Shown piece after piece: positions 1 to 64,000 of a DNA stretch of 64,000 nucleotides. This stretch comes from Ginglymostoma cirratum. Its lineage: Eukaryota. Below the pieces are notes generated by a model. That model was not told the origin of the DNA and searched no databases. It saw only the letters and a list, made by a program, of their open reading frames with translations. The position numbers and the translations under genes were made by a program. The number at the start of each line of letters is the position of its first letter. Position 1 is the stretch's first letter. The stretch is from the NCBI GenBank assembly GCA_024137785.1, contig JAHRHZ010000274.1:17846871-17910870 (forward strand), read 5' to 3'.

Positions 1-799
1 CATGACATCAGGTTTAGCTCTGTGGATGCTGGTAAATCTCCGGTGCAATAGCTCAATGGTTGTAATTGTCCTGAACTGTATATCATAGAGCAATCCAATT
101 TTCATTCAATATCTGTGTCTTTTCATTGGTGCCTTTGGATAGTGATTAGGAAATGAAACCTTGATGGTTTTACTTTGTCCTTATCCAGACAGCAACAGTA
201 GCATCCCACTTTGATCTAGCGGAGATCAATTAGCTCAGTTTAAAATAAAGATGGTCTTTTTCATTATTTTTAAGCCAGAATTGCTAATATGGAATTGTGA
301 TTAGTGTGCTTTCTCCATCTGATGTCCAAATATGACATTTATACATATAAGATATGCAGGAATGCTCAAATGAACGAGTTATCGTCTTGACTGAAATCAG
401 TGTCATAGTTTTGTAGTTCACGCTTACCCCTTCTGATTTTTCAAGAAAATTTTAGCCAGTGGGAAAAAGCAACTTGGATGTATTCTGTTTGTGTCCCTGA
501 TTCCAATTGTTTTCCCTTGGTGGGTAGGATGGGGGGCATTGATAGTGGAGTATGTATCCTCTCCCATTTGTTCCTGTTAAAGACTTGCAAATTAAGGAAA
601 CTCGGGTTTCTCATCACTTGCACTCTACAAATGATGAATGCTGGGGCTACTTATTATTATGTGATCAACGAGGGTACCCTAAAGTTGATTTTGCAGTGTC
701 TGTCTGTTCACAGGGCCCACTTGTGTGCCTTAAAAGAAAAATTTCCCTAAATCAGGCATCATTTTAATCCTGTGGAAAGACCCAGAGTAATGCCACTAT

Positions 800-1040
800 T
801 TTTTTTCATTTGTGGGATGTGGACGTTGCTGGCTGGGCCGGCATTTCTTGCCCATCCCTAGTTCCCCTTGAGAAGGTGGTGGTGAGCTGCTTTCTTGAAC
901 TGCTGCAGACAACTTGCTGTAGGTTAGCCCACAATACCATTAAGGAGGGAATTCCAGGATGTTGACCCAGCCACAGTGATAAATTTCCAAGTCAGGATAG
1001 TGAGTGGCTTGGAGGGAACTTGGAAGTGGTGGTGTTCCTA
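800..1040 (-). mobile_element. 3' end of a CR1-superfamily LINE (family B)
   Basis: Reverse complement of the tail CACCACCTTCTCAAGGG...TAGGGATGGGCAA..ATGC.GGCCCAGCCAGC, also seen near 3200 and 48330. Confidence 0.75.
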
Positions 1041-1049
1041 TTGCCATAG

Positions 1050-1407
1050 GGGGAGGCAATGGCCTAGTGGTGCTATCACTAGAATGTTAATCCAGAGACC
1101 CAGTTAATGTTCTGGGGACCTGGGTTCAAATCCTGCCACGGCAGAAGGTGGAAATTGAATTTAATAAATATCTGGAATTAAGAATCTAAAGATGACCCTG
1201 AATCCATTGTCGATTGTTGGAATAACCCATCTGGTTCACTAATGTCCTTTAGGGAAGGAAACTGCCATCCTTACCTGGTCTGGCCTACTTGTGACTCCAG
1301 ACCCATAGCAATGTGGTTGACTCTTAACTGCCCTCTGGGCAATTAGGGATATGCAATAAATGCTGCCTAGCCAGCGATACCCTCATCCTGTGAATAAGTA
1401 AAAAAAG
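1050..1407 (+). mobile_element. tRNA-derived SINE with a family-B LINE tail
   Basis: A box TGGCCTAGTGG and B box GGTTCAAATCC. The tail GGGCAATTAGGGAT..GCAATAAATGCTG is shared with LINE family B. Related copies lie at 19855 and 48410. Confidence 0.85.
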
Positions 1408-1782
1408 TATAGATCCCTAACATTGGTTCAATCCTGAGAATACACCAGGAAGCGTGGCTCAGTTATATGAATGGCACTGCCCCAAAGACCAGCAATGGAC
1501 TCCAGGGTGAACCAACGTTCACAGGTGTGCCTAAATAGGGTGGCATGGCAGCAAGAATAGACCCACATATCTCTGGATTGCATCACGTCACTGGACTATC
1601 AGTGACTGTTTTGTACCCTCTAATATAACGAGTCACTCAGACATTATTTCTGAAATCAAATTTAATAAAACAGAGATCCTGAGAGGATTTCAAAACAATA
1701 CCTAATTTGCTTCTCCCTCCATTCCAATATAGACTGAAGCAAAAATGAATAAAATGACATTCTTAAATAATCACTTGTGACT

Positions 1783-1788
1783 TTTATT
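1783..1788 (-). promoter_or_regulatory. Candidate polyadenylation signal of the PEAK3-like gene
   Basis: AATAAA on the minus strand followed by a U-rich stretch about 25-45 nt downstream. Another AATAAA lies at 2374-2379. Confidence 0.25.
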
Positions 1789-2784
1789 TGAAATAGATGA
1801 AAACAGTGAACACCCGCAATCTAATTTACAGCAATAATTAATGAAATAGATTGAGTGAAAAAATTGGTGTACAGGAAAGTTTCAAACTGCAGTTGATTTT
1901 TACATATGATTGACTTCTGATACCTGATACTTTTCCATATGACTCACATTGGCTAATCTGCCTTTCTAACTTCAAGAGAATTTCAAGGTTGGATTAAGAT
2001 TATTACAAATCCTTAAGGATTAGCTTTATATTGATATTTCTGGTCAGATGAATACTGAATATTAAGCAGGATCCAGGTTCTTCCTCATTCTGTAAAACTG
2101 TTCATATTATGATTATGTTTCTCAGAGAGATTGTTCCTATGGAATGTTTGGTGTCCAGATATACTAACTGGCGGTGTAACTATGCAAAAATTTGAGAATT
2201 TTAAGATCATAAATAGCACAGAATAAGGTCATTTGACCTCCCATGCCTGTGTCAGCTCTTTGAAAGAGATATCTACACCAAGTCCCTCTCCCCTACTCTT
2301 TCCCCTTTGCCCTGTAATTTTCTCAAGTGGTTATCCAATTCCCTTATCGAATCTCATTGAATTCCATCACCCCTTTATTCAGGGCATTCCATAATAAGGT
2401 TCACTGAGCAAATCTCAGCATGCATAACTATCAAAAAACTGGATGCATTCGTCTGATTGGAAATTCAGTTGTGAAGGACATTTTATGCTAATCAATATTT
2501 GCAATTTTTAAAAATTGTTAGCAGATCTAGTTTGTAACAAGAAAAAGATATTGTTTTGAAAATGGTGCTCCTGTACAATGCCTGAAATATAAGTACAAAC
2601 AATAGAATAAATAATTACATAATCATGAGGTTCCACTGCTGTCTGCAGCTGGGCAGCAGAATTATGATGGGAATGTTATGATTAGTTTTTAAAAATCAGT
2701 TCTGTCAGAACCTGTGGAGGTCCAACTGGAGCAAAGGCTGGGAACTTTGTAGTGAGTAACTAATCTCCAGAGTATCCAGAGTCT

Positions 2785-3260
2785 TTCCATCATCTACAAG
2801 GTACAAGGCAGGAGGGTGACAGAATATCTCTACTTGTCTGGATGAGTGTGGCTACAACAACATTCAGGAAGAGTGACACCATCCAGCACAAAGCAGATCA
2901 CTTGACTGGCACCCCAAAAGCTACTTTAAGCATTCACTCCTCACATTATGCACTGACACTGCAGTGTGTACCATCAATGAGGTGCAGCTCTTCCACCTTG
3001 AACAGGGGTAGAATAAAGACACATGGAGCAATGCCTCCTGCATGTACTCCTTACAACATAGTGAATTTGAATGATATCACCGTTCCTCCACAGTCACTAT
3101 GTGAAAAATTCGAAACTCTCTTCCTAACAGCTCTGTTTACGTATCTATGTCACATGAACTGGAACAGTTCAAGAAGGTAGCTCATCACCAAAAAATAATT
3201 AAGGATGGGCCACAAATCCTGCCCTCATTGGATGCTCACATCCAATCGATGTGCATAAAA
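2785..3260 (+). mobile_element. Decayed 3' fragment of family-B LINE (inside the probable 3' UTR)
   Basis: CCATCATCTACAAGGTACAAGGCAGGAG...TGACACCATCCAG.ACAAAGCAG matches the copies at 47870 and 52090. Confidence 0.75.
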
Positions 3261-4321
3261 GAAAATTTGAATGTTATTTGAAACCACAAGTTGACTAACT
3301 GTACATCAGATTGACTAAGCCTTTTCAACCAAGACTTTAATTTTCACTTATTTTAGTTTTGCAGTTATTAGTTGTGATGGGGTTCAAGATGCCTGATAGT
3401 GCAATTACTTATTGTGCAAATATCTTACAATAGTTATTATCTGGGTGCAGCAAGCTAAAGTGGAAATCACAGTGTATGAGAAGACTTGATCATTTTATAT
3501 AACTATATTTGTTAAAGATGGTTAGTACGGAACGACAGTAGTGAGCATTTACCCTATTGACCTTTGGTATTGGCACAGGTTCAAAGTATTATGATGGCCC
3601 AACCAAAGATTTACTTGATTTTATGCTATACTTTAATGAACAAGCCTGAAGATTTGGAAAGAAACGTGCTCTTTTTATGAATGCATGTACATTCATTTGG
3701 CACATTTAGTTAAATGAATACTGGCAATCACACATGTATTTTGTTTACATTGGAGTCCATAGAGTGAATGCTGTTAGGTCAATTGCCTGTAGGATGCATC
3801 ACAACAGCATTTGCCACTAGCCAATATACATATGCACAGAATTCACAGCAAATTTTGTCAACAGCTATCAGCACTGGGAATGTTGCCTGATCTTATCCTA
3901 TCTTTCTGGGGGCTTTCATCATACTTTGAATATAGTCCCAACTGAGGTCAGTTAACCTAGCCTGTGGTTTTGAAAATTGAGATCTGTATGGATAAGTACC
4001 TCACAGGATGATGAGTTAACCTAGGGAAAGATTGGAAATTCTTCAGAACTACTTCTTAATAGATTATTGCATTCTTATTGCATGGTGGTTACATTTCACC
4101 ACTCACAATACATCCAGTCAATTGCTGTTTCATAGAATAGAAGTGTCTGAATAAAGCTTTAGGCAGTTTAATCAAATTCAATCTGCCTGTAATATGTTAT
4201 ATAACTTGACATTGTATAACTATAAGTTCTGTCGTTCTCGTGCACGAGAAAGTGGCAGTCTATTATTTGGAGTATAAGCTGCATTCATCAACGGACACTT
4301 GTATTGGTTTCATTTTCTTAT

Positions 4322-5434
4322 TCAACACCCTTCTTCCAGTAGAATCTGTAGCCCCCCTACTGCTTGAAACACTGAGTTAGGAGTAGCAAATGCAAAATAC
4401 TGGCAGCAAAGCCAGTCTTCCAGTTTTACTGGCTTCTCATCATTTAGAAACCTTTCCCCATAATTCAGCATCAGCAAAATACGTTTCATGTCCAACCAGT
4501 TTTTCAGCAACTGAGGTGGATCTTTGAATCCAGTGTTCAGACTGAACACATTCTGGTCTGGGCCCCAAAGTAAGGCCTGTAAGATGTGTTTTGCTTGGCT
4601 GATATGTATTCTTTTATTAGGATCTGCACATAAGAGTAAGTGGGCAAGATGTTGAAGCCTTTCAGAATAAATAGATAACAGGCGAATCTGAGGCAGGTCT
4701 CCTGTACTGTATTCTTCATAATGCTTTTGGCTTGAAATGCTCTCAATAGGGTTTGACAAGTGTAGCACCTCATAGATCAAAATGCCCAATTGAAACTCAT
4801 CAACCTTCTTGTACTGGGATGCAGACATCATTTCAGGTGCTAATCGGACCTGATCCGGGTGCAGTTTTTGATCAATTGCTGTACTCTTTTGTTTAGCTTT
4901 AGAGAAGTTGCTGATAATAAGTCTTGGCAGCTGAGGATTAGTACTGTGTTCTTTGCCTCTTGGCTCAGCCACCTTAACCAGCAGGAGGTTTTCCAGACGG
5001 AGGTCACAATGTGTAACGTTATGATTTTTCAAGTGTTCCAACCCTAGACACAACTGCAGAAGGAGAAGACATATTTGACGTTCATAGACATCTGCCTGGG
5101 ACTCATGGAGAGCCACTGAATCTTTTACAAAATCTGCCATGGTTTGATAGGGAACCTCCTGTGTAATGATCACAGCTTGAGACCTTTGTGTTATATTGTT
5201 GTCTGGTTGGGTTTCAGAGGTTTCTGCCTCAGCGTCTGGCCCAGACTCGTTCTTTTCTACTTCCAAATCACCAGAGCTCAAGGCCGCATCTCCAGAAGGC
5301 AAGAGGTTTGTTGGAATCATGGCAACAAAATGGCCACACACCCTTTGTACATTGAAATGGAAAGGGAGGCTTTCCTGTACGGAGAGGCCACAAGGCTGCA
5401 TCTGCAGGGCTTCTTGGTTCAGAGTTTTGATGAT
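4322..5434 (-). CDS. PEAK3: PEAK3-like pseudokinase, last coding exon (pseudokinase core and C-terminal SHED helices)
   Basis: Acceptor TTTTTACTTTTACCAAATGCAG|ATC, phase 0. Encodes HFNVQRVCGHF, YERQICLLLLQL, HCDLRLENLLL, RLIISNFS, LAPE, LQALLWGP and LEDWLCCQY, all typical of PEAK1/PRAG1/PEAK3. Stop TGA at 4322-4324. The joined CDS is 1947 nt (648 aa). Confidence 0.95.
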   Translation of the reverse strand: MIKTLNQEALQMQPCGLSVQESLPFHFNVQRVCGHFVAMIPTNLLPSGDAALSSGDLEVEKNESGPDAEAETSETQPDNNITQRSQAVIITQEVPYQTMADFVKDSVALHESQADVYERQICLLLLQLCLGLEHLKNHNVTHCDLRLENLLLVKVAEPRGKEHSTNPQLPRLIISNFSKAKQKSTAIDQKLHPDQVRLAPEMMSASQYKKVDEFQLGILIYEVLHLSNPIESISSQKHYEEYSTGDLPQIRLLSIYSERLQHLAHLLLCADPNKRIHISQAKHILQALLWGPDQNVFSLNTGFKDPPQLLKNWLDMKRILLMLNYGERFLNDEKPVKLEDWLCCQYFAFATPNSVFQAVGGLQILLEEGC

Positions 5435-5806
5435 CTGCATTTGGTAAAAGTAAAAAAAATGTGTAATTAAAAAAGTATATCTTTTATAATGTTATTGCTT
5501 ATGTTACTCTCAGTATGAAATTAAATTTATTTCTATGGGCCCACGAAGACAAAGATATCACTGAGGTAAGAAATGCCACTTTGGAATAGTGACTAAAACT
5601 AAATAGATAAGTAAAATGTGAATGTAATACACTTAGCTGTTGCTGAAACATTAAAGACATGACAGTAAAACCGTCTTTTCATTTTGATCAATAATAAGAC
5701 ATGAAACTAATGACTGAATGAACTAATTTAATTCCAGCTCTTTGTAAATTTTTGGGGTGAAGGCTGTGAAACCTGCACATCTATAATTGCAGACAACTGA
5801 ATTCCT

Positions 5807-6778
5807 TGTTACAGATATTGACAGAGAAACTGGGTGGTGGACAGTACGCCTGTGAACCTATTGCCCAGAAGGACAAAATAGAGTAAAAACAAACACTAAT
5901 GCATGGAATGCTGGAACATTATTCTGAGGTACAGAAAACAAGTTGGACTACGAAGTGTCATTCGCAAGTTTTACTTATTTTTCCTTCTGAGTGCTATAAT
6001 TTTATGGAGATGACTGGTTCTCGGTCACAGGCTGAAGGGCCAGTTAGAAACCCTCTGGCCACCAGTATTGGCTACCAGGTACGTGGTGACTGCTGCTAGG
6101 ATGACACCCACTGGACACCTAGGTTTGCAAAATGACCCAGGCCAGAGGTAAGTGGTAGTGGGGGTCTTTTCAGAAGAGTAGAATGGAAGACACTGGGGAG
6201 GACAATGTAATGGATTGGCATCATGGGCAGAGGATCACTTGTAGTAGCAGACAGAAAGAAAATGCATTGATAGCAGTGAAGTCTGGAAGGCTCTCTGTCT
6301 CTTTCTCTCCCTGTTTCCTTTGCATCATCCTGAAATTCGGCACCAATCATGAAACAAATCAGAGAATATTAATTCACCGAGAACTCAAAAGTTTCAGCAA
6401 GTCTCGCTACGGCTGAAGATATCAACTAAACATCCAAAGTCCTGGGTTCAATTGTAACATCTCAAGACCTCAAGAACTTTTAAAAATGCATATTTTTATC
6501 TTCTTATTTTACAAGACATGCCTGTTTTTAAAACAATTTGTGTGTTTTAAAATTGTGTCTTCGTTTGTTTTTGATGTCGCATTTTAATTTTTTTGAAGTG
6601 AGCAAGTAATAAAATTCTACTTTCTTCCACACATGTAACATTGTCATTGGCTCCTAAACTTTGACTAAATTATTTTAATTGACATATAGCTGCATGCTAA
6701 AAAGAGTTAAAAATCTTTCTAGTGGACAGCTGAGTGGGTTTAAAAGAAGGGAAGCCAATTCTTCATCTGGTTGTAACA
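5807..6778 (+). mobile_element. Possible solo or 5' LTR
   Basis: Termini TGTTACA...TGTAACA (7-bp inverted repeat) and an internal AATAAA near 6608. No target-site duplication found. Confidence 0.3.
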
Positions 6779-8104
6779 AAGCTGGCAGCTCAACTGAGGG
6801 GAAAAAAACGGTTCTTTCGAAAGTGTCTAAAAACAAACCTGAGAAAAAATGTTTTCTTGGGTCTGTAACATAAAAGTTCTAAAAATTTAACAGTGTGGTA
6901 TAGCAATGAACTAAAATGAATTTAAAAACCTTCACTGCAGCCAGTTGAGGGAGTTTAAAATGAAGGAAGCTGATTTCCTCCTCCTCTTCTAACTGTAGAT
7001 CATCACAAGGTTCCTGCTCTTGGATGCCTTGGGAGGCAACTGAACTTGTTGAACTTCTTGATAGCAGTCCAATGCATCTAGTTGGTTTTGTTGGCTGTTT
7101 CAAAGACTCGTTCATTCTCAACCATGTTGGTGTGGAGCCAGAGCTACATTTAGGTCAGACCAGCTAAAGACAATAGGTTTAACTTTCTAAAGTGCATTAG
7201 CTTTGGCAACCAACTTTTTACTTCTAATTCTTGAAAACTGGATTGAAATTCTAAAATTGACATGGCGGCATTTGGACTCCTATTCACTGAATACTAACCT
7301 TACAAGATCATCATTACAGTTATATCCCTCACAAGCATTGGATATATGTCCCACTCAACTATTCAAACCATTCAGTATAAAACATGTTACCTTGTAGATA
7401 TTTATGACTGACAAGTGAATCAGACATTATTGGGGTAGCTGGGAAAGTAGAATTGCGACAACAGTCAGTTCAGCATTGGTCTTGTTGAATGCCAGAGCAG
7501 ACTTGAGGGGTTGAATGGCCTACTCTTGTTTCTAATTCATAAGTTTGTTTGTCGAGAAAAGTAAAGGTGCAAACCGATTGCATCGCAATTAAATATAAGT
7601 TACTTCCTTCAAATGATTAATTAACAGACGCAATGTATTAATAATCTGAAGATAAAATGCTCAGAACTGGGTTACCAATTGATAGCTTTACCAAAATTCT
7701 AATAAAAACGATCAACTATATCGATACCAATAAATAAGAAACTTTATTTGTTGCTGACTTGGTAGTTACTGTTATTGAAGGAAAGCTTTCACATAACATT
7801 TTTACATAGACTAAATTACTTCCCTGTTTTTTACAGAATATTTTAGAATTTCAGTGTAGGGGGTATGTTTTCCAAAGTAGACTTGTTTTAACTGTACGTT
7901 TTATATGTAAGTATAGAAGCAAGATTCTTAAACGTTTGACTTCTGACACTCTTTGTTGTTCCAGTATCGAGAGTCTTTTACATTCTTCATGCAAGCACAT
8001 GATTTGGATCAACATTTCTGCAATTTCCTCATGCTGATTACAAAATTACATTCTTATAGCCAGAAAATATTGCGTAATTTTCAAATACTAAATCTGTATT
8101 ACAA

Positions 8105-8200
8105 AAGCAAAGTGCTGCAGATGCTGGAAACAGAAAATGTTAGAAATATTTAGTTGGTTTGGCAGCCTCTGTGGAGAAAGAAACAGCATTTTCAAGTCTG
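8105..8200 (-). mobile_element. Penelope-type terminal fragment
   Basis: CAGATGCTGGAAACAGAAA...GGCAGCCTCTGTGGAGAAAGAAACAG, the same family as 20820, 36940, 37770 and 57920. Confidence 0.55.
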
Positions 8201-8224
8201 ATGTTTCTTGCAAGAGTGAATGAA

Positions 8225-8700
8225 GCATAAAAATGGGAGTCTTGCTACTATATAGGGCACTGGTGAGACTGACCTAGAGTACTATGTACAGTTTTGGTCT
8301 CCTTAATTAAGGAGGAATATGCTTTCATTGGAAGTAGTTCAGGTAATGTTTGATTACTGGGTTGAAGGATTATTTTGAGGAAAATTTAAGCATGTTGGGA
8401 TTGTTTATATATTTTGGAATTTAGAGGAATGAGAGACAATCTTATTGATTCTTGAAGGTAGATAAGTACATGTTGCCCTAATGGAGGAGTGTACAACTAG
8501 GGAGAAAAATGAAATAAAAAGGCTTCTCTCATTTCAGACAGAGGTGTGGAGAAGTTGTTTTCTTAGAAGGTCCTTAGTCTGTGGAATTACCTTCCTCAAA
8601 GAACATTGGAGGCTAGGCCACTGAATATATTCAAAGCTGAGTTAGGCAGATTTTTGATCTACAAGGGAATCAAGCGTTATGAGGTGGAGTTAAGGGCACA
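8225..8700 (+). mobile_element. Decayed CR1 LINE 3' fragment
   Basis: CTAGAGTACTATGTACAGTTTTGGTCTCCT is the LEYCVQFWSP motif, and GTGGAATTACCTTCC is WNSLP-like. Confidence 0.8.
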
Positions 8701-9122
8701 ATTTTGATTTTATGACAATCAGCCATTATTCCAAGTTTTCCCATTGTATTCAAATTTCACTATCTACCATTGTGAGATTCAAACCCATGTCCCCAGACTA
8801 TTATGGTTGGGGTTCTGCATTATTCGTGCAGTGACATTTCCACTTTGCCACTGCATTCTCTGGATCAACTGTAATGTTATTGAACAACACAACAGGCTCA
8901 AGACCCATTCCCACTCCTATTTCTTATAACCTTATGATCAGGACTTAAACAAATGTTTGAAATAGAAAAGAGTGGAGGCATTGGTGGGCTGGATGGCAGA
9001 GGGATGTACAGAGGAGTAAAAGGAAAGGATAGAATGGAGGCCAGAGGGTATTAAATGACGAAAGGTTCTATGGTGCAAAGGCGAAGGGAATGGTACTGAG
9101 GTGTGAAAAAGTACTAAGAATA

Positions 9123-10091
9123 TGTTATAACCCTGGATCAGAACCTTAAAGTCTTTATAGATTTTTAAAAAATGATTCCGAATTGTGTTGTTTTTAAAAG
9201 ATGGACCACTATAGAAAAAGAGACTGTTTGTTTGGCAAAGTCTTGTGTGAAGCCCATGGAATGTCATGCATATAAATTGTCAGGAAAATTTCCAACAGGG
9301 AGTGACTTAATATGAAGAGATAACAAGGGAGGCTTACTATCTCTCCTCTCTCAACAGACAGACATCACTTGAAGACATGCCTGTCTTATCACACAGAAAT
9401 ATACAAAACGAGGGTTAAAAATTGACAGCAATACTGGTCAATGTGTGTTACGGCTGGACATCATAGTGCATGAACTAGATTACTGTGAGGGCTGCCACTT
9501 TGAGAATAACCATTTGAAGCACCCCAGCATTGCAGGTAAAATATTGGGAAAAATTCTTTCTCATTTTGAAAGCTGGAATTCAGGCACGGTCGAAAGGAAA
9601 CAGAATTTCAACTAACCTGCAAAACTAGGAATCTTGAAACTGACTGTTTAACTACAAGTTACAATACAATAACTAAAATACTACGGGTAACCTCCACTGC
9701 AATGGCCACAACATTAAATTATCCGCTCTTCACGAGCAATTCAGAAATTGCTTCATATATCTGCTTTTTTAAACATTTAACTTTTTGGATTTACCTCTTA
9801 TTTCTGATCTGTATGAATTTGCGTTACATTTTTATTTCTTCTATTATTTAATAATTAACAAATTCACTCTCTGTTAACTCAAGCCCCATAGTCAAGCTCA
9901 ATCCTGGTGAAACTGGTCCCTTTTAAAATATTTTGTTTGGTTCTGGGAGGAAGGATCCACAAGGGAATTGCTCCATTTCTAAATTAACCATGTTGTGACT
10001 AAGCAAAGGATAGATAAATAAGGAAGGGGAGCCATTGATTTCTCCTCAACAAGGAGTTTAATGATTCGGGTATCCCATATAATTATTAACA
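9123..10091 (+). mobile_element. Possible LTR remnant
   Basis: TGTTA...TAACA termini and a 3' part (GGGAGCCATT..TT..TC) resembling the end of 5807-6778. No TSD. Confidence 0.25.
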
Positions 10092-10844
10092 AGTTGAAGA
10101 TCCTTGCCCGGGTTCAGGGCATGAGAAACATGCTTACAAAAGGCATGAATGATAGGAAGGCAACTATTTGAACAGGAAGTAAAGGAAGTAAAAAGAATAT
10201 CTTTATATTAATAAATCTATATATAAATCAATAAGTCTACCATTACTGGAAAATTACTTTATTTGATGTCTTGCTACACTTGGCATAGAGGTACTGTGGT
10301 TGATTATAGTGGCCCCAGGTCATGCACCTGGGAATCAGGCTGTAAAACTCCTGCGTGGTACAGCTTAGTGCCACACTCCACAGTACCTTTTAGCAATTAA
10401 ACCATCAGGGCAGCCTCCAAAAAGGATGTATTTTGCTTCCAGACTTTACTTTTGGAAATATCAACACTTTATCTTATCAGTTGCAGTTATCATGTCGTGG
10501 TCTGAATTGAAGTAGCTTGGATACATCTTCTATGATCGGTTGAGCAACGAAGAGTCAATGTTATGTTATATCTGAAACAGCAGCAAGGAAGTTCATAGTG
10601 AGAAAAGATTTGATTAAAAAAAGGTTTTGGATTAGGAGGAGCTTGAATGGAGGAAGTGGATAATTTCATACTTCCTCATATTATATACCATCTGCTACCT
10701 TGTTGCACAGTCACTTAACCAGTCTATGTCGCTTTGCAGTACTTCTCTATTCAACACAACTTGCTTTCTCACTTAACTTTGTACTTTCATCAAACATTGA
10801 TATATTATACTTGATTCCCTTATCTACATCATTGACATTGATTG

Positions 10845-11200
10845 TAAATAGCTGAGGCCTACACACTGATCCTTTTGAAACTCCACGAGTTATACCTTGC
10901 CGTTTTGAAAATTACATGTTTATTCTGACTCCCTATTTTCTGTCCTTTAACCAATCATCAATCTATACTAGCAGGTGATTCCTAATCCCATGAGCCCTAA
11001 TCTTGTGCAACACCTTTCTGTGTAGCAGCAAAGAATGTCTTCTGAAAATCCAAACAGACTATATCCACTGATTCTAAATACTACCCTGTTAGTTACAGAC
11101 TCAAAAATTTCTAATAGAATATATTAGTTACAGATTTTAGTATTCTTCCTGCTACTAATGTCAGGCTAAAAGATCTGTAATCCTTGTTTTCTCTCTCCCC
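10845..11200 (-). mobile_element. Old CR1 LINE RT fragment
   Basis: The minus strand gives decayed VVCLDFQKTF and V(S)KGSV.GLSYL motifs, corresponding to YLDFQKAFD and GVPQGSVLGP. Confidence 0.6.
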
Positions 11201-13536
11201 ACTGGTCCTGTACAGATATGTGATGTTTGCTTCCTAATCACCCAAGAATGCTCCTTGATGGGGCATAGAAGGCCAAAGCCTAACTAGTGACTTGGGCTTT
11301 TAAAGAGAACTTTGGTGATTAAGATGTTAGTTCCCCACTGTAGGAGAAGCGATCTTGTAGATTTTCCACATTCTTTTAGCAATATAATCTCAGAAATGTA
11401 AGTTAATTGAAAGAGTGAAAACGTCAAAAGGAAGCATTTTTGAAACCAATGCAAGAAGCAAGTGAAATAGAAGGGAAGCTATGGAAATTAAATATTTATC
11501 TATTGAATGATGCAGCAAGAGTGTGAAATTTTCTCAGTTAGGTCCATCTTGCTGAAAGTAGGTTGTATTTAGCTATAAGTAGACTCAGCAATGTTCTACA
11601 GATACCTCAGAGAAAATAGCAGGCACCTTAATGAGACACATCAATTATTTCTGTGGGGCATCTTTAATAATAAAAAAAGGGAATTTCAGATTGCACATCA
11701 AGCTTTAGGGCTTTTAAATATATCAGATTAGGCATTAAACAATAAAAGATAGGAGTGACTTTGGATTATCAGTTGGAAAGTGTTAACCACACTCAATTAA
11801 ATCAGGACCTCATACAATGATAATTTTGCATCCAACGAAGAAGCAGACCAGTTTAAGCAGTTTGACTGGACAGTTAAAACGATTCTGCACTGAGAACAGA
11901 CCATGTCAATTGTGACATGTTGGAATCGAGTACTATGATAGAACGTACAAATGCTGAGAAAGGCTTGACAGCAAATAAAACATTTAAAAAATAAATCTAG
12001 AAAACACACATGCCAAGCTTTCCCAGATTTAATTATACTGTTGATAGGAAAGGATAATAAATGTCTGTCAGCCTGGGCAGTGAATGAAAGAAAATGGTTC
12101 ATTTAAAGTACTGTAGCTGTAGAAACATTGTCACTAGTACCAGCTACAGATACAGGAGAGTATTTATCTAAAATTCGAGATCAAAACTGTACAAGGAGCT
12201 TTCTGAGAAAAAATTGCCCATAAAATGTTATGTGGATAACCATTTTCTTTGGGACAATGTACATTCAACAAAGGATGTCATTAATAAAAGATTGAGGATT
12301 GGCCTTACTAACATAAAGGAAATATTAGAAAAGATTTCAAAAGCAAATTGGGTGGTTTCAAGTCACGAATTGTCAGACTGTCACACAAAGAAAGGTGCTT
12401 GCTCCAGTTGTTTCAGATCCTCAAGGAAAGACTCCTGATGGTACAAGAAATTATAATAAATAAATGAAAGAAATCTACTTTTATTTGTTTTGCTTTGCAA
12501 TTAAATGTGTTTTTTGGTTCAAAGGCTAAAAGGGAAATATGATGGGTTTGCTTGAATAATATGGAATATGAAAAAATTGTTACTGATTGGTTGTATAATA
12601 AGGTAGAGTGTTCATTTAAAATATTGTGTTTACTTTTCATCAATTTATTTGTATGTCTCAAAGTTTTTATTCAAAGAGGGGAATATGTTGAAATAGCAAA
12701 CGGTTAAGCAGAAAATTGGAGTAAATTAGAATAAGTTGACTGGATAGGTATAAAAGGGGGACATAGGGGATTGTTGTGTAAAAGGAGCTGTAAGATTGGT
12801 TAATCAATGAACTTTATCTACAAAGAATGATGGCTTGGTTTCTGTTTCACTAAACAGCTTGGACCTCATATGACAATGAGAAAGTTGCAAATCTTTGAAC
12901 CTAAGTGAACTGAAGGAATAAATGGGACAGCCATGTAAATTGGGAATGTGCATTGTTATAATATGATATAATGCCCGGTGCTGGCACCATGTTACATTTC
13001 GTGCCTGGGTAAACCACTCCTCCTTCCTATGCAAGTCTAAGAGGCTGTTCAGTAGTTTGTGGTGGAGCGTGGACCATGAGTAAGTCTCAGCACAAGTGGC
13101 TATTGTCCTTCACAACAGGATGTAGTTTATTACATTGCATTTACTAAATCCAGGTCACATTAACTTAGGCATACAACTAAGAGGTAGAGAAAACACATGT
13201 GTTTCTCGCAAGTGATTGTGCCAGACATCAACTGATTCTTCACCCAGAGCTGCGTGATATCATCTGACTGAATGGAACCCATCAAAAGTCAAACATTAAC
13301 TCTTTCAGAACCATTTCCTCATACATCATAGCCAACATAGAGAATGTAGAGATTTCACGGGGTTGGAGGTTTCTGAATTCATGTAGTTAAGCAAGTGCAG
13401 TGATCATTTGTAGCTGATGCTGATTAGAGTTTGCAAAAATATGCTGTACTGGGGATGGCGTGGTTAACCTAACTGACTACACTGTGTGTAAGTACCTGCT
13501 ATTAATACAATAGATCCATCCATGTAAACAAGCATG

Positions 13537-14522
13537 GAGTCATAGAGTCATACAACATGGAAACAGACCCTTTGGTCCAAACAGTCCATGCCGACCATAA
13601 TCCCAAACTAAACATAGTCCCACCTGCCTTCAAACTTTCTTATTCATGTACTTGTGTAAATGTATTTTAAACGTTGTAACAGTAACCGCATCCACCACTT
13701 CCTTTGGAAGTTCATTCTACACTGTAAATACTATGTGTCAAGAAGTTGCCCCTTGTTTCCTTTTTAAATCTTTCTCCGCTCACCTTAAAAATATGCCCGC
13801 TAGTCTTGAAATTCCCTACCCTAGGGAAAAGACACCTACCATTCACCTTATTTATACTCCTCATGATTTTATAAACCTCTGTAAGGTCACCTCTCAATGT
13901 CCTACGCTCCAGTGAAAAATGTCACAACCTATCCAGCCTCTCCCTGTAACTCAAATCTTCCATTCCTGGCAACATACTGGTAAATCTTTTCTGAATCCTC
14001 TCCAGCTTAATAATATCCTTTCTATAGCAGGGCAAGCAGATCTGGACACAGTACTCCAGAAGCAGCCTCACCAACATCCTATACCAACATTAACATGACT
14101 TTCCAACTCCTATACTCAAAGGCCTAAAGCAATGAAGGCAAGCGTGTTCAATGCCTTCTTAACCACCCTGTCCACTTGTGACATAAACTTCAAAGAATTA
14201 TGTACGTGAACCCCTAGGTTACTTTGTCTTACAACACTGCCCAAAGCCCTAATTTTAATTGTATAAGTCTTGCCCTTATTTGTTTTACCAAAATGCAATA
14301 CCTTGCATTTATCCAAATTAAACTTCATCTGCCACTCCTCAGCCCATTCACTCAATCATTCAAGGTCTCTTTTTAATCTTAAATAACCTCTTCACTGCCC
14401 ACTATACCACCAATTTTGGTATCATTGCAAACTTACTAACCATGCCTTCTGTATTCTCATCTAATTCATTCAAATAAATGGCAAACAAAAGCAGACCCGA
14501 CACCAATCCCTGAGGAACACTG
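13537..14522 (-). mobile_element. CR1/HER1 LINE, 5'-truncated
   Basis: ORF pieces WAEEWQMKFNLDKCKVLHFG and MRGDLTEVYKIMRSI, plus a (GACTCTAT)n tail at 13537. Confidence 0.92.
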
Positions 14523-17063
14523 CAGTTTTTAACCTCATCAATATAATGCAAATATATATAAATGTAAAGATTGTCAGAGCTGCTCTAGTGATGACTTTAC
14601 TTCCTCAATACTTCCAATGAAACAAAAACAGTTTGTTTGTTGGGCAGTAAGTTTTACAATTAGTGTTTTAAATATACAAATACCCATCAACGTGTTTAAG
14701 TTCATTTCGGCTAACTTCCAGGGATGTTGGGTGAGTTCAATAGATCATGAGACTATGACTTGATATGCACCTGTCTTGGGAGTAAGCCCAAATAATGTCA
14801 CTGACAGCTGTACCCAGTAGAATCTGGGTCACTGTTTGTCATTGAACCAAATGAATGACAGTGACAGTTGACTAAAGATTGTGAAAGATCTCACCGGTAC
14901 CAGAGTCAGTACACAAAAATAAAATGCTTTTTAATCAACAGCATGTACATGGAGTAATCAAGGAAACACCACACAGAAACTATATAAGGTTTCAAACAAA
15001 ATGTGCTTGGCATTCCTGAGATAACTTTCAGGTCAATGTCCTTTCTAGCTTTCCACTCTCCATAGCGTTTTGCTATTTTTTGTTCAGTATAATTTTTGGC
15101 CAAGCTGGGAGAATAGAATTCTTAGAATAAGGCAAGCAGACTTTTGACTATTTCTGATTGTGATCTTTCTGGTCATGAATAAATCAGTATTGGTACAGAT
15201 TATGCCAGATAGGAATTTGATCTATTTCACTTTGCCTAACAAAATGCAGTGCAGTAAATCCTCTATCATAGCAAAATCATAACTACATTTTCTTCCACTT
15301 CTTCCATTTTGCAGAAAGTTAAGACATCAAAAGAATTAGGGAAAAATACATTGATCCAACTAGTTCTGGAGTGTGCTTTGAGCTTTTATGACAGGTACTT
15401 AAAGTAGTTACATAAAATGCAGTGTCCAAGAGGTTGGTTCTAACATAGAAGAAAAACTTGACAGGCAATTTGAAAGTGTTGATTGTAACTTTTACTTTTA
15501 GTGATAGATCTTGCTTCATATCTTTGGGAAGTTAAATGAGGTCAACAAAGAGACAACTCCAGGTACATAACTTTCTAGTTCTTCTTTTCCTCCCTGAGCA
15601 CTACTTTTCAATAACTTTCTTAAGGCCTTTTCATTCTTTCATGTTATTTTCTGCAATGACATTCCCACATGCAGATGAGCAATTCAGACTCCACCCATCT
15701 CTCTTTCTTATCCCTATCAGAAGATCCTTCAATAATGATTACATGTCTAAGACATGTTTAGTCTTCTATTCTTACTTACAACTACAGGCTTATTTTACTT
15801 ATTGGTTGTGCTTTGTTTTATCTCACAAATCCATGTAGAAGCAAGTTTCTTTATTCTGTGCCTATGTCATCCTTTAAGTGATTTAATTTGCTCTCAACTT
15901 GTTTCTTGAGTAGTACTTTTCATCAATGTATTTAATCTTCCCTAATTGACTTGAACCTTCAAAGTTACACACCTCAGTTTTAGTTTACTATATTTGTTCT
16001 TTCCAGACCATACCACATTTCAACTGCAGAAGAAATTGTGCGAAACACGGTTAATGCCACTTTTACAGGGGCTCTGGCTTCTCTCAAAAGTGGTATTTTT
16101 TTTAGATAAAATGGTCTGGTCTTCCCTTTTCAGGTTGAAGTAAAAGATCTCAGTGTACAATTTTACACGGAGCAAGAAATCTTTCCTCGGCCAAGACCTG
16201 GTGGGAGGGGCACCCCATGTGAACGTAAAATATAGTGCAGTGATGTTAGATCAGCAGTACAATGTCATTATCCCAGTCTTCTAAACTATGGGAGTCAAGT
16301 GGGCAGAAAAAAATCAGCAGCTCACCTGCCATTTTAAAATAACTAATTAACAAGCTATTGCACCTATTAACAACTCAGTGGTCTACAGTTTTTCATTGAA
16401 AAATTCATCCACCATTTGTTCAGCTATTTGGAAAGCTTTGGAAATGTTTGATGGCAGATATGAAGAGGTGGCAAAAAGACAAAAGCAAAGGCCTTCTTTG
16501 GAACTATGGTCGAATGCAGCATCAGATTCTACTGCAGCAGCTGTCAGCATCTGTATTTTTGTTTTTATTAAGACTGATTCTGAGAGCAGAGGACATTTTG
16601 AATTGTAGCCATGACCATCGTCCTGTTCCTGGCATTACTTCTTTGCTACAATTGGGTGTGAAGCCCTGTTTTGCTCCATTAATTGACCCCCTTTGCCATT
16701 GGAGAAGCCACTGATTTGCCATCTGATGCTTGATGGGATGATGGGGGCCCACAGTGGACCATTCAGTTTTCATTTGTCCCTGATATCCCACTAAAAGTCA
16801 TAAAATCCACCCACTGATGTCTGGCCCAAGTTTTGTCCCTCACTTAATAGCTTTGAATAGCTTCTATATCATTGTTATTTGTGGGACTTCAGAGTGTGCT
16901 TGTTAGCTAGCCCGTTTTCCTTACTCACCAATAATGGCTGTGCTCCAAAAGTAATCCTATGGATGTGGAGAGCCTTAGAATGTCTTGAACTTTGTGAGAC
17001 CGTGATTTAAATGCAAGTTATTGCTCCTTTCTTATGTGATCTACTACAAGACAAAACAGTTAC

Positions 17064-17755
17064 CTTTAAAGCAAACTCATTCTCTGGCTGCAGTGTGGAC
17101 TGGACTCTGTAGTAAATGGCCTCTCTGGAGTCGCAACAGGGTTTGTCGCATGGCAGCTTGAGGTCTGGCCAGTCCTTCTCAGTAAACTTTATCTTCGCCT
17201 TCTTGTCATCCATCAAGAAAGAGCTGTATTTCGCACAAATGCATTTCAGTGACATGACACACCGGCTGGCAAGAGTTTTGAAAATGTCCGCCTGATTTTC
17301 AAAATTACACCACTTCTGTAATTCCCGATCTGTACTGCAAAAGCTCAACTTCTCTATATCTACCTGAGAATTGCTGACATGATAGTAGCTGGCAGCTCCA
17401 TCCAGACTCCGGGATTTTATCATTCCTGCCCTTCTACTACTGGCATGAATTGGAAGATTGAATTTTTCATCAGCGTTCATTGGACTGCTCGGTGTACTGA
17501 AACTCGTTTTTCCTTCATAGATACCATACAGTGGGTTACTTATTTGAAAGCCAGGAGACGCTGGAAGACTTCTTGTTAAACCAAGGTGACTTCCACCAGG
17601 AGCTGAGTTGGTCCTGCTGAGTGTCTTCTTTGGAAGGGGCGGTGGCCTTGTGTTGTCAGGAGACCCCTCATCAACTGACTTTCCTTGGGAGGCCATTAAC
17701 GCTTCACTCACTCTTTGGAGAGTCTTTATGGGTGTTGTACTGGAATGGACTTCTG
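17064..17755 (-). CDS. PEAK3: PEAK3-like pseudokinase, coding exon 2 (Crk SH3 motif, 14-3-3 motif, SHED alphaN helix, kinase N-lobe up to the beta3 Lys)
   Basis: Acceptor TTTTATTTGCTTCGTAG|CAG|AA and donor AAG|GTAACT at 17063 (phase 0). Encodes PPPLPKKTLSRTNSAP, NPLY, PCCDSREAIYYRV and FALK. Confidence 0.92.
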
Positions 17756-17834
17756 CTACGAAGCAAATAAAACAAACACCTGTTATTTCACAAGAACAAA
17801 GATCCTATTGTCAATCTAGTTGTCTTTATAGAGC

Positions 17835-18260
17835 TATCACAGAATCACAAAGGTGCTACAGCAAAGAGGAGGACATCTAGCTCATTGTATTTCAGCCAGC
17901 TTACTGCAGGAGCAGTTTATCTTCTGCTACTCCCCACTGCCTCTCCATTAGTCCTGCACATTCTCCCTTTAAGGGTAATAATCCAATACCCTCTCGAAAA
18001 CTTGTATTAAACTGGCCTCCACAACACTCTCAAGCAGTGCATTCTGGGTCCCACGAAAACATGTTTACCAATGTGCCACTGCTTCTCTTGCAAGTTGCTT
18101 TAAATCTGCCCTCTTCTTCTTTGTCCTCCCACCTATGTGAACACTTGTTTTTGATCTACTTCAGATCCATCATGAACTTGAACATCTCTACCAAATGTGT
18201 CAAATATTTCTTCTCTAAGGTAAACAGCCCCTACTTCCCAATGAAATCGCTAATTTTATT
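17835..18260 (-). mobile_element. Old CR1 3' fragment
   Basis: Tail-like ATCACAGAATCACA..GCTACAGC.AAGAGGAGG.CAT and GGCCTCCACAACACTCTC..GCAGTGCATTC. Confidence 0.55.
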
Positions 18261-19649
18261 GACCATGATCTCGTATATGCAACACAATTGATGCTGTTGT
18301 TTTTGACCAGGGATATCGGTTAAAAGAGCTGTGAACTGAAGCATGCTTTTAGGATATTAAAAATGAAGAGTAACTGTTACATCTGCAACAGGCCTTACTT
18401 CTGGTGGCAGTGACATTTCTGACAAAGGAAGAGGGTTTCATCCAGGATTTATCACCAGGAGGCCGAGAGAGATCTTCCCTTTATTTTACCAAACCACATC
18501 ATTAACTACCTACCCCACACCGATGTTGTCCCTTTGCTCAATTCTAGCCATTCCCAGGTATCTGGAATTAACTGGCATCTCTGGTGCTGGTGTCATCTTG
18601 ATAAGTCTGTTGTGCACCCAGTCAAGATAAGAGTTGCCTTGCAGAGTTCCTGACATTTATCCCATATGTGACAGGGAAGGGAAAATGGACACACTAATTT
18701 GCGGTCATATACATGGAGTTCTGCTGGGGTTGTGTAATCGCATGATGTCATCTTCCCCCTGACAAGCATAGCAAGTTATGACACCAGACCAGACTTAGTT
18801 AAAAGATGTAAGGGGTTGCTTCCAGTGTCGAGATAGGCCTTGCCAGATTTCTTGTGCCAGTCTGCCACATTTCTCACAATAGCCCAAGTTGTTGTAAGGT
18901 TCTTCTCATTGTGCTTGATGCAGATATGAATGACAGCAGATCAATCATCAGCACAGTAAAGTTGATGACCCTAATTAGACCCTGAAAATTTTTCCCTGAG
19001 TATGATGCTGCCCTGACATTGTTTTAATTCAGGAATTTTAAACTTACAATCAGTACCTCAAAATATTAATGATGTTTTGCGTTGATGCTTAATCTTTTAA
19101 TACATGATTCTTTTGCAGAGGCTGAATGGCCTACTTCTGCTCCTATTTCCTATGTTTTCTATGGCAATCTTAAAGGGCTCTCAACTTCAGCTTTCATCAT
19201 TTGATTTTCACTGGCTAGAACCTATTATAGACTAATATGGAGTTAAAAAAAGAAAAATAATGACTCAGCTGTCACTGTGATTATCTGAACAGGTTGAGGC
19301 AAGCTTCATAAAACCATCAATAACTAAAAATGTCTAAACTAAAATTAATGTCAGCAAAATGATTTTCACCAGTCACTCAAATCTGTATCTCTTGTTTGAT
19401 TCATACTTTTCTAGAAGTTTTATATATCAGGATAAAAGTTGCCTGCAGACTATCTAGCTTGGGAGAAGAAATAACTGGTTTACACAAATGGACTGTCTTT
19501 CAGACAATTGGTTTGGGGCAGACAAGGGGGAAGAAAACTGATTTACAACATCAGAAGTTGGAAGGCTCGTGCTATCTTCTCTCTGCCTCAGAAACCAGTG
19601 CCTGGTGATGAACCAAATTGGAGAAATATCCATTTGCTGAGAACGGAAT

Positions 19650-19790
19650 GATATGAGTATATGAATAAGAAAGGTTTAGAAGGATATGGGCCAAACGTTG
19701 GCAAATGGAACTAGGTCAGATTGGATGTCTGGTTGTTGTGGGCAAGTTGTACAGAAGGGTCTGTTTCCGTGCTGTATGACTCTATGACTG
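19650..19790 (+). mobile_element. CR1/HER1 3' tail
   Basis: GAAGGGTCTGTTTCCGTGCTGTATGACTCTATGACT. Confidence 0.85.
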
Positions 19791-19854
19791 TGGAAGTCAG
19801 ACAGGTGGATTATTCAAAGCTGAAAGGTAAACAATGTTGATTGTAATAAAAAAA

Positions 19855-20040
19855 TCATTTGGTTCACTAACGTCCTTGAAGGAAGGAAATCTGTCATCTT
19901 TGCCTCATCTGGCCTACATATGATTCCAGAAACTCAGTAACATGGTTGACATGTGGTTGCCTTCTTGGCAATTAGGAATTGGCAAAAATTGCTGGCCTAG
20001 CCAGCGATGCCCGCATCCTATGAATGAATTTGAAAAAAAA
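19855..20040 (+). mobile_element. SINE 3' half (same family as 1050-1407)
   Basis: GGTTCACTAACGTCCTTGAAGGAAGGAAATCTG...CCTAGCCAGCGATGCCC. Confidence 0.8.
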
Positions 20041-20717
20041 ATTGATTTGAAGAAAGGATAGTGTACTTGATTTGCCTTCTGCAAGGCTATGCTGTTGACA
20101 ATATGCTTACAATTTGAAAAGTCCAAGTTTTAACTTTATTGTATACATCACTGAGATTATGAGCTGTATGTATTGCATTATTTAATAATGTATGGCTTCA
20201 TGTTTGTTGAGATTATTATGCATTTATTTGAAGCTTGTTCAGTACCAAATCACTTTTAAGTTCAAGTATGCAACTAAAGCAGATACAGAACCAGATATTT
20301 TCTTCTGCCATTCAATCTGAGTTTGTTGCATCTCCCAATCGAAATGCCCATATTACTGTAAAAAATGATCTTTTTAAAAATAATCCATTTGCAAGTTTTG
20401 TTTCCAAAAAGGAGTTGAGGTTATGGTTTGTGGCCTGAGTTTGCTCTTTTACAGAAGTCCAGTCATAATTTTTGAAACCGTTATTACTTTACACCGTCAA
20501 AAAAACAAAGTGGTGATTGTTAACTGCCAACTGTCTGTTTTCTTGCTCGTAAAATAAGGCAGGCAGCAATTGAAAATTTGGTTGGTGGAGGTGGGGGAAG
20601 GAGATGTCAGTTGTCATGTTAAAACTCAAGGCTCACAGTGCACTTTCCAGACAAGGGTTAGCAGCTGATTCTGAAACAACGAGACGCAAAAACAGCATCT
20701 GTACACTAGTATACACC

Positions 20718-20930
20718 GAAACAAAATCAGAAAGTACTGGAGAAAATCAGCAGGTATCTGAATCACTGCTTGCCCCCACCCAATCTCCATCATCTGCATA
20801 AACACCACCATTTCCCAGCTGCTTTCAGTTCTGACCAAGGGTCAACGGACTTGAAATATTCACTCTGTTTTTCTCTCCACGGATGTTGCCAGTCCTGCTG
20901 AGTTTCTCCAGCAGTTCCTGTTTTGTTCCT
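20718..20930. mobile_element. Penelope-type ends in inverted arrangement, with a decayed hammerhead core
   Basis: GAAACAAAATCAGAAAGTACTGGAGAAAATCAGCAGG (20718-) is near reverse-complementary to 20894-20929. CTGACCAAGGGTCAACGGACTTGAAA at about 20831 is a decayed CTGATGA-stem-GAAA. Confidence 0.6.
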
Positions 20931-21052
20931 TAAACCAGTTATAAGGCTTTGTAATTTTCAGTGACAAAAGGGCAGATTGTCCATGTGCTCCTAGATGGTA
21001 AATGACCTAACCAGTGGCCCTTAAAAGGATTGCTAGACCATGCTCATAAAGC

Positions 21053-21160
21053 AGGGTTCTTGTGGTGCAGTGGTTGTGTCTCTACCTCTGTGCAAAGAGA
21101 TCCAGGTTCAAGTTCCACCTGCTCTAGAGATGTGCAATAACATTTCTGAAAATGTTGATG
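21053..21160 (+). mobile_element. Short tRNA-derived SINE
   Basis: TGGTGCAGTGG (A box) and GGTTCAAGTTCC (B box). Same family as the tandem pair at 34398-34600. Confidence 0.65.
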
Positions 21161-23589
21161 AAAAAGTATCTAGAACAACCCAGCAACCACCTTTGGTTAT
21201 TTTTTGATTGAAGTGGGCGAGGATCTAGCATAGAGATATTCTATCAGTTCATTGAGAAAAGCTCTGGCCCAAAAGACACCAGGGTTGCCTTATTCTCACT
21301 GCTCCAACCTGCCTACTATTCAGGATGGCAGTTGGCTGATTTATCACCCCCTCAGAAATGGGAAGCTACAACAAAATGCTCCTTGGAGCCTGCAGCTCAT
21401 TATCCTAATGCCCTGGGCCTCGAAATAGTTCTAAATGGCATAAGTGGGAGGACGGAAAGGCCACACATTGAACTTGATGCACACTTTGGTTCCTATTTTA
21501 AAATCACACTGTAAAATTCATCATTGGATTTAAAGAAAAACTAAACAGCCCTTCAAAGTTTTATTTCACAACTCTTTACTTTAGCTCCCGGACTTTCTTC
21601 ATCAAGATTCTAAGTTGGCTTCCCTGTGCCCACACATGAGTTTCCACTTTTATTCCTTCCCAATAAATTGTTTTCTTTTAATTTCCTTCACCACCAACCA
21701 CAATAGCTTAGCATTATACAGCTTTTCCCTTAGTAAGTGCCCCGATAGTATATTCAATCTTCCAGTCTTTGGTCTTTGACAATAACCAAATGCTAATATG
21801 AATTCAAGTTAATCCCAAGGTGTTATACAGGGAGGTTGATAAGATTGTCTGCAGATAGCAATAGAAGTTTTTCAGAATATAAAATCAACTGATGGCCAAG
21901 AATGTTCTTTGATGTTTCCATCAAATAAACAACGGGGAACCCACTGATAGGGAAGCAGTACTACCAGTTTAGGTGCAACCTGGCTAAGGATGAAAGTGAA
22001 AGCTGTAAGCGTGAAGCTGCTGGAGGAGAAATAAAACTAAAAGACTTCTCAAAGAAATGGAACTTTTGAGGGGAAACTAAAGGGAAACAAAATCTGTTGG
22101 ACAGCGATTGAAGCCACTAGCAGGCAAACTTGGAAAAGGTTGCTCATCTGTTGGCTTTGGGGATGGATGAACAAGATTTAATTAAAGAAGTTGAAGATTT
22201 GGCCACATAAACTCTGGAACAGTGACAGCCCATGATGTAAAAGCTCAACATTGTGGCCTATAACGCGATAGGCACGACTGGATTGTCCGACGAGACTACC
22301 ACCCAGCCACATGCGAATTCCTAAACTTATCAGGGAACTAAATCATTATATCAGTGAAAGATCTAGAAACTGGTGAAAAACACTTTCTCTTTATTCAAAA
22401 GATTAATTATTTTCTATATTTCTAAGACTCGTAAAGAGGACAAAAGATAATCCCAAAAAAATTCCAGTTTATGCAATTGAACACCTCATAGACCCCCATT
22501 GTTGGTGTAATTGCCATTTTTAACATAGTAATAAATTGGATGACATTATTGGCTAAATACTCACATTTACAAATGATTCAAAAAGAAAAGGGAGTACAAA
22601 AAATGTAGAACAGGTCAAAGTCTGTCAAAGGATCTGGTCACTTAGTTAAGTGCATCATTGGCAACAAATATAATTCGATGTGGATAAATGTAACTTTCAT
22701 GGGTGAAAGGTTTAATGTGATGAGGGGGCACAGTTAACACGTCTGGGTTAGGATTGGAAAGAGAGTTGAAGTAGATTCTTTTTGAAGACTAATCGACTAT
22801 AGGATTGAATTTTACAGACTTTTGAACACTCACGTCAGGACCAAGTCGGGATCCCAAGCCAGTACTTGAATTGTTTCAAGACCAGCAATTTTGCCAGGGG
22901 TGGCCCCTGTTTGGCCAATTCCAGGCTTGCTATCCAGTTAAGGATAGAGGGCAGGATGCAGAAACTGCTTGTTAAATCAATGGACTGGCAGCAATGATGT
23001 CCTGCCAATCCCAGCAGGAAATGTGGGCACAGCTGGAGGTGGGTTAACAGGTTAGTTGAAAATTAAAAATCACTGGGGCCAAGAACGCAAAGCCACTCCT
23101 GATTTTTGGGGTTCTGGAGGTGGTCTTCTCTACCTGTAACTCTAATCCCCCAGCTCCGTTCATCCTCTGAACAAGCACAGGGAAGCTGTTTTATTGAAGC
23201 TGACAGCCTGCCATTCAGAGGCATTGATGATGACAGCATTGGGAAATTGAAGCCAACAACCTAGTTTAAGACACCACCTCATGTTTCTAGCTTTTTCACC
23301 CATGAAGTCATTTCATTCCCTAGTAATAATTTGATTCACTGTGTGTGTGGTTATCAATATTATGTGTGTGAATGAGCACAACAGAGTGATATAAGTTCAT
23401 CAGCAACATCAATTAGAAAGCTGAAAATTCCAACAGAGACCTTTAAGCGAGTGTAAGTGTGGTGGAGCAGAACAATTGTGTGCTGTTATGTTCCTTCATT
23501 GTCCCCATCTTAAGTTATAGGAACCAGGTTATTTACAAATCTTGGCTAAGTCCATGCCCCTACAATAAAGGTGCTGCATCATCATGTAA

Positions 23590-25140
23590 ACATAAGAATT
23601 ATGAGGAGGGGTAGACCACCCAACCTTCAAACTTGCTTTATTATTTCATAAGATCATGGCTGATCTGATTATGGCCCCAACTCCACTCTCCTGCCTACCT
23701 CTGCCAACCTTGGAATCTCTTGTTACTTCCTTTGCCTTAAAAATATTCAATAATCTTTCTTGCACCAATCTCCAGAGAAGAGAATCCCATCGTCTAATGA
23801 CTCTCTGAGAGAAGAAATGTTTCCTCCTCTCCATTTTAAATCGGAAACCCTTTATTTTAAACCCGGTTATCGTCTCTCCCACAAGGGAAACATCTTATCA
23901 GCACCAATCATTTCAATTCTCCCAGGATTTTATATGTTTCAACAAGATTATCTCTCCTTCTTTTAAACTCCATTGGGCACAGGCCCAACATGTCTAACCT
24001 CTTCTTATTTGACAAACCCCTCTTCCTGGGAAGCAGTTGAGTGATCATTCTTTGCACTGCTTTAGATGCAATTGTGTAATTTCTTAAATAAGGCAACAAA
24101 AACTGTACACTGCACTTCAGGTGTAGTCTTACCAAGCCCATGTGTAACTGTAGCAACAGCTCTACATCGATATTCCATTCCATTTGAAGTTAACAACAAA
24201 ACTCATTTCACTGACCTAATCACTTCCTATGCCTGCATATTAATATTTTGTATTCAGGTTCCAGGACATCGAGATCACTGTGCTTCAGAGTTCTGTAATC
24301 TCATCTCATTTAATAATATGCTTTTTTTCTATTCTTCCTGTCAAAGTAGGCAAGTTCACATTTTTACACATCAGACTCTATCTGCCAACTTTTTGCCAAT
24401 CACCTAACTTATTTGAATGCCTTTGCAGGCTCATTGTATCCTCTTCACTAATTACTTTCATACCTATCTTTGTGTCGTCAGCTAATTTAACAATTTGGTT
24501 TCTTCATCCAAGTTATTGATTTACTTGTAATTGTATATTGTAAATAGTTGCAGCGTCAGCACTGATCCCCTGGCACTCCTTTTATTACATCTTACCAACG
24601 TGGAAATGACCCATTTCATGCCTACTCTGTGTTTCCTGTTAGCTAACTGTTGCTCTATCCAAGCTAATATCACCTCCTACTACAGGAGCTGTGAAATTGT
24701 TTGGTAATCTTTGAAGTGGCACCTTATCGAAAGTATTCTGGAAATCTGAGAACACCACACCTTCAGGTTCCCCTTTATCTGTGTTACTTGTTAGTTCCTT
24801 AAAGAACTCTAACAAAATAACCCAGTGTGATTTGCCTTTTCAAAAGCATGTTATCTCTGCTTGATTGCACTGAGATTTTACTAGTGCCCTAATCTAAATC
24901 TTTAATAATAGATTCCAGCCCCTCCTTCTGTTAGATATTAAGCTAGTTGGCTTGTATTTTCCAGCTTTCTGACTTCTTCCTTTCGTGTACATTGGAGTTA
25001 CATTCGCTGTTTTCTAAGCTGATGTGACTTTTCCAAAATCTGGAGAATTTTGGAAAATTAAAACCAATCATTTACTGTCTCAGCAGTCATGTCTCTTAAC
25101 CTCCTAGAATTGAATCTATCAGGACCTAAGGACTCATATC
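23590..25140 (-). mobile_element. Decayed CR1 LINE (RT and 3' end)
   Basis: ORF pieces LVRLHLKCSVQF, RRDNLVETYKIL and HFFSQRVIRRWDSL, plus an LADDTK motif at about 24470. Confidence 0.9.
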
Positions 25141-25156
25141 AGTTTTTTAGTTCTAA

Positions 25157-25220
25157 GATAACAAGGTGTAGAGCTGGATGAACACAGCAGGCCAAGTAGC
25201 ATCAGGGGAGCAGGAAAGCT
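25157..25220 (-). mobile_element. Penelope-type terminal fragment
   Basis: GAGCTGGATGAACACAGCAGGCCAAGTAGCATC resembles the end of the element at 59764. Confidence 0.55.
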
Positions 25221-27349
25221 CCTCTTAAATATGGTGCTGGCTTTTTGCTAGCATTGGACATTTGCCTAACTAAAAGCAAACATCCACAAAATGATGACAT
25301 TTCAGGCTCATATATTTTAATGAGAGCATTTTGTCCTCATTTTGCCTTCACGGTACTGATAAAATCATACATTAATTACTATAAGTATGGTAAAAAATAT
25401 ATATTTCAAATTTCCTTTCATTAGCTATACTTGTGAGTGATAGTCACTTAAATTCTTTGAAACAGATCATATCTCTAAATTGTCAATGCCACAAGATGGA
25501 AAATAACTTTATGCACTTTTATCTGATCAAAAGGTTGACCGAGTTTGACTTAAGAATTCAAAACAATTTAAAAAATATTTTTTGTTTAAAATTGCCCAAA
25601 TAAAGCTTGTGAATATTCAGTGGCAATAATAAAGTGTGTGATAAATAATTGAACCCTTTCAGTAAAACAATGAGTAAAAATGAGCAAGACATTTCTCCTC
25701 AAATGTGAATTTAATGAGTTCTTTATAGATTCGAAGTAGCAAACTGCATTCAAACTGGTTTGTGCATATTGACCTTTTCAATCTGCTTGGTGTTAAGACA
25801 AAGGAATAGGAAACTCCTCCAGGACGCATTGGTAGTATCGAGCGGTGTCAGATCAATGTAGCCAGCTACAGGGTGACAGTCCATTTTGCCACTAACCATC
25901 CTGGCATAATGCTCAGAAGAACAGTTAAAACTTTTTAAATTCCCCATGATTGACACTCGAATAAGACTGCTACAAATTTGCGCATCATGCATCCACATAT
26001 GTTAGATACTTGCCCAAAACCTATTTTACATAAAATACCTGTGTTTTGCAGAGCCAAGAGATTTTTATTGCCATTATTTGGATTGTAATTCTAAAGCAAG
26101 GTGGAAGTATCTAATTCACTGCTCCACCTCGACATTGTCATAATCAAGTAAGATTTTGAAGGTTCTTAATGCAACATGACTTTATGAGAAGGGAATGATA
26201 CTGTCATCACCCACGACATTTCCAATGCAGGTCCATACTCTGAAATGATGATATCATTGTTGGTGACAGACACTTGTGCGCATCCACGTGCTTTAAGAAA
26301 GGTAATCGTGCAGTTATATGAAAAAGCTGCTTATTAACTGCTATGATATTGAGCATCTTACATGTGTGCATATGTTCTTTCTAAAAAAATGCCAAGTTTG
26401 TATTTGATTTTGTAATATAGGTGGCAAAGAGTATCTATCTAAGCAGGAAGCTTTACTATAATGCATTTTGAACCCGGTCTCTTAATTGAACATTCATACT
26501 TCCTTCACCCCATCAGCGTCTTCAGGTGACTAGACCTCAAACTTTGAAATTCACATCCTAACTACCTCAATTTCTTTCTTCTCTTTACAAACAATCTGTT
26601 TGAGCAAGCTTTGTTTTTACTAGCATCAAGGTATTTTTTTCTTTATTAAATAAATTGCTTTCAATTCTTCCACGGATTTAAGTTGCTTATGATCTAACAA
26701 TTTCTATTTTTACAGCTCTATTTGTCTTTATTTTTCAGACGTTTTAGCAATTTGTTGTTTCTGCTGCCTTTTTAAAAATATTTATTCTATTCTGTACTCT
26801 TACTGTCATGTAAATTCATATACACTCTTTCATAGCATCTGTCAATGATATTGCACAAAGCAGGAAAAGTGAAGAAACTACTTGCAATTTAAGCAATAGA
26901 TTCCTGTAACCGTTGCCATCTGATACATGGTGTAATTTCTTAGTGTCACCCTTATGTCCATAGGCAATGCTTACTCACTTTATCTCAGGCATTTTGACTA
27001 TCTTCAGCTGACAGTCTATGAATGTCTCTCTCAAAGTATGACATTTGTTTATCGTTGCTGAATGAGTTTATGATGCACGTTCTCCTTTTGAGAAACATAA
27101 ACGTCTAATCCACAAAATGTCTTTATGAGAAGTTTGGAGAAAAGGGGGTGATTCCTATCCCAAAACTGCATCAACTTATGGCCATAGCAATAACTGAATG
27201 GATGAAATGTTGGAAAATGACACGATACTTATGTCTAGTTCTGTAGCCAACAGCCTGGAATATTAATATACAGCATCTGTGATGGGGTGATGAGCACTAC
27301 ACTGGGTCTATACAGCTTTCTACTCTACTCCCATATATTAAGTCACACA

Positions 27350-28276
27350 ACAACAGGTTGTAGTCCAACAGGGATTTATTTGAAATCACAAACTTTCAGA
27401 GTGCAGCTTCTCCATCAGGTGAAGTGGACGGAAGTGCACAGGCACGGATTTTATAGGCAGAGAGGTAATGGCAGGATAATTCCAGGTAATTAAGAGTGCC
27501 AAAAGATAAGTACAAATTGTGCGAGTGGAGTGTCAACAGGCTGAATAACAAGTCTTTGCAGGTGATCAAAAGTGTCAAACTTTTACACTTTAGTAAGCGT
27601 CCTCCAAGGTTATACAACAACGCAGAATCACCGAGCAGAAACAGATAGCCAAGTTCTGTACCCATGAGGACAGCCTCAACAGTGATTTTGAGTTCATGTC
27701 ATGCTACATGTAGCCCGACCATATTGTTCTGTGTAAAATCTTCCTTACTGTTCTGTTTTGAAACCATCACCTTGATAGCTTGTTATTATCTCCCTACCCT
27801 AATTAGCTTGTACAGTTTTGGATTACTTGTTACCTTGGTCAGACCCTCACCATGTGATTCTTATATCCATCAAGCCATTTGGTTTGTCTCTTAGCACCAT
27901 CCTATTTTTGATTTTTTTGTAATTATCTCTCTGCTTTAATTAATCGGATCATAGGTTATCCCTTCACTTGCTAGTCAGCTGTTAATGCTTTATTCACACT
28001 GTCTGACACTTTTGATCACCTGCAAATATTTGTTATTCAGCCTGCTGACACTCCACTCACACACTATTTGTACTTATCTTTTGGCACTCTTTAATTACCT
28101 TGCCATTATTTCTCTGCGTATAAATCCTGTGCCTGTGCACTTCCCTCCACTTCACCTGGTGAAGGAGCAGTGCTGTAAAAGTTTGAGATTTCAAATTAAC
28201 CTGTGGGACTATAACCTGGTGTCATGTGAATTCTGACTTTATCCACCTCAGTCCAACACCGGCACCTCCACCCAAC
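27350..28276. mobile_element. Penelope-like element remnant with about 230-bp inverted terminal arms and a 15-bp TSD
   Basis: 27345-27577 is near reverse-complementary to 28005-28229. The direct repeat ATATTAAGTCACACA lies at 27335-27349 and 28277-28291. Decayed hammerhead cores are present in both arms. Confidence 0.8.
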
Positions 28277-30239
28277 ATATTAAGTCACACATCTCACCTT
28301 ATTGTTCAAGTAAACTCTAGCATGATTTGAACCCAGCCTACAGTTTCTGGACCAGGTGTTGGTTCAATCTATTAAACTGCCTGGGGTGTTGATTGTTGAT
28401 GGTAGGAATATCAGATTGCTACCGCTAAGTCAAGGGCAAATACTGATTCAAATAAAAATATATTTCAATAGGTGACAATGCCAATAGGAAACCATTTGCA
28501 ATTATGTCATTCCTTTCACAACTTCATGATCTTCCAAAGCACTTCAGTTTAAATTAATACTTTTTCTTAATTCATAGAAATTCAGGATCAGAGACATTCT
28601 TCCTGAAAAGGTGTTGGAAGTTGATTTCAAAGTTTGATGATAAGGATCTTTTAGGGTAATGGACAATAGTGGAGTTGTCAGACTATAATGCAACTGATCT
28701 TTCAAAAAGATGGCATACGTACAAGAGGCCAAATAGCTTTCTCTGTGCTGCAAATTTTCATGATTTTGTGAATTTAGTAGTTTTGAACACCAGAGCAGCC
28801 AATTTGCTCACAGCACACTTCTACAAATAAGAACAAGATGGATGTCCAGATAATCTCTTTTTGATATTGAGATGGCAGACAGGATCTTGGTTTAATGTTG
28901 CATCTGAAAGTTGGCACCTCCAGCAATGATGAGCCCCCTCAGGGTTATGCTAGCAAGTCAGCAGGAAATGGAGGGAACCTGAATCTATAACTTTCTGACT
29001 CCAATATAGAGATACACATCCACGAAAATAAATACAACACAATTTCTGTTCTGCATATAATCTCTACATATATCTTGATAGCTATCTTTTAGCTGCACTC
29101 AAAATTATGCCACAAAATAAAACTCTTCAAAGGGCAAAATAGTCCAGACATGAATTAAGTGCAAGTACATTATTGTGTGTAAAGTATACATTTTAAATAA
29201 TATTACATCATTTGTTTTCTTGTCCTCCCTTACACTGGCAAGAAAAAAGGATAAGCAAGTCCACTTTCAGGTGGATATTTTTAAGAAATAAAATTATGGG
29301 ATGAATATTTTAGTAGAATGGTCAGAACAGAAAATAATTTAAAAGGTTTGCTTAAAATTATGTTGTTGTGATAATCCTTATCAGGTCCAAGGCGAATCAC
29401 TAATTAATCACCTTGTGGAGCTTGTTGGGTATGAGTTCCCTTGGTAACAGGCAATGGCCTGCCCATCTGGAACTCATCCCCTGAGCCCTTTATAGAGCAG
29501 ACCAAGGAATGAGTCTGGAGAAGTGTCTGCCCTGGGTTGGGACTAGCCTATGTATTTCATGAGTAATTGCTGTATTTTGTTGTTGCTTTCTGGTTAGGTT
29601 TCCTGAGTTATTACATTGGTGAGGAGAGTCAATTAAAGTTTCAGACAGTCTTGCCTTTCAATGAACCAGGTAAGATCTTGACAGGGAAATTTTAATGAAA
29701 GCTGCTTTTTGGGAAACTGGAACCTTGTGATGTGTGTGGAGGATTGGCCCCAGTACACTGAAGGAATAAGATATTTCTTTTAGGCAAACAGGATAGGAAA
29801 GCATCAACAACAAAATTTCATTTTGCTGACTGCTTGAGGGGCCCCAACTTTCAGCATCATAAATAGCTTAACCTACTTGGCAGTGTCAAAATGAAGATCT
29901 CTTGATGAACTGATAGTGTAGAGGACAATGACCCCAAACCAAATGTTAAGTTCTAGCATTATAGGGTTAACATGGCAAATAAACTTCATGGGGAAACAGT
30001 TACTAAATTCTTGAAGAGACTGCAGAAATTGGCATAACACTGATTATGGGTCAGCACTTTGTGAAATGTTAAGGGATTCTTTATTTTGTGGAATGAATAA
30101 CATTGCAACCCAAAGGGAGCAATTGACTGAGCTAGATCTAGACCTCAAGAAAGCAATCGAACTGGCCCTTTCCCATGAAAACAGAGAAAAGGGGTTCAGG
30201 AGCTTCAGGAGTCTAGACACAGACTAGTAGTCAGCCACT

Positions 30240-30312
30240 TACTCTGTAGCTCAGTGGGTAGTGCGCTGGCCTTGTAAACCAGGGGTTGAGAGTTCAAGCC
30301 TCACTGAGGCCT
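30240..30312 (+). pseudogene. tRNA-Thr(TGT) pseudogene or tRNA-derived retrocopy
   Basis: TAGCTCAGTGGGTAG.GC.CTGG.CTTGTAAACCAGGGGT.G.GAGTTC.A.CCTC.CTG.GGCCT closely follows vertebrate tRNA-Thr(TGT). The acceptor stem cannot pair and the anticodon stem has a C-A mismatch. Confidence 0.8.
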
Positions 30313-30385
30313 GTGGCAACTTCTGCTTCCAAGATCCAAAGGAGCATTTTAAATATAATCTGAAATTATGACAATATCATTTTCA

Positions 30386-30684
30386 GGCAGTATGGTGGCT
30401 CAGTGGTTAGCACTGCTTCCTCACCGCTAGAAACCTGGGTTTGATTCTACCCTTGGGTGACTGTCTGTGTGGAGTTTGCACATTGTCCCCATGTCTGCAT
30501 GGGTTTCCTCCCTCAGTCCAAAGGTGTGCTGGCTAGGTGGATCGGCTATGTTAACTTGCCCGTTGTGTTCAGGCATGTGTAGATTAGGTGAGTTATAGGG
30601 GGTGAGCCTGGGTGGATGCTCCAAGGGCCGGTGTTGACTTGTTGGGCCAAAGGGTCTGTTTTCATACTGTAGGGATTCTATGAT
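30386..30684 (+). mobile_element. HE1-type (V-SINE) element nested in the Gypsy element
   Basis: GGTGGCTCAGTGGTTAGCACTGC head, V-domain GTGTGGAGTTTGCACATT.TCCCC.TGTCTGC.TGGGTTTCC, and HER1 tail CTGTAGGGATTCTATGAT. Confidence 0.9.
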
Positions 30685-33600
30685 CTTTTCCCTTGTACCG
30701 CACAGCCAGGCCCCTAGCAGATAATACTTGCGGGTCCCGTTTGTTGCCAAGGTAGGGTGATTGATTGTATTTGGAGGCTGTAAGGTTCTAGAACTGGATG
30801 GGATGTTTCTCCACAATAGTGAGGATCAAGAATATCTATGCTGTGCTTGTAATCAGAGTTTGACAAAGACAAGGCAGGCAAAACACGTACTGCCCAGGCT
30901 AAAAGGTGGAGACACCTCAAGGCAGGGCTTCGCAAATAAATCAGTCTGAGCATAAAGAATTGACAAAGCCATGTTGCACCCCTGCTCCCAAAGTGGCCTC
31001 AATTAAGATAAAACTCCAGATTAATGGCCACCCCTTACACTTGGAGGTAGACACAGGTGCCACTGTATCTATTGTTGGGAGCAAACCTTTAGGAAACTCC
31101 AATGGGCAGCTTGCCTTTAAGCCAGTGAGACACCAAGGCTCCATTGGTCACATGCACTGGGGAGATCCTACGTATAACTGGGACCACTGTAACCCCAGTT
31201 AAGCATTGGGAACAGACTGTCTGCTTCCCCTTACTGGTCATACAAGGGCCAAGTCCCAAACTTTTAGGAAGGGACTGGATACGGGGAATCCAAATGGATT
31301 GGCATCAGATCTGTAAAATGGGCACTGGTGATCTTTGTGAAGTCATTGGAATGTATCCCAAAGTGTTCCAAGAGAAACTTGGAAGGATAAGAGGTGCCAG
31401 GGCCAAGATCTATGTAGATCTAAAGGTCTGACCTAAATACTTCAAGGCATGGATAGTCTCCCATGCCTGATGTGTCAAACCAGAGGCTGAATTGGAACAT
31501 CTAGAGGAACTTGTTTGCTGAATGGGCCATTCAGACCCAATTTTAAAACCTGACAACTCAATCTGTATCTGTGGGGGTTATAAGGTGACGGTCAACAGAG
31601 ATTCCTGCTTAGACAGATACCCTATGCCACAAATAGATGACTTGTATGCCAGGCTGGTTGGGGGTATCATGTATTTTCCAAACTGGCTATGATCCACACC
31701 TACCTCCAACTGGAGCCTGAGGCATCATCCAGGAAGTATGTCACAATAAATACTCAAGGGACTGTATGAGTACACTGACTAGCCTTTTGGGGGTATCTTG
31801 CACCATCTTGCAAAGGGTGAAGGAGATCCTCCTCCAAGGGATGCCCAGAATGGTGATCTATCTGAATTAGCTTTTAATTTTAAGAACTGCTGCAAAAGAG
31901 CACTTGGAGAGGTTGGAAGAGATTTTGCAGCATTTTTCTACACCTGGCATGTGGCTAAAAAGGAAAATGTGTGTTCCAGGTAAACGAGGTGATGTACCTC
32001 AGACACAGAGTTGACCAGGCCTATTACATCCTGTCAGAGAAGGTGAGGCTATAAAAAGGGGCTCCGACTCCAGGGAACACAACAGAGTTGGAGTCTTTTC
32101 TAGGTCTCATAAAAGATGATGGGAAATTCATACCCAGCCTGTTGATTCTGCTGGTGCCCCTGCATGCCCTGCTAAAAGCATTCAGGAATGGTTGTGGCAA
32201 GTGTCACAAGAGAAAGCCTTTATAAATGTCAAACAGCCATTACTGTCAACAAATATATTAGCTCATTTTGACTGTCTGAAACCTCTCATTGTAACCTGCA
32301 ATGCCTCCCCCCATGGGATGGGGCAGTATTATTGCACCTTTAGGGTGATGGGACAAATATCCAATCACATATGCATCATAAACCACTGCAGACGCAGAAT
32401 GGAAGTATGCCCAGATTGAGAAAGAAGGTTTGGTCATGATATTCACATTGAAAAAGTTCTTGTCTAGGTCTGGCATTTCACTATAGTAACTGATCACAAA
32501 CCTCTTCCAGGAAGACAGGGAAATCTCCCATTACATTAGCTTAGATCCGACTCTGGGCTCTGCCAAGAGGTACCTATGAATACACCTTGGAACATTGTAA
32601 AGGGAGACATATAGCCAATGTGGATGCCTTCAGCCACCTACCTTCACCTCTGAAGATGAATGAAATCATCATGACTTTGAACTTCATGGACACTCTACCA
32701 GTATCTGTGAAGTAAATCCAAGCTTTGACCAAAAACGACGCTACGGTGGTGAAGCTCTGTAAAAGCCTATCTTTTTAAATGGTAGACCACAAGGACGTCC
32801 TATGGAAGAGCTGAAACCCTATATCTCAAATATCAGGAGCTGAGCACAGAAGGTGGCATTATCCTGCAGGGCGCCAGGACTGTTGACTCCCATCCAGGCC
32901 AGTGATTAATACTTAAGCAATTGCACAAGTCCTGGCCACCCAGGAACTTTTAAAATAAAAATGCCCACAAGGAGCTATATTTGGTGGCCTGGCATAGACA
33001 TGGATATCAAAAGCCCGGTCAAGTGGTGCAAACCTTGCCGGGAAGACCAGAAAGACCCACTAGCAGCCTCGCTGCACCCTTTGGGAATGACCAGGGAGAC
33101 CCTGGATGTGAGTACATGCAGATTTCACAGGGTCATTTGTGGGATCTACATTCTTAACCCTCATCAATGGCCATTCAAAATGGATTGATGTGCACCAAAT
33201 GGCGCTCCACTATTTCTTACAACACCATCGCAAAACTCCACCTGTCCTTTAGTATGCATGGTACACCTAAGAACCTTGTAACAGGCAATGGGACCTCATA
33301 TACTGTGAGGGATTTCAGGCCTTTATGAAGGCAAACAGGGGGAGTCACATCCACATGGCACTGTACCACCTGTACTCAAATGGTCTGGCTGAGCGGACCA
33401 TCCAGCTATTTAAACATAACATGAGGATGCAAACTACAGGGTCTTTAGAAACAAAGCTTGCACATTTCCTCTCCAACTATAGGACAAAGCTGCATATGAC
33501 AATGGGAGTAGCACCAATGAAACTATTGATGGGCTGACGCCTTCAAATCAGGCTTAGCCTGACGTTCCCATACTTGGGCGGCTAGGTTGAATTAAATCAT

Positions 33601-34397
33601 AAAAGCCCAGAAAAGGGGCCATGATGGGCAAAAGCCAGTCAGTAATTTTAAACCAGGAGATACAGTCCACGGAACAAACTTTGGTGATGGCTCCCATAGA
33701 TTACAGGAGCTATCCTTAAACAAAGGGGACTGGTATCCTATTTGTTTAATACTGTGGAGAAGTCCACAAAAAAGCACATCAACTACCTCTGTCAGAGGAA
33801 ACCGTGCGCAGAAGCGATTATTTCAACAAACACACCACCAATAGCATCCTGCAGATGGGAATCTTCACCCAGTAAAAGCTTGAAAGCCAGCCCTGAGGAC
33901 TTCTAAGAACTCAGACTCAGAGACACAGGCAGCGGAAGCTCAGTTGGAGGTCACCACTGAGAATGAGCCTCCTGTAGACGATCTTTCATGGTCTTCAGAG
34001 GAGGCATAAACCTACTGATTATACACACTTCCCCCATCCCCGACCAGACCCAGAAAGCATCAGGAATGGGGCTATGGGCAAAGTCATGCAAGAGGCCCCA
34101 TCATCACAGGAATGAGGGATAACCCGCAGACTCTAAGATCTACTAACCCCTTCAAGACTCATTGGGAAATCACCAATTAATCTCCCATGGAGCTTGTTGA
34201 ATATGAGTTTCATTGGCAATTACATATCTAAATGGAACACATCACCTGAGCCCTTTATGAATCTGACTCTGGGACTTGGTCCCAGGGTACCAAATATGCG
34301 CTATCAATAAACCATGTGACAAGGTTACTTTAATTGAAATGGTACCGATAATCGATCATAGCCCCAGAGACATCTTGTGAAGGGAAAGCGAGTTTGT

Positions 34398-34600
34398 CAT
34401 ACACACCTCTGGAGCAGGTGGGGCTTGAACCCGGGTCTCCAAGTCTGGAGGTCAGGATGCTACAACTGCACTACAAGAGGGCAGAACATTTTTAATCAGC
34501 CTTTTCAGAGGTGCTTTGATACATCTCTGAAGCAGGCAGGATTTGAAGCCAAGCCTTCTAGTTCAGCAGCAGGGACACTACTACTGTGAGACAAGTGCCC
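34398..34600 (-). mobile_element. Two tandem short tRNA-derived SINE units
   Basis: Units 34398-34482 and 34519-34600 each read A box...B box...CCTGCT.CAGAG.TGT on the minus strand. Confidence 0.65.
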
Positions 34601-34648
34601 TTGAGCTGTGTTGCATTGGAACTCTGTACATGTTTTTGCCTGTTGGTA

Positions 34649-34692
34649 GGGAGGGGGCAGAGGGGGGCAGAGGGGGGCAGAGGAGGGCAGGG
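34649..34692 (+). repeat. 10-bp G-rich minisatellite (AGGGGGGCAG)x~4
   Basis: Directly visible in the sequence. Confidence 0.9.
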
Positions 34693-35506
34693 ATTGCAGG
34701 GTTTAGCTGGCAGTGAAGGGAGGGTAATCTTGCCGGGGTGTTGTATACCTCGGGAGGGAACTCTCCAATCATACAGCAGCAGGTAATACAAGACTCCACC
34801 CACTAGCCACCCTGACTCCTGCCAGGCTGGTGGCACAGATTCTCTCATTACTGGGTAATGGTGGTTAGATGAAGCCATGAAGTAGGCTAAGAGACTCAAC
34901 TGTGTCACTGGAGACTGGGCTGTGCATGCCACCCCTAACACTGGTATAATTGTGGCAGGGGCACATGTGGGCAGGAAGGCCATCCACAGTGACCACATGC
35001 CCAACAATCTCAAATACTTATTAGGAAAGTGAAATCCACCCCAGACCTTTCCTGCTTCATTTAGTACCAGTTAGTACCGTTTCGTTTCTCAATAATCTCT
35101 GTATGGGTTCCCAATTTCACATAATACAGTGCATAACATAGGAGAACAACCAGTTATTTGCTTTCTGTTAACCAAGTTCTTCAAGTTAATTATTTCTGAT
35201 TAGTTACAGACCACTTTAACATTTATACAGGTATTGAAAACTTAGGAGTGAAAATTGTTCATTTCACTGTGTTAGCTGATAACCTGCACTCATGACAACT
35301 GATACTGCAATGATCAAAGAAAACCTGCAGTTAATTAAACAGCAATTAAAGAACTGAACTCATTTATTAAATTAAAAATCACATTTCAACGTCTTGTTCA
35401 CCTTTATCCTTCCCCAGTTGATACCTTCTCATACAGCCCCGCAGCGTTGCTAAAGGAATAGATTACACTGTACAAGACTTTTATTTTTAATTTAGCGAGC
35501 TCTTAC

Positions 35507-35648
35507 CCAGATTAACATAGGTCCTGCAGTCTGACTCTATGCTACTGGTGGATTCTTCTGAGTTGAATATTGCCGAGTCTTCTGAAGTTGAGATTTGCTG
35601 TTGCGAGCAGGGACTGCTCAAGTCCAAATCTGAGATGCTTCCACTCAT
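35507..35648 (-). CDS. PEAK3: PEAK3-like pseudokinase, coding exon 1 (MSGSISD...CRTYVNL, 47 codons + 1 nt)
   Basis: ATG at 35648 has G at -3. An acceptor (pyrimidine tract then CACAG) ends at 35668 and the donor CTGG|GTAAGA is at 35506. The exon ends in TYVNL-G, like the human PEAK3 TYSNLG Grb2-type pY-x-N motif. Phase 1 matches the next exon. Confidence 0.8.
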
Positions 35649-36936
35649 CCCAGCTGCAAACCTTTGCCTGTGTGACAAAAAAAAGGCAGTAGTGTTTTTT
35701 CCTCCCTTGTTAAAAATGACCAGACTTTCTTTCTTAAATCGGGAAGTTGTGATGTAAGCTACCTTGCAAGAAGCAACAGAATTGTACTGATAAATCGTGA
35801 AGTACAAGAGAGGCCGCTGTAACTAGGGAAGTTTTTGGTAAAATGCAAACCAAAAGTTGCATAAAATGAGCAATCGATGTTTTTCTTCTTTAAATCAACT
35901 TCGGCTTTTTGTATCTAAACATACCTGAACCAACAAATAAGTACACAGCACAACCAAAGCTTCTGGTGAAGCGGATGTATAATTTTTGTCTGTTAAACCA
36001 CCACACCACAAAAGCAACTGAGATCCCTGTTTCAACCTAGAGACTATTTAAGGTGTTAACAAGTTTCAACATTTACTAATGCTCTTATTGTCCACTTTGG
36101 TAAGTGTAGTTCATTTATGGACCTGGCAACATCCACACTTTAAGCAGAAAATCCCTTTTGGAACTGAACATGCAGGCTGTATTTGTATTTTATTAAAATT
36201 GTTAAAACTACAACTCAAAAAGAATATTCAGCTTTGCAATTGTGTTCTCTAAAACTGCAAACCACAACCTGGCTCTGCATGGAATATATTTACACCTTAC
36301 TGCATCAGTGGCAATGTAAAACACTAATGGTCAGGTACAGTTATGTCAGGAAGGAAACAGGTTTCCCCTGGTAATAGAACAGTAATAGACCTTGAAATTG
36401 CTTTGCATTTTCATATATTCCTATAGTGAGTTAGCCCAATTTAGCATGGTAATTTTTATATTCAATATTTTTCATGGTATTGGATGATGGAGCGATATCT
36501 TTGGTTCTATGGATTGACAGCATTTTTATAACTGGGACAGGAGATTAAAGAATAGCAGGCCTGGAGCCCATTTTCTCTTCTTTTTTCTTGCAGAAACTGT
36601 TTTTGAAATAGGATCAAGGGAGTGAGCTGCTAAATGGAAGCAGGCATACATTTTTTTTTTATCAGTTATGCGCCATACTGATAAATACTTTACAATATTT
36701 TGCAATTCTTAATTACTTTTAGTTGGGAAGAACATTTTTTTAAGTGTTTCAAATACAGCATTTCATTTCTAATGTGCCCATTAGAATTCTATTGATATTC
36801 TTGCACTGCTGTGGACTGAATGCATGGTGTTTTGTGATTGCAATGCTGCCTTCACGATAGCTGCCTGCATTGGGAGAAGAGTGCACTCCGTAATTTCAGA
36901 CTTTTGGTTGCTGTCTAGACATCTTAAATTGGGGAC

Positions 36937-37140
36937 TAAAACAAAGTTGCTGGAAAAGCTCAGCAGGTTTGGCATGATTTTCCTCCATCTGTGAAGGAAA
37001 AATCAGAGTTAATGTTTCAGGTCCAGACCTGAAACGTTAACTCTGTTTTTCCTTCACAGATGCTGCCAGACCTGCTGAGCTTTTCCAGCAACTTTGTTTT
37101 TATTCCTGATTTACAACATCCACAGTTCTTTCGGTTTTTA
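36937..37140. mobile_element. Fold-back Penelope-end insertion
   Basis: 36938-37023 and 37026-37100 are near-perfect inverted arms. The flanks TTAAATTGGGG and TTAAATGGGGG resemble a decayed TSD. Confidence 0.8.
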
Positions 37141-37637
37141 TGTTAAATGGGGGGCCTACATTCTTAGCAAAATCACTTTTTTTAATCAATTCTGGCCATG
37201 TTCACCACAACCTATATGAGGGAACTGGTTCAGCTTGTTCCCATTATGGCTTCCGGCATTGAGCTATTCATAAGAAAATCGTTCATTTGCCCTCTGATCG
37301 GGGGATAGCTTCCTAACATTGTCCTCAACTCTAGTCTTGGGTGATTCAATGTGATTTAAAAAATACAAAGCATTTATTTGCAGGATACGTTTTCCTAAAT
37401 TGTACTCTGAGCAATAGGCGACTGCAAACCCATATATCAATCCCACCAAATACATCTGCTTATCTAAATTTGTGGATAACAATTCAATGGTTTTCAAACA
37501 ATATTGCCCCTCCCTCACAACTTCTCATGCTTCCCCCAGATGTTGCTAGTTTAATATACTGGAAAGTTGCAAAAAGAGCGTTTGCACTCCTCCATTCAAT
37601 ACAACTTTATCAATTAGTAACATTATCAATGAGAACC

Positions 37638-37895
37638 AAACATGCTGGAAGTAATCAGCATATTTGCAGCATCTGTGGAGAGAGAAGAGTTTTATTCTTT
37701 GTTTATTTATTGAGAATCTGGACCTTGTCAATGTATTCCCTTACTCAGCCGAAATAATTCATAGAAGCAAAACTCCGCAGATGCTGGAAGTCTGAATAAA
37801 AACAAAGTATTGAAAATGCTCAGCACGTCTGGCTGTGTCTATGGAAACAGAAACAGCAGTTAATGTTCATGTTGAATATGACTCTCCTTCAGAGT
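37638..37895 (-). mobile_element. Two Penelope-type terminal fragments
   Basis: GCAGCATCTGTGGAGAGAGAA and CAGATGCTGGAAGTCTGAATAAAAAC...ATGCTCAGCA.GTCTGGC. Confidence 0.6.
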
Positions 37896-39414
37896 TTATT
37901 CTTTGGAAGTAATTCATAGCCAACATTTTTCATTCTGTGGGTTCAAGTCCAACTCTAGGACTTCAACTAAGTTAGACTGATATTTCAGTGCAGTCCATGA
38001 GGGGGTTCAGCAAGTTCAGAGTTGATGTCTATAGGTCTTGTTTGCCTCTTTATGTGGACTTCTGAGGCATTTCGTTAGAAGATCAGGGAGCACTTTGTCC
38101 TGACCAACCATATCCCTCTGATAAAACATCAAAACAGGTTAACTGACCACTCATTTTATTGCTGAAGATATGACCCTGCTGTGCGAAAGCTGACTGCCAC
38201 TCTTACCCATTTAAATAACAGCAACTATACTTCAGAATCAATTTGTTTGCTGTGAAGCACATTGGGACATTACGAGGACATGAAAATAAATTCTAAATAT
38301 GAGTTCTATCTTCCTTTTGTTTCTAAATGTACATAGTACACATGAATGTTGAAGTATTGCCTGGGATTTAAATGATATTGCGACTATGTCAAAATTGTCC
38401 AATAATATTGTCACTGATGCTGAAGTGGTGTCATGTGACTATGATAATTGTGCATTTTGATGGTTCTTCCAAAGTTAAATGTGTCATTTTCACCCCCAGC
38501 TTTCATTTTTTTGTAGAGTAGTCGTCATAGGGAAGGTGCTTGATTTTGTTGCGGTTTGCTTTGCAGTTATCTGATCAGTGAACACATTGGTGATAAGAAG
38601 GCATCATAAACCAGAGCTGACTGAAGCTTCCTGTATGAGGTTATTAAGGTGCTATCTGAGACTGCCAGAAGGTTCTATTTCTGCAAGACAGAGAACCATT
38701 GACCATATTCAGTACAGACTCCAGCTACTAAGCAGCTCCAGCAAAACCACCATGAGCATTCACATGTTGCCTGACTGCTAACCCTTTTAGAATCTAGAAT
38801 CTACAAATGTACTTTTTAAGCAATTAGAACCTTTACACTTTGAGATTCTGAACTTCACATTTTGTCTACAGTAGTTGTTTAAATCAAAGTTGTACATGAA
38901 TTAAACTAGATGGAAGCATGTGGCAGGAAAGAAATTAACCTTTCCAGTAGGTGGATTCATCCTTTTTGATGAAGAGGTTCCTTTGAATATTACGCTTCTT
39001 TTCTTTCAAGAACTGAACCTAGAGTGGGCAGTATTTACAGGTTTGTTCCTCTTGTTTCAGGTCTCTAGCATTTGCAGCACTTCCGTACTTTAAATGAGTT
39101 CTTCTTTTGATCAGGTTCAGTTCTAGACATATGACTGTGGAGGAAGATATGAGATCAGTGTTGAATGGAAATGGAACTCAGTGATCCAGATAAGTGGCTC
39201 TTGACCTGTGAGATATGACGTGCAAGGTGGGCTGCTTCCATTGCTCAGCTAAAAGATTTGCTATTGGTTGTGGAACTGAGTTATAGGTTTATTCAGTGAT
39301 GTCCGGGAATAGAGAACTCAACTGGCATCACAGCATTGGAGTTGCAATAAATACCTGAAAACCCATGTCTAGTGAAGACAATTAAGAGCCAGTGCTCTGT
39401 TTAAAAAAAGAGTT

Positions 39415-40160
39415 TATACACTTGATGGTAGGATCCTGGGAAATGATGCCAAACAAAGAGACCTTGGCGCGCAGGTACATAGTTTCTTTAAGGTGGCGTC
39501 ACAGCCAGACAGTATAGTGAAGAAGGTGTTTGGTAAACTGACCTTTATTGGTCAGTGCATTGAGTTTAGGAGTTGGGATGTCATGTTGCAGCTATACAAA
39601 ACATTGATTAGGCCACATTTGGAAGACTGCACTCAATTCTGGTTTCCCTGCAATAGGAAAGATGTTAAACTTGAAAGTGTGCAGAAAAGATTTACAAGGA
39701 TGTTGCTGAGATTGGGGAGGTTTGAGCAAAGGGGTAAGCTGAATGGGCTAGGCCTATTTTCCCTGGAGCATCGGAAGCTGAAGGGTTTATAAAATCAATT
39801 GGGGGGGGAGGTGCATGGAGAGGGGGAATAGCCAAGGTCTTTTTCCTAGGGTAGGGGAGTCTAAAACTAGAGATCATAGGTTTGAGGTGAGAGGGGAATG
39901 ATTTAAAAAAAGGACCTTACAGTAAACCTTTTCACTCAGAGGATGGTGCGTGTGTGGAATAAGCAGCCAGAGAAAGTGGTGGAGGCTGATACAATGACAA
40001 CATTTAAAAGGCATCTGGATGGATACTTGAATAGGAAGGGTTTAGAGGGACATAGGCCAAATGCTGGCAAATGGGACTAGCTTAATTTATGATATTTGGT
40101 TGGCATGAACCAGTTGGGCTGAAAAGTTTGTTTCCATTCTGTACAACTCTATGACTCTAC
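39415..40160 (+). mobile_element. CR1/HER1 LINE 3' fragment
   Basis: LYKTLIRPHLEDCTQFW and KRFTRML motifs, and a CTCTATGACTCTA tail. Confidence 0.92.
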
Positions 40161-40375
40161 AGGCTTGCATTATATGTTGCTTTTCACAGTCATTGCACAT
40201 CTTGAGGAATAAATATTAGTGCACTGGGGATAATTGATCTGTTACATTCACCTCAACAGCTAAATCGAGCATATATTTAACAGCTCATTCAAAAAGCAAC
40301 ACCACCTACCATTGTGTTATGTCTCACAAGCACTATGCAGTCTGTCTTTATCAGACATGTTCACGATAGCATCAT

Positions 40376-43300
40376 TGTAGAGTTTGTAGCAAGGTCAGCT
40401 AGATGGATCTCCTAGAAATGAGTTCCGTGATTGGGCTGTTAACCTAGTCCAATCAGGAAACCCTGGCTGACAGATAAGAACTGGAGTGTCAGGGGTTCTG
40501 CATACTCTAGGAGCTGGCTCTGAGCTAGTTGGTTCAGTATCATGTAAATAAAGGGTGACTTGGTGACAGGATGCCGGTCTTCATGGGGTTATTTCAGTGG
40601 CAATGTGAGAAACGAACACTCCTGAAGAGATTCGCGTGCAATAGTTGTCTTTGAGTTGGGATAAGCATGTATGGCATCAAGCTGTTCTTTGGGAAGCTTG
40701 ACTCATTCAATTCTGCCATCGAAGACTGCACCCAGTATCTAGAAGGAATGTATATTTTTTCTGGGCAAATGACATTGAGGCAAATGAAAAGGAACGAGTA
40801 ATTCTCCTGACAGCTTGTAGACCTGCAGCTTTTTTGGTTATTAGGAGCCTAACTTTCTCAGAGGCACCAGATACTAAAACCTTTTAAGAGTTGATGGATT
40901 TAGTTAAGGAATATTATGACATCAAGCCTCCTCAGAATCCTGAGATCTATCAGTTTTACTCGGCAGTTTGAAAACAAGAAGAATACATATCGGGATTTTT
41001 GATGAGGTTGAGCTGACTGTCAGAGGCATGTGGTTTTGGTTTAGCTCTAAGTGAGATGCTGAGAGACCGTTTGGTATGTGGGATTAATAATGTGACCATG
41101 CAAAAGTGTCCTGCAGCTGAAGTCTAATTGGACTTCAAACAGGCACTATAACTGGCTTTGTTGTTAGAAAATACAGCAAATGGAGCTTTTGAATTATAGG
41201 GTATTCTGACGGACATGGGTACCCTCACCAGGCTGACTGAGCTTGAGGAACACCCCTTGAGTGTATAAGTGCATAGCCTTACTCAGGGCAGAGGAACTCT
41301 AGATGAGCCCACAAAGAACCCCAAAACTAAACCAAACCTCAGCCAAATGGTTAAAATTTTCTTGAGGATCCAAATCAGCAGGCCATTGTAGTCACTGCTG
41401 GCATCCAACTAGGCCTGAATTGAGTAAAAGAACTCATAGGCCGGTATCCAGGAGAGTGCACACACTGGGAATTCCATCTATAGCTGGTTTCGAACAGTTA
41501 AATTGCTTAACAACACCCAGGTTAGAACCAATCAAAATAAACCTCTGGTTAGATGGTCACCCAATTCTAATGGAGGTCAATACTGGTGCGGATATATCAC
41601 TGATTGTGGAACCAGTCTTCACCAAAATTCACGCTGGATTCCAAACCTGAAGCTTACATAAGCCCTAGGTCAGGTGAGAACCTTAACTGGGGAACCCCTT
41701 ACAGATTAAAGGTACAACTTTTTGATTCGGATCTCTAATGAGAAGCAGCTGGTTCAGTTCCCACTGACTGTCGTAAAAGGCTCGGGCCCAAGCTTGATGG
41801 GGTTAAGCGGGTTGAGAAAGATTCAATTTGGTTGGCTCAACACTTTTTGATTAGGAAATGGCTGCCAGAGTGAAGTCCTGATTAAATACCCAGAAGCTTT
41901 TCGGGAAGGTCTAGGGGCTATCAAAGCGGCCAGGGCACCTCACCTGTTGACAAGAAGCAATTCCACAATTCTGCAAGGCCTGCCCAGTGTCTTTTGCCTT
42001 GTGTACAAATGTACAGGCAGAAATCAGGAGGCTGGAGAGTGAAGGAATCATCAAACCAGTCCAGTTTGTGGAATGGGCAGCACTGGTTGTACCGATTGTG
42101 AAGCCTGACGGGTCACTTTGCCTTTGTGGGGATTTCAAACAAATGGTAAACCACTTTTTGCAGCTGGATAGATACCCATTCCCTTGTGTAAAGGAATTAT
42201 ACACAAAACTGGCAGGGGGTCTGTCCTCCATGAAGCTGGACATGAGCCGTGCGTTCTGCAGTTGCAATTAGATGGGGATTCCCAGAAGTATGCTACAATT
42301 AATACCCATGAGGGTTTGTACCAATATGAGACTGGCAAGTTGGGTATTGTCAGCCTGTGCCATTTTCCAGCGGACAATGGAGAACATTTTACAAGGTCTA
42401 CCCCAGATTGCCATTTATCTGGATGACATGCTAACAACTAGGAAGACCAATAAAGAGCATTTAGAGAAATTGGACATTGTACTTAAATGTTTCTCCCAGG
42501 CAGGCGTATGCCTTAGAAGGGAAAAATATGTGTTCCAGGCACCCCAAGTGACCAACTTGAGCTACAGAGTCGAACAGACTGTGTTACACACAGTGGAAGA
42601 TAACGTGAGGGTGATCAAAGGTGTTCCAGGTTGCACATCTGTACCAGATTTTAGGCCTGTCCTTGGGTTTGTGAAATATTGTGGAAAATTCATTTGCAAC
42701 CTGACCTCTATCCTGGCACCCCTACATCTACTACTGAAAGAGTCAGCCTTGGAAATAGTCTCGTAGCCAAGAAATAGCCTTGAGGGAAAGTAAGCTATAA
42801 CCGTCTAAAGTGTTAGTACACTGCGATCGGAAGCGAGATGTGGTGCTGACATGGGATGCTTCCCGTATGGTATCGGGATAGTGTTGGATCACCGATGGCC
42901 CAGCAGAGAGGAAGGACTGTTAGCGTATGCTTCGTGGACTTTGGCTGATACCAAACTGTCCTGGTTCCTGTTTCATGATAGGGCCACCACTCATGCGACA
43001 GGGACAGCTCCAGTAGAGTTCTTAAGGGGGAGAAAACTCCGCAAGTGGTCGAACCTCTTCTTCCCGGGCCTGAGGAGGGTGAAATGGCATCAGGGACACC
43101 AACGCCGGATACAAGACTACTCTAAGTGAGAGAGGCATTTATTTCAAGTGATGAAGTTGGTGAAACCACTGGAATGGCCCAGCACGGGTAAGGGGAATGG
43201 TTGACACGAGGTCAGGTCCCGTGACATACGAAGTTTATATGTTGTCGTATACCCATACGAAGTTTGGGTAGGTGAGACAATCCTGAACGAGCATGTGGAC

Positions 43301-43820
43301 CACATGAAAGGTGCAGCCTCACAAACGCGGCAGGAGCAAAACACGCCTGGCCCCTCAGAACATCCGGCAAGGCTGTCAGAGCCCGTAGGTTCTCTGTCTC
43401 AGACTAACGACATGAAAAAAATCTCCTGAGGATGAGATGGACATGGCAGATGTTACAGCCTCGACGCCACTACTGCCCGAGGAGAAGATGAACTTCTTCC
43501 GAGAAGCTCTGGGCACTAAAGGTGGGCTATGGTCAGGTCACATGCTGTTAGTATCTGTGAAAACGGCCCAGGAGAAGCTGCAGAATAAAGAATGGGCCTA
43601 TGTCCCGGGACTTAGAGGGACAGGGTGAGGTGATCGGAAGGAGGTCAGCCGGAAGGATCTTATAGAATAGGAGTTCCCTGATTGGACCAGGTTAACAGCC
43701 CCAGTCAGGGAGCCTTGCTCTAGGAGCCGGCTCTGAGCTAGCTGGGTCAGTGTCATGTACTATGTACGTAAAGAAAAGGTGACTTAGAGATGTAATACTG
43801 GCCTTCATGGAGTTATTTCA
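40376..43820 (+). mobile_element. Ty3/Gypsy LTR retrotransposon, internally deleted, with both LTRs
   Basis: 5' LTR 40376-40596 and 3' LTR about 43626-43820, both TG...TTATTTCA. TSD ATCAT/ATCAC, PBS-like TGGCAATGTGAG, PPT AGAGGGACAGGG. Protease MEVNTGA, RT VPIVKPDGSLCLCGDFK and IYLDDML. The integrase core is missing. Confidence 0.93.
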
Positions 43821-43989
43821 ATCACCATGTCATAACGTGTGACCTGAGAGTACAACTCCACCTTAATTGTGGCCAGTTGCAGCATAACCGGCTGATGAAA
43901 CAGCTCTACTGTTTGTAAGCAAATTGCTTAGTATTAGCCCAGACTCTGAAATGCCTATGTTTGTAATATTTGTACACATCAGGAAATGT

Positions 43990-44390
43990 GGTAGCCAGCT
44001 GCTGAAAGACCCCAATATTGGGAAGGTGGTGGAAGGGGCTTGTTCAAAGCTATCCCAGCCCTTGCCTCTGATCCCAATGCCCATCATCTCTGGAGATTCC
44101 TTTCTGTCCTGGGATTGGGCATTTATCCTGAAGCTGGGCCTCAGTCCATGACAAACAGCAGCTAGTGTGGCTGGTAGCATTCTTTAGCAATGGAGAGCTG
44201 TTTGCTTCTGATCGGAAACCTTTAGAAGTGGTATTCCTGCCTTACTGAGGGCTAGATTGTGGGGGAGGCCTGATGCTGACAGGTGAAGTGTCTGATGAAT
44301 GCAATTGGTTCGGCCTGCCCTTCAGAAACAATGGATGCTTCAGCCAGTTCCTGTTGGAACAAAATCCAGTCCAAAGCTTCCATTAGTAGT
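43990..44390 (-). mobile_element. Possible tyrosine-recombinase (DIRS/Ngaro-type) relic
   Basis: PSFRINA...IRGKGWDS loosely resembles the YR C-terminal HSFRIGA...LGRWKS. Heavily decayed. Confidence 0.25.
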
Positions 44391-44391
44391 C

Positions 44392-47300
44392 AAGAACATA
44401 GAACAATACGGCACAGGAACGGGCCGTTTGGCCCATGATGTTGTGCTGAATATGACACCAAATTAAACTAATCCCTTCTGCCTGCCCTTGGTCCATATCA
44501 CTCCATTCCTTGCATATTCATCTGCTTATCTAACAGTCTCCTGAACACCCCTATCGTATATGCCTCCACCACCACTCCTGGTAATGTGTTCCACACTCCT
44601 ACCACACTGTGTTTAAAAAAAAAACAAAATGTGTGCCTCTCATGTCTTTTTTGAACTTCTCCCTCTCACCTTAAATGCATGCCCCCTTGTTTTAGATATT
44701 TCAACTCTAGGAAAAAGATTCCGAACATCAACCCTATCTATGCATGTCACAATTTTATAGACTTCTATCAAGCCTCCCTCAGCCTCCAATGCTGCCGAGA
44801 AAACAAGATTTTTCTAGCTTCTCCTTGTAGCATAGCCTCTAATTTAGGCAGCATCCTGATAAACCTCTTCTGCACCCTCTCCAAAGCCTCCACATCCTTC
44901 CTGTAAATGAGGTGACCAGAACTGAACATAATACTCTAAGTGTGGCCTAACCAAAGTCTTATAAAGCTGCAGCGTGACATCCTGACTCTTGTACTCTATT
45001 CACTGATCAGTAAAGGCAAGCATGCCGCACACCTCCTTTACCACACTATCTACTTGTGTGGCCACTTTCAGGGAGCTATGGACTTGAGCCTCAAGATCCC
45101 TCTATACATCAATGTTGTTCAGAGTCCTGCCATTAACTGTAAACATTTCCTTAACATTTGAACTCCCAAACTACAACACCTCACACTTACCCAGATTAAA
45201 TTCCATCTGCCATTCCTCCACCCAAACCTGCAACTGATCTATATCCCACTGTATACTTTGACAACCTTCTATACTATTCACCACTCCACCGATCTTTGTA
45301 TCATCTGGATCCCTGCAGAACACCACTAGTCACGGACCTCCAGCCTGCAAAACACCCTTCCACCACCACCCTCTGCCTCCTATGGGCAAGCCAATTCTGA
45401 ATGCATGTGGCCAAGTCACTCTGGACCCCATGTGTCTCCATCTTCTGGGTGAGCCGACCATGAGGGACCTTGTTGAAAACATTTCTAAAATCCATGCAGA
45501 CTACATACACTTCTCTACCCTCATTGAACACCTTTGTCACATCCTTGAAAAATTAAATCAATTGTTAGGCAATGACCTGCCCTGCACAAAGCTATGCTGA
45601 CTATCCCTAATTAGGCCATGCTTTTCCAAATGTGCATAAATCCTATCTCTAAGAATTCTCTCTAGTAGCTTCCCAACCACCGATGTAAGACTCCCCAGTC
45701 TACACTTTCCTGGATTATTCCTATTTCCCTTCTTGAACAGAAGAACAACATTAGCTACTTTCCAGTCCTCTGGGACCTCTCCAGTGGCTAGTGAGGATAC
45801 AAAGATCTTGGTCAAGGCCCCAGCAATCTCCTCTCTTGCCTGTCTCAATAACCTGGGGTAGACACCATCGGGCCTGGGGACTTATCCACCTTAATGCTCT
45901 TCAAGAGACCCAACACCACTTCTTTCTTGATCTCAAAATGCCATAGCATATTAGTATGCTCCATACAAATCTTACTATTTTCCATTTCCTTTTCTTGGCT
46001 GAATACTGGCGTAAATTATGGTGTGTTAGCTTTCATTAATAGAGGGATTGAGTTCAAGAGCGCTGAAGTTATGCTCCAGCTATACAAAATCCTGGTTGGG
46101 CCACATCTGGAGTATGGTGTCCAGTTCTGGTCACCTCATTACAGGAAAGATGTGGAAGTGTTGGAAAAGGTACCAAGGAGATTTACCAGGATGTTGCCTG
46201 GAATGGAGGAAAGGTCTTATGAGGAAAGGTTGAAAGAGCTAGGGCTTTTCTCTTTAGAACGACGAAGGATGAGAGGTGACTTGATAGAGGTGTACAAAAT
46301 GATCAGAGGTATAGATAGAGTGGACAGCCACAGACTTTTTCCTAGGGGGGAGGTAGCTATTACGAGGGGGCATAGTTTAAGTGAAAGGAGGTAGATATTG
46401 GGGAGACGTCAGTGGTAGGTTCTTTATTCAGAGAGTGGTAGGGGCGTGGAATGCATTGCCGGAGAGGGTAGTGGAGTCGGCCTTATTAGGGGCACTTAAG
46501 CAGTTATTAGATAGGCATATGGATGATAGTATAAGGTAGGGGTGGAGGTTAGATAGACCTTGGGTTTAGGGTAAAAGTTCGGCACAACATTGCTGTACAG
46601 TTCCATGTTCCATGTTCTATGTTCTAAAGTACTCATTTAGGACCTCACCCACATCCTCTGCCTCCAAGTCCAAGTTCCCTCCTTTATCTGTGAGTGCTCC
46701 TACCTTCTGCCTAGTTATGTTTATTTTTAATGTATGTATAAAATGCCCTGGGATTCTCTTTGACCCGACTTGCCAAGGTTATTTCTTGGCCCCTTTTTGC
46801 TCTCCTAATTCCCTGCTTGAGTTCTTTCCTGCTTTCTCTACATTCCTCCTGGGCCCTGTGTGATTTTAGCTTCCTAAACTTATATATGCTTCTTTTCCCC
46901 TTTTGAGTAAACTCACAACCTCAATCGTTATCCAAGGGTCCCTTATGACAACTCTTTTTTTCATTGCATCTTTCTATAATCAGCCAACATATTTGTTTCT
47001 CAATGTCTCGGTGGCTGTTGGGGAGGCCTATAGTATAATCCTTTCAAGACTGATTGATTGATTGAATCCATCTTATTTTTGAGCTCTACCCATATTGCCT
47101 CAGTGGATGAGCCCTCCAATATGTCCTCCATGATTAGTAATGCAACTCCCCCACCTCTGTTACATTCCTCTCTATCTCGGCTAAAGCAACAAAACCCTGG
47201 AACGTTGAGCAAGCAGTCCTGTCCCTCTCCCGACCAAGTCTCTGTAATGGCCACAACATCATAGTCCCATCTACTGATCCGGGCTCTAAGCTCATCTGCT

Positions 47301-47485
47301 TTACCTATAATACTCCTTGCATTGAAATAAACACACTTCAGCCCATTAGTACCATCATGTTCATTTACCTGTCTCTGCCTGTCCTTTCTTTCTGATTTAC
47401 TGTCCTAACATGTACCTTTCCCTCAATCCCTGCACTTGCTGACCTGCTGCTCTGGTTCCTAGTCCCCTGCCACTTTAGTTTAAGA
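44392..47485 (-). mobile_element. Long CR1 LINE (endonuclease + RT), interrupted by a nested CR1 and internally deleted
   Basis: EN motifs MAITETW and RGGGVALL; VPEDWKVANVVLLFKKG; VVCMDFRNVFNKVPHGRL; GVLQGS; and a (TTCTATG)-type tail at 44392. Confidence 0.93.
46016..46624 (+). mobile_element. Younger CR1 3' fragment inserted in the opposite orientation into the long CR1
   Basis: Open frame LAFINRGIEFKS...PHLEYGVQFWSPHYRKD...RGDLIEVYKMI, a (ATGTTCY)n tail, and TAAA at 46012-46015 and 46625-46628. Confidence 0.93.
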
Positions 47486-47849
47486 CCACAAATGGAGGCC
47501 TCACTATCAGATATTCAGCAAGAAATCCGATAGGGGATTCAGAAGAAACCTTTTTACATTGTGAATATAGACCTCACTGCCACAAGGAGTAATAGAAGTG
47601 ACCAGTTTGGATGAAGTTAAGGGGAAACTAACCAAGTATAAGAAGGAAGTTTTGACGGTAGATTTAGAAGAGATGAGCTCAGATCAGGCTTGAGTGACGC
47701 ATAAACAGTAGCATGGACTTATTTAAAATGGCCACATATCCCATATAATTCCATGTTTCTGCCCAAATGTGATGAGGAATATCCACCCTCAGATGTTAAC
47801 CTGGTTGTGCTCAACTGTGTTGTAATATCCTGCAGTGAGTAACTCATCC

Positions 47850-48400
47850 CCTGACTCCTCAAAGTCTGTCTGCCATCTCCAAGGCACAAGTTGGGAGTGC
47901 AATGGAATATCCTCCTGCCAGTGTAGATGACTGCATCTCCAGTAACACTAAAGGAACTTGACACCATCTAGGTCAAACCAGTCTGCTTGACTGGCACCCC
48001 TCCAATATTCATTCCCTTCGTTTCTAATGTGCAGTGGTAGCAGTGTATGCTACCTACAAGAGGCACTACAATAACATACCAACTCTCCTCAGGTTGTACA
48101 TTTCAAACTCGTGACCTCTAACATCTAGAGATACAACAGCAGATTTGCATTGAAACACCACCATCTGTAAGTTCTCCTCCAAGCAACACATCATCCTGAC
48201 TTGGAGTTATATAATATTCCATTCTTTGGGTCAAAATCCTGGACCTTCCTTCCTAACAGCACTGTGGGTATTCCCACACCCTGACAACTTCAGCGACTTA
48301 AGATGGCAGCTGCCCACCACCTTCTTCAGGGCTATCAGGGATGGACAATAATTCCTGGCTCAGTAAATAACACTGACATTCCAGGAATGGAAAAAAAATC
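47850..48400 (+). mobile_element. Family-B LINE 3' fragment
   Basis: Same motifs as 2785-3260 and 52060-52385. Ends CACCACCTTCTTCAGGGCTATCAGGGATGGACAATAA. Confidence 0.8.
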
Positions 48401-48409
48401 CTTTTTAAT

Positions 48410-48730
48410 AGTTTTCTTTTCATGCAATGTGGGCATCACTGGCTAGGCCCACATTAAGAGTTACTGATATGCACTGGGTCTCATATCACGTAGGCTAGAC
48501 CTGGCAAGGATGGCAGATTTGCTTCCCTAAAGGATATTAATGAACTAGGTGGGTTTTTACAACAATTGACAGTAGTCATGTGGTCATTCTTTGGCTAACT
48601 TTTATTTTAATTCCAGATTTTCTTGACTGAATTCAAATTTCATCATTTACACTTTTAGGATTCAAACCGTAGCCTGGGATACCGGATTACTGGTCCAACG
48701 ACATTATCACTAAGCCACTGTCTTCTCAGT
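48410..48730 (-). mobile_element. tRNA-derived SINE related to 1050-1407
   Basis: Reverse complement contains CATTAATATCCTTTAGGGAAGCAAATCTGCCATCCTTGCCAGGTCTAGCCTAC and the B box GGTTTGAATCC. Confidence 0.8.
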
Positions 48731-49689
48731 GCAGTGGTGGTGCATCGGGCATTCCTCAGTATTAACCCTTTCAGACCCTTACACATTATATGTCTCCCAA
48801 AATTCTGTCTCATTACAATTACGTTTGTTATTACAATTCCATTTACCGCCACACCATCTCTTCTCAAGTCTTCGTCTTCCCAAATTTCATGCAGTCTGCG
48901 GATTTCCGTATTCCCCCCCCCGAAGGCATTCTTTTTGGACATGCTGACTGGCTGAAGACTATTAGCTGATTAACTTCCTGACAGTGTGAGGTCTAAAGAT
49001 CCCTTGCAATAATTAAAATCCTCAACAGGTTCATCCAAAGTAACAGGCGTCTGAGCTGCTCTTGTAGCTCATTGCAAACTGAGAATCAAAGTGACAAAGT
49101 GGCAGAATTGAAGCCTAAGCAGATTTGAAGCCTAAGCAGCCTTGGTTTGACTAAAGAAGAAGATTACAGCACATTATTAATGTGTTTATTAATTACAATT
49201 ATAATTAATTAATTAATTACAATTATAATTAATGTGTATTAATTACAACACATTATTATTAATGTGTTGTAAGAAAAAATTAAGAAAAGACAAGAGTACC
49301 TTTTTAAGGCTGTGTTAAAGGCACAAAGCATTTATTCAAACCATCGTGTGCAAGAATCATCCAGCAATAAACTGGAAAAAAACAGGGATCATTACCAGAA
49401 CCAGACAGCAGGAAACATTCAATAAAAGACTCTTAAAGAAGTTGGAATCATTTCTTAAAGTTATAAATAGTGCGAGTCATTTGCTATGGCTTGATTAAAG
49501 TATGCATCATTTATTAAAGTTGGGGTGTGGAATTGATTCAGTAAAGCCATTAGAGAAGGAATTTGTTTATCAAGGTCACAAACTGCAAAATTCGTCTAGT
49601 GAAATCATTGAAAAGGCAGGATTCATCCATTTTAGCTTCAAAACACAGGAAAACCCTCCAGTACAGCACCACAGACTAGAAGCACCGTT

Positions 49690-50140
49690 CTGACTGTAAT
49701 GTAAAAGCCTTTAATGAAACAAATTGAGAAACAGCTTGCTGATTTGACCAAAATGGGCACTGCTTCTCTGGTTATGAATCCAACCAAATGTTGATGGAAC
49801 ATAGCTGTCATATCCAAGACTAATGGGTACACTGAATTTGTATTGATCTTACACAGCTACACAAGGTAGTGGTGAGAGAAATCCACCTGTGGTAGATTAA
49901 TATTTTTATCCACAGGTACAGATTTCATGACACTCCATTGGTCAAGCAATCAAGATTGTCTATCACATTCCTAACTCCATTTGGAAGATTTTCCTTCAAA
50001 CAATTACCATTTTGGATCACTTCATACCCAAAAACTTTTCAAGCGACAATGTCCTACATTTTACAATATCTTTCTGGAGTCATCTATCAGATGAATGACA
50101 TATTGATACATAGGGAACTCATTGTGGTAGTTTGATCAGA
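49690..50140 (+). mobile_element. Old Gypsy-type RT fragment
   Basis: TFLTPFGRFSFKQLPFWITSYPKTFQATM...YQMNDILIH matches the RT LPFG and xxDD region. Confidence 0.75.
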
Positions 50141-50154
50141 GAGCACTAGCAGCC

Positions 50155-52385
50155 TTAACGTGCTGATTCCTTACTGCATTTCTGAATGACAGGTCCACCA
50201 ACTTGAATGTGGACTAGCACCATTAGAGTTGCTGAAGGAAAGGAAGTTGAAGACTCAGCTCTCCATCCTATCAAGAGGGTTGACCATATATACGCCCATG
50301 GCACCAAGAAGATGTATATAAGCAGGATTAGTCCTGCCTTGCACATCAGACCACACACTTTGATAAGCATAACTATGAGAAACAGTTGATATATTTGGAC
50401 CGGTGGCAACAGGTATGGATGCATCCTGGCCTCCTCCAGAGGTCCCTAGCATCACAGATGCCTGTATTCAGACAACTTGATTCACTCCACGTGATATCAA
50501 AAACAGCTGGAGGCTCTGGATAATGCAAAGGCTAAGGACCGTGACAACATTCTGGCAATAGTACTGTAGATGTGTGCTCCAGAATTTGCCAGTTCCTAGT
50601 CAAGCTATTCCTATACAGCTGCAACACTGGCATCGACCCAACAATGGAAAATTTCCCAGTTAAGTCCTGTACATTAAAATCAGGACAAATGCAACCAGGC
50701 CAATTAATGCTGCATCAATCTGCTCTTACAGAGTCATAGAATCATAGAGTCACACAGACCCTTCAATCCAACCAGTCCATTCAACCATGATCCCAAATTA
50801 AACTAGTCCCATCTGCCTGCGCTTGGCCCATATCCTTCCAATCATTTCTTATTCATGTACTTATCCAAATGTCTTTTAAACATGTCTTGTAACTGTACTT
50901 GCATTCATTACTTCCTCTGGAAGTTCATTCCACATAAAAAACACGCTCTGTGTAAAAATGTTACCTCCATGACTCTTTTAAATCTATTCTCCTCTCATAA
51001 AAATATGCCCCCTTGTCTTGAAGTTCCCAACCCTAGGGAAAAGACACCTGCCATTCACTTTATCTACACTCTTCATGATTTTATAAACTTCTATAATATC
51101 ATGCCTCAACCCTCTACACTCCAGTGAAAAAGTCTCAGCCTATCCAGCCTTTCTTTATAACTCAAACACTTCAGTCCCAGCAACATCCTAGTAAATCTTT
51201 TCTGAACCCTCTCTAGCTTAATAATATCCTTCCCATAATAGGGCAACCAGAACTGGACACAGTAGTCCATAACAGGCCTCACCAATGTCCTATACAACCT
51301 CAACATGATGCCCTAACCCCTATACTCAGAAGTCTGAGCAATGAGGGCAAGCATGCTAAATGCCTTCTTAACTACTCTGTTAACATGTGATGAAAACTTC
51401 AAAGAATTATGTGCCTGCACCCCCAGATCTCTCCATCCTACACTACCAAGGCCCTACTTTTAATTGATTACTGTTGATCATCAGTAAAGTGACGGAAGAT
51501 ACATCAACAGTTCTATCAAAGGGCACTTGCTCAATGATAACCTGCTTACTGATGCCCAGTTTATGTTCCACCAGTGCCACTCAGTTCATGTTCTCATTAC
51601 AGTCTTGGTTCAAGCATGACAAATGAGCTGAATTCCAGAGGTGAGGTGAGAATGCGTCATCTCAGCCCCAGGACATCTCTGCAGGAGTTCTCAGGGTAGT
51701 GCTTCATCAATCCTCCATCGTAACTCAGAAGTGGATGTCCACTGGTGATTGCAGAATGTTCAGCACTATTTCACAACTCCTCAGATACTGAAGCAGTCTG
51801 TGGCCAAATGCAGTGATTCCTGGACAATATCCAGGTTTAGGCTGACAAGTAGAAAATAACATTCCCACCACAAAAGTGCCATTCAATGGCCATCTCCAAC
51901 AAGATTTTCTAATCACCATCCTTTGTCATTCAAAAGGTTTATCATCATGAATTCACCACTATCAACATACTGGAGATTACCAATGGCCAGAAAATGTAGT
52001 GGTCTCACCATATGAGTACTGTGGTTACATAAGCAGGTGAAAGGCTTGGAATCCTGCAATGAGTAATTCACCTCTTGACTCCCCAAAACCAGTACAACAT
52101 CTACAAGGCACAAGTCAGGAGTGTGATGGAATACTCCTCACCTGTTCTGGATGAGTACATCTTCAACAACACAAAAAAGGCTTGACACCATTCAGGACAA
52201 AGCAGCCTGTTTGATTGGCACCCCAATCACATCTTCAACATTCACTCCCTTCACCACAGATGTACAGTAGTAGCAGGGTGTACCATTTACAGAAGGCATT
52301 ATGGTAACTCACCAAGGTTCGTCCAATAGTATATTCCAATCCCATACCTTACTGAAGGGCAACGACAGCAGATGCATGGGAATGT
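50155..52385 (+). mobile_element. Family-B CR1-superfamily LINE (RT region), split by a nested CR1
   Basis: AK.K(G)PDNI, WK.SQ.SPVH and the NY(R)PISLL / IISKV.E halves rejoin across 50728-51470. 3' motifs as at 47850. Confidence 0.8.
50728..51465 (-). mobile_element. CR1/HER1 3' fragment nested in the family-B LINE
   Basis: LYRTLVRPVMDYCVQFWLP and ERVQKRFTRML motifs, and a (GACTCTAT)n tail at 50730. Confidence 0.92.
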
Positions 52386-52389
52386 CATG

Positions 52390-54560
52390 ATTCAGAATGC
52401 ACAGCACAGATACATTGCAAAAAAAAATAGAAAAATTCTAAAAGGAGAAGCCACCATCCATGGTTAACTGATAAAGTTTAGATAGTATCAAATGTAAAGA
52501 ATGTATACATTGTGCAATGATAGGCGGCAGGCCAAAAGATTAGAAAAATGTATTAAAAAAGCAAAGATTGACTATAATATTAAGAAGGAGGGAAAATTAG
52601 ACCATGAGAGAAAGCTAGTTATAAATATAAAAGCAGATAGTAAGACCTTCTACAGATAGGTTTTTTAAAAAATTAACAAAGTGAGTATGGGTTCTATTCG
52701 AAAAGAGTCTACGGAAATAATATGGAAATAAGGACATGGCAGTTGAATTGAACAAGGCTGTTTGCATTCACCACTACTACAGAGGATGTATATAATGTCC
52801 CAGAAATAGCTGTATATTAGGAACTGAAAGGGAAGGAGGAACTCAATGAAATGACAATCACCAAGGAAGGGGTAAAGAGCGAACGGTAGGAGCTGTGGTC
52901 TGACAAATTCTCACATCCTGATGGGCTGCACCCTAGAACGTTAAAAGCAGTAGCTAGTGAGATAGTAAATGAGGTTGGTTTTAATTTCCTATATTCAGGG
53001 ATGGTTCCATTAGATTGGAAAATAATGAATATAAATCATTTATTCAAAAAGGGAGGCAGAAGGCATGAAAATGCAGACCAGTTAGTTTACTATCTATCAG
53101 AGGGAAGCTATTGTTTAAGACTTTATAGCAGGGCACTCAGAAAAAATTGGGAAATCAGACAACATGGCTTTGTGAAAGCAAAATCATGCATAATCAAAAT
53201 CATGTGCTGTGGAAAAAGGAAAACTAATGAATGTACTGTACATGGATTTCCGGAAGGCTTTTGATGAAGTGCCATGTCAAGGTTATTGTGGAAAATAAAA
53301 TTTCATAGTCTGGGTGGTAAAATATTGGCATGGATCGAAAACTGACTACCAAACACAAATCAGACAGTAGGAATAAGTGGCTCATTCTCTGGTTGGCAAG
53401 GTATAGCAGAGGTGTGGCATAGAGATTAGTGCCAGGGCCTCAATATTTTTGATTTGTATGAATGACTCAGCAGACCATGTACATAAGTATTAGCATCAAG
53501 CCTCAGCTCATTACTACCTGTGTTAATGATAAGACGAGGGGAACTAAGTGTAATGTATCCAGGTTGGATATAAAATACCAAATTAGGTGGGAAAGTAAAT
53601 GATGAAAAGGCCACAAAGAGAAAGATATTGGCTGGTTGGATGATTTGGCAAAAACTGGCAGATGCAATACAATGTAGGGAAGCGTGAAATTATCAAGTTT
53701 GTTAAAAAAATATTTTTTGGATAGTGAGAGTCTAGAAATAAGTAAGTGGTGAAGATAACAGAGTCAGCTGTGGGAAATAGATGGGCAAGAACTTGGCAGA
53801 TATTATGTGGGAAAATGTGAGGTTATGCACTTTGGCAGGAAGAACAGAGGAACTGAATATTATTTAGTTGGAAAAAAAAGGTTGCAGCACAAGGCAATTT
53901 GTCAGTTCTCGTGCACATATCACAAAATGCTAGCGCACAAATTCAAAAAGGTAATAGGGAAGGCAAATAGAATGTTAGTCTTTCTTTCAAAGGGAACGAA
54001 CGATAAAAATAGGAAGTCTTGCTAAAACTGTACAAGGTATTAGATATGCCACACCTAGAATATTGTGAATAGTTTTGGCCCTTATCTAAGGAATGGTACA
54101 GAAGTCAATTCATAGAAGGTTTACTAATTTGATCTTGAGTATGGAGGGATTTGCTAATGAGGAGAGGTTGAGTAGGTTGGGCCTGTACTCATTGGAATTT
54201 AGAAGTGTGAATGGTGACCTTATAGAAAGGAGGTTTGCCAGAGTGGATGCTGAGAGGTGTTTCCTTATGTGGGAAATTTGAGGATGAGAGGCCATAACGT
54301 CATCAATTTAAAACAGAAATAAACAGAGATTTCTTGTCTCAAAGAGTAGTGAATCTGTGGAATTCTCTACTGCAGAGGGCTGTAGAGACTGAGTCAGCAA
54401 GTATATTCAAAGCTAGGACAGACAGATGTTTAATCAGTAGGAGAAAGTCAAGGTGTGGGGGAAAGCAGAGTTGAGGGTTATCAAATTAGCTATGATCTCA
54501 TTAAATGGCAGCGCTGTCTCAGTGGGCTGAATGGCGCCTCTTTCTGCTCTAGGTCTTATG
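52390..54560 (+). mobile_element. Decayed CR1 LINE ORF2 (possibly two pieces)
   Basis: MVPLDWKIMNINHLFKKG, QHGFVKAKSC, KCEVMHFGRKN and RLSRLGLYSLEFR. Confidence 0.88.
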
Positions 54561-54734
54561 GAAAATGTTTGCATTCAACCTGGATATTCTTCTACATGGT
54601 TCACAGAAAATTCACAAGCAGATCCAGAGAGCATTTAGAAAGGTAAGTAGTAAGTTAGTTTTTCTTACAACGATATCAGAGTATTAGAATAAAAGAAATC
54701 TTATAACACCTATACATGACAAGGTATGGCCTGA

Positions 54735-56089
54735 TAAGACCATAAGACCATAAGACATAGGAGTGGAAGTAAGGCCATTTGGCCCATCGAGTCCACTCCG
54801 CCATTTAATTATGGCTGATGGGCATTTCAACTCCACTTATCCGCACTCTCCCCATAGCCCTTGATTCCTTGCGAGATCAAGAATTTATCAATCTCTGCCT
54901 TGAAGACATTCAACGTCCCGGCCTCCACTGCGCTCCGTGGCAATGAATTCCACAGGCCCACCACTCTCTGGCTGAAGAAATGTCTCCTCATTTCCGTTCT
55001 AAATTGACCCCTCTAATTCTAAGGCTGTGCCCACGGGTCCTAGTATCCCCACCTAACGGAAACAACTTCCCAGCATCCACCCTTTCTAAGCCATGCATTA
55101 TCTTGTAAATTTCTATTAGATCTCCCCTCAACCTTCTAAACTCTAATGAATACAATCCCAGGATCCTCAGCCGTTCATCGTATGTTAGGCCTACCATTCC
55201 AGGGATCATCCGTGTGAATCTCCGCTGGACACGCTCCAGCGCCAGTATGTCCTTCCTGAGGTGTGGGGCCCAAAATTGGACACAGTATTCTAAATGGGGC
55301 CTCACTAGAGCTTTATAACGTCTCAGAAGCACATCACTGCTTTTATATTCCAACCCTCTTGAGATAAATGACAACATTCCATTCGCTTTCTTAATCACGG
55401 ACTCAACCTGCAAGTTAACCTTTAGAGAATCCTGGACTAGCACTCCCAGATCCCTTTGTACTTCGGCTTTATGAATTTTCTCACCGTTCAGAAAATAGTC
55501 CATGCCTGTATTCTTTTTTCCAAGGTGCAAGACCTTGCATTTGCTCACGTTGAATTTCAGCAGCCATTTCCTGGACCACTCTCCTAAACTGTCTAAATCA
55601 TTCTGCAGCCTCCCCACCTCCTCCGTACTACCTGCCTGTCCACCCAACTTCGTATCATCAGCAAACTTTGCCAGAATGCCCCCAGTCCCTTCATCCAGAT
55701 CATTAATATATAAGGTGAACAGCTGCGGCCCCAACACTGAACCCTGCGGGACACCACTTGTCACCGGTTGCCATTCCGAAAAAGAGCCTTTTATCCCAAC
55801 TCTCTGCCTTCAGTCAGACAGCCAATCCTCAATCCATGCCAGTAACTCACCTCGAACACCATGGGCCCTCACCTTACTCAGCAGCCTCCCGTGAGGCACC
55901 TTATCAAAGGCCTTTTGGAAGTCTAGATAGATAACATCCACTGGGTTTCCCTGGTCTAACCTACTTGTTACCTCCTCAAAGAATTCCAACAGGTTTGTCA
56001 GACACGACCTCCCCTTACTAAATCCATGCTGACTTGTTCTAATCCGACCCTGCACTTCCAAGAATTTAGAAATCCCATCCTTAATGATC
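54735..56089 (-). mobile_element. Young 5'-truncated CR1 LINE (RT domain)
   Basis: QHGFSKGRSCLTNL, YLDFQKAFDKVPH, GVPQGSVLGP and KFADDTK lie in one frame with a single stop at 55810-55812 and a frameshift near 55010. The tail is (TATGGTCT)n. Confidence 0.96.
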
Positions 56090-56771
56090 TGGGCTTCTAA
56101 CAAAAATTGACACAATTAAACTACTGATTATCTCCCAAATTCTAGGAAGCACTTCCAGTCCATTAATAATGATTCCTCTTACATAATAGGCACTGTTCGT
56201 GCACATGATACATATGTTTATGAAGTGTCTAACAGTCCTGAAATAGCTTTACTTATCTCACTACTGGGTGGAATGCAATAACTAATGTGCCAACAACTCA
56301 GAGGGAGATCGTCAGATAAATCAATAAACAGTAGAAAAATAACTCACTGCAGTTTGATAACGTATTTGTTTGGAAAAACAACCTTCGTCTGGATGGATAA
56401 AAAGCACAGCATTTGCACAGGATCCCTGCAACATTTATACACACTGCCCATACCAGCTAATCAAGACTTGAGTGAAGTTAACAACGAAAGCAAGCTGGGT
56501 GAATTGTTCAGAAGTCTATGGAAGGAGTTGTCTTGAGAAACCAAATGGCCATTTTAGTTCCAGGTTTTCTTCTATTCCGACTGAAATCTAAGACAGAGCG
56601 TTTCAACCATTTCTTAAAAGCTTACACTGTAAATCTATTTTGAAATGAAAATAGAATTGGCAAAATCTCCTTGTGTTCACATAGCCAACTGGTTTACCAG
56701 TCTGCACAATGGGATATTAGAAAAGCTCAGCTTGGAGCTTGCATGCACTACTTATACAATACTCATACAAC

Positions 56772-56958
56772 GTGAGTTCCCTGATTGTTAATCTGGTCCA
56801 GTCAGGGAGCCGTGGCTGAAAAATACAAACAGGAGTATCAGAGGTTCTATTCACTCTGAGAGCTGGCTCTGAGGGTGCTGGATCAGTGTCAAGGACTCTC
56901 CACGTGTAAATAAATGGTGACTTGGTGATAGGATACCGTTCTCTGTGGAGTTATTTCA
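56772..56958 (+). mobile_element. Solo LTR fragment of the 40376-43820 Gypsy family
   Basis: GAGTTCCCTGATTG...CCAGTCAGGGAGCC..GGCTGA...GAGCTGGCTCTGAG...TGTAAATAAA.GGTGACTTGGTGA...GAGTTATTTCA. Confidence 0.88.
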
Positions 56959-57239
56959 ATTACCATGGCAGCCACATTACCCAAACACATTTAACAACTC
57001 GCAGATAGATTTCCTTCTCCATTTAAAGGGAAGGTGGCACAAACTGGCAGGAGCAAGGCTAGAGAGAAGGGGAGATGCATGCCATTTATTCCATGTAGGA
57101 AATGGTAGAGGCCATTACTTGCAGGATCATTGCTGTTTTCTGGACAGTGATAGCCTCGATCCTTCACAGATGACAATATCCTCAGTACCCGAACATTTGT
57201 TCTCACATCCCACCATCCATTCACCACATACTCTTTTGA

Positions 57240-57370
57240 GAATCACTGGCTGGACCAGCATTTATTGCCCATCTGTAATTGCCCTAGGGAAGGTGACGGT
57301 GAACTGCCTTCTTGGACCGCTGCCGCCTGTGGTGTAAATAAACTCATGGAGCTGTTAGGAAGGTAGTTCT
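57240..57370 (-). mobile_element. Family-B LINE 3' tail
   Basis: CTGGCTGGACCAGCATTTATTGCCCATC..TAATTGCCCT. Confidence 0.75.
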
Positions 57371-57429
57371 GGGTGTAAGCTTGCATTTTTAACTTTCCTT
57401 CTCTTTTCACACTTGCATTATCTTTGTAC

Positions 57430-59200
57430 CTTTTTTCCAGATTTGTAGGAATTGCAACATGGCCAGGGAGCAGAAGTGGACTAAGAAATATGGATCACAA
57501 GACATGCACCTGATTTCCCACTTGGAGACACTAGCTCAGACATTGAAATGATGAGTTCCTTTGTACAATAGATTGATGGAATTAACATGTGATGAAATAC
57601 ACAGTGCATTGCAGTTAGGGCAGGGATAAAGGATTGTATAGAGGAAAAGAGCCAACTTGCTGGAGGATGAGGTTGCATTGTGCCTTGATACAGAGAACTC
57701 AGATGAGAAATTCACTGGGTCAGGCTACAGATGAAAGCTGATGGATGCACACAACAATATGTTTGATGCACTGGGAAGCCAATATGGAGATGTCTTCCAC
57801 CAATGTGGTACAGAGATGTGAACAAAGTTTGGAGCACATCCTTTCCAGCGTGGAACTGATGGCCTCTTCCAGCAATACACCTCTGAACCCAACCATGATA
57901 CAGAGCTTTGAAGCAAATTACTGCAGATGCTGGAATCTGAACTGAAAACAAAAAAAATGCTGGAGATCATAAGGGGTCAGGCAGCATCAATGGAGAGAAA
58001 GCAAGCTAACGATTTGAGTCTAGATGATTCTTCATCAGACTCTGATTAAGAGTCATCTAGACTCGACATAAAGCTTGCTTTCTCTCCATGCATGATACAG
58101 ACCTTCATGGACACTCTCCTTGTTTCCATGTGGCAGCATCCACAGAGGAAGCTCAGAGTGAAGCAATGTATAAAATCTGACTGCTATCGTGCAAACGCAG
58201 CTGGCTGCCAGGTAAATTCCGACTGCTGACACCATGGTTGTTGATACCAGTTTCCAGCAAGGCTTGCACAGCTGTCCAGCTATCTGTCTTAGGCATTAGC
58301 ATAGTGCTAATGTCACCAGACTGGTAGACCAGAGGTCTGGGATGGTGATCTAGGGATATGGGTATGTGTCCCATCATGGAACAAATCAGGAATATAAGGA
58401 CTGTCTCAAGAATGGTGGCCATGAAAACTATCATTGATTATCAAAACCGAAAAGAGGTAAAGGCAAACGAGAACACAATGGGCTGATTGGCCTCCTTTTG
58501 CACCATATGCACGATTATTCAGATTGTTGATGCCCCTTGGTAGAAGGAACAGTGGCTTCAGAGACTATAAGCCGGCTGTCATCTCTCAGGATGACAGCTT
58601 ACCCCCTTCCTGCTAATGTTCGTACTGATAGCAGTCAGTCAGCTAGCCAGCTAGCTCACGGTGTGCCTACCCCATGCCTATACTGTGCAACCTGAATCTG
58701 ACCTTCTTGGGCCAAAGCTAATTGGAACTGTCTTGTGGGACCATCTACAGTCTTTTATAATAAATGTCAGCACATTTCTGTCTGTCATACTTCAGCTACT
58801 GGGATACTACTTGATACAGGCAGTAGGGCAGGCAACAGCACACAGAAGTTAAACAATGTTGTGTACAATATGGGTGAAGTATGGTATAATTTTGTTTTAC
58901 GTTGTTATTTTGAGTTGGCTTCTATTTTTGCTTTATGACCAAGATCGCATGTGTAATGGTCAGCAACAGAGGGAAGGCAAGGCGCTGTTGGCATTGAGGG
59001 TTCTGCTTCTGGTTCTTTATGTACAACCCTATGAGAAAGTGACTCTTTAGCTTGTGGCCTCCATCCTCTTCCTCTGCTTTCATTCTCTCCTCATCCTCCT
59101 TTTCCCACCCCCATATCCCATTCTCCCTCTTCCAGCAGCTTGTTCTGTTCATTGTGGCCTCTGTTCATTGCGGCCTCTGTTCATTCTCTCAATCACAATT
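57430..59200 (-). mobile_element. Possible highly decayed PIF/Harbinger transposase
   Basis: The minus strand gives an acidic N-terminal run, CTIAVRFY (cf. VTVALNFY) and KGTHHFNV-ELV (cf. KGFHSLNVQLV) in the expected order. Confidence 0.35.
57915..58105. mobile_element. Fold-back Penelope-end insertion with two head-to-head hammerhead-like cores
   Basis: Arms 57990-58039 and 58041-58089. The minus strand reads CTGATGAAGAATCATCTAGACTCAAAT and the plus strand CTGATTAAGAGTCATCTAGACTCGACA. Confidence 0.75.
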
Positions 59201-59763
59201 TATTCCAACAGACAGCCTACTAGGGCAGTCACTGTATCCGATAGGCTTTAAATCAGCAAATCAATTGGCAGCATCCGTCACACAACTCCCTACAATGCTT
59301 TGAAAAATTGCCAAGCGCCAAAAACACACAAAATCATTACAACTTCCTGAGGAAATCAACCAGTAACGAGCCTTGCTGATACCCTTACGTAGCACTGGTA
59401 TGTATGGGTCATGGGCTTTCCTTCATGCTCTTAACATGCATTCAACTGTACCAGCTCAGGGGAGTGAATCGGGTGCAATGCAGAACTTTAAAATGGCAGC
59501 ACTGGCATCAGGTCAGCACAGCATCTGGATTGATGCCTTGATGGGCCTATTCTGCTTCCTTGTAGCAAACATTAAAACGTGCACTAACCCCTTTGCAGAA
59601 ACAGCGCCTGTTACATTTCAGATCAGAAGTGCATGTGTTGTGACGATATTATGGCTTTAACAGGCGTGTTTTGTCCTGGTTCTATTTTGAAGAGAGATTT
59701 TGAGCCATAGCTTACCAGCTGCCTATTTGAAACCAATAAAGTAAACAGCTTGTGCGGCCTTAA

Positions 59764-60641
59764 AATATGGAGCTGGAGGAACACAGCAAGTCAGACAGCA
59801 TTTGAGGAGAAGGAAAGTCGACATTTTGGGTCGGAACCCTTCATCAGGCCCGAGGAGGGGACGGAGCTCAGAAATAAATAGAGGGAGGGAGGTGGGGCTG
59901 GGGGAAGAAAGTGGGTTGGAGATAGACGGATGCAGGTCGGGCATGGTAGAGATTGGTCAATGGGAAGGGTGGGTTGGATAGGTGAGAAGGAAGATGGGCA
60001 GGTTGTGTCAGGTTAAGGAGGTGGGGATGAGAAGAAGGGCTGGACATGGGATGAGGCCGGGGCTTGGGAGATGTTGAAGCTGGTGCATTCTATGATGAGG
60101 TCTTTGGACTGTAAGCTCCCGAGGCAGAATATAGTGTTGTTCCTCCAGTTTACGTGTGACCTCATTACGACAGTGTAGGAGGCCCAGGATGGACATGTCA
60201 CCAAGGCAGTGGGAGGGGGAGTTGAAATGGCTAGCAACCGGAAGATGGTGTTGATTGGAGCGTACAGAGAGCAGATGCTCCGCAAATCGGTCACCGAGTC
60301 TGCACATGGTCTCTCTGATGTAGAGGAGACCACATCAGGCGCAATGGATACGGTAGACCAGGTTAGAAAATATAGAGGTCGAATTTGGAATGATTATTTG
60401 GGATCTTGGATGGAGGTGAGAGGGGAGGTGTGGGGGCAGCTGTAGCACCTCTGGCGATTGCAGGGTGTGGTGGAAGGGTTGGTGGGAATGTGGAGCAGAT
60501 GAGGGAGCTGTGGAGCGAGCAGTCCCTATGGAAAGCAGGTAGGGGTGGGAAAAGAAATATCTCTTTGGTGGTGGGGTCTGATTGCAGGTGGCAAAAATGG
60601 CAGAGGAAGATGTGTTGGATTTGGAGGTTGGTGGGATGGTA
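59764..60641 (-). mobile_element. 5'-truncated Penelope-like element (GIY-YIG endonuclease remnant, hammerhead-type 3' end, 11-bp TSD)
   Basis: LYIRETMCRLGDRFAEHL...PVASHFN...RKLEEQH matches the GIY-YIG YIGET..RL..RF.EH motif. The TSD TGCGGCCTTAA lies at 59753-59763 and 60642-60652. Confidence 0.9.
59815..59850 (-). ncRNA. Minimal hammerhead ribozyme relic
   Basis: CCTGATGA-AGGGTTCCGACCC-AAAATGTCGAC has an intact CUGAUGA box and a GGGT/ACCC stem II, but GAAAC has decayed to AAAAT. Confidence 0.6.
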
Positions 60642-61821
60642 TGCGGCCTTAAGTTTTTTTTTAAAATGTTGGAACAGTAGAAGCAGCATTAATGGGTAGA
60701 ATCAGGGTCCCACAGAACTAGGCGTCAGGTTTAACTTTTGGCAGTTGTTTGGGGTTTGAAGTTGGTTGTAAAAACTGTTATTCATCTCTCTGCTACACCT
60801 AAAAACATTGGGTTCTCTCTCTGTGGCCACAATCGCATGTGAGACAATCTGTTTTACTGAATAATTTGCCTTTGGCAAGGGTGTGTTTCTTGGATGTTAC
60901 TATATTGGAACAATTGCTGTTTGGTAGTTAAGTAATATATCATTCTGGTAAGTTTTCTAATAGAGTTAAAGATATATCAATTTTTTTTGATTTGTATTTT
61001 AACAGTTGGTTAAAAATGAAGTGTGTGTTGCTTAAAGCTGAGCAGTATAACTAATCGAATTACATCTGGAACACAGCACCCTATGCTTGCCTTTAAATAG
61101 GATAAGAGTTAGGGGTAGGCTATCTCTTTGAAATTTTTGAAGGGGTTTTGGTCTGGTCTGTAACTATGTGTTGTGGAAGCCATTTTGGAAACTCAAAGAT
61201 CACCAATAGCACTCAATAATAGGCTGTACTGAGCCCAATTTCTCAGGCCTTTTGTTAAAGAAGGAAGGAAAGAATGAGGAAGGTCAAACTTCCTCAGTTC
61301 TGTGGTTTTAGGAATGGCTCAGAATGGTAGATGGTGCAATGAGGTTTGATTTTAATTGAGGAAGAGTGAGCAGCACAACATATTTTTGCAAATGATAAAG
61401 TCTCAACATTAATACTTGTTCTTTACTTCTGTTAATGTAAAACTTCCAGATTTAAAATGCCTTTGAGCAGAATGTGTCAGCTAACAGGGTAAGGTACAAT
61501 TGTGTGAGCGGAATGTGACTACTCCTGTATATAAATGCCTAGAATTGGTGGAGTGGGGCATCAGTTCTAAAATATATTGGCCACAATGTGGATGTATTGC
61601 AGTGAAGAAATCAGGAAGCTTGGCAATCAATAGGTTAAACAGTGTCCCTTATCTAATTTGTTTTAAGCAATCAGAGATAAAATAAAAGGAAGGACTGGGA
61701 AAGAGGGTGTATTAGAGGGGGTGGACTTAATGTCAAAACAAGTACAAAAACTGAAGCAACATAAGGGAAAGTAAGATTGAAACAAGGGAGAAGACAGTAA
61801 AGAAAATAAGTTAAACTTAGA

Positions 61822-63003
61822 GGGCAGGTTTTCCAATGGCCGGACAGTCATTATTCCAGAATGGATGAGAGTTGTGCACAGGGATCCTGTGGCTTCCCCA
61901 TCACAGCAGACTCTGTAGGAACTGCCCAGGAAATTGAACTTTCCACCAGGCAATTTCACTAGGCTCCATATTAAAGTCTTCACAACAATCAGAGATTTCG
62001 GAGGGTTCTGATGAAGTTAATAAAATAGGTATTCACAAAATGTTAGACTATTAAATATGTAGTCTAACACCTGAGTAACTATGAGACTGACCTCATACTT
62101 AACTCATAAACACCACCCCTGCCAACCAACCTGACCCAACACCTGAACTCCTCCTCCCCAGCCATCCCTTCCCTTCTACCCATTAGCTAATTTCAACACC
62201 CCTGCCCTCCTGCACAGCACCCAAACTGACTCCGGCTGCTGGGCCCAAAACCCTGGATCTGACAGCTACCCTCCTCTGCTTGAGCCCGTTTCTTCAGCTG
62301 ACCCTGACCTACCCTAAACACTTACATGCCACCATTTCACCTTGAATCTTGGCATCCTACTCTCTTCCCAGCTGGCATCCTTGTACACTTAGAGTCATAG
62401 AATCCCTACTGTTCAGAAAGAAACCATTCAACTCATTGAGGCTGCATGAACACTCTGAAGACCACACCACCCACACCCAGTTCTCACCCTATTCCTGTAC
62501 CCCTGCATTATTGCTAATCCATATAACCCGCATGTCCCTGGACACTATGGCCAACCTGCTTAACCTACACATCTTTGGACTGTGGGAGGAAACCAGTGCA
62601 GACATGGGGCGAATGCGCAAACTCCACACAGTCACCTAACACTGGAATTGAACCTGGGTCCCTGGTGCTTTGAAGCAGCAGTGCTAATTACTGGACCACC
62701 AGGCCGCCCTATTACCCATCCATCTGGAACTCAACAGTTCCAGCACCCTAACGTCATCTTTACCTTATACTCTTACCATTTGACAGCAGCTGTCAAAATG
62801 ACTGTCCAGTTTGTCTCATTGTTCATTTTCTCTGGCAGTTCTGTGCAACGAAATAACTGTCAGAATGGAATGGCCCCTCTGCATTTCTGACGGAGACCTG
62901 AGAAGAATCTCCTCTGAGAAATATGCAGCTTCCTTCTTTCATAAAAAAAAATGGCTGGAGTGGCACTCTGTATGAGATTGCCACTCACTGGAAATTCTGG
63001 CCC
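61822..63003. mobile_element. Possible non-autonomous DNA transposon (Harbinger-like TIRs) containing an HE1 SINE
   Basis: Imperfect terminal inverted repeats GGGCAGGTTTTCCA and TGGAAATTCTGGCCC. Confidence 0.35.
62391..62709 (-). mobile_element. HE1-type SINE
   Basis: GGAAACCAGTGCAGACATGGGGCGAATGCGCAAACTCCACACAGTCACC (V domain, reverse) and tail AGAGTCATAGAATCCCTAC. Confidence 0.9.
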
Positions 63004-63139
63004 ATAATGTTTGTATTTTGCAAGTATCTAAAAATAATTCACAACCTGAAGCAATGAGACTTCCCTCTTTAACTGTTCCTTTTTCAGGCCAGAGAAATTG
63101 TTTGGCAGTTAGTAATGATTTTTGGTGTTCTTTCGATGA

Positions 63140-63650
63140 ATGTGGAAAGATGTTGTTAAACTTGAAAGGGTTCAGAAAAAATTTACAAGGATGTTGCCAG
63201 GGTTGGAGGGTTTGTGCTGTAGGGAGAGACTGAATAGGCTGGGGTTTTTTCCCTGGAGTGCTGGAGGCTGAGAGGTGACCTTATAGAAGTTTATAAAATC
63301 ATGAGGAGCATGGATAGGGTGTAGCTAAGGTCTTTTTCCCAGAGTACGGGAGTCTAAAACTAGAGGGTACAGGTTTAAAGTGAGGGGGGGAAGATTTAAA
63401 AGAGACCTAAGGGACAGCTTTTTCACAGAGAGTGGTGCATGCATGGATTGAGCTGCCAGAGGAGGCGTTGGAGGTGGGTACAATTACAACGTTTAAAAGG
63501 CATCTGGATAGGTAAGTGAATAGGAAGGGTTTAGAGGGCCATGGGCCAAATGCTGGCAAATGAGACTAGATGTGTTCAGGATATCTGGTCATCATGGACA
63601 AGTTGGACTGAAGGGTCTGTTTCTGTGTTGTCCAACTCTATGACTCTATT
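63140..63650 (+). mobile_element. CR1/HER1 3' fragment
   Basis: GAGAGGTGACCTTATAGAAGTTTATAAAATCATGAG (RGDLIEVYKIM) and a CTCTATGACTCTA tail. Confidence 0.92.
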
Positions 63651-63654
63651 TAGG

Positions 63655-64000
63655 TATTGTTGGCAAGGCTAGCATTTGTTGCCCATTCTTAATTGTCCTT
63701 GAGAAGCTGGTGGTGCTCTGTCTTCTTGAACTGACACAGTCCATGTGCTGTGTGCAAACCTGAACAGACTGAAATAGAACAATTGATAATGGAGAACAAG
63801 GAAATGGCAGAGCAATTAAGCAACAACTTCTATTCTCTCTTCACAGAAGACACAGAAAACTTTCCAGAAATGCTAGGGAAACAATGGCTTTTTAGGAAGG
63901 AAAATATTGAAGAAATTAGTGAACAGAGCTGGAGAAGTTAATGGGATGCTGATAAATCCCCAGGGCCTGATAATTTACGTGCTAGGTCCTGAAAGCCGTG
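63655..64000. mobile_element. Family-B LINE tail (minus) followed by a CR1 ORF2 fragment (plus)
   Basis: GCATTTGTTGCCCATTCTTAATTGTCCTTGAGAAG, then MENKEMAEQLSNNFYSLFTED and DKSPGPDNL. Confidence 0.75.

Follow-up and report, generated by a model that had tools for sequence, protein, structure and literature searches.

A probable, slowly evolving PEAK3 orthologue of Ginglymostoma cirratum with chordate-ancestral pseudokinase motifs

Introduction

A stretch of 64,000 nucleotides of the genome of the carpet shark Ginglymostoma cirratum (contig JAHRHZ010000274.1, positions 17,846,871 to 17,910,870; hereafter the window) contains a gene for a kinase-like protein on its minus strand. The locus raises the question of which PEAK family member it represents and whether the DFG motif of human PEAK3, called an "intact" motif in papers on the human protein, was retained or acquired. 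PEAK3 is known as a signaling scaffold devoid of enzyme activity. The best explanation of the whole, to which we assign a probability of about 0.9, is that the gene is a cartilaginous-fish PEAK3 orthologue that evolves slowly and has kept the chordate-ancestral HxD, NFS, and APE motifs. Shark PEAK3 as such is already known; an elephant-shark orthologue was published in 2021, where Callorhinchus XP_007896911.1 is PEAK3_Cmil in Table S1 (Ounoughene, 2021; PMC8699254), and near-identical proteins are present in RefSeq. This is an ordinary gene and a modest evolutionary footnote, the main uses of which are the correction of names and the recognition of the DFG as a late gain.

Gene Structure and Surroundings

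Three minus-strand exons joined by GT-AG introns (35648–35507, 17755–17064, and 5434–4322) yielded 1947 nt encoding 648 aa, reproducing the exons and length of the original prediction. Many alternative GT/AG pairs at the locus likewise leave the frame open, and the chosen splice model was favored over them because it gives an ungapped match to the equal-length Stegostoma protein XP_048415910.1, with 620 of 648 residues identical. The kinase-like protein is not a chance frame, since it matched Pfam Pkinase (E value, 2e-15) and the PEAK1 structure 6BHC (E value, 3e-95). Intron 1 is in phase 1 and begins one base past TYVNL; its predicted position was correct, but the glycine expected there was not, as the split codon encodes alanine. 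Intron 2 is in phase 0 and directly follows FALK, that is, the beta3 lysine, where it had been placed before. Exon 2 (17064–17755, minus strand) encodes a disordered region, the tandem site, a SHED helix, and the first part of the kinase N-lobe, ending with beta3 Lys278, and its tandem acceptors, three bases apart, permit a 647-aa form. Exon 3 (4322–5434, minus strand) encodes the remaining pseudokinase domain, the C-terminal SHED helices, and the stop codon.

The ATG exon (35507–35667, minus strand; ATG at 35648–35646) is probably internal because it begins at a splice acceptor. This acceptor lies 19 bases 5′ of the ATG and is preceded by a T-rich tract (polypyrimidine tract and AG, 35668–35697, minus strand; AG at 35669–35668), which implies an upstream exon. 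The codons between acceptor and ATG agree with the long isoforms of other sharks (9/9 residues against the 846-aa Rhincodon form). A form of 838–897 aa was found in 9 of 19 cartilaginous fish species and carries an additional Tyr-x-Asn and a second PxLPxK motif. When two of these long N-termini were searched against the window by tblastn for the upstream coding exon of approximately 190 aa, no match beyond the ATG exon was obtained. A weak YTTP look-alike at 18700–18850 was rejected as a chance match; it sits in intron 1, contains stops, and has the wrong spacing. The sequence evidence thus suggests that the 648-aa model is incomplete and that the full-length form probably has some 190 more residues, including the second YxN and second PxLPxK. 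The expectation of three exons and a short N-terminus is therefore borne out for the exons but not for a complete gene, as the model describes one isoform at most. The N-terminus comprises about 200 residues (relatives reach about 400 with their long isoform) vs. 947 and 1282 in PEAK1/2; an N-terminus of PEAK1 length, which would have spoken against the original prediction, is not indicated, the upstream exon of relatives adding about 190 aa and not about 1,000.

A Pfam search of 113 flanking ORFs, 28 from positions 1–4320 (minimum length, 45 aa) and 85 from positions 35900–64000 (minimum length, 70 aa), gave six retroelement matches and no neighboring gene, and an Rfam search of the window returned no matches.

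Phylogenetic Placement

The first three trees described here were built with the motif columns removed. In the 48-row tree, the chondrichthyan copies together with the window protein were sister to bony-vertebrate PEAK3 with an SH-aLRT of 99, and the same grouping was recovered at 99 with a mixture model (46 rows, quick search). The shark and bony-vertebrate PEAK3 grouping also received 100/99 in a jawed-vertebrate tree of 30 rows without outgroup, from which 18 of the 48 rows were left out; on this tree, AU tests gave p = 9e-5 against joining PEAK1 and p = 1e-4 against joining PEAK2. An outgroup-rooted bootstrap tree (LG+G4, invertebrates) placed the root on bony-vertebrate PEAK3 and the shark copies with PEAK1 and PEAK2 (48/47). 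The long rows Myxocyprinus and Myxine were left out of both this tree and the mixture-model tree. The outgroup-tree placement is weak and involves long branches, and the monophyly of PEAK3 is root-dependent. The identity of the domain to PEAK2 (45–49%) and PEAK1 (37–45%) vs. placental PEAK3 (30–31%) also counts against orthology. Taken together, the trees, the AU tests, and the published elephant-shark assignment agree with the PEAK3 orthology originally proposed, and placement within the PEAK1 clade was not found. A frog "PEAK1" considered as a fourth paralogue nests within PEAK1 on a long branch.

Two other origins were weighed. A truncated PEAK1 or PEAK2 duplicate peculiar to cartilaginous fish would fit the database names, 25 of 36 cluster rows being called PEAK1 or PEAK1-like (as the original prediction had anticipated), the top PDB sequence and fold matches, which are PEAK1 and PEAK2, and the HCD/NFS/LAPE set equal to that of PEAK1. 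However, both groupings were rejected by the AU tests, the shared motifs are ancestral, amphioxus having HYD/NFS/LAPE, and true PEAK1 exists separately in relatives, at 1789 aa in Stegostoma and 1764 aa in Rhincodon; such a duplicate is very improbable. Hardly less improbable is that whole-genome duplication left cartilaginous fish with a fourth copy, which would be the sister of bony-vertebrate PEAK3 but not its orthologue. This origin is compatible with the unrooted three-way split and with the outgroup-rooted tree, which left the shark and bony-vertebrate groups unjoined, but no second short PEAK was found in any cartilaginous fish among the database matches, and the 48-row and mixture-model trees follow the species split. 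The N-terminal architecture, moreover, is common to shark and bony-fish PEAK3: an RTxS-x-P motif with an upstream PxLPxK is shared by the window protein and the PEAK3 of lungfish, caecilian, paddlefish, bichir, and turtle. Callorhinchus has all three PEAK paralogues. With PEAK3 orthology as the preferred reading, the database names for cartilaginous-fish PEAK3 are mostly wrong.

Motifs and Proposed Function

Residue numbers of human PEAK3 were taken from the bonobo protein. The TYVNL motif (35508–35522, minus strand) contains Tyr44, the counterpart of human Y24, which is reported to be a Src site that binds the Grb2 SH2 domain as pYxN (Roy, 2023; PMC10279719). The tandem site (17598–17645, minus strand) consists of PPPLPKK, a CrkII N-SH3 motif, and RTNSAP, a 14-3-3 mode-1 motif in which Ser98 corresponds to human Ser69; these motifs occupy residues 85–100 of the predicted-disordered N-terminus, and the predicted model has a pLDDT under 50 for residues 1–178. 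Based on models of the 96%-identical Stegostoma protein, the N-terminal SHED helix spans residues 202–224 (17226–17294, minus strand; Leu217 = human Leu146), and the C-terminal SHED helices span residues 556–645 (4334–4603, minus strand; Gly604 = human Ala436, Cys622 = human Cys453).

Within the domain, the Gly-rich loop is free of Gly (17064–17123, minus strand), with Glu259, Tyr262, and Lys278 aligned to human Asp184, Tyr187, and Lys204 (Torosyan, 2023). Two glutamines are encoded at 5345–5377 (minus strand): Gln298, which takes the place of the alphaC Glu and matches human Gln221, and the pocket-blocking Gln308, which matches human Gln231. HCD (5003–5011), NFS at the DFG position (4901–4909), and LAPE (residues 476–479; 4832–4843), all on the minus strand, were found where the original prediction had them, and the activation segment is full-length, as in PEAK1 and PEAK2. 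By alignment, a pocket-blocking set of Glu259/Tyr262/Gln308/Leu429 surrounds Lys278. Position 259 is Glu in the window protein and Asp in non-carpet sharks; this Glu at a pocket Asp position and the Gly at the position of the dimer Ala count against the main explanation.

The predicted fold of the Stegostoma proxy was closest to the PEAK proteins (PEAK1 6BHC, Z 37.9, rmsd 2.8, 348 aligned; PEAK2, Z 36.9; human PEAK3, Z 27.6), followed by PINK1, and the overlap with PEAK folds covered residues 201–643, thereby taking in the SHED helices that flank the domain. A homodimer model of the same proxy reached an ipSAE of 0.58 compared with 0.00 for the best of three controls, with the interface on the SHED helices; the runs shared at least 91% of contacts at a pLDDT of at least 72. 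The dimer mark was reached by 21/30 solved microbial homodimers and 0/23 monomers, and among eukaryotes by 17/29 pairs (animals, 7/16) and 0/30 monomers. Similar dimers have been solved, and the pass may reflect prior exposure of the predictor to them.

Shark PEAK3 is most likely a kinase-dead scaffold, judging from its Gly-free loop, alphaC Gln, Asn for the Mg-binding Asp, and blocking set. The helices flanking the domain are predicted to form a SHED dimer. By analogy with human PEAK3, Src-family phosphorylation of Tyr44 would recruit Grb2, PPPLPKK would bind CrkII with dimer avidity, and Ser98 phosphorylation would recruit 14-3-3, displacing CrkII and switching the scaffold off. Residual kinase activity could be argued from the retained K278, D422, LAPE, and full activation segment, but PEAK1 carries the identical set and its pocket is nevertheless occluded, and the DFG Asp, alphaC Glu, and loop Gly are all absent while the blocking residues are kept, making activity exceedingly unlikely.

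Origin of the Placental DFG

The DFG-Asp position holds Asn in amphioxus and lamprey as well as in PEAK1, in PEAK2, and in non-placental PEAK3, with NFS present in amphioxus, sharks, coelacanth, and axolotl and HGD/NFA in platypus and 6/6 marsupials. DFG was found in 35 of 39 placental rows, and HxD in none of the readable ones. With ancestral states read off the tree and counted by parsimony, the gain of DFG is a single change. The DFG, LxE for HxD, APE loss, and short activation loop are placental or mammalian only and are not present in the shark protein. These comparisons support the DFG being a secondary, placental-specific gain that arose late from NFA. The secondary acquisition proposed originally is thus upheld, but "mammalian" is too broad, platypus and marsupials having NFA. 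The human-type domain probably arose in two steps: the activation segment had shortened and APE had disappeared by the time of the mammalian ancestor (HGD/NFA), and HxD was then lost and DFG gained on the placental stem. As a late gain from NFA, the human DFG is not a relic of an active ancestor.

Under the genetic code, one A-to-G substitution suffices to turn an Asn codon into an Asp codon. This ease of change belongs to an explanation compatible with orthology, to which we give nearly even odds, namely that the placental DFG was a non-adaptive by-product of a GC-rich codon shift in a fast-evolving gene and was later kept for folding. The GARP/FYMINK ratio is 0.8 in the window protein, 3.9–4.7 in platypus and marsupials, and 5.4–10.8 in placentals; the branch that gained DFG also lost the catalytic Asp; and 28% of domain positions are equally conserved among placentals. 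Against it, Asp330 and Gly332 are invariant in 33/33 aligned placental rows, and the DFG is reported as important for dimerization (Lopez, 2019, as cited in PMC8699254) and adopts the DFG-in state in the structure (Torosyan, 2023). More tentatively, and with the odds somewhat against it, placental PEAK3 may have rebuilt DFG from a pre-amphioxus N-F-x, on the branch that lost the HxD Asp, and have kept it for a structural role in dimer or 14-3-3 contact, the ancestral doubled Grb2/Crk docking module having been lost in mammals. If so, a pseudokinase would have regained a kinase hallmark for a non-catalytic end, with shark, platypus, and marsupial PEAK3 as natural intermediates. The natural variants (NFS in shark, NFA in marsupials, and DFG in placentals) offer a way to test what the DFG does in PEAK3.

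Comparison With Known PEAK Proteins

Elephant shark PEAK3 (XP_007896911) is the nearest published system, forming one clade with the window protein (99–100), sharing HCD/NFS/LAPE and the N-terminal motifs, and being 56% identical over the SHED-pseudokinase part. Its current record has 844 aa including an upstream exon (654 aa in the PMC8699254 version), whereas the window holds the 648-aa part only. Human PEAK3 (C19orf35; PDB 8DP5) is matched in the shark protein at Y24, PPPLPKK, the S69 motif, L146, Y187, K204, Q221, Q231, and C453. It differs in having LVE for HxD, DFG for NFS, no APE, a 130-residue N-terminus, and 31% identity, and also a short Pro/Gly activation loop and no alphaG (Torosyan, 2023). 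PEAK1/SgK269 (PDB 6BHC), the best fold match, shares HCD, NFS, LAPE, activation segment length, the YxN motif, and SHED, but belongs to another clade, has about 1,750 aa, and carries the tandem site RANTxP without Ser. PEAK2/PRAG1/SgK223 (PDB 5VE6, 6EWX) also differs in clade and length (1,200–1,480 aa), with no YxN motif before the tandem site; it has the top domain identity outside the clade and a Ser-bearing tandem site, and it is sister to PEAK3 in the 48-row and mixture-model trees.

Gene model and paralogue assignment

Translation of three coding exons on the minus strand (35648-35507, 17755-17064 and 5434-4322) gave a putative protein of 648 residues, in which HCD, NFS and LAPE stand where the original prediction had placed them. 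The model shares 620 positions with the 648-aa zebra-shark record and 618 with the C-terminal 648 residues of the 846-aa whale-shark record, which makes the source a carpet shark near to both. Two AG acceptors, spaced 3 bases apart, lie in tandem at 17750-17760, and relatives have isoform pairs one residue apart (648/647, 663/662 and 897/896 aa).

The kinase domain was closer to PEAK1 (SgK269) and PEAK2 (PRAG1/SgK223) than to human PEAK3 (C19orf35), with E values of 3e-95, 1e-88 and 4e-20, respectively; identity was 37-49% to PEAK1/PEAK2 vs 30-31% to placental PEAK3. The predicted structure of the Stegostoma proxy (pLDDT 62) gave fold matches of Z 37.9 to PEAK1, 36.9 to PEAK2 and 27.6 to human PEAK3. 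This domain similarity explains why database names are mostly PEAK1: the 36 cluster rows comprise 25 named PEAK1, three named PEAK3 or C19orf35, two generic and six unnamed, so the expected mislabelling was indeed found.

Trees built from the SHED–pseudokinase part after removal of the HxD, DFG and activation-segment columns contradicted these scores. The window and chondrichthyan copies were sister to bony-vertebrate PEAK3 in the 48-row tree (SH-aLRT 99) and in a 46-row LG+C20 tree from a quick search (SH-aLRT 99). After 18 long or redundant rows were dropped, PEAK3 was split from PEAK1+PEAK2 at 100/99 in a 30-row jawed-vertebrate tree, on which AU tests rejected a placement with PEAK2 (p 1e-4) as well as one with PEAK1 (p 9e-5). 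One tree disagreed: in an LG+G4 bootstrap analysis that included invertebrate outgroups, the root fell on the fast PEAK3 branch of bony vertebrates and the shark copies remained with PEAK1+PEAK2 (48/47). A separate long PEAK1 is present in zebra and whale sharks, and all three paralogues in elephant shark. We consider it highly probable (about 90%) that the gene is a PEAK3 orthologue, as originally proposed. A fast-evolving group (P0347, P0171 and P0344) falls inside the PEAK1 clade; the tailed frog (branch 0.78) belongs to it. Misnaming of PEAK3 reaches beyond sharks: NCBI names the bichir, pigeon, cypriniform, paddlefish and coelacanth proteins (P0173, P0187, P0212, P0301 and P0389) PRAG1, SgK223-like or PEAK1-like.

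According to Ounoughene 2021 (PMC8699254), elephant shark, bony fish and coelacanth have three PEAKs; its Table S1 lists as PEAK3 the protein XP_007896911.1, the elephant-shark orthologue recovered here in the homologue cluster. The same paper groups PEAK1 with PEAK2 and calls the order uncertain, whereas our 48-row and 46-row trees place PEAK2 with PEAK3 (99 and 92). The gene is real, correctly read and, at the gene level, already known; the remaining value lies in a DFG of placental origin and a probable longer ancestral N-terminus.

The N-terminus

The open frame of the 35648-35507 exon has a single in-frame ATG, at 35648, preceded on the minus strand by a T-rich tract and AG at 35697-35668; the acceptor-to-ATG codons match the whale-shark long form at 9/9. 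From the sequence, the 5' end of the 648-aa model is probably incomplete. A search with long N-termini did not find the relatives' upstream exon in the 28 kb of the window upstream. Among 19 cartilaginous fish species (34 records checked), nine have a form of 838-897 aa, a tenth carries the extra PxLPxK within a shorter record, and the remaining nine have only forms of 581-670 aa. Both YxN and PxLPxK occur once more in the added part, 97-100 residues ahead of the tandem site (PPPLPKK and RTNSAP). The upstream PxLPxK also occurs in PEAK3 of lungfish, caecilian, paddlefish, bichir, turtle and one cypriniform; in the tree set examined it is missing from axolotl, pigeon and all 10 mammalian rows. 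The motif may also appear among the 149 orthologues in Supplementary Fig. 1 of Roy 2023. Since the relatives' upstream exon adds only ~190 residues, well under the N-termini of PEAK2 (947) and PEAK1 (1282), no PEAK1-length N-terminus results, and the claim of a short N-terminus relative to PEAK1 stands.

Origin of the DFG motif

Amphioxus has HYD/NFS/LAPE, lamprey PEAK1 HSD/NFS, gnathostome PEAK1 HCD/NFS and PEAK2 HxD/NF(S,L,A). PEAK3 of sharks, coelacanth and axolotl has HCD/NFS/LAPE; that of lungfish, caecilian, turtle, paddlefish and bichir combines a retained NFS with loss of the catalytic Asp, and in pigeon the motifs are QGD/SFF. Platypus (two isoforms) and 6/6 marsupials have HGD/NFA without APE. 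DFG is present in 35 of 39 placental rows (three unnamed mammal-like rows excluded), the others being DSG, DFW (where the model jumps) and two unreadable; HxD occurs in none of the 35 placental rows parsed. DFG is one change on the tree and the outgroups give its direction, NFx to DFG, which indicates a gain on the placental stem, the branch on which HxD was lost. The proposed secondary acquisition thus holds as a late gain, but a placental rather than a mammalian one.

The GARP/FYMINK ratio is 0.8 in the window protein, about 4 in marsupials and 5.4-10.8 in placentals; mammalian PEAK3 has moved strongly toward residues with GC-rich codons, a shift that may underlie the DFG gain. Although Asp330 and Gly332 are invariant in 33/33 placental rows, 28% of positions show the same conservation. 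Three fish PEAK3-like proteins (P0192, P0199 and P0212; two unnamed) lost HxD, NFS and APE independently of mammals, and on these sequences the activation segment is repeatedly eroded. An arowana PEAK1-like paralogue (P0162) has NFG, a separate Gly gain.

Mammalian and bird PEAK3 have reportedly been compared by Lopez 2019, so part of this history may already be published. In Torosyan 2023 (PMC10279700) the DFG is described as 'intact' and as 'only present in PEAK3'. No statement of a placental-specific DFG was found in the parts of the literature surveyed, including portions of the Lecointre preprint (10.1101/218669) and two reviews (PMC8141879 and PMC13519141). The Hou preprint contained none of the terms sought.

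Flanking sequence

A Pfam scan found retroelement domains in 6/113 flank ORFs and nothing else in the rest; Rfam gave no RNA family match in the window. Reverse transcriptase or endonuclease domains mark broken pieces at 41951-42766, 45304-45881, 47000-47404 and 54988-56115, LINE-like in appearance and LTR-like at 42 kb. ORFs at 31129-31431 and 39376-39792 (the latter without a Pfam match) resemble further remnants. Short tandem arrays, AT-rich and GGGGGCAGAG, lie at 49100-49270 and 34653-34690.

Pocket, dimer and comparison with human PEAK3

With human numbering taken from the bonobo protein, Y24, the S69 motif and Q231 correspond to Y44, S98 and Q308; counterparts of PPPLPKK, L146, Y187, K204, Q221, L311 and C453 are kept, D184 is Glu and A436 is Gly. 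According to Torosyan 2023 (PMC10279700), these human residues block the nucleotide pocket. The Gly-rich loop of the window protein has no Gly. The pocket Asp (17121-17123) is Glu in the window and three carpet-shark rows and Asp in the six other chondrichthyan rows aligned.

In the Stegostoma model (pLDDT 62), residues 1-178 are predicted to be disordered and the kinase fold to be flanked by helices. The homodimer model scored an ipSAE of 0.58 (best control, 0.00), with at least 91% contact agreement between runs, pLDDT of at least 72 and predicted contacts at residues 190-223 and 571-622. The mark used was reached by 21/30 microbial and 17/29 eukaryote homodimers and by 0/23 and 0/30 monomers. 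Because like dimers are already solved, the model shows likeness, not binding; the SHED-type dimer is a prediction.

A mechanism can be proposed from the human PEAK3 work in Roy 2023 and a 2026 JBC paper. Src would phosphorylate Y44 and Grb2 would be recruited; PPPLPKK would bind CrkII with dimer avidity; and S98 would be phosphorylated by basophilic kinases, whereupon 14-3-3 would displace CrkII. In human PEAK3, a Pro/Gly activation loop makes a second 14-3-3 contact; this loop is absent from the window protein, and the second contact is therefore probably a later feature.
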